A DNA stretch of 63,068 nucleotides, counting the filler, from Lenisia limosa (Eukaryota; Protista; Breviatea): NCBI GenBank assembly GCA_001655205.1. It is 5 parts of 5 records of this genome, joined end to end, with 100 filler letters (N's around TTAATTAATTAA, not from the genome) between each part and the next. Parts side by side here need not be neighbours in the genome. Positions count along the whole stretch, not along the records: positions 1 to 22,615 come from LPNZ01008266.1; positions 22,716 to 51,552 come from LPNZ01005454.1; positions 51,653 to 60,307 come from LPNZ01011466.1; positions 60,408 to 61,677 come from LPNZ01002973.1; 1 more part is not named here. The stretch is one strand, 5' to 3'. A program made the position numbers and the translations under genes. The notes below the pieces were generated by a model. That model saw nothing but the letters and a program-made list of their open reading frames with translations. It was not told where the DNA came from and did no database searches. This document shows, piece by piece, positions 1-63,068 of this stretch. Positions within the stretch are counted from its first letter, which is position 1; the number at the start of each line of letters is the position of its first letter.

Positions 1-146
1 GTGGGCAAAGTTTTTCGATTTCCGGATAAAATAATCAAGCTTAAAAAGAGGGGGTCAAAAACAAATAAAACTTCGTGAAAAGGGGGTGAGAACAAACCTC
101 CGAAACTTCTGAATAAATTTTTTTATTGTTTTTAAAAAAATTCGCT

Positions 147-253
147 AATTTTTACTTTCTGCTGGTTAGAATAGTCAAATATTGATTTCTTGAGGTCTTA
201 TGGCGCCATTTATTAAAAAATGACGGGATATCCCAAAAACGACGGGGTTTTGG
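147..253. repeat. ~107-bp repeat, inverted copy of 17885-17991; probable transposon terminus/TIR
   Basis: About 90% identical by manual alignment to the reverse complement of 17885-17991. Both copies lie next to contig ends. Confidence 0.85.
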
Positions 254-619
254 CGCACGAGCATATATTATATGTATGTATGTATGTATACTAGCAGCAT
301 TTAATCCGATTATTTTCCATTTCTCAAATAAAGGGACACCTTTTATTGTTTTAACAAAAGTTCGTTGTTAGTTATTATTATTTTTTTTATTTTTTTGTTT
401 CCCAGCTATGGTTGTTCAATTTCCACGTACCAGTCGCTTATGCGACATTCGGGTGAAGCATGCTACGAAAGGAGGGTGGGGTAATATTCCCATCATTTAC
501 TGTAAAAATGATGTTATGGATATAATTATATGTAAGTCCTTGCACAATAACCCTGACGACATCTTTCTTGTGCAAAGAGCTCTATTTCCATTCTTTATTG
601 AAAATCTAAAGTATTGAGA

Positions 620-2800
620 ATAATATAACTGGCAAACTCTGAAGATTTCTTACCCACATACAGCTGGGATCAGAAACATTTAATGGATTCGTCTGCTTCA
701 ACCCCTAATTAACCAGAAATTTCTTGAAATACTGGATCTTGCTCATTCCTCCTCCATCTTACCCTGATCATAAAAACTGGCATAGTAGAAAAAAATATTC
801 AACCGGCTTACTAGTGATGTGGTCAGCGATGCATATTGAATGACTTCGCGATTCTGAGTGAAGACTGGTCGCATGCAACAGAAAGTCTCCCACAGTTACA
901 CAGCATGACTTGCAAGTGTTGCAGCTCTTGGCATTGCAGTGGAGGAAGGATCAGTGGTGTCCAACAGGGGTCTGAAGGATGTTGGCATATCAATTCTTGG
1001 GATGGTTAGCTTTTTTGAGCTTTTTCAGGATATCAAGAATAGCATTCGCGAATATTTAGTTAACTTCTTGATCTGGGGCATGTTGAATCCTTCACTGAAG
1101 TTCAAAAAAAGTAAAGTGGGTCCTCAAAGCTTCGGGCATCATCATTTCAGATTAAACGGACACATCAAAACTTCCGGACAGAAGTTGACCCTTGAAATGA
1201 TGGCCACTGTTAAAGTTTTTTGAAAAACTGCTTCGACTGATACATAGACAAATGGACCTCCAAAATGTTCCCTTACAGTTTTAAAAGAATTTGAGCAAAT
1301 GTCAAAAATTTGTGAATTTGGTCTCCGGGGGTACGCTTGCTTTGGCTATGAGATGGTGAATTTTGAGAGAGAAATGCTCAAAATAGCACTTTCTACAAGG
1401 GTAAACCAACCAACACTGTCAAAATGTTTATATAATTGTGCTTTTAGCCTCATGTAGCCTCGGTTAGTCCCATTCCAGGCCATTTTTACACATTTTTAGA
1501 ATTTTTTTGTTTGGACTGCTTTATATGAAAAACTGCCCTGCGCATTTTTATGAGGCCATTTTTATGAGGCCATTTTTTCAAGTTTTTTTGCAAAATAAAA
1601 AAGGCCTGAACTTCCTTAAACTGGCTCATCTGTCGATTTCTAGGAGTAATGGAAAGTGAAGCGGGTACGTACATAGCTACATATCATATACTAATGAATA
1701 TATTTTCAAATATGCTGCTATGCCATGGTGTATACTTACTAATCTTAGTCCACTTACCTGGTTTTATTTTTAATGCGATTGAAACTCTTCTACCAGATTC
1801 TTTTTGTGAATGTTCTAACAATTCAAGAAAACTCATGTATATGTATGTTCCCCTGTGTTCTTACATTTTAGCTTTCCTTCAAGCTCCAATTGGAAAAGGA
1901 ATTTTTGGATAGGGCAACCAGCAGTCAACAAGTTTTAGCTTAATGTGGTAAGTAATTAAAAAGACCCTGCGGGATAATTCCGCAGGGTAATTTTTAGTAT
2001 GAAACAACTTCGGGTGGAATTCCGAGGTTGTTCCAATTTTGGACGTTCTTCGCTTTATTTTTTCCTTTTTGGGGTTTCAACATGATATTTGAGGAACTAC
2101 GATAAACCAACACCTACTCATAATATCGATATAATGCAACAGTATTGACCTCATAAAGCCTCGGTTAGCACATTCTAGGCAATTTTCACCCATTTTTGAA
2201 TTTTTCCATGTCATGTATACGAAAAACTACCCTGCGGAATTATCCCGAAGGCTCATTTTAATTACTTGCCACACTTTTATTATTATTTTCCAAACTCCAA
2301 AAAAACGGACTTAACCACCTTACAAGGACAATATCTTATCCTTCTTAGGATGATGAGAAACATATTTGATTTAATTCTGTCCCTGCACCTATGAAGTTTG
2401 TAAAAACCAGTAACTATGAGACATTTATGTAGTTTGTTGCAGTATACAGGTGCGGTTGATGTGGCGGTGGTGGGTGGTATGTTACTGTATCTATGAAGTA
2501 AGTAAAAACCATTAAAAATATGCAAGCGTATCAAATCCCCCAGATACATCTAGAGCAAAACTGAAACAGACAGAAAATCCTGTCAATGTACATTGTGAAA
2601 AGGTCAAAGCATACAATCTCCATCTTGGTGAGCCGGTCAAGAACAGTTGCAATCCATTTTGGTAAATGAATCGGGGCGGTAGTGCTCCTCGTTACCGAGC
2701 TTTCGGATGTTGATAATGAACAGGGACATCTGTAAAAGCACAGCTTCCTTCAAAGGATTGAAAAACTCAATAATACCTTCTGAGAACGTCATAAAACAAA
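620..2800 (-). pseudogene. Degenerate Crypton/DUF3504-like tyrosine recombinase remnant, interrupted by a MITE
   Basis: Minus-strand fragments in the expected order: LFIINIRKLGNEEHYRPDSF (FvxEvRKxdGexYxPdS-like), CPEVLMCPF..CPKL, QTPVGHH (PvGxN-like), SHSICIADHIT (NHSLRAT-like). Many stops and frameshifts. Family call is from motif memory only. Confidence 0.5.
1944..2273. mobile_element. MITE-like element, ~330 bp with ~57-bp imperfect TIRs
   Basis: TGTGGTAAGTAATTAAAAAGACCCTGCGGGATAATTCCGCAGGGTAATTTTTAGTAT at 1944 matches the reverse complement of ~2217-2273. A decayed direct copy of the right part lies at ~1448-1545. No ORF inside. Confidence 0.75.
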
Positions 2801-3266
2801 GACAAACGCAAGGTTTTGATCGATGATTCTTGAATAGGGTTAAAAATTAATTTAGTGAAAGAGCAGCTTACCACTAGTAACAGCTTCTTGGTTGTCAACA
2901 AAAAACAGCTTCACAAAGTCAAAATTAACTTAAATAATGCGTGTCTATCAACATTTTCTCTGCAGAGGACAATTCAACTCTATAGTTGAACTGATTTTAA
3001 CTGGTCCTAGATAATCAATGTCCTTTCCACTTCCTTCCTTTTTTAGTTGGCCTGCCTCTATTCTTCCCCTATCAGGGCGGTTCACCCCCCCCTGTTGTAC
3101 CAGTATTTATACCCCCTTATTATTTCGCCGATTTTCCATCATCCTCAGAATAATCCAAACACCACCTCAGTAATGTATTTGTACATATCCAGAAGTAAGA
3201 AGACGATTGGAAAATTGATGTTTTTCATGGACTGATATCGGGTCTGAAAGGTACACCTGAGAAACA

Positions 3267-3345
3267 TAGGTACGCCTCTGCACCGTTCTTAATTAACAAT
3301 TATATAGATATCAGATAGGTACGCCTCTGCACCCTTCTTAATAAT
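3267..3345. repeat. Short direct repeat, two copies of ATAGGTACGCCTCTGCACC(G/C)TTCTTAAT
   Basis: Two near-identical 28-bp units about 48 bp apart. Confidence 0.8.
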
Positions 3346-3859
3346 TTAGATGATATAGATGGCATATCAGGGTAGGAGACTGAGGAAGGACGCAACACTT
3401 GAAAGTTGTCTTCACTATAAAGCCTCTTTGAAGCCCCTTCAGCTCTTACCCTCCTGATTCAACTAGTATGTTCATAAAAAAAGTCATAAGGGAATCCGTG
3501 ATGCCTGAATTGCGCTCCCCTCCTGCTCTTTCTTTCTCTTTTTACTCTAAGTGACCATTTCTGTTCTCTTTTTTTTTGCTCAAGTTTTCTCAAAGAAGTG
3601 AAATTATTATGACTTATTAAATAGCTTTAGATGATTTGAGAATATTTCTTGTTTAAATATGTCTTTTTGATCAGATATTGTTGTTTTCTTGTTTGCTTAA
3701 CCGCACAGGTCACCGCTTAGGACATTCATTTATGAGTACAGTGTACTCTGCTGAGGCCATTTGACTCCTAAGGATTTGCATTTAGTTACATATTAATACA
3801 AGTTAAACACTTTATTTTACTTGCTTATCATTCAATGGGTCATACAGCGGCTACATTTT

Positions 3860-5460
3860 ATTTTGACTTGTCAATTTCGTGGAAACTGATAGTTCCACAT
3901 TTGAAAATCTCACAAATTATAATATCATATTGTTGTAACATTGTAATATGAAGTGCAGGGTGGGCATAACTACAATTTTTTGGGACAATCTTTTGGTTGG
4001 ATTCTTCTCTTGTTCCAAGCCCCGTGGAGTGGCGTAGATAGTAAGAATAGTTCAGTATATGGCAGCAAATAAACGACAGCATCTTTACAACAGTCGAGAT
4101 AATAATTCAATGAAAGAATATCAAGAGAGCTGTAGTCTAACCAAAATCAATTTTGATTCATAATAATAACAGGTTAAAAAAATTAAGTGTCAGTAATGAT
4201 GAGGATTTTTAAGTGGGAACTGGGAATGCAGTGTATCATGATTTATATATCATCTTTCTGCGTGCCTCCCCCATATATTACTGTATTATCTGATACTATA
4301 TATTATGTATATTTGATAACAGTTCAACACACTCGATCACACCATTCGATATTCATCTTCTTCTTTCATTCGGACTGGAGACAAGTTCCATTGTAACAAA
4401 ACTCTTGATCAACCAACTTGTGACGGAGTTATGCTTGATAAATGTGATGGGTGAGGTGAAATATTAATAATATCACTTTAACATGGTAAGGTGATGTATG
4501 ACGTATGCGATTAAAAATGCTTAAATAGAAGATTGATATTCTACTTGGGACATATATAACCGGCAATGAAGAGCGGAGGTGGCTAAGGAGATGAGAGACA
4601 GTGACCCCGCCGGGTTCGATTCTGATCAAAAGATCTTTTTTTTTCAATTTTTTATCTCCTCATTTTTTTCTTCTTTTTGCTCAAAATTTCTTTGTTTTGA
4701 TGTTGTTGATATTCTAGTACTCAAAACTCTAGGAGTGGTTTAATTCACAATATGTGAAAAAAATGATATTTGTGTGTCAATAATAGCTGAGGGATAGCTA
4801 GTTGAGCTGTCTAATGGAGTGTTTTGTTCTTAATTATCTTATATATGGTTGTTTCGGGCAGCTGCAATGAAGAAGGCAACTTGCTTGCTTTGTTTGCTAA
4901 CTTTTTTCTTCGCTCAGGGTGTGCTGTCTGTCGCCAATAACAACAAAAGGGGGTGGGTAATCAAAGGAGTAAAGACTTATCAAAACCAAATGATACAAAG
5001 CAAGCCTGTTCCCACCACCGCTTGATCACCCAGTTACATCAAAAGGGAGGCTTAGTAAGGCTACCATTGTGAAATGAAATCATTGCTTCAAAAGTATCAA
5101 ATTATAAGATATCTTACATTACCTCCTGATAATATATAGCAATGAAAAATAAAAAATAAGGTTGTATCGGACCGAAGCCATTACGCTTATTAGAATATTG
5201 GATTATAGTATAATATTAATTCACCCAATTATTTGCCTTACAACTTGTGCACATAGCTTTTTGTGTGCCTCCCCTGCATACCTGATAATATCTTGAATTA
5301 GACCAGCGTCTACTTGAAAAAGACTCTCTCTGATGTTATGTGAGATGCTTTGGGAGTTGAAACAGAAGTTAGCTTAAATCTCAAATGGGGGTATAAATTG
5401 TCTCACAATCACCAACACTGAGAAGTATAAAGGTTCAGACTTGATGCAAGAATCTTGTTT
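3860..5460 (-). pseudogene. Degraded multi-exon gene or genes of unknown function
   Basis: Alternating GT..AG-bounded segments and short reading frames with stops. Hosts the structured intron at 5126-5281. No recognisable domain. Confidence 0.3.
5126..5281 (-). other. Structured repetitive intron (family member A)
   Basis: Starts GTATGCAGGGGAGGCAC, contains ATTGGGTGAAT and GGCTTCGGTC-CGATAC, ends in a T-rich tract and CAG. Homologous to 58964-59107 and 61591-61677. Confidence 0.7.
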
Positions 5461-6649
5461 TTGATTCTTGATCCTTGATGTTTTTGTTTGTATTTTTTAA
5501 ATAATATAACAATAAGAAACTGACACTAATGTAACGCTAACACAAATTCGAACCTCCACAGCATGCAACATAAACAAAAACCGAATTTTCTTTTCGGAAT
5601 TTCACATTCTTTAAGTAAAGAGTAGTTATATAAGCAAGTACTCTCTTACTTACTAGCAATTAACTTATCCATACTTGCTCTCTGCTCAGAAGCAAGGTTC
5701 GCATTCAAATTGAAGTGTAAGGAGAAAACTACAAGTGTCATACAGTCAATAATAAAAAATATCAAAACTCTATCAATTAATAATGTAGCGTAATATACGA
5801 GCTAGTAGGGGAAAGCTGAGAATTTGGAGTATCGAGAAATCTTGAACCAGAACAAAAAATTCTATTTTCCGATGAGCCGCACTCTAAACAACCATAACAA
5901 CAGTTCAAGGGACAAGAGAATTCCGAAAAATAGGGGATTAGGAAGAAATTTTGAGTTATGATCTGAGCTGTGATTCTCATCACTATTTTGTTCAATGAAA
6001 ATGTGATGAAGACTCCTCCAAATCTTCTCGAAATACATTCAGTTGACCTTGAAAGGCTCTATTCCTCAAAAGGAGCAAAATAATGGAAAAGTACAAATTT
6101 TTGACATTTCAGATCCCAAAAAAAAGGACTTTCGCTAGACTCTCACGCGCTTTATCAACGCTTTACATACTAATTCAGTATTTAAACCATATCTATCCTG
6201 TTTTCGAACCGATTTCTGACATTTCCTTTGGAGCCGCTGTGCCGCGAATCACATGGACTTCTGCCTCAGTTTGTAAACGGAGGCTAAACCTTCGGAACTT
6301 GTATATTAAACTTAATATGGAAGAACAAAGGGGTTTAGGCTCATTCGGAGGGACACCTTAAACCTGGTGAAACGGCAAGTCAAGCTTCAATATACTAGTT
6401 GAAGGTTTGACACCCTCTAATATTATTCACATATCACCGGGAACGGCTCTCAATAGGTGCCGGGAACTTGGCCTGATCTCCACTCGCTTGTAGTTTACTA
6501 GTTAACTGTCTCTTTGTTATCCTAATAATACTTTGCTATTAAACAAAGTTGTTGGAGCCTTTAATCTGAATGCATCACGCTTCCCCTCTGCCCCTTACTG
6601 TCCACAGAAAGTAAGATCTAATGTTTAGTGTCAACGAAATATTAATGTG

Positions 6650-9300
6650 ATATGTGTTCTCAAAATGTGTCTGGGAGAGAAGTCCAAGCAAGAATTTGCC
6701 ACGGTTGCCTGACCATGCAGGACATCAACACTGGAACTGATGCCAAAGAAGTGAGTGTATAGAATTTATTGCTTATTCCTTTAGTTAATTATGAAAGTAT
6801 ATGAACAGTTTGAGACGGCTAACAGAAGGTGCCTCCAGTTGGAGAGGATTGAAGCGAAGCAAACCGAGCAGATTCAAAGTCTTAAGCAAGAGAATAGAAG
6901 GAACGCTTGCTGACTGTGACTACCTAATATATAGTAGAGCCATGTACCACTACAGACTCCAACTGTCAGAGTCATTGAATTTCAATGAAGAAAAGACACG
7001 CAATCAGCGTTATAAAAAATAGCGTCGTGGTCTTCCTCTGAAGGTTTGAGGTTTCACCATCCTTTAACTTTTAGACTGGATACCTCTATGAGGATTCTGC
7101 CAGGTTTTTAAAAACCTCAGTTGTTCAGCATCACCTTCCAATTCGGGCTCAGGAGTCCTTAATTTGGTTCGACAACGTTTTCACTTGTTTTTATCTTTAG
7201 TCTTTTTGACCATGCAACACGTGATGGATAATACCGTTCCACAAAGAAGAAGGTATTCCCCTTAGAAAGAACTTACGTTGTAGATCTGCAGCAGCGTTGA
7301 ACTTCGGGTTGCATTGAAGTCAACCGACCATGGGAGAGCTGGATCTCTTTCGGAGGTTGTGAAACTGTATGGAAAGAGTTTAGGCAGTGGAACGAAGCAA
7401 GTTTGGGCCCTTTGTAATGTCAGATTTTAGATGAATTACATTATATCAAATGATGGATCGCAAGTCATCTGAACGTGGCAGGCGTGTCTTTGAACTGATA
7501 AGGATGACCAGTCCAAAAAGTTGGTTAAATAGTGTGATTTCAAGTTTTATGTTTTAGAAAATGCAGTCAGAATGCAACATTTGCCTACTCGGCACATTCA
7601 AGGGGAAAGAAGATGAGAGATTTGTAAGGAAGTGCTATTCGCATTTTATGGAAGATTTGAAAAATTTGGCAGAAAATGGAGTGGCTAATACTGAAGAATT
7701 TCATGAATTTGAAGTGGCACAGATCCACCTTGGGGTGATCGACCCTCCAGCAGTGTCAGCGAATATTTAGAACCTGCCAAATAACACCAACCAATATCTA
7801 TGTAGTTTACCTACAAATCATGCAACTTATATGAATGATGAACACAAGAGAAAGTCAGAGGGGTCACACATTGTACCATTAGAACATTACATAAATATAA
7901 TTTTCTCCGACCCCTAACCAAGAGGCGGCAGCACGGTATCAGATTGCAAAGCTGTTGGAGGAAGCCCAAGGAAACTGGCGACAGTGTTCTCAACAACAGG
8001 GTGATTTGCAGAAAACAGTTCGTACAACGAATTTTTTGGGTTCAGTAATTGGGAGCCGTTCGGAACAAGAAATTTTCTATTCTCCAGCTGTTCAAGCCGA
8101 TCAGACAATCTATTCAGTGAAGAGGAGTGGACATGTGCATTTAAGAAAAAGTACGGACCACATCGCCTATACAAGCGCAGAGGTTGAAACTTGGTGCAAA
8201 AGGAGAGCAACTTTATAAAGACAAAATTCCACCCGACACATCAATATACCCTCTCCAGATGTGTCCCAATTTGTGATAGGTCCCATATGCTAGAGCCAGA
8301 ACGTTATTCTTGTTCCACAGCTTGAATATTCCTGCAGAAACACAGCACCCCAGTGCAGGTTTGGACCAAAACAAAATAGGTAGAAAGAAACACAAATTTC
8401 TTGGTGGATTATACGATTTCATTAGTTGAAGCTCCCAAAAGTCATTTTTGTCACGGCAACATCATTGAGAGTGGCAATGGTGTATGCTCTCTTGACTCAA
8501 TTCGCCAAATAACCCAAGTTGTATGTTCCTTTATATTAAAAACGCGTTCGCTAGCGAGAAGTTTTAAAGAAGGATGACATTTTATAAACCAATTGACGAA
8601 GTCAGGCCCAGGCAAAACAAGGTAATAACATGACAATAGTCAAGGTAATTTCAATAAACCCTCCACAATTTGAAAAACAGCTTCCCTTGTGATATGTTGG
8701 TCCTCGATAATCTTGACGTAGCACTCAATCTTCGGTGGCAGCAGTAATCAATCTTTGACAACCAGAAGGCTTAATTGACTCACTGCATTCTGTGTTGAAA
8801 CGATCGATGTTGTTATGTCGCAGTAAGATGCAATATAACGATTGGTCATAATAATACGTCTGCCAATTTTTTTATCATAAACCCAAACTGTTTTCAGTGC
8901 ATGCACCAAAATTATTAATTACACTAAAGGGTACTACACCATCCATACCTGTTCAACAAACACCTGCTGAATGGAAGTTGATTGTTGTGTTGGAGAACAT
9001 CTATTGCTTGCCTTGCAGCAGATGGAACAACACACTCAGGATGAATTAAAGCTTATTCTATGAGAATATAGAAGACAAAGAAAACAAAAAGAGGAGAATT
9101 CAAGAAAAAAAAGTCACCATGAATCCGCATGTCGGGGATGCTGGGACATTTTTGGTTCTTGTTGACAGCTTTAGAGAGGTTAAACCTGTAGTTGAATGAA
9201 AAAAATCAAACTTTTTGTTCGAAGGCTTTGTTCTTGTGTAATAATGCCAAATGAAGGACAACTCAATAACAATATTGTAAAACACTTCTTTATTCACTTT
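6650..9300 (+). pseudogene. Heavily decayed coding-like sequence, possibly transposon-derived
   Basis: Short protein-like frames (a coiled-coil piece EQFETANRRCLQLERIEAKQ; MLVLDNLDVALN) broken by many stops. No secure family. Confidence 0.25.
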
Positions 9301-10637
9301 TAAAAGGGGTTTTCAAAAAAAATAAAAATAAGACAATTGGGTGACCATGCAGTTCAATTCAAAATTAGTCTCGGAAATTTTTCATTGCTTGCCTCGTTAT
9401 TGTACAAAATTTTCAATTTTGGAATGAATGTTGCATCACAAGTAGAGCTCTGTGATCGATCGCACTCCCGAGATGTCAATCAGAGGCAGGTTTTTGTTTC
9501 AAGCAAGACGTCATACTCAAGAACTGCATGGTCGCGCTTTCGTCTTACTCAGAGGAGGTCCAACTAACAAATTACAAGAGTATTCTGGTTCTAAGAATAG
9601 CACAACATCTATCAAATGTCAAAATTTCTTTTGTGTTTATGGTCACCCACCGCGATTTGCCTGACTGAATTCGCTAACTTATTCCCACATCCTTTACGGT
9701 GGGTATATCCACACCATACGTAGTGTATGCTTTTTATTTGTTTCTTGGCAAGAACTTATCATCTACTATCAAATTCTTTATAAATATATGCACCAAACTG
9801 GACGAATTACCCAGTGGAAGGTACTCTGTGAATGCGTTTGTCACGAAGCCGTCAACAAACTTAGCTCCTCACTTCCTTTTGGTGACATATGGCGCGAAGT
9901 CGCATTGTCTCTCTATGAGATACATGTTAAGTACAAATGTCGCCATGGACGGTACTAACGTTGTCGGCGTTCTGCGGTCGCTGCCATTCTCAGAGTCCGT
10001 TGTTTCTGACCTGGACAAGGTCAAGGAAAACCTCTTCCCCTCCTCCCTTCCCGATCAGATGGATCAACTTCAGGTTTGCAGGTCCAAATCTTTTTGAACA
10101 TGTTTTTTTTTGTTGCTATGAGACTAGATTGACTAGACTCCACATACTAGCTCAGAAGCTCAGAAGTGCATCAGCTTTGGCATCAGCGAATGAGAAGTGA
10201 TTAATAAAAATAATACGTAGGGGTACTAATATTCTCAGACCTACTGATTTTGCGAAAGAGACACAAGTTGGCACAAGAAGAGCAAGCAGGTGGCAAGCAG
10301 AATAATAAAGAACTAAAGAACCTTATAACCTTATATATAACCTTATAAGAAGCATATTAGTGGTTTTTATGTGACACGTTAAAGCAGGTTCTGTCGCCCT
10401 CATTGGCGGCTGAAAACTTTTTGTTGCATCATAAAGAAGGGACCGGCTGATCGGAATGTTAAATTGACAAATCACCGGCTTGCCTCGTTGCCTGCTCTTC
10501 CTGGTGGTAGAGGTAAGCTTTTTATGGGATAATAATTCTAAGGTATTAGATATATTGTCCAAAATGCCAAAACTAAACTCAATAGGAAATCTTGGTCTTG
10601 CCAGTCAAGGCATGGGCCTTCTGTTTCTCGAAATAAT

Positions 10638-10944
10638 GTGGGCTTAATGCAGAAACAAACGCAGGCACGAACCCACCACCTTGCTTCTCTTCCCTCGCAA
10701 AGTGGCCCTGGTGGTTACAGTGGCAATGTTCAGCAGCAAGAGTACTCCGCACAACAGCAATATTCTCAGCAATATTCCGATTACATGAGCCACAATTATC
10801 AGACACAGCAGAATCAGTACGCACAGGCACAGCAGTACCAGTACGCCATGCAGCAGACGCAGTATCAGGCGCAACCGAAAAGAAGAGGTACACGATTGTC
10901 ATCACTGGGCAACAAAGCAGACCACAATTTTGGGGCTGCTCCAC
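10638..10944 (+). CDS. Gln/Tyr-rich low-complexity (prion-like) exon of an unknown gene, cut by a gap
   Basis: Open frame with QQQEYSAQQQYSQQYSDY...QYAQAQQYQYAMQQTQYQ and C/G-ending codons. Runs into Ns at 10945. Confidence 0.6.
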
Positions 10945-13061
10945 NNNNNNNNNNNNNNNNNNNNNNNNNNNNNNNNNNNNNNNNNNNNNNNNNNNNNNNN
11001 NNNNNNNNNNNNNNNNNNNNNNNNNNNNNNNNNNNNNNNNNNNNNNNNNNNNNNNNNNNNNNNNNNNNNNNNNNNNNNNNNNNNNNNNNNNNNNNNNNNN
11101 NNNNNNNNNNNNNNNNNNNNNNNNNNNNNNNNNNNNNNNNNNNNNNNNNNNNNNNNNCTGGATTGAGGACCCTCTGTTTGCAGTTACAATAATGAATAAT
11201 GTAGTATAAATTGATTTTTATTTCACAATTCTTTGTGACACTGCAGCCGCCCCGACGACAGGTCAACCTAGAAACTTATTTAATCAAAATAAGATAGAGT
11301 TTTCCCTCAGGTCAATGATTGCTGACTCCGTTTTGGAGGCTGTTGCCATTCAGACCTCCACTGTTTCTATCTCAGAGCTTACACAAGTTGTTCTTTTTTG
11401 ACAGTGGTGGGAACAGGTTCTAATTGACTTGTTCTTGGTTCTGTTGGTAACGATGTTCACTTAATGTGATTAAAAAGGTGCTACATTCAGAATATTCACA
11501 ATGAAACGCCCTAGAAATGCTTATTTTGATGTGACTTTAGGATGCGAAAAATGGCTGTTGTCTGTTTCCATGGTTTGCTCATGGTTTGTTTTCTCTGTTT
11601 GCCTTGTTTTTTTTCTTAACTATTTTATAACCTCCTTCTGCTTTTATTACTTAGTCCCGTTTAGGGATTGGTGATAATGGCTGGTGTTAATGGTTACATT
11701 GTGTGCATTTTCATTCTCCAAAAACAAATCTAAAATAATGAAATCTGGTAGAAATATCAGTAACAGTTACTGTAAGTTACTGCGTTAGTCACTGACCCTT
11801 TCCTGTGATGCAATTATTAGCACAATTATTCATGACAGGAATGGCAGTGACGCAGATGATACGGATGACAACGCGGATGAGGATGTTCTATGGACTTCAG
11901 CGTATGTTAATTTCTACAGTCGACGGCTTATGGCAGAGGGTGCGCATTCTATGAAACTATTATGACTGCTTATAAACTGATGTCACAGTTCCTGCTTTGA
12001 TCACCATTCTCTTTCCTTATATTTGCTATATTGTGTCTTTGTTGGGGCAACGTTTATGGCGTTGAACTGGAGGCATATATTCGCGCTTTCTAGAGAAGTA
12101 GTTAAAAACATCACTCATTGTATCAATGATGGGCATCTCAACAAACTTGCCGGAAGAGCATGCAAAGTAAACCTTAAGAGTCAGGATTATCAGTAGCGAC
12201 ATGAATTAACAACAGAATCTGCTTACTCGGCGTCTTCTGTCTTCCAGTTGGCATGAGCGATGACATCAATATCAACTGAGAGAAGTACCATGAGGTTTTC
12301 CTTGTCATAACTTGCCTTTATTGATCAGTATTGCACACACACACACACAGCCATACATAATAAAAATAATATAAACCACAACTATGATTGGCCTTCGCCA
12401 GGTGGCACTAGAAGACAGGAAACATTTGCTGCCGTACAGCGTTTATTTCGCCCGGACATCTTGAAATTTGTTACTGTTGGAACGGCAATTGACAATGCTG
12501 GGACAGAGACGGGTGTGAATGAGCCGCTCCACTCGGTTCTTTGAAGGAATCTGTGGTTCACTAAACGAGCCAATTTTGTTTTTGCATCCGGAGGGCTTAA
12601 TGTGATGATTGAGGAGTGTGCCAACCGGCAACTTGGTATGAGCAGTTTTCCTTGACTATTTATCATGGAGTTGCCCGTCTCCCCTACGGCTGATAAAAGT
12701 GGTTTGTCATTATTGATGGTTTGACAACAGCAGCACGTTTGGCAGCAAGGGGTATGTTTCACGTTTCTTTTAACTTGATTCCACAATACTAATCGAAGCC
12801 TGCAAGAAGGTTATTGAGAAACCTTATAGAAGAGAACTACCTCTCCTCTTCATAGTTTATCTGTCAAACAAAACTGAATTATCTGGAACCTGCAAATATC
12901 AAGTTGAGGACCCCCAGATATATTATATTCTTCTACCCCATGCCAAAATTACTAAACTTTGACTTTGACCAAACCAACAGTCAACACCTCAACACAGACA
13001 CACAGGCAGTCCACAGGCTATCAATTTCAACCAAATTTCAATTGTATCCAACTATCCGACA

Positions 13062-13422
13062 ATGAATGTTCCTGAGAGATTTAATCTGTTTGTTTTAAAT
13101 GAGGGAGTGAAAAAGTTTTTATTTTTTTCAAATGTAATTTCGGGTTCAAGTGGTGTTAGAATCCCAAGCCTCTGATCTGTATTCGATAATTATCAGAAAA
13201 GAGGACTATACTATTGCTGAATTACTTAAAGAGTTTTTGACGTTTTTAATGAGGCAACTGCACCATAATCCAAGTATACAATTTAGTGGATATATTCAAC
13301 AACATCCTTTGATTCATGAATTTATTCTAAGAGTGAAAACAACAAGTTTTATTGGAGCCTCCTTTGCAGAATCACTAGATCGTGTTACTAAGGAGATGAA
13401 CACCATTATTGGATACTTTTAA
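13062..13422 (+). CDS. RPB11: RNA polymerase II subunit RPB11-like protein (divergent), two micro-introns
   Basis: MNVPERFNLFVLNEGVKK|VQVVLESQASDLYSIIIRKEDYTIAELLKE|QLHHNPSIQFSGYIQQHPLIHEFILRVKTT follows the RPB11 pattern (MNxPxxF..EGxKK, KEDHT, FAGY, HPL). Introns 13115-13142 (GT-CG) and 13233-13253 (GT-AG, in frame, inferred from alignment). Confidence 0.8.
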
Positions 13423-13435
13423 AATGTATTTCCAG

Positions 13436-13829
13436 TTATGGTCTTGGTGCATAACATCTAAAACACGATTCGCGGCTTCAATGAATACAAACAAAAACCT
13501 TGAAAAACAAAGAGAACCACATTTTCCACAAGTCCAATCATAATTACAACAAATAGGAACAAACCTCCTTCCCTCATTTCAACAGGATTCCTATGATTTT
13601 TAACAGCTGCAGTTAAATTATTAAATGATGATCCTTTTGGGTTTGCAAGCCCACATACAATGCAATTAACTGCCTCAGGAGGATTGTGAAATTCACATAC
13701 AGAGGAGAGACATTTCCAAGAGGAACAAGCGTAACCCCCACAAAACTGATAACTAGAATTACAATTTGGACAAAATTTAAAAGAAACATCAACATAACCA
13801 CATCCTTGAGAACACTGCCACTGTTTCAT
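13436..13829 (-). CDS. Small protein with three RanBP2-type zinc fingers, two micro-introns
   Basis: WQCSQGCG..CPNC and WKCLSSVCEFHNPPEAVNCIVC. After removing 13539-13564 (GT-TG) and 13476-13498 (GT-AG) it ends REGDWTCGKCGSLCFSSRESCFRCYAPRP*. Convergent with the RPB11-like gene, 13 bp apart. Confidence 0.85.
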
Positions 13830-14977
13830 TCTAAATTGTTTTCCACTTAATATTTCAATATAGGAATCCCCAAATTAAGTAAAAACCTGGTAAAAACGAA
13901 AAAACGCACTCTGAAAAAAAAACCCTGGGGTTGTGTATAAGTTAAAGCAGGTTGGTAAACCAGAAACTCGGCTCGGATTCCCAGTTCTACTTGTTCTCTC
14001 TTTTGAAGCAGGACTGTGTTGTTAAGTTGACTACGGTTTCAAGTGGCCATTATGGGGTTTCGTTGCTAAAGAAGAATGCTGGCACCTGCACCTACTAGAG
14101 AGGACGAGGGCTTCGTCCAGACGCTTCCTCTGACATATTGTCCTAATGTGTATTTGTTTCCCTTGTCTTGTTTTTAATACATATTTTTTTAAAAAAAAAT
14201 TCCAAGCCGGTTGACTCTAGTTTAGTGTATTATTTTGTCTACTCCTATTTTCATTTGTATTGTTTGAAAAATTAACTAAATTCGAAAATCATCTATTTTT
14301 TAGGAAAGTTCTAGAAACACTGGACTAAAGGCCCATCAATGTAGGAGTCAAACCATTGTCTCAACTCCAAAAAAGTCAAATTAGAACTACAGAATGACTC
14401 TAGCTTAAACCGAGATTGGAAAGGTTCTGAGAGGTAGCGATATAACAAGTTCCTGAAGCAGAATACAATTGCCTCCAGTGAAATACATTCTGTAGACGTA
14501 GGAAGAAGGAAGAGAGGCTTCAAAAGAAGGTAAGGGAAAGCATTGAACTCTTTAATGCTCTACTGTCATTTAAACTAGTTTAATCATTTAGTATTGAAGT
14601 ACCATTGGATTAAACTTATGGGACATCGCATTAAAAGAGAACTTAATCCTTCAGAACCCAAACTCAACATTTATTCAGTTCTGCTGCTCTGTTCTTGGCA
14701 AGTTTCCGGCGTCTCACAGTTTTAAATAATGAAGAAAGTTATGCCTCGAAGTGGGCTTAAAGCGAGATGTCCATCTACCTTTTTGGGTTCGAATCTTGCA
14801 CAACTTTTTTTTACTATTATTCCTACGTTCCAGATTTCATCCAGGAAATGTTACTGTGTTAATCCCTTCCAGTCCACAGCATTGTTGTTTCATTAGTTTC
14901 ACATCATAGTGTTGTTTTTTTGTTTGTTATCTGGATACAATAGATGTATCAGTGTAATGTAATCAAGTCTTATTAAA

Positions 14978-15575
14978 GTGAATGGCAAGATAGCGGGAGA
15001 AGAAACCAGAAAAGGATACTTGGTACAGTCAACTGACAAGTTTACTTCACCCTCTCTTCATGGCTCTAACCCGTCAAACTCTGATCCCGCCACGCCACGC
15101 TTCTTTGTCACATCTTCCTTTGACGAATCGTTAGAGGCCCATGCTGTCATCATTTGTCCCACTGATGCTCCCAGTTCCCCTCCTCCCTCCTGCCCAAAAC
15201 AGTTTATTTCCCTTGCCACTGCCACTGACCAAACACATGTGAGCTGCTTTAAATGTGTAGCTTTGTATTTATATAATGTTCCTCACTGCTTATTTTGTAG
15301 GCTGTTCTATTATGCGCGGCAAAGCTCCTTCACAGGCAACAAATAAGAGTTAGTGGATTTTTAGTTGCATTGGATTTAAACAAATTAAATATGAGTTTTG
15401 ACTATTCTAGGGAAAGTACCCTGTGATAGAGATTGCAGAAGCGGGATTTTTAGCTAACTTTTTCGCAACAGAGGTACCAGTTATCGGTACTTTTCGTATT
15501 TATCCGCCTTTGGATGTAGTTGAATTGGAGGACTCTTCGTCGCTTTCTTCTGCGAAGAGAAAGGCGTCACGGTAA
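14978..15575 (+). CDS. Putative spliced gene of unknown function
   Basis: ORF 14978 can be joined through GT..AG introns to AVLLCAAKLLHRQQIR and GKYPVIEIAEAG...AKRKASR*. No domain recognised and start uncertain. Confidence 0.35.
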
Positions 15576-16292
15576 GGATTTACATTGTCTCGGCACTTTT
15601 TGTTGCCGAATTGCTTGTCCAAGGTAACCGTATGGCTGAAACACCTCCACAAGAACGGAGTCATTGCCAATTACCTGGACTGTTATTGATTGAGTGAAGT
15701 CACCAACGGCAGTCAACCTAACAATCAAACAATATTCTACCCATAACTCCACCCTCCACTGACCTGAATAACGCCGTTAGCCGAGAAGGCAACGTGGACA
15801 GTGGCGTCAATGTGAGCAACAAACGCCATGCGCGTCTTCTGGACACTCTAACACATGAGAAAAGAGGAGGAACACAGAAAGCTCTCCACATACCAAAGCG
15901 ATTTCGGAGTTTGGGGTAACCGCCTGCAACAAAGCAGCTCCACTGTTTTCACCGCCGACTCTGAGTTCGGCCCAGTCCCACAGGCTCAGCGGGAGAGTGG
16001 TCCTTTTGGAAACAATCGTGAGGACACATCCAGAGGAACACAGTCCTCCACAGTGAATAAGTAGTGAAGTGCTTAAAGACAAGAGGGGAGTCGTTGAGTT
16101 TGGTCAGTCAGGGTTTGTATTTGGGGGAACAAGAAAGAAATCCAGAAGAACACAAGGAACACCCAAAGCTTACAAGTTGGTAGTCAAGACGAACGGTCGT
16201 TGATGCCTTGTCCAGAGCTGCCATGGTGACCTGGTAGGCCTGGAGGTGGTTGGTGCTCAACACACTGCCGGTGGTGAACTTACTTCCATTGA
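15500..16292 (-). CDS. 3' part of a multi-exon gene of unknown function (possibly pseudogene); upstream intron carries the pogo insertion
   Basis: GC3-rich exons (VNGSKFTTGSVLSTNHLQAYQVTMAALDK; SVQKTRMAFVAHIDATVHVAFSANG) bounded by GT..AG. One phase inconsistency is unresolved. Confidence 0.5.
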
Positions 16293-16344
16293 CTGAAACT
16301 ATTAAAAATGATGCAATCGTTCACCACTATATATGATATATGTA

Positions 16345-17800
16345 GGTGAAGGTACATAATTGTGTCCAGTCACATTATTGTGTCCACTTTTTCATTCTTT
16401 GAATTTTTGGATAAAATTCCAAAAATTTTCTTTAAAAACCCTTCGTATGGATAATTGTAGATAAATATTCATGTATTGATGTAATTAATTATTTTGGGCT
16501 GAGGCCTGATTCCACGATGTCATTTTTTGACTCCTAAATTGTGATATTAAAGAGTAACTAATGTTGCATATTTACTCTTGCCTCAATGCACTCTTTTTCT
16601 TGACTCCTAATGTTGTGAGCTTTTGGGCTTCTAAATGTTGTTAGAGAAGAAGAAAGAATAGTGATTCTAAGGAACAGTTCTCCCCACTTTTTCGATCTTC
16701 AATTTCCTTCTTTTTCTCTTGCAACAAGACGTCAGCCCAGTGTTTTTCGGTCTTCGGGGCGATTGATTTGCGAGCTTTGGGAGATGGCTCAAAAGTGATG
16801 TTTGGGTCAGTGCCAATTAAAGGATTTTCTTCCCAAGGGAGACTCCCAGAATTTTGCTGATAGAACTTGATATCAGCTTCAGTGAGAGCATCTCTCTCAT
16901 GAACAATACCTTCCCACGCTTTCTTTGCTTCTTCGGCAGTCGACAATTCGTCTTTAGCAGACCTGCTGTGCTGTATCAAATCCGGTGTGTTCAACAGGCA
17001 AGTAGAGGGCCGTTTGTAGAGAAGGTTGGAGGGCATGAGCAAATGCACACTCCGAATTTGGTAAGTGCGAAGCTGTCTTGGCAGGGTCAACGAAAAGCTT
17101 TGGTTAAGGAAGAGAAATCACAAAGAGGGATGCTCGAGCAAACGCCGACTTAATCTTGTCCTTGGAGGTTGCAATATGCAGGCCCTCTAGAGAAGACTTG
17201 ATCGCGCAGCACCTGTTAATCGCAGAAGAACTAATGTCCACAGGTTTGTTTCTTGACAGCAAGTCCTTCAGAATATTGGGGAGGACGCACTTCAAGATTT
17301 CAAAGGTCACAAGATATAGGGGTTGGGTGGCTTGGGAAGAATGGGATGTTAGCATGTAAAACTGGTGCATATCGGGAGGTATGACCATCCACGATAAACA
17401 GAGCAGGAGCAGAGGAAGGCAGATCAAACCTCGCCCTATTAGCCTCAACTGCAGGTATGAAAGTGTCACAAACGTACTCTGTGAATGATTTAACCGTCTA
17501 CAAGACTGTAATAAGCTTGTCATTCTAAACAAATAACAAATTCCAAGTACCTGCCATCCATTTGAAGCTTCAGTCAGCTGAGCACTGTGTTCTTCAAGTA
17601 TGCTGTTCTCTGGAGAGGAGGTCTTTTGACCATCCAAGAAAACAAGAGGGACACAGCTGAGGTTGGTGTTATAAATGTTTTTCATGTTTCTCAAAGAGAG
17701 TCCTGTGAGAGAGTAACAAAACCCTTTCACCTGATTGTAACCGCAAGAGACCCTGCAGCGACAACCAAGGAGGTATTAGTAAATTAATATAAAATATTCT
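16345..17800 (-). mobile_element. pogo/CENP-B-like (DDE_1) transposon remnant with introns and a right TIR
   Basis: Frames give EASNGWQ, ALFIVDGHTSR and HSSQATQPLYLVTFEILK (DDE_1 GW, DGHxSH and QPLD motifs, last D changed to Y, frameshifted). TA followed by GGTGAAGGTACATAATTGTGTCCA... at 16343-16392. N-terminus missing. Confidence 0.75.
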
Positions 17801-17884
17801 TTTATTGTCTGCTACGGTTACTTGGTACTTCTTTGCCAATATTACTCATTAACTACAGTTAACAACATATACTATGTTATTTCT

Positions 17885-17991
17885 CCAAAACCCGGTTGTT
17901 TTTGGGATATCCCGTCACTTTTGAATAAATGGCGCCATAAGACCTCAATAATCCAATATTTTACTATTCTATCTAGCAGAAAGTAAAAATT
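17885..17991. repeat. ~107-bp repeat, inverted copy of 147-253
   Basis: See 147-253. Runs into poly-A and an assembly gap. Confidence 0.85.
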
Positions 17992-19281
17992 TTCAAAATT
18001 AAAAAAAAAAAAAAAAAAAANNNNNNNNNNNNNNNNNNNNNNNNNNNNNNNNNNNNNNNNNNNNNNNNNNNNNNNNNNNNNNNNNNNNNNNNNNNNNNNN
18101 NNNNNNNNNNNTCACATTTTTTTTCACAGAATCAAGAAGAAGACATCTTCCATGGAAAAGCCGGCGAAATGAAATTTAAACAGACTCCCGCTGAAAACCA
18201 TCACGCCTATTGTTACCTACCATTCAAGCCGATTGAGACAGTGAGGGACTGACGCATCTGACTTATTTGAATCTTAACGACGTTAAAAGAACTACAAAGA
18301 ATACTAACTGTAAGTACATACCTCTAACAGTGAAAATATATGACGAAGAACCTTTATAAGCAAATGTTATAACCATCCCAGTTAACCATACATATATATG
18401 AAAGGTGACATTGAGTTTCAAAAGTTGATTGTGTCTTCAAAGTTGTCAACTGCACTTTTCCCCTTTTCCTCCGAGCTTGATACCCACTCTTCCAGTTCTC
18501 CACCCGCAACCATTTTGAAAATCCTAAATAGTAAACAGCAAATAGAAAAGAATGCAACAAATAAGCATAAAAAAATTAATGAGGTCACGATAATTGGGAA
18601 GAATATTAAGGCTATCTAAAGTTGAAAAGACCAGAATTTGCCAGAACCTAAAACGCGGAGAGGCAAAGGTGAAATGTAGAAGCAGTTGAAAAACACTATC
18701 AGAAGACATAGTACATCTAGCCCAGTAGAATGAACCCCAATTTCTCTTAAAGGAAACAATGAGCGGGGGATTCTCTTGCACTTGCTTGAAACTTGAGAAC
18801 GCGGAAGAGTCGACAACTTTCCGGTCTGGAACAAGAGAGGAGGACCGGCGGCGGATCGGGAAGTACTACAGATTTGAACTTTGAGCTCCAGATTTGCACC
18901 GATCTGTGTATAAAAAGAAATATTGGGTAGAAGAAATTCAAAAACCTTCTGTTTTTGACGCGTTTCAAATTACACTTTCTTGCTTTAAGAATTCAGCGCC
19001 TCTTTGCAGCTGTTATTTAACCCATCGTAAAAATATATTCGCCTCTTGGGCTCCTAGGTCAATTGACAAATTATATATTTATACTCATTTAAAACAGATA
19101 CAAAAGCGAGATATGAATCGAAATTTTTTTGAGTTTCATTCTTGCACAGGTTTATTTATTAAAAACAAAAACAAAAATCACTCGTTTTTCTTTTTTGGGT
19201 GAAACAATTTTCTAATATTTGATAACGACAGCTCACAAATTTTGACTTCGAACGCTCTTCTTTGATGACACAAAAAATATA

Positions 19282-19644
19282 TTAAAAGTTCACTACAGTA
19301 ACCTCAACATCCACTCCAGGTTCAATAGAAATTGATGTCACCTGTTTAACAACTTCAGGAGGGCTGAAAAGATCAATAACCCTTTTATGAATTCTCATTT
19401 CATAGCGATCCCAAGTTTTTGAACCTTCACCACAAGGAGTTTTTCGAGTAGTTATCTTTAAAGTTTTTGTAGGCATTCTTACAGGTCCCTTAAGCTTTAA
19501 CTTTCTCTGGTTTGCCCTTTCAATCAGGTCTTTACAAACAAGTTAGAATTACGAAGTACCTTTTTCAAGTCCAATGACACTTCTAGAAGACAAAGTAATT
19601 CGAATTCTGTGGTCATTGGTAGATGATTCCTTAACAAGAGACAT
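19282..19644 (-). CDS. RPS20: 40S ribosomal protein S20 (uS10), one 21-nt intron
   Basis: [28 protein letters not shown]|[50 protein letters not shown]. Intron 19539-19559 (GTACTTCGTAATTCTAACTTG) contains two in-frame stops. Confidence 0.95.
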
Positions 19645-20364
19645 ATCTGATTCCGAAATAAAAGAATTTAAATTTGATACACATTTTTATTTTAATACTA
19701 TTATCAGTCTTGATAATTCAAAAGAAACAAAGTGCATTTGGTATAGTTTGCTCAAAACTGCGGGATCTATCAACCAACAGTACTTTTTTGGCCCACTATG
19801 ACTAACAGCTCACTATTGGCTTACACTAGTTACTTTTTTGGAGACTGCCCCTAGCAAGAGGAATTTATAAACAGTTATGGGGACTGTAAGTTCTCTATTT
19901 AGTTTTATTTCTTCTTCTTACTTCTTTCATTATCCAACATTTTTAAAGGAGTTTCTTTTTTATCTTGAGAGAAACAGCTTTTTTTTACAACAAATAATAA
20001 AATATCCCCAGTCAGGCTTGGGTTTTAAAGCGGGAGTCCAAATGGTGATTGTAGGGAAATTCTCCTAAAACCCCACCTAAGTATGTAACATGTAGTCAAA
20101 GCGGTTAAGCGATCGTAGATCTCATGGCGGATTATCTGACTTGGTGAATGTGCAAATGCTGGGCATTTGTCTCCGCCGCCTTCAACCTACGCCCTTCCCG
20201 CTCTCCTATTCTCTATATTCCTTTCCCCGTTGTTGCTATCGGTTGTGATTAATTAATTATTATTATTACTGTTTATAGTTAGAAGAGACAGATTAACAGT
20301 CTCTCCCTCTCTCTCTCTCCACTTTCACATCACCCCTTCCGGGTATGTCATAGAGTGAAAAAAA

Positions 20365-21780
20365 ATGTTGTCTCTGAACCCTGAACGTGTATTGTATTAT
20401 TTTATTTTACTTTTTAGGGATTTACTTACTCTTCCGCCATCCCTCAAAGTTTCACCAACATTATTGTTAAAAATCCTCCAAATGCACTGCCAAATGGAAG
20501 CCCCCATTGATGTGAGTTGTCTCTTCAAAACTATTAATCTTAAATAGCTCCCAAGCGCCTATCACCCCATTTCAAACGAACTTATTCAACAAGTGAGGCA
20601 AGCTGTCAAATAAGTATCCTGGATGTTAACACTGTTTAGAGATGGTGTCAAGATCATCCAAATTCTGTTGCAATCTGTGGGGACGGGAACTGTTTTTGGT
20701 ACTCGCTATGTTACAAAGTTGGTGGCTATTGTATATATGTTGTTATCTCTAAGTTCTTTGGTGGAAACTATGTGCATACCCTTCGTAATGTTATTTCTGA
20801 GATTCTGGAGAGAAATTGTATGCTCCTTCCTGAAGTCTGGGTTTGTGAGAAGCTAGCTGGTTCACCATTTAGTCAAATGAAAGAAAAGAGAAAGCTATCC
20901 GAGATATAGAAACAGATTTTACCTATGCTGGAGANNNNNNNNNNTGTTCTTTTTCTTGTATCCCAAGTTTTATGGTGTGAAAAAAGGAGCAGCTGTAACA
21001 CGCTCTCTACCATGTTTCCTTCACCATTTTAGTATTTCAATTAGAATTATTAGAGAGCAAGGTGAAGAAGTTGAGGAAACAATTGGCTCAGAGGGCCCCT
21101 TGCTATCACTTTACCAGTCCAACGAGTATGTTTTTCAAAATGTTTATTGTTTTAAGACATTTTGACATCTTTGATGATAACACCGAAATTGAAAAATCAA
21201 GGAAACGCCAGCGACAACAGCATGGTCAGGTTCGTTTGAGTGTGCTACTGGTTATTTTCAGGAACATTTATTTCCAAATCACTCAGATGATGAAACATCA
21301 GAGGATGATGAAGCACTTATTCAAGATCAAAATAACACAAACACTGAATTTGCTCAACAAACTGTCTTTGCTGAAAACAACAGTATGCTATGTGATTGTT
21401 ATCTCATACTTGCAGTTGAAAAGGTTGAAGGAAAGTCGTCTATTGAGGTTGATGAATCTAGTCATTTTGACAATGCTGTCAGTGCAGGTTGGTATATTTT
21501 CTCTGCGTTATTCATGCATATTGGAGATGATATACATATGTATACTGTTATTATTTTTTGGAACACAGTTTCTTCATGTGAATATCCATTGCTGCAGAAT
21601 AATAAGATAGGCTTACCATCTCTAGTGATTCAAGAAGGAGCAGGAGTCAAGTCACCTGAACCATGGGAGAAGCCTATATCTGAAATGAGAAGAGATGAGT
21701 ATTGCAGAATGTTAACAAGTACTCATGATCATTTACCAAGATATTCAACTGAGCAAGGTTCGCTACTTCATTTCGACTAA
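20365..21780 (+). CDS. OTU-domain cysteine protease/deubiquitinase-like protein with an acidic C-terminal region
   Basis: Spliced exons give AICGDGNCFWYSL (OTU Cys loop), HTLRNVISEIL, and LYQSN-x-HFDI (His loop). Canonical introns mostly 31-50 nt. Start uncertain and a small gap lies inside. Confidence 0.7.
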
Positions 21781-22569
21781 CACTCTACAGTCACTCTACG
21801 CAAATGGAGCTATGTATCGGTGACTAACAACATGCGAACTAAATATTCAGGAACCATTGGTTTGTCTTTCACTTAACTTACTCCGCTCAACTCACTCCAG
21901 ATGTTAATACTCTCGCTATACAACCAAGTGCAACCCCGGGGTATTGCCCCAATGCAGGTTTGGGCTGATTTCCAATTAAATCATTACTCTTTAGCCAGAT
22001 CATCGTATCATAGAAATAATCAAGTGACTCTCGGAAACGCAAATTGAATGTTATGGAACCTGATTCAGAGCATTGCCATCCAAGTTCGACTCTTTTCCCC
22101 TTTTGACTTCACAGCTGGATTCAGGGAATGTTGATAGGCTTGTTTCCAATTTACCTCTGGCGCAATGGAGCTTTGTGATTTATGAATCCGGGAGGTCCCA
22201 TTGGCTATGCAGTCCACTATTAAACCAACTCTCCTCGTTGTTTTCAACGTCTTTACAAAAAATTGTTGAAGAAAACCCATCAAGATTTGGAGTACTCCCC
22301 GGATCCACTTCGCACCAATCGTCAGTTTTAACCGCCACGGANNNNNNNNNNNNNATATTTCCTATTATAGTCCACTTTTTCAGCATTATTAATTTCATGT
22401 CATAAGGCAACGTATACTTCATTGATCATCTCCAAAAGGGCTGTACTCAATATATTAATCTCATTCAACGTATATATATTGTAGATAATTATATGAAAAA
22501 TAGTGAGATATTATTAATTATTCTACAAATATATTTTTATCTGATTTTCATATAGTATATATATATATA

Positions 22570-22615
22570 GGTGGAGGCACATGAGTGTGGGCACCCACAT
22601 GAGTGTGGGCACTTT
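22570..22615. mobile_element. TIR-like transposon end related to 16345-16392
   Basis: TA then GGTGGAGGC-ACATGAGTGTGGGCA-CCC-ACATGAGTGTGGGCA-CTTT, the same architecture as the pogo TIR. Cut by the scaffold end. Confidence 0.6.
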
Positions 22616-22659
22616 NNNNNNNNNNNNNNNNNNNNNNNNNNNNNNNNNNNNNNNNNNNN

Positions 22660-22671
22660 TTAATTAATTAA
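22660..22671. other. Artificial scaffold linker TTAATTAATTAA (also 51597-51608, 60352-60363, 61722-61733)
   Basis: Identical six-frame-stop 12-mer embedded in N runs four times. Confidence 0.95.
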
Positions 22672-22715
22672 NNNNNNNNNNNNNNNNNNNNNNNNNNNNN
22701 NNNNNNNNNNNNNNN

Positions 22716-24621
22716 TAGCAGCGCAAGCATCAGGAGCAGCTGTTGCGTCAGCGCAAGATGAGCCTGCCGGGCACTGTGTACAGGATGTTTCGGTGTTTCC
22801 AGTGGCATACCATCCGGTTAAACAATTAGTGCAAGTTGAAGTTCCACTTGCAGAATGCTTACCAGGACCACAATCAGCAGGAACAGAGGAAGGCGTAGCA
22901 CAGCTTTGACCAGCAGGACAAGGAGAACAAACAGAGTTCACAGNNNNNNNNNNAGTTGGATCTGCACACATGTAGCCTGCAGGACAATTAACACAGCTCG
23001 TAGTACCGACAGGGGAAGACTGTCCGGCTGCACAAATCACAGGAGCTACACTGGTACTGGCACAGCTGTACCCTTCAGGACAAGACGTGCAGCTCGTAGC
23101 ACCGTCCAAAGAATACTCGGTAGCAGCGCAAGCATCAGGAGCAGCTGTTGCGTCAGCGCAAGATGAGCCTGCCGGGCACTGTGTACAGGATGTTTCAGTG
23201 TTTCCAGTAGCATACCATCCGGTAGTACAAGAAGAACAAGCAGCCAATCCACCACCAGAGTACTTTCCGGCTCCACAGTCGACTGGAGCAACGGACGGGT
23301 CAAGACAAGACTTTCCCACAGGGCAGGGGGTACAAGAAGAAGCCGATGTAGAGGAGTACGATCCAGGAGAACAGATATCTTTCATCCCAGTCAAACAGAA
23401 GGAACCAGCAGGACACGGTAAACAGGCTGTTGAGGAACTGTATTCGGTATCCACACACTGAACCTTTCCGGTACCATCAGTATTAGGGCAAGCCCAACCA
23501 GAAGGACACATATCGCATGACGTACCATCACTTGAAGAAATCTCACCCGCGGAACATTCCTAAAAACAGTGTAAGAGTACATTTGAGAGACCCTGCGTTG
23601 ACTGTACTGTTGAGAAATGAGTATGGCTTCGCTCTGTCCAAAAAATCTGAAATTGTCGACAAAACTGAGAAATATTGATATTTTATTGTTAATCTTTTGC
23701 AGACTTAATGAAGTATTAGATATGAGAGACTAAAAAAAATGCAATATTTAGCGGAACATGCTTTGTTTACTACAAATTGATAGCTCAAATATTAGCGTAA
23801 ATAAAATCCTCATGAAACGCAATGTAAGTATGTTTAAAATGTGTAAGTGTGATATCCTGGTTCCGGTTCTTAGTTCTGTTTTTCTGGTTGTCGGTTCTCA
23901 GATTTTGAACTCAATTTTTCCATTTTAAAGCTTCACTCCCGATTCCAGTTTTCGGTTACCATATTTTGAAAAGAGTCGTTTCTGGTTTTTTCATCCCCAG
24001 GTTGGTCATTTATTTCTCTAATTGTTCTCTTTTTTCTCTCTTTCTACACACAATTAGAAAAATTGTAACCAAAAGTGAAGTTTCAATTTTGAGACCTAAC
24101 TATAAATAATATTTACCTCGGTAACCCTATACCATTATTTCTAAGGTAGCAAAGTATAGGCCCTAGATATCAGTTTTGGCATGTCAGAGGAGGAAAAGTA
24201 AACCTTGAGGGGTATGCTTATTGTATGATAGTATCTCATAAGGCATAAACAAGAGCTTCACCTTTACATGTGAAATATCAATTTAAAGACACAGTTTAAC
24301 CCACGGCAGATTCCCATCATACTGAGCAAGTTCCACTTGTCGACTGTCCAAGAGCTGTTGAGGCTGTTCCTGCGGGACACTTCGTGGGCGCGTCTAATCC
24401 ACCAGTACAACTGCGAGGATTAGTCCAAGAAGTGACTGTTACACCTTAAATAAACGTAATATTATCATTCCCACTCACTAATAACCAGCATGACACTGGA
24501 GGCAAGATCCAGAGTCAAAAAATTCCCCTGTCGAACAAGATGCCTGGCAGAATTGAGACAAACATAATAACAAAACTAATAGTAAGGGGGATAAACCCCT
24601 GAGTCTTGGTTCAACTGACAT
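22716..24621 (-). CDS. Secreted/surface Cys-rich repeat protein (GCC2/GCC3, ephrin-receptor-like CPAG repeats), 3' truncated
   Basis: Signal-peptide-like MSVEPRLRGLSPLLLVLLLCLSQFCQA at 24621. Repeats such as CLPCPAGSFC, CTPCPVGKSC, CTQCPAGSSC. 405-nt internal duplication. The joining of the 5' exons to the main ORF is inferred. Confidence 0.85.
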
Positions 24622-24869
24622 TAAACTTTACATTGAGCACTAAATTTTCGTTAAAAAATAGCACATTAGAGATTACACTTTAAAATAATTATTATCTAAA
24701 CAGGTTCGATGTCATTAGCTTTTCTTTTTCAAACATTGTTTCAAAACAATTCAATAGATCAATTACGGTCCCGTGCGGTAACCAGGCCCTAAGCCCTTTT
24801 TAATTTGATGTGATTCTTTTCCTCCCCCTTTTAAAACGTTGAATAGCATTTTAACGTGTAAATAAAACG

Positions 24870-27800
24870 ATGGGTAGGGGTACTTTAAGGAAGAAGTTAG
24901 TCTTATTACTGTAGGTGAAGAACAGAAGCCGGCTGCCGATGTCCCTCTTGGACCTGATGGAAAGCCTCTCTCAAAGCAAGCGATTAAGCGAATGAAGAAG
25001 CAGCTAGAGGCTGAAAAGAAAAAGGTTTGCTGCAGGTCTCCAAATTTACTTTCTAAGGCTGAGAAAGCTGCTCTCCAAGCCGAAAAGAAGGCTCAGCAAG
25101 AAAAAGAGAAGGCTGCTAAGGCTGCTGAAGTCACCACCATTACTATGGACACATCTCTTCCCGAAGCCAACAAGGTTTGTCCATTTATAACCCTACCTAT
25201 CGCCACCTCAACACCCTTTCCCTTTAATTAATTGATAATGTTGTATGTTAATGGCCAGTAAGGCCGGAGAATGAGGTATTCTTCTCAGTTCATGAGTGCT
25301 ACGATCACCTCCTTGACTATTCATTCCTGTAGATTAAGCTTCGCAACGTGAAGGACAACATTGGCAAGCGCGTTCTTTGCCGTGGATGGGTAGGTGGCGC
25401 TGTTTTAATCTTTATGCACTCGCTATTATTTTTTAAAATGTGAGTTGAATTTTGTGCTGTTGTATTCTCCATTTTTCAGCACATGATAAATACATAATCA
25501 CAGTCAAAAAAAAATGCAGAGACTAGGGTTGCCGTAAATAATGACCATTCAGTGCCACAGAGTACGTACTCAGGGTGCGTCCCTCATCTTCATTGTGCTC
25601 CGTGACGGATCTGGTTACCTCCAAACTGTCCTTGCTGGCGACCTTGTTGGCGGCTTTTCTTCTTCTTTTTTTTTTTTGTGCAGTTTATAAAATTGATTAC
25701 ATTATTTTCATTTATATGAATAGGATCTTAATTGTCTAAAACACCTGGGTTTCACATCAACCCCCCAGGCCAAGACCAAGGAGGCACGTGCACTCACCCG
25801 CGAAACATCCGTGGCGATCTACGGAACTCTCCACGCTGACGAGAGGGCCGAGGGCGGTGCTGAACTGCGTGCTGACTACTGGGAGGTGGGAGGCGAGAGT
25901 CAGTTCGGGGGCATAAGGCCTTGTATTACCTTTTTCGCAACTGCCTATATGCCACGTTGTAAAGTACTACTGCCTATACCTTCATAAGAATTGAATTTAA
26001 TATTGTACGTCTCTCACATACAGTATTTAAAAGTCAGAAATCTCCTTGTCTTCATTTGACTTTTTGTATTTCTCAGAATTTCGTCAGCGAATACAATAAA
26101 GTTTTGTCTTTTGTTGTTGTTTTTTTTTTTGTTTTTTTTTACCCCCCCCCCCCNNNNNNNNNNNNNNNNNNNNNNNNNNNNNNNNNNNNNNNNNNNNNNN
26201 NNNNNNNNNNNNNNNNNNNNNNNNNNNNNNNNNNNNNNNNNNNNNNNNNNNNNNAAGCCGGACCGGAGGTGCTCTTTGACAACCGGCACATCGTCCTTCG
26301 TGGCTCCAAGGCATCCAACATCCTCAAGGTATGGAGTCTTTCTTTCGCTGGGGTATACAACCGTTAGTTTGATTGGGGGGGAGGGGTACTTAATTCTCAG
26401 CTTTGGTATGTGTTGAGGTGGTATTAGGGCTTCACTTTGATTCGGAAAATATATGAATTTCTCGATAAATCCTCTAAAACTATCGCTGTTTAAGCNNNNN
26501 NNNNNNNNNNNNNNNNNNNNNNNNNNNNNNNNNNNNNNNNNNNNNNNNNNNNNNNNNNNNNNNNNNNNNNNNNNNNNNNNNNNNNNNNNNNNNNNNNNNN
26601 NNNNNNNNNNNNNNNNNNNNNNNNNNNNNNNNNNNNNNNNNNNNNNNNNNNNNNNNNNNNNNNNNNNNNNNNNNNNNNNNNNNNNNNNNNNNNNNNNNNN
26701 NNNNNNNNNNNNNNNNNNNNNNNNNNNNNNNNNNNNNNNNNNNNNNNNNNNNNNNNNNNNNNTAAGCCAGCAAGGTAAAATTCCGGGCTATTATTTTGAA
26801 ACAAATCCAAATGAAACCGTAAAACCATCACAACACCTGGTAGATTTTATTTTTAGTCTTCTCCCCCTTCATTTTGTTTTCTTACCTTCNNNNNNNNNNN
26901 NNNNNNNNNNNNNNNNNNNNNNNNNNNNNNNNNNNNNNNNNNNNNNNNNNNNNNNNNNNNNNNNNNNNNNNNNNNNNNNNNNNNNNNNNNNNNNNTCCAA
27001 ACTCAGTGTGAAGGCGGCTCCTCCCTCTTCAATGTGAGCACTTTGTTTGCCTCATTTTTTGATTCACACTGTCACAGTGTCTAATAATGCATCCAGGTTG
27101 ACTACTTCCAAGAAAAGGCCTACCTCACCCAGTCTAGCCAGGTGAGTTGCTCAGCTTTTGCCTGTTTGGGGCTTCTTATAAATTTTGTCAGTCTCGTACG
27201 CTTGTCCTTTTTGATTCTAATTCAAATATTCTGATACTTTAGCTCTATCTTGAAACTCTTATCCCTTCAATGGGTGATGTTTTCTGTATCCTTCCCTCCT
27301 ACAGAGCTGAAAAAAGGTTTGTGTTATAAAAGTAATGGGTGGACGGCTTCGGCCAGATACACCATACAATGTACTGATTATTTACCCGTGATAGTCGCAC
27401 CCGGCGCCATCTTGCCGAGTTCACACATGTCGAGGCTGAGTGCCCCTTCTTGGACTTTGACGAGCTCATGGATCGCATTGAGGACCTTGTATGTGACGTC
27501 ACCGAACGCGTCATGAACACCTCAACCGAACTCATGAAGGAGGTGTGTTTTGAGTTCCTACGGACACAAAAAAGGACTGAATGTCTGTATGAAATCTTCA
27601 TAAATATTGAGACACATTGCCCTTTTTGGACTTGGTACACGTAATAGATAAACACTTAGGAGCTGTACCTGGTTCAGGGGGGGGGGGGGGGNNNNNNNNN
27701 NNNNNNNNNNNNNNNNNNNNNNNNNNNNNNNNNNNNNNNNNNNNNNNNNNNNNNNNNNNNNNNNNNNNNNNNNNNNNNNNNNNNNNNNNNNNNNNNNNNN

Positions 27801-28842
27801 NNNNNNNNNNNNNNNNNNNNGTAATTTGACAACTGTCCAGATCAACCCTGAGTTCAAGGCTCCCCAGCGCCCTTTCAGAAGAATGTCGTATGTTGATGCC
27901 ATTGAGTGGCTCAGAAACGAGAAGGTCTTCAAGGTGGGTCTTATTTTATTATTGTGTCTTCCCTTTTTCTTAGTCCCTTTTGATCTTGTTGAAATGTCAC
28001 ACTTACCATGCAGGATGGTGGAGAAATTCTCTACGAATTTGGTGATGATATTCCCGAATCAGCTGAGCGCTACATGACTGACAAAATCAACGAGCCCATC
28101 TTCCTCCATTCGTAAGCGACAATCATTGTTTTTTTTTGTTTTTGTTTTTTGAAGAATATGAATTAATTTTGGTGGACGACTTCGACCCAGCAACAGTCCA
28201 TTCACCTTATTTTCATAACAAATATAAATGACCGTTTTAGATTCCCTGCCTCTCTTAAGTCCTTCTACATGCCAAGGTGCAAGGATGATAACCGTCTCAC
28301 CGAATCTGTAAGCGGGAAACCTCCCTCCCCCCGTGAATGTCCTTTTCCTTGAATTCTTCTCTCATACGCAGGTTGATCTTCTCATGCCCAACGTGGGAGA
28401 GATTGTTGGTGGCTCAATGCGTTGCTGGAACTATGACGACCTCATGGCCGTATAAGGGGTTGTCTTTATATCATCCTAGTAATGGCTCTATGGGAGGTTG
28501 TCTTTATATCATCCAAGTCATTCATGACGTCATACCTTCCCCAGGCATTTTTACATTTTAGGGTTACAAGCGCGAAGGCATCACTGACGTGGAGTCATAC
28601 TATTGGTTCACGGACCAGCGTAAATACGGCTCCGTCCCCCATGGTGGCTATGGCCTCGGCCTTGAACGGTAAGCTCATTGGGGCTGTTTACAGATGTCCT
28701 TTGTCCTTTTCTCGTTTCTGCACACCTTATTCCCTCCGCTGTGCTGATGTAACATCTTAGTTTCCTCTGTTGGGTTTTGGACCTCCACCATGTTCGCGAG
28801 ACCTGTGTGTACCCCCGTTACATCGAACGCTGCAAGCCCTAG
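24870..28842 (+). CDS. NARS1: Cytosolic asparaginyl-tRNA synthetase, multi-exon
   Basis: Exons encode [89 protein letters not shown] and [10 protein letters not shown]. Canonical GT-AG introns; gaps inside. Confidence 0.97.
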
Positions 28843-29659
28843 GCTACCTCCAGGAAATCAGGAAATTAGGAGATACATGTTTTTTTCTCTTCAACTGCCA
28901 CCTTTCTCCAACACTCTGGTTGATTTTTTTAGTTTTCACTTGTTCTAAGTTGTCCAAAACCACCACCATCATCACATACACACTTACACGCAACTTGCAT
29001 GAGTCTTAATAAATACAAAAGGGGGGACAGATAGTGTGGTAATATTTCCGGAGGAATCCCATGCAATCCCATAATTCCATGCATACCTTCTNNNNNNNNN
29101 NNNNNNNNNNNNNNNNNNNNNNNNNNNNNNNNNNNNNNNNNNNNNNNNNNNNNNNNNNNNNNNNNNNNNNNNNNNNNNNNNNNTTCCACCAGCACCACTC
29201 TCCAAAACCCGGTTTCCACCATCCACCACTGTTTTTGGCAAAATCGTTGTATATATTATATATCATATATCATATATATACATATAATTATATCATATGA
29301 TATGTCTAGAAAATAATAATTAGACCTAATTTGTACCTAATAGATCCTAATACATTTGAATTACATAACTACACATAACTGAAACTGTTTACTCAATGAC
29401 TCAACTGTGACTGTTGTGACTCAATCGAAGGGACTCAATGTCCTACTATTGCAATATTACATTATACTACTAGACCCCTCGTAAATAAGGAGGAAACAAC
29501 GAAGTATTAGGATATAACACAATTAACCTTCAAAGGTGAACTGCACGGGACTGTAATCCCCTGATGTTATGTGGGACTGAAATCAGACAGGGGTTTCATA
29601 TTACGATTTTTCATCACAATACTTAAAATACAATATGCTGTTCGTATCATGGAATAAAA

Positions 29660-31900
29660 TATTTGTGTTGGTGCCCTCTAGAACACGAATGTAATCTTTC
29701 AAAGATGATAACTCACAATTTTCCTATGTTCCACAAAATGTTAAACAACAGTATTATATTCGAAGTCAGTTTTGAACATAATCAGGTTTCTGGAGACCCA
29801 AACTCGTACTCTGGATTCTTCGGCTGTCTGAATTCCCTAACAATGGAATGCTCACAGTCGAGTGTACATCAGACTGTTCTTTGTCAATTTATCATTCTCA
29901 AACCGGGGGGAGGCCAAGTACCATTATTTGGAGGAAGCGGGGGTCTTTGAGCCAAACTGTGGTGTTTTATCCCTTCTCAGACCCGGGGGTGAAGGGCACA
30001 TACGGAGCAGACGATTGGGGAATGGTGGCCCACTCGGGAGTAAGCGGATATAACTTCCACATCTGTAGTAAAGACCATGTAAGCAAGAAGTAGATAGTTC
30101 CATTTATATTCTCTTAGGGGTTCACGTATGAAATTTCTGGAATTGGAATTTGCTCGGGTACGGGACCCAAACAAAAGTCCGTTTCTGACTGAAGGAAGCT
30201 CTGCAGATTGATGAATGTAAGGTTATATTCTCCTCCTTATTGGTGAATCCTGGAACTTGAAAAGAATATCTAAATTGTAAATATCATTTTTTCTACAGGC
30301 TACACGCTAACATTCCTATCATAAATTACTTTGAGCAATGCCATGCTCTGTCCCAGTCGGTGTCAACCCCTGAGTCGGCATATTGCAATGATCGAGATTG
30401 CAGCATTGTGACTCCTTTGTTCTGGGGGTGAGTAAAGTGATGGACCTACAGGGCCGTAGTCATGTATCCATTGTTGACATAGTTTGTTAGCGTTCATAAA
30501 AGACAACTGTGTTCCTTCCCAGTATTTCTAGACCATTAGTACCTTTCAGTTCCAACATCAAGAATAGCGTGATAGTCAGTCCATTTTTTGGGTAAATCAT
30601 TTGATAACACATCCAGTGGCTCGTATCTGGGAGTAATAAACAGAATTCCTTACACAAGGAGACTTGCCTGTCGCCCCGCCACTTTCACACGATCAAGACA
30701 TCTGAATTGTTCAGAAATGAAAAAAGAATGGGTCTTGTTTATCTGATCAAGGTGTTCCCTGAAAAGAAATTGAGAATGGAGTATTATCACTATGATATGA
30801 TATAATGATATAGCAGAACATATATTGCTACAATAGATCCTCCTCACCTGCACATTAACTCATGGTAAACATGCGCATATGCTTCTTCCGATATGATAGC
30901 TGCGACCTGAAAGTCAAACACAAGAATTCCCGGCAAACTCCATATCTGTAACAAATTGCTCTCAACCTAGCTGCCAAATTGACGGTATCACCAATTACCC
31001 CATATTTCAGTTTTTGTACTGCTCCTTGAAAGTAAATTCAGCATTAGATAATTGAGTATAGTGTTGTAACAGCACAATCAGAAGGATCCGTTTGACAACT
31101 CATATGATGAATAGAAATATAATTTACCTTTAGGTTTGTACAATTCCCACAACTTCATTTGGCTTACCGACATTGCCCGTGAGAACATAGCCACAAGATA
31201 CTCCAATGACAATTACAAGCTCCCCCGTTTGTTTTGTCAGTGCCTAGAGAGTTGATGACTACGTTGGTTACCATATATTTTTGATTTAGTGACAAAGCAT
31301 GACCTTTGATTTCCACTGCGGTTTTGCAACCCTTATATGGGTGATTATTGACATTGAATGGCGCATTCCAAAAGGCTAAAACTCCTTCTCCTTCAAATCT
31401 AGCGTGTGACTGGAAACCTTAACCCTACTCTCCGACTGTCCCTTCATTTGAAGTAATGAGCTCGTACACGTCTTCAAGGTAACTCGTCAACACACTTATC
31501 AATTTAGCAGGATGCAAATCTAAATGTCACAGTGCACCATTCTGGCTAACTCTCTGATATTGCCGTGAAGCCTTTAAGTCCACAGAATAGAACTGTCATA
31601 TACTGCGGCTTGAACCCAATCTACTCTATTACCCAAAAAGCTCTGGTATTCATTCGTTTTTGTAATCACACACTCACAGAAGCCTCTTTTTTGGAATGCA
31701 CAATCATTGTTGCAACAGCAGATGGAATATACTTTGCAAATGAAATCACTTTTCTTTGCATATCTAATAATTGGACGCACAAATCAAACCTTCAAATCCA
31801 ATTGACATCTTGTAAATTTCGGTTATTCTTGAATTGTTCAATACTTTTGAGCTACACCATGAACATACCACAAACAATGACATACACTTGAGAGTCCGCA
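29660..31900 (+). pseudogene. Decayed extracellular protein gene, possibly with IPT/TIG-like repeats
   Basis: Beta-rich fragments (VKPLSPQNRTVIYCG...FIRF..LECTIIVATADGIYF; VCTIP) with frequent stops. Confidence 0.3.
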
Positions 31901-33329
31901 AATTGCAGCTTCGTCAAACCTTCCAGTCTTGATGGTTAAGAAACAATAGATGTTTACCTGTTTGCTAGCTCGTTGAATGACTTAGCCGTATGAATTGAGA
32001 TAAAAAGGACAATGAGACTTGTTGCAAATAACAGGATAAGGCTAATAATCAAAAGAAGTTGTCGGTTGTTTTTGAATTCATCCTTTAAGGTCGCTATTGC
32101 GTCTTCAAACTAAAATGGTAGTCAAATCACCACTTCTTTGAGGCATAATCCCTATCACCTCAAGAGTATAAACAGTGTTTTCGCTTCTAAGAACCATTAT
32201 TTCATAATAGTCATTGTTGAAACTAATGAGACGGGCCTATCGATGTTATGTATTTTATGGCACAAACAGAAACTAGGGATCCGTCATTTGTAACATCATT
32301 GTAATAGTCATTATGAACTAGCCTTTGCCATTGGCTGTCAATGGAATCTAAAACCTAAGTAGTCAGGGAGCCTAAAAACAATACAGTGTCAACATACTGA
32401 AAGAGCAGTGGCAACCACCAGCTCGTCTAATCTTTCCTGAAGCGAAACGTACTGCAGACAATAATAACCCAAATCGTAACCAACTTGTACGGGTACTACC
32501 ACTTCACCCTCATTAGAAATGTAAGCCAAAACCCTGTTGTCTGGTGTGAAAAGGCAAATTGATTGCCCAGCTCCAAGAATATTCTATGTCATGTTAATTA
32601 AACGTTTTCCTCCCAACTAGAATATCATTAAATCGTATGTTGACAAAATGAGCAGCTGAATGTGACTCGATGGGTTCTCCAATTCCTGATAATAACTTTC
32701 AAATACTGCCACAACGAAGTGCACATTGTTACCTGCTGTATTCTCGCGTGAAGTTGTCCACCTATTTCAGTTAATACAGATTTTAACTTACTTTGATGGG
32801 GGATATGATGTCCACGGTTCATCTTCAGACTACAAATCATGAGTCAATAATAAACGTACAAAGATGTAAACCGCAGCAATACTGAGAATGGGTATTTCTT
32901 CGGTATTTCTGAAGGTTGGATACAAATGGTATCGCTGTATTCAGTTAGTTATCAAGGTTCAACTACTATTATGCCTCGTGCGACTTCAGCGTTGTCGTAC
33001 CATCTGCAAATGTCAAGATATACAAAAGGTTTTCCTCATTACAGATTTTGACGCTCCATTCCTTTCCTCCAAGGGGAAACGGGTAACCCAAATTCATCAA
33101 TTGATGCAATAAGTTGCACACCGTCCCCAGATAACTGAGAGATAAAATACATGTATCATATGTGTTATTATACCAAGTTAAATGGAAACCATTCACTGGT
33201 TTTATTTTCAAAATTATGAAAAGTATTTACAACCAACGCATTACTTCTCGGCTAAATGTTAAGATATTACAATACTCGGTTACAAAATAGGTGAATAAAT
33301 AAACATCTGTTTGATGCGTAGTCAGAATA

Positions 33330-34200
33330 TCCGGATTTCTTCTTGAATATCTTGGACGTTAGTCACAAACAGAACAAACCGCCAAACGACTTTTCGAGTT
33401 ATATCAACATCGCTTAACCAGCCCATAACACCCAAGTTTGCTATGCGAGTGTTCATTTTTGATTGTTGCTAAGTAATCAAAGTGAATTCAACCCTTACTG
33501 TCAAAACTCTTTCTGAACTCTCAGAAACGATTTGAGCAAGAGCAGTATGTATCTAAGTGGTAATATAGAAGGCGGCCTGATGCTGTCATACAATTTTTTG
33601 CTCTGACAATACTGCTTCTCGACAAGCTTCCTAATTTGTGTTGATAAATATCAACAAACTTGTGTTCTGTCAAAGTTTGAATTCGCAAATGAACCGTTGA
33701 TTATCATAGATTGAATCAATAAGATTGATACCTGGAAAAACAACCTGAAATTGTGAGATGACATAACCCGCACCTACATTACAACCGATATGGTCATGAG
33801 TGAGCATGTTTTCCTTTTATTTCCCAAGCTTTCATGGTGAGTTGTGTCTGTGCGAGGAGGCACATGAACTGCTACTCTCTAAGAAGTAATATTTCGTAGC
33901 TCCCCCTTGTACATACATTCCCCTGTCTCATTATTCGAAGTTGCTTCGAGGACATCAACGGAAAAGTGGTGACTAAAAGGACTTATTTGAAACATTACCA
34001 ACTGCCATTTATGCGCTCTGGCGGACTGTTAGTTCCACTTGAGTACTCCTAAAAATTATTCGGTCAATTCTGTACTTCATACCTGATTTTGTTCCATAAT
34101 TTTGTTGAACGGTTTCATGTCCATTTCTATAGCATCATAAGTTACCTGATTGCATCGTACCATAAGTACCTTTTCCAATTTCAATTGGAGACAATTCTTG
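33330..34200 (-). pseudogene. Degenerate protein kinase (TK/TKL-like) remnant
   Basis: IGKGTYGT, GECMYKGEL..RVAV, KG*IHFDYLA (IHRDLA-like) and TRIANLG (KIADFG-like), with stops and frameshifts. Confidence 0.45.
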
Positions 34201-35077
34201 GGGATGGGGTGACTGTAACATGAAAAAAGACCCAACCAATTTGACCTAACCTCGAAATATTCATCACCAATAACACGAGAGAAGAACTGCGATGGTGACT
34301 CGCATCTCTCCTATTGTGGATTAACAAAGTGCTTTCTTAATCAAACTGTAGATGTTGCAGGGTCCGCCACATGGCCTAGACTGAAACTCTTCACTATCAC
34401 TCGCCTGGCCCATGAAACACTTGTTAACTTTCACACCTACCTTTGAAAGTCTCCATCTGTGGAAGGATAAGAGACATTTCTAATAAGACATCCCTCACTG
34501 GCATCACGAGATAATTTGTGGACTTGCTTTGTCCGCTGATGAGAGTCTCTGTGCGTTTCGATTGGCGGTGGCCTTACCTTCTTGGCTCTGTCAAGGATAA
34601 GCGTCATGAGTTACTTCATCTTTGATTGTTGTTTTGAAAACCCCACACCTTTCAACAACACTTGACACAAATAGATGCTCATCATTAGAATCAAAAGGAG
34701 TGAAACCCTTTGGGTTGTCCATTATATACCGTAGGATGCAGCAATGGGCAATTATTTCTCAAAACAAAGAACCTTCAAATTACATCTACATCATATTAAT
34801 CAAAATGCAAATCACAATACAAAAAGTGTTCTGTCAGGGAGTTTCTTTTTGGTAGACACTACGTTAATTAAACGGAGTAAAGATAAAAAAAACGGTATTT
34901 AAACGGTAGCTGTATGTTATCCAAATAAGGAAAGTTGATTGAAAAGTGTTGCACCAATGCACCAACGCCAAAACGGTTAAAAAGAAATAGATACAGAATA
35001 TTAACCAAGATTACTTCTGTCTCAAAGAAATACGCCAAAATAACCATCGTGTTTTAGATCATCTCCTCACCGAAAAA

Positions 35078-35983
35078 ATGACTGGTCCCTTGGTGCGTTT
35101 TGGAGAGAATAGGGCATACATTACTGTACATAATGTGTGTGATATTTGTTTCTAATTCAATATAGTACCAAACACTTGATACTGAGGTTTCTACCCGCAA
35201 TCCAAAAGGAACTGACAAGTCTAAGAAGGGTCATCCACAAATTGATATTATTTTAGCTAAGGTTGAGGGGGTTAAAAGAGGTTATTCAGTATCTGAAGTA
35301 TTCACCAATTTTATCAATCGCACCCTACACTGCTCTTCAAGCCTTCTTGCTATAATTACACTGCTATACATACTACGGTTCAAAATATTACAAAACTTTG
35401 ACAGTTGAATCCTTCCCCCATTTATTCTTTGTCTCTCTGTTTCGTTCTAATATGTAAAATCACTCTTAGCCACCATCTCTTCAACAAATCCAGTTTTTGT
35501 GTTTGTTTAATTATTTGATATGTGCTGTGCAAGTGCTGTGCTGCTGTGCCGTAGTTTTTTTTTTATATACTATCAGCTGTTGTAATTGTCTTGTTTCTGA
35601 TAATTGTTATCAATTCCGGTTTTGGTAAATGTATACCTTTTTTAATGTTCAGCAAGATGGCTCGATTGGTTTAACTGTGGGCAACAAATCAGGTGAAATC
35701 GAGGCAATTACCCCGTTTGTGGGGCAATGCTTCTGTTTATTGTACTTTCTGCCCTGTACCTCTTTTCACTTTCACGTCTCAAATTTCACCTTTAGGAACT
35801 CGCCAGCATCCTACTGTGACCTGGGTACTGGAGACAAAATTGTTGCTGTTAATGGTAGGTCCTATTGATGTTTTTGACAGAATAGGAAAGAAAATCAAGA
35901 GCGGCAAAGTGGTTAAGAGTGTGGCAGATGCTCTCAAAAAAGACTACGAAGTTCAGATCACGATCGAGAGAAAGGAAGAATAA
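35078..35983 (+). CDS. Small single-PDZ-domain protein, five exons
   Basis: In-phase exons 35078-35134, 35166-35261, 35653-35714, 35796-35854 and 35886-35983 give IDIILAKQDGSIGLTV..ITPNSPASYCDLGTGDKIVAVNG..EVQITIERKEE*. Confidence 0.8.
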
Positions 35984-36059
35984 TGATGGATAATGTAATA
36001 CTATATGATATGTACCAAAGCTTTAATACTGTACAATTTACCATGTATTGATACATAAC

Positions 36060-37341
36060 CTAATAGTAGAACACAGAGAATGAGAGGATTTTGGCCGTTT
36101 TTTGGTGGAATCTGCCTACCACTGCTTCTACCTGGTCCAACAGAACCACTGTTGGGTCAAACTACAATGATTAATACAACGATTTCAATCATACTACCCA
36201 ATTAATCATTAGACATCCAAATATATTAGTCAGTCAGTAAACCGGGGAAACCGCCTCTGACCATTTCACAAAGTGTCAACGCATGACGTGCACCGTTCAT
36301 AGCCTCTTCTCTGTTATCCTGGGTCTCAATATTGATGACAACCACAGGCGTAAACGTATGTGACGGTCGACTGTTGAGATCTGAAAAGAACTATTATTCC
36401 AGGAAATGAAAAACGAAACACCCCCAGTAAAAGTTAAATTGGTTGCCAACATCGTTTTCATAACCGGTACACATAACCACAACACCAGCAAACCTGTACA
36501 GACGGAATTGAAAACTCGCTCTTCAAAGGTGAAAACGACGTCAAAGCAAGTTTGATGAAGTTGCCATCTTTCTGGCCGTGCTTTCACCTGATAATATAAG
36601 TTTGTAGAACAGATGATCAAGTAGAATAAAGAGGTTGAAGAGGCCAACTACTGCTTTATTATGTTAAATAATTATTGCCCAAAAACACAAGTTAACAACA
36701 ACATTATTTAAAAAGCGAAAAAAAAAAAAAAAAAANNNNNNNNNNNNNNNNNNNNNNNNNNNNNNNNNNNNNNNNNNNNNNNNNNNNNNNNNNNNNNNNN
36801 NNNNNNNNNNNNNNNNNNNNNNNNNCTATTTTATCAGTTAACAAAACAAAAATCTCTTGTAATTACCCATCGTACTTTTGCGTTTCTGTCAACAAGAGAT
36901 AGCAGGCCTGATCGGGTATAACTAAAGAGTCAACATTAAGAAAAAAGGTGGAAAAACAGTATGCTATCTGGAACCGACATCATCAAGCAAAAGACCCCTG
37001 CTAAAGATCCATTTAGTATCCCACAAACTATCCTTCGTCTTTTTGTCGGAGATCCTCTGCGATGTTGGCGTAAGTCTCTCCAAACTTATAAATGTTTGGT
37101 GTTGTAGCTGTGAGTCCTGAAGGGTGGTTATCGAAACACAAATAAATCAATAATCTTTGAGTTTTTTACATCATTATCCACCACCAAAACCACAAGAACA
37201 ATCCAAACACTCACCAGGAAGCTTGACTTGGTTGTTGGTACCATAACTTCGGGAGTAATATCCCATACGAGAGACAAGAGCATGTGCTTCCATCGATCGA
37301 TTCATGTTACTGGCACAAACCATGGCATATTTAAACACCAT
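36060..37341 (-). CDS. SSU72: RNA polymerase II CTD phosphatase Ssu72, six exons, 191 aa
   Basis: MVFKYAMVCASNMNRSMEAH, VKLPG, PNIYKFG, GLLSLVDRN, PERWQ, FEERVF, VINIETQDNREEA, FYY*. All exon phases are consistent. Confidence 0.95.
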
Positions 37342-37712
37342 TCTGCCCCACAGAGGAAGAACCCCAAGAGATGATCAGCAAACTCTTCAGTAGTTGGGTG
37401 AAACCTGAACCTATTCCGCTTTTTCGCTCAGATACAGTCCATACACTTTATAAGCGCCTCTACAGATCAAATTATGTTCAAAAAAGAGGGATAAGAAGAA
37501 GAAGCGCGGTCTAAAAAGACATTTATACACCCCCCACACTTATGAATATTATGAGAAAAAAAAATGAAATTGAAATCATTGATGCTGGCTACTAATGGAG
37601 ATAAGAGTATCTCTCAAATATCAAGAAAATTAGGTGAAAATTGAAGATAGGCACAATAGCTCCGAAATACGTCCCTTTGTTATCGCTGAGTTTTTCCCTT
37701 GGCTTATCTAGG

Positions 37713-39471
37713 ATGCTCCCAGACTTGTTTTCGAGAATAAAAATCAGTGGCCCAGACTCTCCTCCATCAACATCACTTTCCCCCTTATCCCAAGAAGGAT
37801 GTGGTACAATCTTCGAGCTTCTTGGCCTCTGTGACTTCGACTGCAAACCTTCATACCCAGCTGATCCAAGCCACTTGTCAGAGAGATGCACGATACCACG
37901 GTTCAAGTACCCTGGAATGCCAAGCATCAATGAGTGGCGTCGTACCGAACATAGTAGGAGTGGAAGTGTCTTTCTTACACTCTGGAATCGGAATTTTAAT
38001 CAGAGTGATATCATCTTACGATTTTCATGATAATTTGGGCCACCATGAATAATGAGGCTCACCAGGTTCGATACACCGGGGCTTCGTGTGTTTTGTTTCA
38101 TTCATTTGCCAATTTTACCCCCTTTTTATTTTCATAAATGTTCCAATTTTACTCCCNNNNNNNNNNNNNNNNNNNNNNNNNNNNNNNNNNNNNNNNNNNN
38201 NNNNNNNNNNNNNNNNNNNNNNNNNNNNNNNNNNNNNNNNNNNNNNNNNNNNNNNNNNNNNNNNNNNNNNNNNNNNNNNNNNNNNNNNTCCAATTTACCA
38301 CCCCCCCCCCCAGGAGAACAAGTGGCGAAGGCAAAGGCTACAAAATCAAAGAGACCAAAAAAGCCCGAGGAAGTCAATGGGCTATTGGTGGGTGATGGCC
38401 ACCCGTTTTCCTCGATTTCATTTATATTTGTGATTCTGCCGTTTTATAATCATAAATAACATGCTGTTCTTTTGTAACTGAGAGTAGTCAGAGGGCGGAA
38501 CCTCACGGATTAGATTGATGAGGATCTTCTTGAGACTTTGACGAACCCCCGGCCTGAAACCACCGACTCCCGAGATGAACTCATCACCTGTCTGGAGGAG
38601 GAAGTTGCTGAGCTGAAGGTTGGGGGGGGGGGGTAAACGGAATTGAAATTGGAAATGGAGGGAATAGGACGTTTCCTTTCGTTTTGTAGTATTTGCAAAG
38701 AGTCTCATGAGTTAGGTCGCGTACCATCATGATGTAATGGAGGTGAAGAACAAAATGAGAAACCCGCTTGAGCAAGAGGTGTGTAGGTCTTCACTTTGGT
38801 ACGAATTATACAAATTAACTAGATTTTTGTCTGATTTCCGATTTTTTGAGAAATTAAGGTTATTTAGGAATGAAGTGTTGCCCTACAGACAAAATCTATA
38901 AAATTGTGTACAAATATCCTCTAATAGATATGTATTCCTCCTAGATACATCTCTGAAAACATTTAGACCGTTGAGCAGGCTGGACGAGTGGCTATGACTG
39001 AGGCGTTCAGAAACTATGAGGAACAAAAGGTGGGCGGAATAAAGGCAATCAATTGTCTTAGTAGGTGTACTTGAGACTTAAGTGTTACATTCTTTGAGTT
39101 ACATTTCAGCTCTCCGCTATCAACAAACGTCTGAAGGCGTCAAGAGAACGATTAGAGAACTATTCAAGGCTATTCACTAAAGTAGCTGCCTATGTTGACA
39201 CCTTGAGGTACATGGTGTTGTGAACAAACCGATAACTTAATTAGATTCTCTTCACCATTCAGCAGCCAATGAAAATTGGTTCCTAAAATGAGTTTATTTT
39301 TTTAGGGCATCACCGAAGGCCAAAATGACACACAGAGACTTGGATATCATTGAGTCTAAGATCAAGGTTTGCCGACTTCTATGCGGAAAAATAATCTTTT
39401 TTGTGACTCTCTAGGACGGTTCGATGGAAGAGGCGCTTTTTGCTGTGAGTAGCTTGCGGTCTAAAGTGTAG
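37713..39471 (+). CDS. Multi-exon coiled-coil protein of unknown function
   Basis: Consecutive in-phase exons (IDEDLLETL..LEEEVAELK; VAYHHDVMEVKNK; LSAINKRLKASRERLENY; DGSMEEALFAVSSLRSKV*). 5' end uncertain and gap inside. Confidence 0.6.
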
Positions 39472-39655
39472 GATTTATTCATTATTTAAACATTGTTTCT
39501 TTTTTTCCCAAAAGCTGTATCTATCAATAAGGAATTTTTGAAAAAAATTTCGGCTATGTAGCTCATTGGATTCATACATTATCCAACATAGCGCAAATGG
39601 GACTTCATCGTCTCCAAGTGAGAAAAAAACATGTAAAACACGTAAGACTAGACCA

Positions 39656-44199
<4,544 letters not shown>

Positions 44200-44649
44200 T
44201 GTATCCCTCGAAAACAACTTCTTCCCCTTTCCCAGTAGTCAATCCTGAAAAGCTTCTACTCTTGTACACTTGTTTTGTTTTCTTGTTTTCTACAATGAGC
44301 TGAAGAGAGAGAGAGAGAGGAGAGGAAGAGCGATGGCAGCTGATTTTATACGCTCACGCTCAGCGCCAATTGCCGAACCCCCATGGCTAATACCACATTG
44401 CATTGTTGCACTTGCATTTGCACTCATTATGTTCCTACAGGTTGCCTACAGGTTCGTCATTTGNNNNNNNNNNNNNNNNNNNNNNNNNNNNNNNNNNNNN
44501 NNNNNNNNNNNNNNNNNNNNNNNNNNNNNNNNNNNNNNNNNNNNNNCACTGACTGGTTGACTCAAGCAAATCTGCGAGTGATATGATGTTTGACTTTGGT
44601 CCAACATATGTGAAGAGATATATCTTTGACAAGGAAACAGTTAAATAAA

Positions 44650-46368
44650 CATACAAGTCAACAGAGTTGACGCAGCCATGTGGGAGTTATCAAAACTCTC
44701 CGCCTCTAGGAAGTCAATGAAAGGTGGAAAAACGAGATATTGACAAAAAGGATATCACGCCAAAGGGATACAGGCTATCTCAACATACCAAATGGCTCAT
44801 CAACATAGTAGTTAGACCCGAAATACACCCTGAATCGTCAAAATGAAAAGAACACTCAATTGACATATCAAAGGACTTCTACTTACCCGCAATATTGTTG
44901 CGTTGCAGTATCAGCAGTTCCGCAGTTGTCCCCAGTTTTGCTCACAGTCGTTGCCACCTAGATTGTAAAAAAAAAAAAAAAAAAAAAATCCTTTTTCATA
45001 ACTAGGTCAGAATTTGCAATGGAGTGCGGAAACTATCATTCTCGCAAACCGTATCATCAAAGATTGTATAAGCACCATACGCAGGAGAAGCTACACTGTA
45101 AATACTGCGACGCTGGAATTGACGTCTTCACCTTTTGCTTACATTTGCGATAAAACGGGAAAATAATATCCCCCTTGCTTGCCACATCAGGAAAAGCAGA
45201 AGTAATAGGGGAAACACCAGACTAAACAATTAACAGCCCAATCACAAAAAGTGAGAGAAAGGCTTTCCAAATATATACACTGAAACTTCAGAAAGAAATG
45301 TCATTTTGTTCATATCTCCGACACTGCTTCCCCAACATACATGAAAATATGCATTTTTGGAGATTCTCCAGATAGATGAATCTTCGCAGCCTCTGCCTGC
45401 AAGGTCCCATCCACGGGTGTGACAGAAAGTTCTCATATCCTCCCGGGCTACAAGGTTAGTGATCAGGATAAAGCCTTTTTCTTCCCACCTGTTGCCCAGT
45501 TAGCAACTGCCACTCCATATGTTGGATAAATTGGAAATGTGAGTTTGGAGGTTCCCATCTCGCACCAGACCTAAATAAAGGAAGCAGGCTGTTGAACTAA
45601 AGAAAGTAGACCCTTAAGAGCATCATCCAACAACCCACTCGCTGAACACCTGTAGTAGTATTTAAGTAGTACCATCCTGAGATAGAAGCCAAGGCAGGCA
45701 AGGCTGCTGCCATGTTACGACATGACGTGTAGGTACCAAAGCCTCCTGGGGATATTAAAGTTGTAAGTAGACGGAAGAATAATATGCAATGAGAACGGTG
45801 GAAAAATAATAATATCAACTTAAATCAAACCAAATTGAGATCCTACCGAATGCTTTGATACTAAGTTCAAAAGCAAGATGTGCTTCCGATACGGTACTTG
45901 ATCCTATTGTATGAGAGTTGGCTGACAGCAAAATGTCCAGGAGTTTGTTACTTCTCTCTTCAGTTGAATATATAAGCAAGAAGATGAAAATTTACCTCAA
46001 CGCCTTTAGTCCCCACCCCACCAATATCATCACCGCTAACAGGCCTTGAAACAACATCCCCGTCCTCAGAAGCTGACAAAACACTCTTGATCTGATGACC
46101 GCCCATTCTACAAGGTAAGGCAATCAGGGTTGGAAACGTTTTTTTTTCACCCCCCCCCCCAAACTGAAGATTGCCATTCAGTGCAAAATCAGAAGTTGAT
46201 GAAACGCTCACACCTAAACGTTAACATATTCTTCCATAATTTGAGGATAAAGTGGAATGAGAGTGGGTGAATCTACCGAGACCTGAGTAATCATCCCAAC
46301 ATACAACGAACAACACCCAGAGCTACAACGAGAACAAACAGGAAAAGATCTCTAGTAAACCAATCCAT
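44650..46368 (-). CDS. Multi-exon putative secreted protein of unknown function
   Basis: Signal-peptide-like MDWFTRDLFLFVLVVALGVVRC, then exons VSVSSTSDFALNGNLQMGGHQIKSV, MRTFCHTRGWDLAGRGCEDS, GDNCGTADTATQQYCG. 3' end unresolved. Confidence 0.55.
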
Positions 46369-46881
46369 TGTTTTGTCCTAATAACTACGCTCAATAGCTT
46401 GAAAGGTACAACACTGGGAAATAACAGGGTGACGTGTTGCAATTTGTGTGTAGGAGATGTTGTGATGTTTGTTACTAGCTCCGTATTATATCCGTATATC
46501 CGTATACTAGCTCTTGTTTACAACTTGCCACCAACGTGTTGCTTTTGCTTGGGTGCTTGGGATCAACTTGGGATTTTTTATTTTTTACTTTTCGTCGGTG
46601 AAAACGCGGCCGTGGCGCATATTCCAGATACATCTGTATTTGGCAAGTTCCCAAGTTCTTCCTGCCCCTTCTCTCTTGGCTCTCTCTCGCCTTCCTCTAG
46701 CGCATTCCAGAAGCTAGTAGTAATAAAGTAATAAGAAACCTGCCGATCAGCTTGTTACCCTTCCTCTTTCATCGAAAGGAGAAAGAGGACTTCCCCTTTT
46801 CCTCTATTGTGAAATTGTGAACTCACATAAGTTATCAACAGATTTATCTGCCACTTTGTACTTAAGAGCAGCTATTAGAAG

Positions 46882-49800
46882 ATGAAATCATGGGCCTCTA
46901 TTTTTATCACCTTGATGGTATTTTCCCTCGTTGCTGCTAATGCTAATGCAGGTAAGATTAAGTCGGGGTTTTGAATTAATTTTCAGTGCTTTGGCAGTGG
47001 TGTTGGGATGTCAACACTTCAAACAACCCCTGGAACTGTGGTAAATGCGGACATGATTGTGGAAGTGAGTTTTAGATGACTTATCATTCCATTGTAGAAG
47101 GTAAATTATGCAAAAATTCACAATGCTATACCCCTGCTACTTGCAGTAAAGGACAAAGGCAATGTGGGAACAGGTAAAGACAAAGTTTACTAGTTTTATG
47201 ATGAAGGTGTGTTGACATTGGTACTAATCACTGGCATTGTGGAGGTTGTAACAAAAAATGTGAGACTAATACGTGGTGCAGAGGCGATCGATGTGTCTGT
47301 GAGCTGGAGGAATTGTCTGCATTTATCATCTCCCAATTACATATTCTTCTTTTTTTTATGGACAAAAATAAAGAAATAGAATATGCCTTATTTCCATTTT
47401 CTATTTAAGACCCTTCAGCGTGTCCAAAATTGAGTTCAATCTGTGATAACTCATCAACATGTGTGGCACTTCATACGAACAACAGATGGTTTGCTCTATT
47501 TGTCCAATGTTGATCACCGTTATAGTGGTAGTTGTCACACCAAGTGTGCAAACGGAAAAGTTTGTGTAAATGGCAAATGCAAAACAGCAAGTAGGCTAAC
47601 ACTGAATTATACAACTTATCACATTTATTATATGTTATGCAAAGATATCTTCATATGATATTTCTAAACCTTTTCAGAGTGCAAGGGACCGGAACGTTAC
47701 TGTTCTGAGGCGCAAGGTTGTACCAACTGTCTCGAAGACAAGAACAACTGTGGTAGCTGCGGAAACAAATGCACAAACGGCAAAGTATGATGTGAGTTGA
47801 TATATTATGGTTTTCAGATATGCCGCAACGGTGCCTGCAAACCTGTGATCTGTGAAAAGAATGAGTTCAAATGTCCAATTGACTCAAATGTCTGTTGTCT
47901 TAAAGAACAAGTCTGTGTAAATGATTCGAATGGGCTTGGCAAGTGCAAATGCAAAGAAGGCTTTACCGAGTGCGGAGGACAGTGTTGTGGGTACCAATTT
48001 CTGCCAAATTCACTCATTTTGATATAGTCAAAGATAATATATTTTTGAAAGACAAAAATAACTGTGGAGAATGTGGAAACAAGTGTCCAGGAACCAATGA
48101 ATGCGTTGAAGGCAAATGCAGTGAGTTTGGGTTTGAAAAGTGATCATATTATATACTATGATATGTTACCTTCATCAATTACACACATTTAGAATTTGAG
48201 TGTGATCAAGATAATGACGAATTCCTTTGTCACTTTGATACAAGTGTCTGCTGCACAAAGAACACTATTTGCGTGCTTGATGCAGACATGAATACCAAAT
48301 GTGAATGCAAAGAGCCAAATGAAGAATGTGATGGACAATGCTGTAGGAAATTGTTCCACAAGGTCCAACTAATCTCTATAGACACCCATAAACAATATGA
48401 ACGCGATAATAAAAACTGTGGTGAATGTGGTGTCGAATGCCCAGAAGGATCTAGGTGCACTGGAGGGGAATGCAAACCGGTAAGATGGGTTTAAATTTCC
48501 ATCTATGAAGCAATAAAGCTCATTCATCAGCTTTGTGGACAAATGGAGACACTGTGTAACGAATCACAAACATGTTGTCATCGCTTTAACCAAAAATGTG
48601 TCAAGGTTGGTTAAAGGCAACAAATATTTGCCCTTTCACTTCTTAGAAAACAGGAGCACTTGGCGAATACGTTTGCCAATGTGTTGAAGGCTTCACTGAC
48701 TGCTCAGGAGAATGCAGTTTGCATTTAATCATCATATACCTACTACACTCTTTTCCTCAATATTTTGTGATAAATACCTTTAGTACAAAACTCAGACTTT
48801 CACACTAACCCCGACAACTGCGGAGGATGGTGAGGTTTCAACAATACGGACTCAATTCAGCATTTATTTTCACCTGTCATTCACCCAGTAACAACAAATG
48901 CGATTCTGGTCAATGTTTCGAGGGACGATGTGTTACGCAATGCTCTGATGCTGGAATGACACCTTGTCCCTCCTCAGACCAGCTTTGTTGCCGCAAGGAC
49001 CAGCTGTGCATTATCAATGACCTTGGAGTGGGTAGCTTTAGATTTAGACCATTTTTTCTCTTAAGAGTATTTATTTTGCTTAGAAATACGCGTGTGAATG
49101 CACTGACTACAATGTTGAATGTGGTGGAAAGTGCCACCCATTTAATGTAAGTTTTACAATTGCCCAAATTAACTCAATTATATTTTAGTTCTTTGAGCAT
49201 AGTCGAAATCATTGCGGAGAATGCGGTCATAAGTGCGAAGAAGACTACGACTGCGTTAGAGGCGTATGTGGTAGGTGGCTTTACTTTAAAATGAAACTGT
49301 TATTTCACTCCATAGTGTGTAACAATTCGAAATGTGCTAAGTGCAATAGCAATGAAATTCAATGCGACGGCGAGTGTGTCAGAGTTTGGGGGTAATACTA
49401 TAAGACAAGATGGTATTTAATCAGGTTGACACTTTTAGTCAATATCCCTAGAAAAAACAATAATATTTCAAATTGCATAAAAATGGCTCTTTGGTAACGT
49501 TTCAATTGCTATAAAGGCCACTCTAAATTCACACTTCAAGATAAGTGAATCCAATTGCTTCGGATGTGGTAAACGATGTCGTACTGACGAGTTCTGCAGT
49601 ACACAACTTCAGGGATGCAGTTTGAGGGTCGCATGGCCTCCATATCAATAATCAGTTCTCCTAACAATCAAGCTGAAAAGTGCGGAAGAAGTGAACAAGT
49701 CTGCCCACATAAGCATAATCTTTGCTGCAAAAGGTGGGTTATTGCAAATAACGTGATAACTATTTCCTTGTTTCTCATTCCATGCAGTAACGAGAAGTGT

Positions 49801-51537
49801 CACTTTAGTGACTTTGATGATGACTTTATATGTCTTTGCTCCAAACCAAACGTCCAATGTGATGGACATTGTGGTGAAAATTGTGTTTACTTGTATTTGA
49901 CCACCTCAGTTACCCCAAAATCCTTCCTTTTTTGGGATAAACATTGCGGCTCATGCAACAACAAATGTCAACAATTTGAGAAGTGTATCAACGGCATCTG
50001 TAGTAGTGTATGAATGGACTGTTTATATTTCGGTTCTCATTACATCAAGGAATGCCGCCAAAGTCAGATTGCGTGTAAGGATGGGACCACGTGTTGTGAC
50101 AGAGAAACCGAAAAATGTCACTTGGTAGGAATAACTTGGACGAAAAATGAACTTTGTCGCCAGTAACATTGATATGATTTTCAAAAACATGTAATGATTT
50201 TGAATATTTGGTATTAGTAATTATAACTATCAGGATGGAGATGAATATGAATGTCAGTGCAATGACAGCCATGTGCATTGCAAGGGTAAATGTCTTAAAA
50301 AAGAGAGGTTCAAAACAGACAAACACAATTGTGGAAAATGGTAGATTAAGATACTTGGAAAACAATCCCCTTATTTTGACTGTAGCGGAAGAAAATGCAA
50401 AAGCAATGAATCTTGCAAAGTTTCCGAATGCACTGAAGATTGTCCTTCGGATCATAAAAGATGCAAAGATGACACATGCTGTCGAAACGATCAAATCTGC
50501 AAGAAGGAAGTTGGTACCCTTCAAATCAATTGCTTACATCCAAGGGCATTGTGTTTAACAGGTACAAATGCGCTTGTGAGAGAGGATTTAAAGAGTGTAA
50601 CAACAAGTGTCAAAGCAAAAATGTAAGTTGAATAGGAACACACAATTTACTTGACAACTTTCATGTTTATTGCTTCTAGTTCTTCTTACAGAATAATGAA
50701 CATTGTGGAGGCTGTAATAATCCTTGCAAAAAGGGTGAAACTTGTCACTTTGGTCGATGTAGTAGGTGGTTGACATTGTCTTTTAAATACTCAAAATAAT
50801 CCTAAATAAATATGATTTACAGTGTATTGTGATAAGTGCTTGTCAGATTGAATATTATAATATTTGACTTCAATAGAATGTACCGAACCAAGTGGTAATT
50901 GCCGCTGCGCGATTGATGAAATCGAATGCAATGGGGAGTGTACCAAGATCACTAACAAAAATTGTTTCACATGTGGATTCAAATGTCCATCAACTTCATT
51001 TTGTGACGCCAGAGCACGTCAATGCAGTATGTTTTTGTGTCTTCAAAAACGTCCGTTTCGTTTTTCACTCAATAGTATGTGCCAACCAGCTACCTCTATG
51101 TGGTGATGCCTGCTGCCATGATGGTGAAACTTGCGTTAACCAGAGTTGGAGGAGATGATGATTTTCGTTTTATTAAGAGAGATGTATGTGACCAAATAGA
51201 ATGTGTCAGCAAGGGAGATTGTACAGACAATGAATTCCCTTGCCCCCTCTGGGGAGTTCAACCGTTATGCTGCCAGAAGCATGATGAAGTATGTAGCGTT
51301 CAAGGTTCCAAGTTCTCATGTGAATGTGCAAATCGAAAAAAACGGTTAGTTGGAATATTGAACTTGAACATGTTATTGTTTTTAGGTAAGAAATTTACTG
51401 AGAAATCACAATTCAGCTGCGGATCTCATTGTACCAACATTTGGGATGACCGTCGTAACTGTGGCGATTGTGGCACCAGCTGCAAGAAATCAGAAGTGTG
51501 TCATGAGGCGCAATGCAGTCAGTGGGCTAACACTTAG
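46882..51537 (+). CDS. Large secreted Cys-rich repeat protein with many Stig1-like (D/N-x-x-NCGxCGxxC) modules
   Basis: Signal peptide MKSWASIFITLMVFSLVAANANA. Recurrent NCGKCGHDC, NCGSCGNKC, NCGECGNKC, NCGDCGTSC across more than 20 short exons; the introns checked are canonical. Stop at 51537. Confidence 0.85.
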
Positions 51538-51989
51538 AGTGGTGATAGATATNNNNNNNNNNNNNNNNNNNNNNNNNNNNNNNNNNNNNNNNNNNNTTAA
51601 TTAATTAANNNNNNNNNNNNNNNNNNNNNNNNNNNNNNNNNNNNNNNNNNNNTGATGAAAAAAAAACCCAATTGAATTGAGAAAATGCTACACATCGCGT
51701 TATACTATTGAGTTACTGATTCATAGAAGAAAGAAACGGAAAGATATAAAGATACGTTTTAATACTCTATTTACTCAAATAAAAAAATCAAACACAAGCG
51801 CACGCAAACTAAACTGAAACTTTCAACTGAAGCAAATTAAATTCTTGGTCCGGTCACAATGTTCACTTACATCCGAGGCCCTAAATGTCACTTTTATTAA
51901 AAAAAAACTGTAGGACCTACTTAGTAAGGTCGGTGGCTTTCACTTTGTACAAAAAATAATAAAGGTAAAAATCCAAAACTTTGAAAGAG

Positions 51990-53227
51990 GATGAAAACAG
52001 CCAGAAGTCGTCAGGGATGAAGTACTTTTGGCGGCACTCGTTGACGTAGGGGACGAAGACATCGAAGACCTTTGTCCCCTACGTCAACGAAGACCCAGGC
52101 AGTAAAGATCTCAACAGTCTAATTAGCTATACAATAATAAAGGCACTTTCATTCCCAAAAAACCTCAATAACATTGATATTTTCTCTTAAATCAAAAGTG
52201 AAACTTTATTCATATTTCTCAAAAAAGATAACAAAGGTGGTTTCTAAGTAATATTATTATATTAGGTGATGACATAATTTTTAATCTTGTAACTCCCAAT
52301 CCCCATACTTGCCAGCCCTTGGGGGAGCTTAGAACGGTAGCGCCGTAGGGGTGGAACTTCTCCTTTTTCTTCTCAGAGATAGTTTTGTTGGCAACGAGGA
52401 TGGTGGAGGGAAACGGAACGCTGCTGGAGCTGATATATTAGATGACAAACACAGATTATGAGTCAACTATTACACAAGCAAAATCAGAATTTTCCATAAA
52501 ATGATATTCCCCTCTCACCAGATGGTACCGACAAACGTCATATGCTCAATCATCGACTCGTCCATGTTGAAGACAAGGTTTTTGTTGATGGGGTAGTCAT
52601 CAGCAAGGAGGTGAGACAGAGCGACGAAGTACTTCTGGATCTTCTCCTCAGTAGTAGCGTCATGACGGTTGTCGTCGACAATATTGGGGGTCTACAAGAT
52701 CAAACAAAACCCAAAAAACTCGCATCAACAAAAGAAAAAACAATATTATATTGAGTGGTGGGTGAACCTGGTAGACAACGATATGATGTGAGAATAAAAA
52801 CATCACCAGCATACAGTAATCTTAAGGAAGTCATCATAAGTCTTGAGCCAGCGGTCGACCCAAGATATTGAAAGGTTGATAACCTCGTTTGTCGCGGAGT
52901 AGTGGAGAGATGCTGCCTGATTGTATAAAGGAGAAATAGAAGGGAAACAAAACAAAATTCAAAAGGCTACCTACCATCAATTTGATCTCCTTTTTCGTGG
53001 GGAAAAAGCCGTCCTGGATGTCCGAGAAGAGCCAGGGGAGAGGAGAAATCCGCCAACTATTCTTCTCTATTGGAACCTTAATGCACTTGTACGCATCTGC
53101 GTATGAAGACTTTGAGACATCAAGGAGCTTAGCAATTTCCCTAACAGAAAACTCCATCTTCTCCCTCAAGGATTTCATGGAGGGAGATGATTTTTTCATA
53201 AAGTGACAGACCAAGAACACCAGGAAC
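51990..53227 (-). mobile_element. Second pogo/CENP-B-like transposase gene (partial, intron-containing)
   Basis: LSISWVDRWLK (CENP-B HTH end), NLVFNMDESM (NmDET motif), VLSSPKG, FTAWVFDVFVPYVNECR. GC3-rich exons. 5' end lies in the gap; DGH motif not found. Confidence 0.7.
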
Positions 53228-55495
53228 CNNNNNNNNNNNNNNNNNNNNNNNNNNNNNNNNNNNNNNNNNNNNNNNNNNNNNNNNNNNNNNNNNNNNNNNN
53301 NNNNNNNNNNNNNNNNNNNNNNNNNNNNNNNNNNNNNNNNNTTTATAAATTTTTAAGACTACTATAACAGATGAAGGTTAGAGTGTAAAGGAACTGTTTT
53401 TTTTAAAAAATGGAGCACATGGCTAATGTTCGCATTTTGACTGGATTTTTCAATCATTTTTTTGTTCAATAAGTGATGGTGTTGAGGTTTATTTCCTTCT
53501 TGCCTTACCAATGTATGTTTTAGCATTGGTTGTAACACACTACCAACTCATACTTTATTTATTCAAAATGTTCTCATACANNNNNNNNNNNNNNNNNNNN
53601 NNNNNNNNNNNNNNNNNNNNNNNNNNNNNNNNNNNNNNNNNNNNNNNNNCAGGAAACTTTTTTGACCATTTTGAGTGTCCCTGTTTATGGAAATTTTGAA
53701 AATGAACAAGGTTAACAAAAAACTCAAGCTCTCCGGGAATTTTGAATGTTGTCCGGAGCTATGACTAATATGTATTATTTGTGTGTGCAAGAATAATTCG
53801 TTATGACTAAACTGGAGAAAGTGGCAATTTTTAGTTTTAAACACGAATTTTATCATGTTTGTGTTCTTGTAATTAAAAAGAATCTGGTTTGGATTGTCGT
53901 TATTCTTCAATTTCAAACCACATGTCATCGCCTTTTTGTATTATTTTGCATTCATGTATTATTAGAAGTGCCCGCATCCATGCCTCTTTCAAACTCCTCA
54001 GTCAAGTCTTTCTCAGCCTCTCTAGTGTGCTGCTATTATTTGTTTTATAAAATACTCTATAAAATTTAGTTGAGAGGATTTAGACCCTTGCAAAGTAGGA
54101 GGCATATATATCTTACAGATGGGGACTAAAGTTGGCTTTTGGCGTACAAAACCTTCCTGAATTTCTGGGTTCGAATCCCAGTCAATGCTTCTTTATTTTC
54201 CAGTTGAGTTGCAGGTATTGACAATTTCGGCAATATACACGATTCCCGTTTTCTACCACAGCTCTTCATTGTACTTTAGTTCATATTCAAGAATAATAAA
54301 CAAGATAAAGTGATTCTAGAGAAGTTTTCAAGCATTCTATAGCACGTTCTCAATTTTGGACTCCATATCCCAGTTATAAGCTTTATTAAGGATAGAATTT
54401 ATCTAAAAATAATCTCTAAGGTCGGGGAATGAGGAACAGGGAGGCTTCTACGAACAAAACCCCCAAATCTCTATTTTTGAAAAGTAGCCATCATTTTCAC
54501 CTTTGGTAGGAGTAGCGCTAAACTATTCCTGTTCTACCTGCCCATCTAGAAATTGAAAAATACAGAAAGTTCTCGGAGGGAACCCAGTAATTTGGTCAGT
54601 GAAGACTTTGTATTTCATAATTCATCCGAAGTACCCTTCATATCTTGGTCTTGTTTTCCTCCCAATTTTCCTTTTAGATACGATATGCGTTTATTTTGAC
54701 ATTCATTTTTAACAGCTTTTGTCCCATTCATTAGAATATATGTATATACCTACTAGGTATGAGTTTTGGATGACTTATGGGTTTCCAACCTCGTAAGTAC
54801 CTTTATTTAGAGATTTCAAGCAAATGAAATTTCGAGAGGTGAGAACCATATTGGCATGAAAATGGTGATCTCTTTATTTGGTGAAACTCTCCGATATATA
54901 TTCCAAGCCAATCTGATTGATGGGAGACGCTACTGCCTCTACTCTTTGTATCCGACCATTATTTATCTTAAAACATATTTGCTATTTAGCTTCATACAAT
55001 ACCAAATGAAGACACACTGCCAGTCGTGTAATTTAGTAAACGATTGGACCCAAAAAGCCCGTGCAGGTCACAGCGTCAATAATATTTCCTTTTGACCCGC
55101 GCAATTAGGTTTTTTTGTCAATCGAGGAGCGGAAGATTGTGGCTGGAACCTGCGAATAGACTCAACAGGTCGTTTCCCCAGATATAACTATTCTTTTACC
55201 CCATGATATATTATTTGTTCAAAAGAATGGCGTTTACCAAAATGCGTATCGAAACCCCAGGTTCTTGGGAATATCAGTTTTTCCACAAGTTCAATCCTGC
55301 CGCTGAGCCTAATTTGGTTTCAAGTTCAAGTTCAAGTTCAAGTTAACAGAGGCAAAACTGAGGCAAAAGTCCATTGTGATTTTTCGCGGCAAAGTTGAAT
55401 AGTATATTAATACATTAACACCTCCTTAGGTTGCAGTTCAGTTTGATCAGTTGGGATGGATTAAAGGGATAATTGGTGTTTTTTTTTTTAAGTAA

Positions 55496-55970
55496 ATGAC
55501 TTTATCATGCTCTTTTGAAGGTAAACATTGAGTTTAATTTTAGGTTGTCTGAGTAGTTTTCAAACAAAAAAAGAGTTAGAAAGACATGAATGCGTTCATA
55601 TTGAAGAAAGGCCTTTTGCATGTTGTTTTCCAAGTTGAATATTTTCGTTTATGCGACTGTAATTGGAGATTTAAAACGAGTTCTGCATTAGAGAGGCATT
55701 TTGTGATACACACTGGTGAAAAGGTCTATCAATGTCCATGTTTTTTTTTAAATATTATTTGATTGCCCCAAAGTGTTCAATAGGAAAGGGAACATGTTGA
55801 GTCATTTACTCATCCATGAGGAAGAAAGAGAAATTTTTCAGTGTCCTCATCCTGGTTTTCTTTGCAATTAATCTTGAGGTTGTTCAAAGTATTTCATGAG
55901 AAAGGCCACCTTGGAACAGCATATTTCACTTCATTCAAGTGCTGGAGGGTTTGTTTTCTTTCTATAAGAA
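55496..55970 (+). CDS. C2H2 zinc-finger protein (at least four fingers), micro-introns
   Basis: CSFEGC..RHECVH, CCFPNC..RHFVIHTGEK, CPYC..HLLIH, CPHPGC..QHISLH after removing 55521-55543 (GT-AG), 55634-55655 (GT-CG), 55740-55761 (GT-TG) and 55855-55878 (GT-AG). 3' end unresolved. Confidence 0.8.
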
Positions 55971-56916
55971 ATGTAAGTCCAATTAGATACCAATTTTTTT
56001 TTCTCCTTTTCTCCTTTTTGCTACCCGAACAAAATCGAAGCTGTTTTACGAAAAACTTCCCAACAGAAGTATCCCGAAGGGTCTTTTTAATTGTACTATC
56101 AATTTTTTTGTACAATAAAAACAAGGACTGAAGGTTGGTAAACCAGATTTTCACCTCGGAGTTTTGGTCAATGTACTTTCATAGGCATGTAAGACCTCTT
56201 GTTACTTGTTCTTTGATTGGTTTGAAGGTTTTATCACCACGTGATTTGTCGAATTGCTGCTGAGCCACAGTTTTTTGGGCAGGTATTTTCCAGCCCAAAG
56301 AGATTAAATATTTGCACCACTCTACCTTTTACTTCTTCTCCTTGGTTTCTGCAACAGTATTTAGACAATTGTTGAATTTATTTTGAAAACTGAAATGCAC
56401 AGACTGGGAAGCCGAGCCGAATTGCTGGTTTACAAACCTTAAAGGCAGGCCGCTAAACCAGAATGAAACCTTGGAGTGTTCAGATTTTTCTATGGATTTG
56501 GGACTTGGAGGGAGTCAGATTTTGGCAATTATTGACCATAGATTTGGGCTTGTATTGCTTCAAACATAGCAAAATTACGCAGTTAGAGCTTGATAAACCT
56601 TGTTCCACGAGTAAATACAATGGTGTGTGATTTCGAACAGTAAAAGAACATTCATCACTAGCCTCAAGCAGGATTTTGGACCTTTTACTGCATGATTCAA
56701 TGTAGCATTCTTTTTTTACTCATATCACTCTACATTTATTAAAGAAATGAACAAACAAAAAGGAACAGGGAACTTGGATTTGGGGCTAGGTTAAGATTAC
56801 GTAGTGAATATGGTTTGGAGACCTGCTTTATGCAATATATTTTCACATTGTGGTAATTGTATGAAGTTCAAATTTGATGACTTTCTGTTTTATTTTCTAT
56901 AGCAGTGCTTCAAATT

Positions 56917-57118
56917 GGAAAGTTGTCTCGGATATCCGATGTACACTATTCTTAATTGCGCGTCATATTGAACGTGAATTGCGCTACTTTTTCCTCTTTT
57001 ACTCCTTCTCAAAATCGACTTAAGAGTCATTATCAATACTAAATGGAATAATACACGTAAACCGCTCCAAAGAAGACCTATTCTTCGATAATTAATCTAC
57101 TATCCGAGACAACTTTCC
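56917..57118. mobile_element. MITE-like ~200-bp element with 18-bp perfect inverted ends
   Basis: GGAAAGTTGTCTCGGATA at 56917-56934 and its reverse complement at 57101-57118. Confidence 0.55.
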
Positions 57119-58169
57119 CATTTGAAACCCTTTTCTTGCAGTGGCTAGTTTAAATATAATACTTGATTAATACTTAATACTTGCTTTTTCAAAGCAGGGT
57201 TAAATACAAATTCACCAAGTTGAGGATTTACTGACTAACAAAAAACCTTGAAATGCGTCACTGGCTTTAGTGGTGCATTTGCAGTGACAGCCTCAGTCAT
57301 ACTTGTTGAGGATATTTTTGAAACGGTTTTGGCAGTTAAAAGTACAATAATGATAATAGTAAATTGTTAAAATAATTCTGTTTAACAATTGCTTTTATCG
57401 TTGTTCAAGCTTCGTGCACATCCTCCCGTCGACAAGAAATAATTACAAAACAACAACAAAATTCCTAACTTTTTTTATAACAAACAGAGCAACATTCACA
57501 AAAAGGTAAATAGTACACTCAAGTGAAATGGAAAAAGGGGGGAAGGAAATGGTTGGGAAGTGATTCTCCATTCTACGCTTCTATGGCCAATCAACGGATA
57601 AAACTAGATAAGAGGTTAGAGAGCGCTTAAGGTTGGCGCCAGGGTGCCAATTGCTCAGAGAATTCTCGATTGTGTTCCTCTTTTTTTAGTTTTGCATGAT
57701 GATTTGTAAAAGAGGCAAATTTATGAGTATATAAGAGAAAGTCAGGAAGTGAATAGTGTTTTCATTGTCTTTTTCCATTGAGTAACTCGCGTCTCTTACC
57801 TCCGCCTTGCCTCTCTTAGCTGTTTTATGTTAGATTAGTACTCTAGAGTCATGCCCGACAAGTGTTAACTCTTATTCATCCTTGATATTGATGCTCGTAA
57901 AACCCCATCAGGTAAACTATAGGAAAGTTGATTCATCCTTTGTTTACCATTTAGTTGGCTCATCTGTTGATTTTAGAGAAAGAATATAATTGTAAGTGAG
58001 TGGTCAAATCATGTTCAATCCCCCCCCCCNNNNNNNNNNNNNNNNNNNNNNNNNNNNNNNNNNNNNNNNNNNNNNNNNNNNNNNNNNNNNNNNNNNNNNN
58101 NNNNNNNNNNNNNNNNNNNNNNNNNNNNNNNNNNNNNNNNNNNNNNNNNNNNNNNNNNNNNNNGTTTTC

Positions 58170-60130
58170 TTTTAATTTTGGAGACAAGAGATTTCACTCT
58201 TTACAAATTTCCCGCGCCCCAGACTGCGAAATGAAAGTTCCGTAAAGGTAATCATGAATGACAGTTTTTCTACCTGGTGATTCATTGTTTTTTTCTTTAC
58301 TGTTGCCAGGAAATTTTGGGTCTCCAAGATAACACTTTCCATCCGCATTGCCCTTCCTCCTTGAAGTGACTCTCGCCTTGCAGGATTGCTTCAAAGCTGG
58401 ACAGGATTATCTCCTTATTGGCTTTATCACAGAGCTTCATTCTCTCCATCAACAAGGTTTGCTCGTTCTTCTAACTATAATGACACCCGTCTCACAGTGT
58501 TCACTGGTCAAAAACGAACTACCTTCTTCACCCCCACCATAGAAAAAACCAAGGATTGATCTTGAGGTAGGTCGAGTTTTTTCTTCAAGTCACTTTCTTG
58601 TCGCCTATATTAAGCTAATAATACAGAGATATAGCGACAGTGAGGAGAGTAATAGTGACGAACTGATGTAAGCTGAGAAAATTGAGCACATCGTTTTGAT
58701 AATAGAATAAATCATCTTGACAAGTAGCGTAATCAATGATCTTAATGCTGTAGATTCAAACCCCTTCACTAGTCCTACTATTGAGCCACTTTTACTGTTC
58801 TCCTTTGAGTACGTTATCAATTATTTACGATAATATTATTCTTTTAAGCCTTTGATATCTGCAATTCTAACCTCCTGAATCTGTGGCATAAGACGGATTT
58901 AGGTGGGCCCATGGGTTATTATGCAGGGGCTATTGTCCTTATTCATGAATCTAATCTATGTAGGTATGCTAGGGAGGCACGCAGAAAGCTGTGTGCACAG
59001 GCAAATGATTGGGTGAATAACAATAAAACTATATATTCCATTATCTCTTATAAGCGTGATAGTGTAGACGGCTTCGGCCAGATACTACCTTTTTTTTATT
59101 GGACCAGTGTGGTCTCAAGCTGGTGGAGGTGGAAAACAATACCCGCGCGATTACCAGGGCCAACCACTTTTCGGGCCAAGTGGTAGGCAAAGGTTTCACC
59201 CCTGTCGTCACAAACTCATCCCCCGCCAGTGCGACCAATGTGAGTACGAGCGCTGCTCCAACGCCCGTCAGGCCCAACAGGAGCTCTCAAGCCTTGTTAA
59301 GAGGACAAGAGAGGCCTGCTCCCAAAAGAAATGTGTTTGTAGGAACAGCCACCAGGAGGCCTCTGAGGACTCCCGCAAACGCAGACGTAACCAAGGGTTT
59401 TTCAATGAAAATTTTCACTTATAACTCGATCATTAGACACTGCTTTGCATCATTGACCTCCCCCTACAACAGGAATTGTTTGACTAACCCCCTCCTCCAA
59501 AACTAAAGCCATGCTCCCATGGTCCTTGACAGTTACGGGAGGAGGTGCTTAGACACTGAAGGTATGTCAGCCACAACCCCCACAAGCAGCTACCCCCATA
59601 AAAACTTCCGCGACAACGTTGATATGGAATCACGGACCCCCATAAAATTCAAAAATGATGACCAGACGAACCTGAACTGTTGGCGGCAGACATGCCAGCG
59701 TACGTAATTAAGCAGGCCTCGAAACTCAATGAGGAAAGGAAAATCAAAAGACTGGACAACCTTGTAGTCGAGCGATGTTCCAAATTCAGATTGGCCTCTC
59801 CCTCCGAGGAAACAGCTGGAAATGTTACAAGACTATCGCCTGAAAGAACGGAAGTTGAAACTCAAATCAAAAGAAGAATCAAGGCCCAAAACTGCGAAAC
59901 CTACCTCTAGCCCCCCTCCCCCTCGAGAAATAGCAAAACGCCTCAGGCCACGGCTCCAAAAAAGGCCAAAAAATGCGAGAAATACAGCTAAATAAAGACT
60001 AGTCACAAGCACAAGGACAAAGAAAAGAGAAAACCTGAAAGATCTCCAATCAAAGAAAAGGAATCCCCAAAAAGCAACGCCCCAGCTCCACAGGCAAAAA
60101 AGAGTTCCAGTAACTGCAAAGAGGAAGTAA
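58170..60130 (+). pseudogene. Multi-exon gene of unknown function with a premature stop and frameshifts
   Basis: GC3-rich exons IASKLDRIISLL.., PPP*KKPRIDLE, QYPRDYQGQPLFG..CRHKLIPRQCDQC..RKRRRNQ. Later segments are broken. Confidence 0.45.
58964..59107 (+). other. Structured repetitive intron (family member B)
   Basis: GTATGCTAGGGAGGCACGCAGAAAGCTGTGTGC...ATTGGGTGAAT...GACGGCTTCGGCCAGATAC...CCAG. Removing it joins two exons in phase. Confidence 0.75.
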
Positions 60131-60434
60131 TCATGAGTCAAATGGCAGTTTTGTCAAATGCCATTCAAGCCTAAACTGATAAAATGGCAACACTAGAATC
60201 AGGAAAAACTAAGGAAGCCCCCAACAGCCCATAAAACCCCAAACGCAGTTGCCCAGACGGCCCAGTCCGCCCCCCCCCCCTCCAGGCATCTACCCTCCAG
60301 GACTTGANNNNNNNNNNNNNNNNNNNNNNNNNNNNNNNNNNNNNNNNNNNNTTAATTAATTAANNNNNNNNNNNNNNNNNNNNNNNNNNNNNNNNNNNNN
60401 NNNNNNNTGTTGTTATCAACCCTCGTGTTACAAG

Positions 60435-61497
60435 CCGACAGTTGATTTGTGGGTTTTTTAAAATATAAATTCCAATTTCACCCCCCCCTCCCAGGCCTCA
60501 AGTCAAGGCCAATCGTGCAGGCACGCGAGGATTCCGTCCACCTGAAGTGGGTGGAGGCCTATCATTTTGTCATCACTCTAGTGTTCAGGCATAATAGGTA
60601 ATTTTTACTTCAAGATGCTTCTGATGAATGATTATTTCATGTCTATTTTTTTTATTCCAATCCACATATGAGCTATGTGTAGTTATAGGAAAATGCTTGA
60701 TGTTATAGGCTTTTAGATGCACTTTGGCATTTATCCCCCCCCCCCTCCCACGTTACACCCCCAGGTTCTCTTGCGCTCGGATTGCCAAGGCCCGGGTATT
60801 GATGTTTGGGCCGCGGCAGTGACGATGTTGAGCCTGGCAACTCGCCGCTATCCCTTTTTCCAGTCCCAAGTGGGGGGGGGGGTACATTCATCTTCTGGTT
60901 GTAAACAGGTCCGTAGCTAGTGGACATTGCCATATAGTGACTGCGGATTATAGAGAAGGGGATTCTATTTGGGATTGTCTTTTATCAGTTTATCTTTATT
61001 CTTCCAAGTTTGGCGTTGAAGTGAAATAATATTTCTGTTCTCTATGGGAGGGAAGGGGATTCATTTTATTTGCTTCATTATCCATTGTAATTACAGTTTA
61101 ATATGGATATTTATATTTATCCTCCCCAGGATGACACAGCATGCCTGGGTGAAATAGCGAGTATTGTTGGAACAGACGCTCTGATGGGAACTGCTGAGGC
61201 TCTTGGTACGTACCAAGACTAATACAGTCTTCTAATGGCGTTGAAATTGTACTTAACACCATTCTACCATAATGGATGCAACGGAATTTAGTTTATTATT
61301 GTTTCATCACCCCCTCCCGCAGAAATAGTATTTCGTTTTGCTAGCCAACAGTTGATTATGGGTTTAGTTTTTTGTTTCAGAAATTATCCAATTTTACCCC
61401 CCCCCCAGACCGACAATTGCTATTCCAAGGCGGGACCTTGCCTCGTTCAAAGGCAGATTTACTCAGCCTGCTTAGCCAGTACGGAGGGCTACTTTCG
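60435..61497 (+). CDS. CDC7: CDC7 kinase, C-lobe exons (partial)
   Basis: KANRAGTRGFRPPE|VLLRSDCQGPGIDVWAAAV..TRRYPFF|DDTACLGEIASIVG, matching the CDC7-type ANRAGTRGFR activation segment. Confidence 0.9.
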
Positions 61498-61590
61498 TAC
61501 TCTTTAGCCCCACTTCGAAAAAAAAAACCCAGAAAATATCGATATGTGCCATCCATCCGAAAGTATAGATTTTACAGTATATTACTACTA

Positions 61591-61677
61591 GGCACGCAGT
61601 AAGTTGTGTGCAGAGAGTTGTAAGATTGGGTGAATTAATACTTCTTGTATGGTGTGGACGGCTTCGGTCAGATACAA
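61591..61677 (+). other. Structured repeat (family member C), probably within a CDC7 intron, cut by the scaffold end
   Basis: GGCACGCAGTAAGTTGTGTGC...ATTGGGTGAAT...GACGGCTTCGGTCAGATAC. Confidence 0.75.
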
Positions 61678-63068
61678 NNNNNNNNNNNNNNNNNNNNNNN
61701 NNNNNNNNNNNNNNNNNNNNNTTAATTAATTAANNNNNNNNNNNNNNNNNNNNNNNNNNNNNNNNNNNNNNNNNNNNCTCTGAAACTTCATATTTTATTT
61801 GATAATTAACTGGTGATTTTTCTGCAACTTCTTTTAAAAACAAATAACAATGGTTAATAACAAGATATGTATAATTATTCAGGGGAATACCATAAACTAT
61901 CTAGAATTGATTCATTTTGGAATGAGTTAAATTTGAATCTTTTCTATATGAACCCCCCTCCTTCATAAACTATTTGTCCGAAACTATTCCACTGACCTTC
62001 AAATGGTACGAAAAAGACCGGTAACATATCAATATTTATGGAGGAGGGGAAACTAGGTTACTAATGTATTTTTTCTCCTTTTCAAAACATAAAAAAATTC
62101 AGTATTTTGCCTACTCGTACGTCTAACTCTTAAAGCACAGCAAAGTCTCCTCAAATCCTTGGCAGACAAGCACAAACTCCCATTGATGAGGTGGTTGGCA
62201 ATTATATATTACCATTATGAAATGATATTTCTCTTTTCAATCAAAATGACGTTGAACTTGGAAATGGGGTGGGGGGTGGGTGTTAGAGAAACTGATCTTG
62301 TTCACCCCTTTAGCACTCAGCAAGACCTCGAGTCAGAAACTTCCTTAGAGGCTTTAGCAGAACCGCGTTCATACTCCAAGTTGGCGGAATGTTTTTTTGG
62401 AATCGCCTTTCCGATATAAGACATTTTAATAATCGATATAATTGGGGATGATCTATGCTCCCACAAAGTGCATAATATTTATGAAGAGTCAGATAAGACC
62501 TTTAAAAAATATATAATTTTAAAGCTCTACCTTCCAGTATAAGATATATGATATAATATATCATATGTAAAAATAGTTGATTAAAATTTAGAATGCCATA
62601 CGGTCAGATTTAAACTGAAAAAACCGATATGCTATTTTGTGATTCCCAACAATCCGAAAGGGCTAGAAACAATAGCGACTTTATATCTTTTAAGGTCTTC
62701 CTACTTCTCGATAAAGATTGATAGTATTGCTGTTCTTTTTAGAAACAATGGGGTGATCTTCTCATAACGAAACAGAATGGTTGAAAAGACGCAGACCATC
62801 CACTCAAAAGAACCCCCCTTTGCCTCAATGTTCCTCAAATACCCTCCACTCGATCCTCAAGGTGGGCGAGGAAACTCTTCGATGTAATATCTTGTCCAAC
62901 GATCCGCATTTTGACCCATCACGTATCATAATCATAACAGGGCTTTTTTTGTATAATTTGTTATTAACACAAGTGCTTCACTTCGGTTCGGTTCATTTAC
63001 AACCGTGTTCCATTAAACGTAACCTGTCGGTTTCGGTTCATTCTTTTTTTTTTTCTCATTTACTGAAC

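Follow-up and report, generated by a model that had tools for sequence, protein, structure and literature searches.

A high-copy, SINE-like repeat in Lenisia limosa, probably mobilised by a LINE

Why should unrelated genes of the intron-rich breviate protist Lenisia limosa carry related, hairpin-forming sequences within what appear to be introns? A preliminary description of the window studied here, the whole 63,068 nucleotide stretch of joined genomic records including filler, proposed either a mobile family of introns or a structured RNA encoded within introns. The results instead indicate that these sequences are copies of a repeat of about 150 bases, which is probably a high-copy, non-autonomous, SINE-like retroposon mobilised by a LINE, and which likely inserts into introns and other non-coding DNA. 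An ordinary SINE, set out in the preliminary description as the opposing case, fits better than the earlier reading. The family has no match in the collections scanned, and so appears not to have been catalogued previously. A word-based, rather than sequence-based, search of the literature found no description of the repeat family or of a SINE cycle in which the RNA is released by splicing, and pattern scans detected no copies in viral contigs, metagenome contigs or prokaryote genomes. A search with the RPS20 exon gave no relative exceeding 80% identity.

The three blocks of sequence previously noted as shared between copies are indeed present. In a near full-length copy situated within a spliced transcript (58964..59104, + strand), they consist of a 5' hairpin with an 8 bp stem and an AAAG loop (58977..58996, +), a middle block, ATTGGGTGAAT (59008..59018, +), and a 3' hairpin composed of GGC-TTCG-GCC plus an outer stem (59067..59085, +), the last being the deepest-covered part of the family. 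The blocks recur at 61592-61675 (+), in a copy that lacks the first 11 nt, has internal deletions and is cut by an assembly gap (61590..61677, +), and are more diverged in the full-length copy at 5126..5281 (-), which extends from GTATGC to ...CATTGCTATA and is delimited by nhmmer and covariance model matches and by an empty-site joint. Two copies begin at GTATGC following an AG, as had been reported. A 5'-truncated fragment retaining only the 3' hairpin (27323..27362, +, in the sense orientation) is found in the AsnRS intron at 27317-27394, and is matched by the covariance model with an E value of 9e-4 despite lying outside the model's training set; a motif scan likewise bears out the fragment with only the 5' motif, originally placed at 4254-4271 (4254..4273, -; nhmmer E = 0.052).

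Searching the window for the family yielded 11 matches with nhmmer and 14 with the covariance model. Allowing up to three mismatches, the 3' motif is matched six times in the window against 0.20 expected, and the 5' motif four times against 0.02. The sequence at 11922..11937 (+), previously considered a decayed copy, is doubtful and possibly a chance similarity: it matches 13/16 positions of the 3' motif, is absent from both sets of search results and is equalled by a match (14/16) at 14106. A helicase-gene intron (43287-43353) was rejected as a copy, because its weak match to the model (E = 0.48) was partly attributable to host letters of the duplication at 5126 having been built into that model. 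Upstream of the copy at 58964, the element has an extension of lower copy number (58772..58963, +), over which summed depth rises toward the element through values of 154, 1,152 and 5,800. This extension terminates in an acceptor-like CTAAT..TAG directly before GTATGC, and is also carried by another copy, seen in contigs placed at 5126.

Contigs with unlike flanks indicate that the repeat is present at hundreds of loci or more. In a DNA-like run (X1), 2,213 contigs were placed on 58164-60307, 916 of them partially, and 1,876 at the copy at 5126-5281, 788 of them partially. Summed X1 depth on the copy at 58964 peaks at 274,000, compared to approximately 40 for its flanks; values of 35-41 on the flanks contrast with 39,072 and 156,669 on the element and 84 directly behind it. 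Such depths are not copy numbers, as overlapping short contigs inflate them, and the gradient from 5' to 3' is only a rough one. The copy at 58964 has private differences at 58971, 59061 and 59066, where the other letter accounts for about 96% of the depth, a pattern expected from drift away from a single master sequence.

The two ends of the repeat behave differently. The 3' end is constant, at ...CATTGCTATA (positions 59096/59097 and 5132): among the loose ends listed on this side, 60 contigs end at 59096 and 94 at 59097, and 54 contigs exit the element at 5132 into dissimilar flanks (agreement 0.39). The 5' ends are staggered over several positions between 58772 and 59044, with 55 contigs at 58964, 56 at 59032 and 55 at 59042 among those listed, although some of these may reflect diverged sequence rather than truncation. 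A fixed 3' end is accompanied by 5'-truncated copies, such as the 3'-only fragment at 27323. Both tandem (go-back) and opposite-strand (inverted) joins of the repeat are present in X1 contigs, and no terminal inverted repeats join the ends of the copies at 5126 or 58964.

A trace of an insertion is seen at 5126-5281, where the copy is flanked by an 11-bp direct repeat (ATATTATCAGG on the minus strand), the 5' member being at 5281..5291 (-) and the 3' member at 5125..5135 (-); a repeat of this length is reached at 5 of 5000 random loci. An empty-site joint from 5124 to 5281, which skips 156 nt, is found in a single X1 contig, the short side of which is 23 letters as opposed to the 30-31 advised for joints. 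No flanking duplication was found at 58964 or 27317, leaving that at 5126 as the only one measured. In combination, the hundreds of contigs with unlike flanks, the duplication and the empty site uphold the part of the preliminary description that envisaged a mobile family.

In the strict sense, a SINE has a head derived from tRNA, 7SL or 5S RNA with Pol III boxes, and this is not what is found here. No tRNA head was detected by ARAGORN and no 7SL or 5S head by Rfam; no copy contains a match to the B box, and the single match to the A box, at a level expected by chance, is in the middle of the copy at 5126, with none at the 5' end. The repeat has no poly(A) tail, no partner LINE was seen within the window, and no reverse transcriptase or endonuclease domain was identified in the 266 ORF pieces scanned, out of 505 window frames. 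Comparable elements have been described. EhSINE1 of Entamoeba histolytica is likewise a non-coding protist repeat with hundreds of copies and poor A and B boxes; in the account given in part of PMC2996970, one class has target site duplications (TSDs) centred on 9-13 bp, targets are T-rich and there is no clear small-RNA source. The likeness is one of description and not of sequence alignment, and EhSINE1 is longer, at 450-680 bp, with internal repeats of 26-27 nt and EhLINE1 as its partner (PMC2996970, in part). Stringent LINEs require a 3' stem-loop that is common to their partner SINEs, and the repeat resembles the SINEs of such LINEs (the L2, CR1 and RTE clades) in having a 3' stem-loop near a fixed 3' end and no poly(A), while differing in that no tRNA, 7SL or 5S head was detected and no cognate LINE found (PMC4176376, in part).

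The 3' hairpin is predicted to be the feature that the reverse transcriptase of a LINE recognises. Under such a mechanism, an RNA copy of the element would be bound at this hairpin by the enzyme of an unseen LINE, and a nick in AT-rich DNA would prime reverse transcription, perhaps aided by the short TA tail. Premature stops would generate 3'-only fragments such as that in the AsnRS intron, gap filling would produce the target duplication, and copies would persist in introns and intergenic DNA.

A non-autonomous DNA element lacking terminal repeats, either Helentron/HINE-like or Mutator-like with a 9-11 bp duplication, would be an unlikely source of these copies. A duplication of 11 bp is within the range of Mutator elements, but there is no subterminal (12-15 bp) or terminal inverted repeat, the 5' TC and 3' CTRR are absent, and a fixed 3' end with staggered 5' ends is not the pattern anticipated. 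The repeat is reminiscent of Helentron-associated HINE/DINE-1 elements, which have T-rich targets, in being short and non-coding, in having a 3' stem-loop that lies some 35 nt from the end, and in its AT-rich targets and its tandem copies, yet these elements differ in their subterminal inverted repeats, and Helitrons leave no TSD, whereas both a TSD and an empty site are present here (PMC4067079, in part).

An introner family, in which elements that bring along a GT donor as well as a pyrimidine tract and a branch site insert into exons, recruit an AG from the duplication and are excised exactly, accounts well for some features of the copy at 5126. There, GT..AG splicing would remove precisely the 156 nt that are absent from the empty site, the GT being the element end and the AG, earlier read as the acceptor, coming from the 3' member of the duplication, which ends in CAG; this is the only locus with splice sites for exact excision. 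GTATGC fits the consensus GTNNGY shared by 13 of 14 window donors (14 GT..AG introns having been kept from 15 candidates and one dropped) and matched by only 2.9% of G-starting hexamers. The 3' part of the element, CTCATTGCTATA, is similar to window acceptors such as CTTAATGCTGTAG, and is like a branch region. Both copies for which the direction of the host is known (27317 and 58964) are in sense, although this is a small sample. The donor at the 5' end, the AG from the duplication, the absence of terminal inverted repeats and the possibility of exact excision at 5126 are all shared with introners; Chrysochromulina introners exhibit the same pattern of AG recruitment (PMC9860276, in part), and non-LTR elements make up about 5% of the introners that have been classified (PMC12130899, in part).

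Beyond this locus, the contigs and copies examined do not bear out an association with splice sites, and an introner origin is distinctly improbable. GTATGC is the commonest 5' end among those listed, but the 55 contigs starting there have no exon-end G before the GT, and the majority letters of their flank are all A or T. An acceptor AG is lacking from the 3' end of the family, where flanks are dissimilar and share no AG. Most copies are truncated or without an AG|GT context, and the TSD is 11 bp rather than 4. No open reading frame runs through the empty site at 5126. The only sound intron among the copies is that of AsnRS, as previously identified: this 78 nt GT..AG intron restores the AsnRS motif when removed, but the element match occupies about 40 nt in its middle and stops short of both splice sites, with donor, branch and acceptor all outside it. 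Introner surveys discard such secondary insertions (PMC9860276, in part). These observations argue against the proposal that the sequences spread as whole introns.

Neither do the remaining copies amount to the three complete introns formerly described. At 5126, contigs of the one RNA run (X2) do not cover the flanks, which is no proof of silence, and provide no joint across 5126-5281; all 13 X2 contigs placed on the copy are partial, and several retain element sequence. None of the listed RNA contigs joins 58963 to 59108. X2 cover is absent from 58884-58955, again no proof of silence; the host transcript at this locus is spliced on the + strand, and contains stops in all three frames whether the element is included or removed. 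The copy at 61591 enters an N gap at 61678, such that an acceptor is not visible, and the AG preceding it is part of the element's own AGGCAC. A BRCT-like frame seen by eye upstream of this copy had no match in Pfam, PDB (E = 0.42) or a protein search. The GT..AG appearance of two copies is likely to result from a donor-like 5' end in conjunction with an AG from the host flank.

Some features might be considered signs of RNA-level function. The given strand is the one favoured as RNA by the C(UUCG)G loop and by the G-U pairs, an ACA is found 3' of the 3' hairpin in three copies, and two copies have a 5' hairpin with good folding scores (z = -3.8 and -3.6, the former from a folding window chosen around the hairpin). 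Changes that preserve pairing do exist, as was originally claimed, but all three are one-sided, two cells break the pairing, and none of 14 pairs changes on both sides in a comparison of three sequences that has low power. Whole copies fold no better than shuffled sequences (z from -0.8 to +1.0). An Rfam scan, which the preliminary description had suggested, gave only chance-level matches and no family for the window and for two copies alone, and the hammerhead core was matched eight times in the window against 5.6 expected, never inside a copy. A functional structured RNA, akin to a snoRNA or ribozyme and maintained by selection in several host genes, is consequently highly improbable, given also the differing truncations and deletions of the copies and a transposon-like abundance of hundreds of loci.

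A variant of the LINE-mobilised retroposon would be one born from an intron. The element may be a captured spliceosomal intron, with a donor, pyrimidine tract and branch site but no AG, in which splicing has replaced the promoter, although the chance of this is judged to be slight. Sense copies in host transcripts would be spliced using a nearby AG, the released RNA would begin exactly at GTATGC and carry the 3' hairpin for the LINE enzyme, and insertions with a duplication ending in AG|G would become new, exactly excised introns. Type-2 snoRNA retroposons provide a precedent for retroposition of intron-derived RNA: they have a TSD, and some of them stop 3-17 nt before the intron 3' end; they differ in that their 5' end is that of the snoRNA rather than a donor-like GT, and in that no snoRNA was detected here, there is no A-rich tail and the copy number is far higher (PMC1687206, in part).

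The description of a SINE-like family from a poorly sampled eukaryote should be useful in annotating its genome, and cautions that hairpins common to several introns can be the remains of transposons. Were the element indeed an intron-born retroposon, it would represent a way in which introns are gained exactly by means of RNA, and would explain how a short retroposon may be expressed without a Pol III promoter.

The dispersed element of about 150 bases, with its 5' hairpin, middle block and 3' hairpin, is a real, high-copy repeat. The three blocks reported as shared by the copies at 5126-5281(-), 58964-59104(+) and 61590-61677(+) were found at those positions, with 6 and 4 block matches against chance expectations of 0.20 and 0.02. 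A model built from the three copies recovers unaided a 3'-hairpin fragment in the AsnRS intron at 27317-27394(+) (E 9e-4), which is the only one of its 14 hits outside the copies to fall below E 0.48; the supposed decayed copy at 11922-11937(+) was recovered by neither of two profiles and is doubtful. The window DNA is present in two public runs, both used as contigs: X1, which is of unrecorded kind, has 0.88 of words matching and is possibly the assembly's own source, hence not independent support; and X2, which is polyA RNA from the same study. At 80% likeness, 2,213 X1 contigs were placed on 58164-60307 (916 in part only), while 1,876 were placed on 3900-6000 (788 in part). Summed X1 depth is 35-41 in the flanks of copy 58964 and 84 directly after it, rises through 154, 1,152 and 5,800 across 58740-58955, and reaches 39,072 and 156,669 over the element. 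As overlapping short contigs inflate this sum, which is not a copy number, the estimate was based on junction contigs, and comes to several hundred loci or more. The 63 kb of the window contain four clear copies, a density of about 60 per Mb, which would mean a few thousand in the genome if the window is typical.

Target-primed reverse transcription is marked by a fixed 3' end, staggered 5' ends, a duplication, tandem or inverted joins and no inverted termini. Contigs diverge from copy 58964 at 59096 (60) and 59097 (94), where it is missing part of its tail, and 54 depart copy 5126 at 5132 into dissimilar flanks, placing the family's 3' end, which has no AG of its own, at about CATTGCTATA. The 5' starts of the listed pieces and joints are staggered (58772, 58795, 58883, 58913, 58957, 58962, 59037 and 59044); the commonest end listed, with 55 contigs, is 58964, the G of GTATGC, where no G precedes and the majority flank is exclusively A/T. 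A further 172 and 170 rows of loose ends lie beyond those listed and may include a class with AG before the GT. Tandem and opposite-strand joints are present, and no terminal or subterminal inverted repeat linking the element's ends was found. An exact 11-bp repeat, with a spacing of 156 nt, flanks copy 5126, a result reached by 5 of 5,000 random loci; neither 58964 nor 27317 shows a flanking duplication. Exactly those 156 nt are absent from one X1 contig, whose depth is that of single-copy DNA and whose short side is 23 letters against an advised minimum of 30. This is the empty site of 5126, although it may be a paralogue instead of an allele, since a low-copy repeat makes up the flank. Taken together, these marks indicate that the element is likely a SINE-like sequence mobilised through RNA by target-primed reverse transcription.

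The preliminary description had instead proposed a family of mobile introns or an intron-encoded structured RNA. Measured against shuffled sequences, whole copies show no gain in folding (z -0.8 to +1.0). Two copies have a stable 5' hairpin, which is damaged in the third, and for the 3' hairpin one copy out of four gives z -2.2, in windows picked around the hairpins themselves. Among 14 pairs, three change one-sidedly, none two-sidedly and two cells break, a low-power count from three sequences; the changes are all transitions, as drift would give. Rfam searches found no family.

The host is an intron-rich eukaryote, the window (GC about 38%) containing spliced exons of AsnRS, RPS20, Ssu72 and an RNA polymerase subunit; for the RPS20 exon, no relatives above 80% identity were found. 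The AsnRS intron, of which the element occupies 27323-27362, is sound, because its removal restores a 15-residue stretch of AsnRS protein motif. The claim of three complete introns did not hold: 61591 meets an N gap, the flanks of 5126 have no RNA cover and no listed RNA contig joins across 58964. The 100-nt gaps (22616-22715, 51553-51652, 60308-60407 and 61678-61777) have TTAATTAATTAA at their centre and are scaffolding linkers, so the DNA on their two sides may not be adjacent. Copy 58964 is flanked by X2 contigs spliced at five nearby GT..AG introns on the + strand, and one contig starts at 59106, the AG preceding 59108, a start consistent with that acceptor being used, though short of demonstrating it. 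The multi-exon transcript at 58311-59392(+), with these five introns and stops in all three frames, is a transcribed pseudogene or non-coding RNA, partly made of the element's upstream extension.

A bolder cycle, in which the retroposon was born of an intron, overlaps with the reading as an introner family. Both draw on GTATGC, which matches the GTNNGY pattern of 13 of the window's 14 donors (2.9% of G-starting hexamers fit), on a T tract and CTCAT close to the 3' end, like the local branch region, and on the duplication at 5126 ending AG|G, where splicing would regenerate the empty site to the base. This recruitment pattern is described for some introners (PMC9860276, PMC11282704, PMC3443670), non-LTR elements account for about 5% of classified introners (PMC12130899), and RNAs derived from introns, with ends close to the branch point, can undergo retroposition (PMC1687206). 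However, there is no open frame across the 5126 empty site, the longer form already has AG ahead of GTATGC, so that a 3-base microhomology accounts for the junction, the AG|GT context is missing at most listed junctions, and the survey in PMC9860276 treats a match that covers part of an intron as a secondary insertion and leaves it out. On these grounds an intron-born cycle appears improbable, and an introner family slightly more so.

Other repeats occur in the window. That at 4610-4750 is also high-copy, its depth summing to 5,818 and 4,008 compared with about 40-100. It resembles a tRNA-type SINE, having a T-rich tail and, at 4613(+), the B-box-like GGTTCGATTCT; similar B-box motifs lie at 14786 and 54168. 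A palindromic repeat of about 50 nt (1944-2000, 2217-2273 and 56047-56092, two being inverted and 216 nt apart) has putatively MITE-like ends, and a short dispersed repeat has direct and inverted copies at 13949-13985, 56132-56165 and 56403-56480. The inverted pair at 118-265 and 17873-18020 (148 nt, 83% alike, with a long A run ending one arm) is possibly an additional retroposon family. Cysteine-rich repeat protein genes lie at 47400-51540(+) and 22716-23559(-), the latter matching ephrin-receptor-like repeats.

ARAGORN and A/B box scans of the element found nothing, and no partner LINE was found in the 266 of 505 window frames scanned; the element is therefore kept apart from strictly defined SINEs. 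EhSINE1 is the nearest described protist kind (PMC2996970), and stringent LINEs require a 3' stem-loop common to their partner SINEs (PMC4176376). RNA mobilisation remains the likely reading, and the upstream extension that distinguishes the rarer, longer form of the element may be the 3' end of a partner LINE or of a parent transcript.

Follow-up and report, generated by a model that had tools for sequence, protein, structure and literature searches.

Tiny introns with TG and probable CG 3′ ends in compact genes of the breviate Lenisia limosa

Compact genes and their tiny introns

The window, by which we mean the whole 63,068-nt stretch of Lenisia limosa DNA analyzed here (five pieces joined by artificial linkers), carries four compact genes, selected in the first-pass annotation, for an RPB11-like protein, a RanBP2-type zinc-finger protein (RanBP2-ZnF), the ribosomal protein RPS20 and a four-finger C2H2 protein (Table 1). 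Nine introns of 21-28 nt had been claimed for these genes, four ending in AG and five in TG or CG, and all nine are present in the sequence. Their excision yields ORFs of 103, 114, 113, and 126 aa that match the Pfam families RNA_pol_L_2, Zn_ribbon_RanBP, Ribosomal_S10, and zf-C2H2, respectively, with the matches of zinc-finger fragments scoring below Pfam's cut-offs. Every tiny intron begins with GT (donors GTTTTT, GTTTGT, GTACTT, GTAAAC, GTTGAA, and GTTTTC), and the non-AG acceptor trinucleotides are TTG, ATG, TCG, and GCG. The stop codons of the RPB11 and RanBP2-ZnF genes lie 13 nt apart. In the C2H2 gene, the two Cys residues of each finger are separated by one phase-1 intron. We infer the host assignment of the compact genes, the name being supplied by the Asn-tRNA synthetase gene on another piece; no identical RPS20 homologue occurs among the best 120 of 3753. 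Pfam searches of 131 further fragments yielded no new compact gene; they detected Ssu72, the OB-fold of a helicase, and a kinase.

Table 1. Compact genes, their tiny introns and the control gene, in window coordinates
Feature	Position	Strand	Product or intron	Branch-like A	Basis
RPB11-like gene, two tiny introns	13062..13422	+	103 aa		Pfam PF13656 (RNA_pol_L_2); PDB RPB11 matches; 3′ part inside RNA contig from 13214
RPB11 intron 1	13115..13142	+	28 nt, GT..CG	-6	Predicted, weakest of the five non-AG; exact RPB11 register; GT-AG rivals; DNA contig agrees
RPB11 intron 2	13233..13253	+	21 nt, GT..AG	-5	Skipped by RNA contig, depth 322
RanBP2-type zinc-finger gene	13436..13829	-	114 aa		Zn_ribbon_RanBP match; RNA contig 13214-13788
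RanBP2-ZnF intron 1	13539..13564	-	26 nt, GT..TG	-6	Spliced in RNA contig, depth 322
RanBP2-ZnF intron 2	13476..13498	-	23 nt, GT..AG	-7	23-nt gap in RNA contig
RPS20 (uS10) gene	19282..19644	-	113 aa		Pfam PF00338 (Ribosomal_S10); at most 80% identity to homologues; RNA contig depth 13188
RPS20 intron	19539..19559	-	21 nt, GT..TG, with CTAAC	-5	Spliced in RNA contig; conserved position
Four-finger C2H2 gene	55496..55967	+	126 aa		zf-C2H2 match; intact ORF
C2H2 intron 1	55521..55543	+	23 nt, GT..AG	-7	Predicted; sole GT placement keeping four fingers
C2H2 intron 2	55634..55655	+	22 nt, GT..CG	-5	Predicted; six GT placements keep four fingers, none AG, this the sole one ending in G
C2H2 intron 3	55740..55761	+	22 nt, GT..TG	-5	Predicted; three GT placements keep four fingers, none AG, this the sole one ending in G
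C2H2 intron 4	55855..55878	+	24 nt, GT..AG	-8	Predicted; sole GT placement keeping four fingers
Asn-tRNA synthetase (control)	24914..28839	+	13/13 resolvable introns (33-298 nt) GT..AG		Identical to EukProt Lenisia limosa Trinity proteins

RNA, DNA and protein evidence at the intron ends

The first-pass annotation had proposed mapping RNA across the junctions and checking the genomic base at position -2, and both checks were run on contigs from a single study, with polyA run X2 as the RNA sample and run X1 as the DNA sample. The X2 contigs, which report the assembled form and drop minor ones, skip the introns at 13233 (21 nt), 13476 (23 nt), 13539 (26 nt), and 19539 (21 nt) and show no other differing letters. 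Precise removal from mRNA was seen for all four tiny introns covered by RNA contigs, including two that end in TG. Junction ambiguity does not exceed 1 nt: the two TG gaps can be placed equivalently only as GT..TG or as GG..AT / GG..TT, and an AG end is impossible. The 21-nt RPS20 intron and the 26-nt RanBP2-ZnF intron are cut from mRNA at TG. The X1 contigs, whose run may itself be the source sample of the assembly, cover 12255-13971 and 18767-20000 at a depth of 43-44 without a gap or a differing letter; they agree with the window at both of these TG introns and at the RPB11 CG intron, with no AG at any of the three. For the two RNA-backed TG introns, DNA and RNA contigs bear out the earlier view that the non-AG acceptors reflect neither decay nor assembly error.

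Three further introns likely end in TG or CG as judged from the sequence: RPB11 intron 1 (CG), C2H2 intron 2 (CG), and C2H2 intron 3 (TG), the two CG ends being predicted from protein comparison. The RNA contig of the RPB11 gene starts at 13214, downstream of intron 13115-13142, and the bin depth is that of this single contig. At RPB11 intron 1, GT-AG cuts of 16 and 25 nt from a donor at 13144 leave full ORFs of 107 and 104 aa, but the 25-nt cut is one residue off the register of PDB chains, whereas the CG cut matches that of most solved RPB11 chains exactly, as had been claimed for the non-AG cuts. The companion claim, that no AG end restores the conserved protein spacing, holds for C2H2 introns 2 and 3, which offer no AG option, and needs qualifying for RPB11 intron 1, where both GT-AG cuts keep the ORF. 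Reading through the five introns was also expected to cause stops or frameshifts. Retention of the RanBP2-ZnF intron at 13539 does shift the frame, but into a 135-aa ORF that lacks the last finger instead of a truncated one; retention of the RPB11 intron at 13233 would add a 7-aa insertion relative to PDB chains. A search for a transcript-derived RPB11 homologue found none, the single match among three candidates being an unspliced genomic prediction.

Longer introns, branch distance and intron class

The earlier statement that longer introns are canonical was borne out: among the joints listed, AG ends all 22 transcript-supported introns of at least 30 nt, a count that leaves out a GT..AG joint of 80 nt (tandem repeat), a GC..AG joint of 106 nt with intervening letters, and five further joints that no sliding brings to GT..NG, and in which four of the nine RNA joints (6751, 16534, 16631, and 18273) have a depth of 2-5 and may stem from paralogous repeat copies. 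Two junctions of the Asn-tRNA synthetase gene are masked by N and lie outside its 13 resolvable introns. For introns with transcript or RNA support, non-AG ends occurred in two of the four no longer than 26 nt and in none of the 22 measuring at least 30 nt (Fisher p = 0.018). None of the nine modelled introns of a cyclase-like gene is non-AG, tiny AG introns of 28 and 26 nt included. Because such tiny AG introns exist outside the four genes, five in nine is an upward-biased rate.

A chimera of two organisms, one with compact and one with long-intron genes, was considered because the compact genes have a GC3 of 0.21-0.28 versus 0.58 in the Asn-tRNA synthetase gene and artificial linkers separate the pieces. 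It is made less likely by long-intron exons with a GC3 of 0.68-0.72 in the same pieces as the compact genes, by a DNA depth of 41-44 in piece 1 that is equal for the two kinds of gene, and by the presence of short-intron genes in the piece with the synthetase.

Branch points were assigned with the loose motif TNAY, which 27-61% of shuffles also contain, depending on the intron; its presence in all nine tiny introns, at -5 to -8, has a product of shuffle probabilities of about 1e-4. The closest TNAY has its A at -5 or -6 in every one of the five non-AG introns; the four tiny AG introns have it at -5, -7, -7, and -8, and the 22 longer AG introns all fall between -8 and -15 (Mann-Whitney p = 4.5e-4). 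An inferred branch A located 5-6 nt from the end is the best predictor of a non-AG end (five of six, versus none of 25 at 7 nt or more), yet the 26-nt cyclase intron has the motif at -5 and ends in AG, and intron length and branch distance are confounded. The first-pass annotation had suggested an acceptor set by distance from the donor or branch point with a terminal G sufficing. Since the distance to the end ranges over 21-28 nt from the donor but is 5-6 nt from the inferred branch A in all five, the data favor the branch half of that suggestion over the donor half. A rule that takes an AG situated +4 to +7 from the branch A, or else the first G from +4 onward, places nine of nine ends, post hoc and on the very introns to which it was fitted.

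The RPS20 intron site (EK|V, phase 1) carries a GT-AG intron in 16 of the 17 other eukaryotic loci compared, and this shared position shows, at the level of sequence, that the TG intron descends from a conserved GT-AG intron and is therefore an ordinary spliceosomal intron from which the A has been lost. Among 80 metagenome loci, none belonged to a close relative whose RPS20 intron is tiny and non-AG. The second splicing mode once proposed is not supported, because of this descent and because the single C2H2 gene has both AG and non-AG ends in alternation at its four equivalent introns. The terminal AG of U2-type introns is missing from five of the nine as placed (TG or CG, two of them RNA-shown), while the GT donor (9/9), precise removal (4/4), and the shared RPS20 position are all found; we therefore regard these as variant U2-type spliceosomal introns and not as standard members.

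U12-type introns, whose 3′ end is chosen mainly by branch-point distance and whose terminal bases vary, have the consensus RTATCCTTT at the donor and TCCTTAAC at the branch; neither consensus occurs in any of the nine tiny introns. Introner-type and euglenid non-conventional introns likewise have non-canonical ends. Unlike them, the introns described here are not copies of one element (no repeat family of these introns is among those listed), keep GT and a terminal G, and include one at an ancient position in RPS20, which argues against a mobile family. The tiny introns of ciliates (Stentor, 15-16 nt; Paramecium, ~25 nt), nucleomorphs, and Mikrocytos are similar in size and T-richness; those of Paramecium, nucleomorphs, and Mikrocytos are known as GT-AG introns. 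In the available text on Stentor, the branch A likewise lies ~6 nt from the end, Slu7 and Prp18 went undetected, and AG is mostly retained (PMC9505925), whereas here the A is lost and tiny introns stand alongside introns of 30-300 nt.

Possible mechanism and its significance

Few signals in eukaryotic genes vary as little as the terminal AG. We consider it fairly probable that the ordinary major spliceosome cuts the tiny introns at a G located 4-7 bases past the branch A and requires the preceding A only when the branch is farther away. An AG would be chosen if it lies at +4 to +7, and failing that the first G from +4 onward, with the terminal G(-1) still pairing with the donor G(+1). In yeast, according to the accessible part of PMC11651659, the AG is recognized by pairing with G(+1) and the branch A in non-Watson-Crick fashion. 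A link of 3-4 nt would be too short for the usual pairing of A(-2) with the branch A, and we propose that the -2 base drifts for that reason. The mechanism would require weak proofreading of branch-proximal sites (Prp18/Slu7/Fyv6/Prp22-type). Against it, Stentor introns, as far as that paper's available text goes, mostly end in AG despite a branch A near -6 and undetected Slu7 and Prp18 (PMC9505925), so short distance alone is insufficient. No snRNA or second-step splicing factor was recognized in the window with Rfam and Pfam; Rfam and ARAGORN gave no matches there.

A close parallel is Saccharomyces cerevisiae lacking Prp18 or Fyv6, in which, per the relevant passages of PMC10711555 and PMC11651659, BG sites have TG or CG ends, retain the G, and are branch-proximal (UUG, AUG, and ACG, compared with TTG, ATG, TCG, and GCG here). 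The passages of PMC10711555 describe BG sites and sites <10 nt from the branch as becoming active upon Prp18 loss; by that paper's count the yeast BG sites, minor alternatives in the mutants, lie at least 7 nt from the branch. In yeast such sites are efficient only in proofreading mutants. In L. limosa, by contrast, the non-AG end is the assembled form in wild-type mRNAs, including that of a ribosomal protein, and the reading frame depends on it.

A generally lowered 3′ fidelity, through loss or change of Prp18, Fyv6, Slu7, U2AF35, or Prp8, would affect any intron class and make the link to size and branch distance a sampling effect. The sample is small and hand-picked, and prp18 deletion broadly relaxes 3′ choice in yeast (PMC10711555, available text), but the absence of non-AG ends from the 22 transcript-supported introns of at least 30 nt and from the nine cyclase models renders this unlikely. 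It is also unlikely that TG is the sole non-AG end, in the manner of human TG-AG tandems, with RPB11 using the 25-nt GT-AG cut and the C2H2 gene silent or decayed. Human U2-type TG sites share the GT donor and TG acceptor (Szafranski 2007, PMC2374985; GT-TG cases, PMC4176328); they were found in 36 genes, in introns of ordinary length, always alongside an alternative AG no more than 28 nt away, never as the sole site (PMC2374985). RNA contigs reach neither CG intron, RPB11 offers GT-AG alternatives, and in-frame AAGs 9 nt downstream in RPS20 (unused in the RNA contig) and 12 nt downstream in C2H2 intron 3 fall inside that 28-nt limit. Against TG alone, the exact RPB11 register comes from the CG cut alone, and the C2H2 gene has an intact four-finger ORF without an AG alternative. 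The RanBP2-ZnF TG, moreover, is the assembled form; no AG follows it for 22 nt and no usable one for 39 nt, the closest that keeps the ORF lying 40 nt downstream; and the introns here, at 21-28 nt, likely use CG too.

A ruler measured from the donor, or a fixed intron length, would give the branch point no special part, and all five non-AG introns are indeed 21-28 nt long, with none at 30 nt or more. We regard this as improbable: the inferred branch distance stays within 1 nt although lengths spread over 7 nt, G ends at 19-22 nt are passed over in RPB11 introns 1 and 2, RanBP2-ZnF intron 2, and C2H2 introns 2 and 4, and one 28-nt intron of the cyclase-like gene ends in AG. An artefact, whether from faulty assembly, an unseen allele or paralogue with AG, template switching by reverse transcriptase, or a separate non-spliceosomal route, is scarcely credible and already largely refuted at the two TG sites: the assembly may have been built from X1 itself, contigs may collapse alleles and the runs come from one study, but the DNA contigs are unbroken at the depth of adjoining single-copy sequence, the RNA exons show no differences, the junction repeat is only 1 nt, and the spliceosomal position of the RPS20 intron is conserved.

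Returning to the branch-point ruler, we advance tentatively, at somewhat below an even chance, the broader reading that the wild-type spliceosome sets the 3′ end of a genome-wide micro-intron class by this ruler together with a single G, TG, CG, and AG being interchangeable as constitutive ends in core genes. Literature searches, outside the species' own genome paper, turned up no account of tiny introns with non-AG ends in breviates. A culturable organism with TG as the principal acceptor of a ribosomal-protein mRNA would offer a direct test of A(-2) recognition, namely whether it depends on branch-to-acceptor geometry and Prp18-type factors. Where gene models of breviates and other tiny-intron genomes assume GT-AG, short essential genes will be missed or broken. 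If the genome-wide reading is true, L. limosa would be a natural counterpart of yeast prp18/fyv6 mutants in a deep-branching relative of animals and fungi, and hundreds of its genes would be mis-annotated.

Micro-introns and their 3′ ends in RNA

All nine micro-introns occur where the first-pass annotation had placed them, and once they are excised four genes have an intact ORF: those of an RPB11-like protein (103 aa), a RanBP2-type zinc-finger (ZnF) protein (114 aa), RPS20 (113 aa) and a C2H2 protein with four fingers (126 aa). Pfam searches with exon fragments agree with these identities, the zinc-finger fragments scoring below curated cut-offs. Every intron starts with GT and finishes in G, and T content is 54%; the last two bases are AG in four and TG or CG in the other five. 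The feature is real. These micro-introns are U2-like, their -2 base is relaxed, and two of the TG ends are seen in RNA.

Introns and other features of the window
Feature	Position (strand)	Observation
RPB11-like introns	13115-13142; 13233-13253	CG (predicted); AG
RanBP2-type ZnF introns	13476-13498 (-); 13539-13564 (-)	AG; TG
RPS20 intron	19539-19559 (-)	TG
C2H2 introns 1-4	55521-55543; 55634-55655; 55740-55761; 55855-55878	AG (predicted); CG (predicted); TG (predicted); AG (predicted)
Compact AT-rich genes	13062-13829; 19282-19644; 55496-55967	GC3 0.21-0.28, introns 21-28 nt; RPS20 strongly covered
C-ending-codon genes	24914-28839; 16173-16287; 52324-52679	GC3 0.58-0.72, longer introns
Transcribed, spliced locus	6558-7669 (+)	GT-AG introns 30-38 nt, frames broken
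Cyclase-like gene	30840-32100 (-)	GT-AG introns of 26-36 nt and 143 nt
Ssu72	36230-37340 (-)	Pfam
DEAH-type helicase	39800-44030 (-)
CDC7-like kinase	60470-61230 (+)
Two Cys-rich repeat proteins	46900-51550 (+); 22716-23559 (-)
~35-nt motif	13950 (+); 56133 (+); 56438 (-)	adjoins two compact loci
tRNA T-arm-like sequence	54168 (+)
Linkers N44-TTAATTAATTAA-N44	22660; 51597; 60352; 61722	join five pieces

In the polyA RNA run (X2), one contig over 13214-13788 (505 nt, depth 322, no differing letters) leaves gaps at 13233, 13476 and 13539 of 21, 23 and 26 nt, respectively, and a second over RPS20 (288 nt, depth 13188, no differing letters) omits 21 nt at 19539. Splicing at TG is thus confirmed at 13539 and 19539, matching the predicted cuts; contigs report presence only, and minor AG use or retention would escape them. 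Sliding these two gaps yields GT..TG or GG..AT at one and GT..TG or GG..TT at the other, and none of the slid placements ends in AG; the 1-nt junction ambiguity argues against template switching as their source. The RPS20 contig bypasses an in-frame AAG 9 nt downstream of TG, whose use would remove VCK and score 179.8 against a profile of 97 homologues, versus 196.0 for the TG cut. According to the available text of PMC2374985, human TG acceptors (36 genes) are each alternative to an AG at most 28 nt away and never the sole acceptor, whereas the nearest ORF-keeping AG for the TG-ending ZnF intron is 40 nt downstream and abolishes the last finger. Human GT-TG introns also appear in the accessible part of PMC4176328. 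U12-type and introner features are absent from the nine introns. We found no mention of non-AG tiny introns in the available portions of PMC13685798, PMC10245619, PMC13149111, 10.64898/2026.01.29.702055 and 10.1101/2020.04.29.069435, and no report of them in breviates in a search of literature other than the genome paper for this species with its supplementary files.

Two public runs from the same study, X2 and the DNA run X1, cover 12000-21000. X1 contigs span 12255-13971 and 18767-20000 with no differing letters or gaps, at depths of 43 and 43.7 (36.8-47 for other long contigs nearby, one at 74.9). They include the RPB11 CG site and both TG sites of the first piece and agree with the assembly base at all three, a non-independent consistency check because X1 may be the assembly's own sample and contigs can collapse alleles.

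Predicted ends, controls and rate

Six GT placements of C2H2 intron 2 retain four fingers, of which none ends in AG and one in G (GCG, 22 nt); for intron 3, the corresponding numbers are three, none and one (TTG, 22 nt). For RPB11 intron 1, the exact homologue register claimed for the CG cut stood, but the case is weaker than first stated, as the ORF is equally complete when donor 13144 is joined to an AG acceptor at 13159 or 13168. The 25-nt AG cut would make the protein one residue too long, with the T-rich tract translated. With CG, exon 2 is offset by 18 residues, as in most solved RPB11 chains, and exon 1 aligns 1:1 with these chains from Met1; CG is therefore the likely end. We infer that these two CG ends and the C2H2 TG end are splice acceptors.

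As first proposed, longer introns are canonical: all 22 transcript-supported introns of at least 30 nt end in AG. In the Asn-tRNA synthetase (AsnRS) gene, delimited by a transcript-derived protein, 13 of 13 resolvable introns (33-298 nt) are GT-AG, two junctions being masked, and nine additional gaps or joints in RNA, 30-119 nt in size, are likewise GT-AG (some at low depth; some rows dropped). Transcript-supported non-AG ends number 2/4 at up to 26 nt versus 0/22 among introns of at least 30 nt (Fisher p 0.018), or 5/9 versus 0/22 with all nine micro-introns counted (p 7e-4), the four compact genes being the first-pass selection. The real rate among tiny introns is below 5/9, because genes were preselected and two introns of the cyclase-like gene, 26 and 28 nt long, end in AG. 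This gene, presumably adenylate-cyclase-like from its motifs, gave no Pfam match on the single fragment scanned, and one upstream boundary of its model is wrong (a stop persists). Introns inspected by eye in the Ssu72, helicase, kinase and Cys-rich genes are GT-AG; we take the helicase and kinase names partly from motifs. The locus at 6558-7669 is perhaps a decayed transposon gene.

Two gene styles, probably in one genome

Codon use differs sharply between AsnRS and the compact genes, which sit on other pieces. One exon of AsnRS matches Lenisia limosa proteins in EukProt with full identity, and the entire protein maps onto the window; no identical RPS20 was found among the best 120 of 3753 homologues. 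Because GC3-rich long-intron exons are present in both compact-gene pieces, DNA depth is equal over both gene kinds in the first piece and short-intron genes occur on the AsnRS piece, all likely belong to one genome, that of Lenisia. Neighbourhood across linkers is meaningless, since the pieces were joined artificially. The convergent RPB11 and ZnF genes have stops 13 nt apart, and a single RNA contig (13214-13788) spans both, which suggests that their 3′ ends overlap. The ~35-nt motif and the T-arm-like sequence, neither matched by ARAGORN or Rfam, may represent a promoter element or a repeat that arose from a tRNA.

Intron origin and branch-point distance

Of 80 metagenome RPS20 loci, 19 had split profile hits, and the 17 split near the domain start were examined. 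A GT-AG intron (28-174 nt) is the best cut in 16 of these 17 (one unresolved, some near-duplicates), with the codon and phase of the TG intron, which by this comparison is therefore derived from an ordinary spliceosomal intron. Loci L047, L048, L008 and L011, from other eukaryotes, have GT-AG introns of 28-33 nt at this site. Each C2H2 intron lies in phase 1 between both Cys of its finger. The gene looks like a duplicated finger-plus-intron unit, with ends running AG, CG, TG, AG. The second splicing mode first suggested is disfavoured by the RPS20 ancestry and by these mixed ends of equivalent introns.

In 5/5 non-AG introns, the A of the nearest TNAY lies at -5 or -6; the four tiny AG introns have it at -5, -7, -7 and -8, and 22/22 longer AG introns have it between -8 and -15. 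Non-AG ends thus occur in 5/6 introns with a branch-like A at -5/-6 versus 0/25 farther off, a count outside which a cyclase 26-mer adds an AG end with its A at -5. The proposed distance ruler requiring only the last G does place all nine ends (AG at +4 to +7 past the putative branch A, else the first G from +4), but the rule was fitted post hoc on these same introns. In Stentor, the branch A is near -6, Slu7/Prp18 are undetected and AG is mostly kept (PMC9505925, available text), which disfavours short distance as a sufficient cause. In yeast, the 3′ AG is recognised as it pairs with G(+1) and the branch A in non-Watson-Crick fashion (PMC11651659), and without Prp18, non-AG (BG) sites (e.g. 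UUG, AUG, ACG) and sites closer than 10 nt to the branch are activated (PMC10711555; accessible portions of both). At a very short branch-to-end link, the A(-2) contact may disappear or no longer be enforced, with the G-G contact still in place, and we lean modestly towards such a branch-ruler mechanism.
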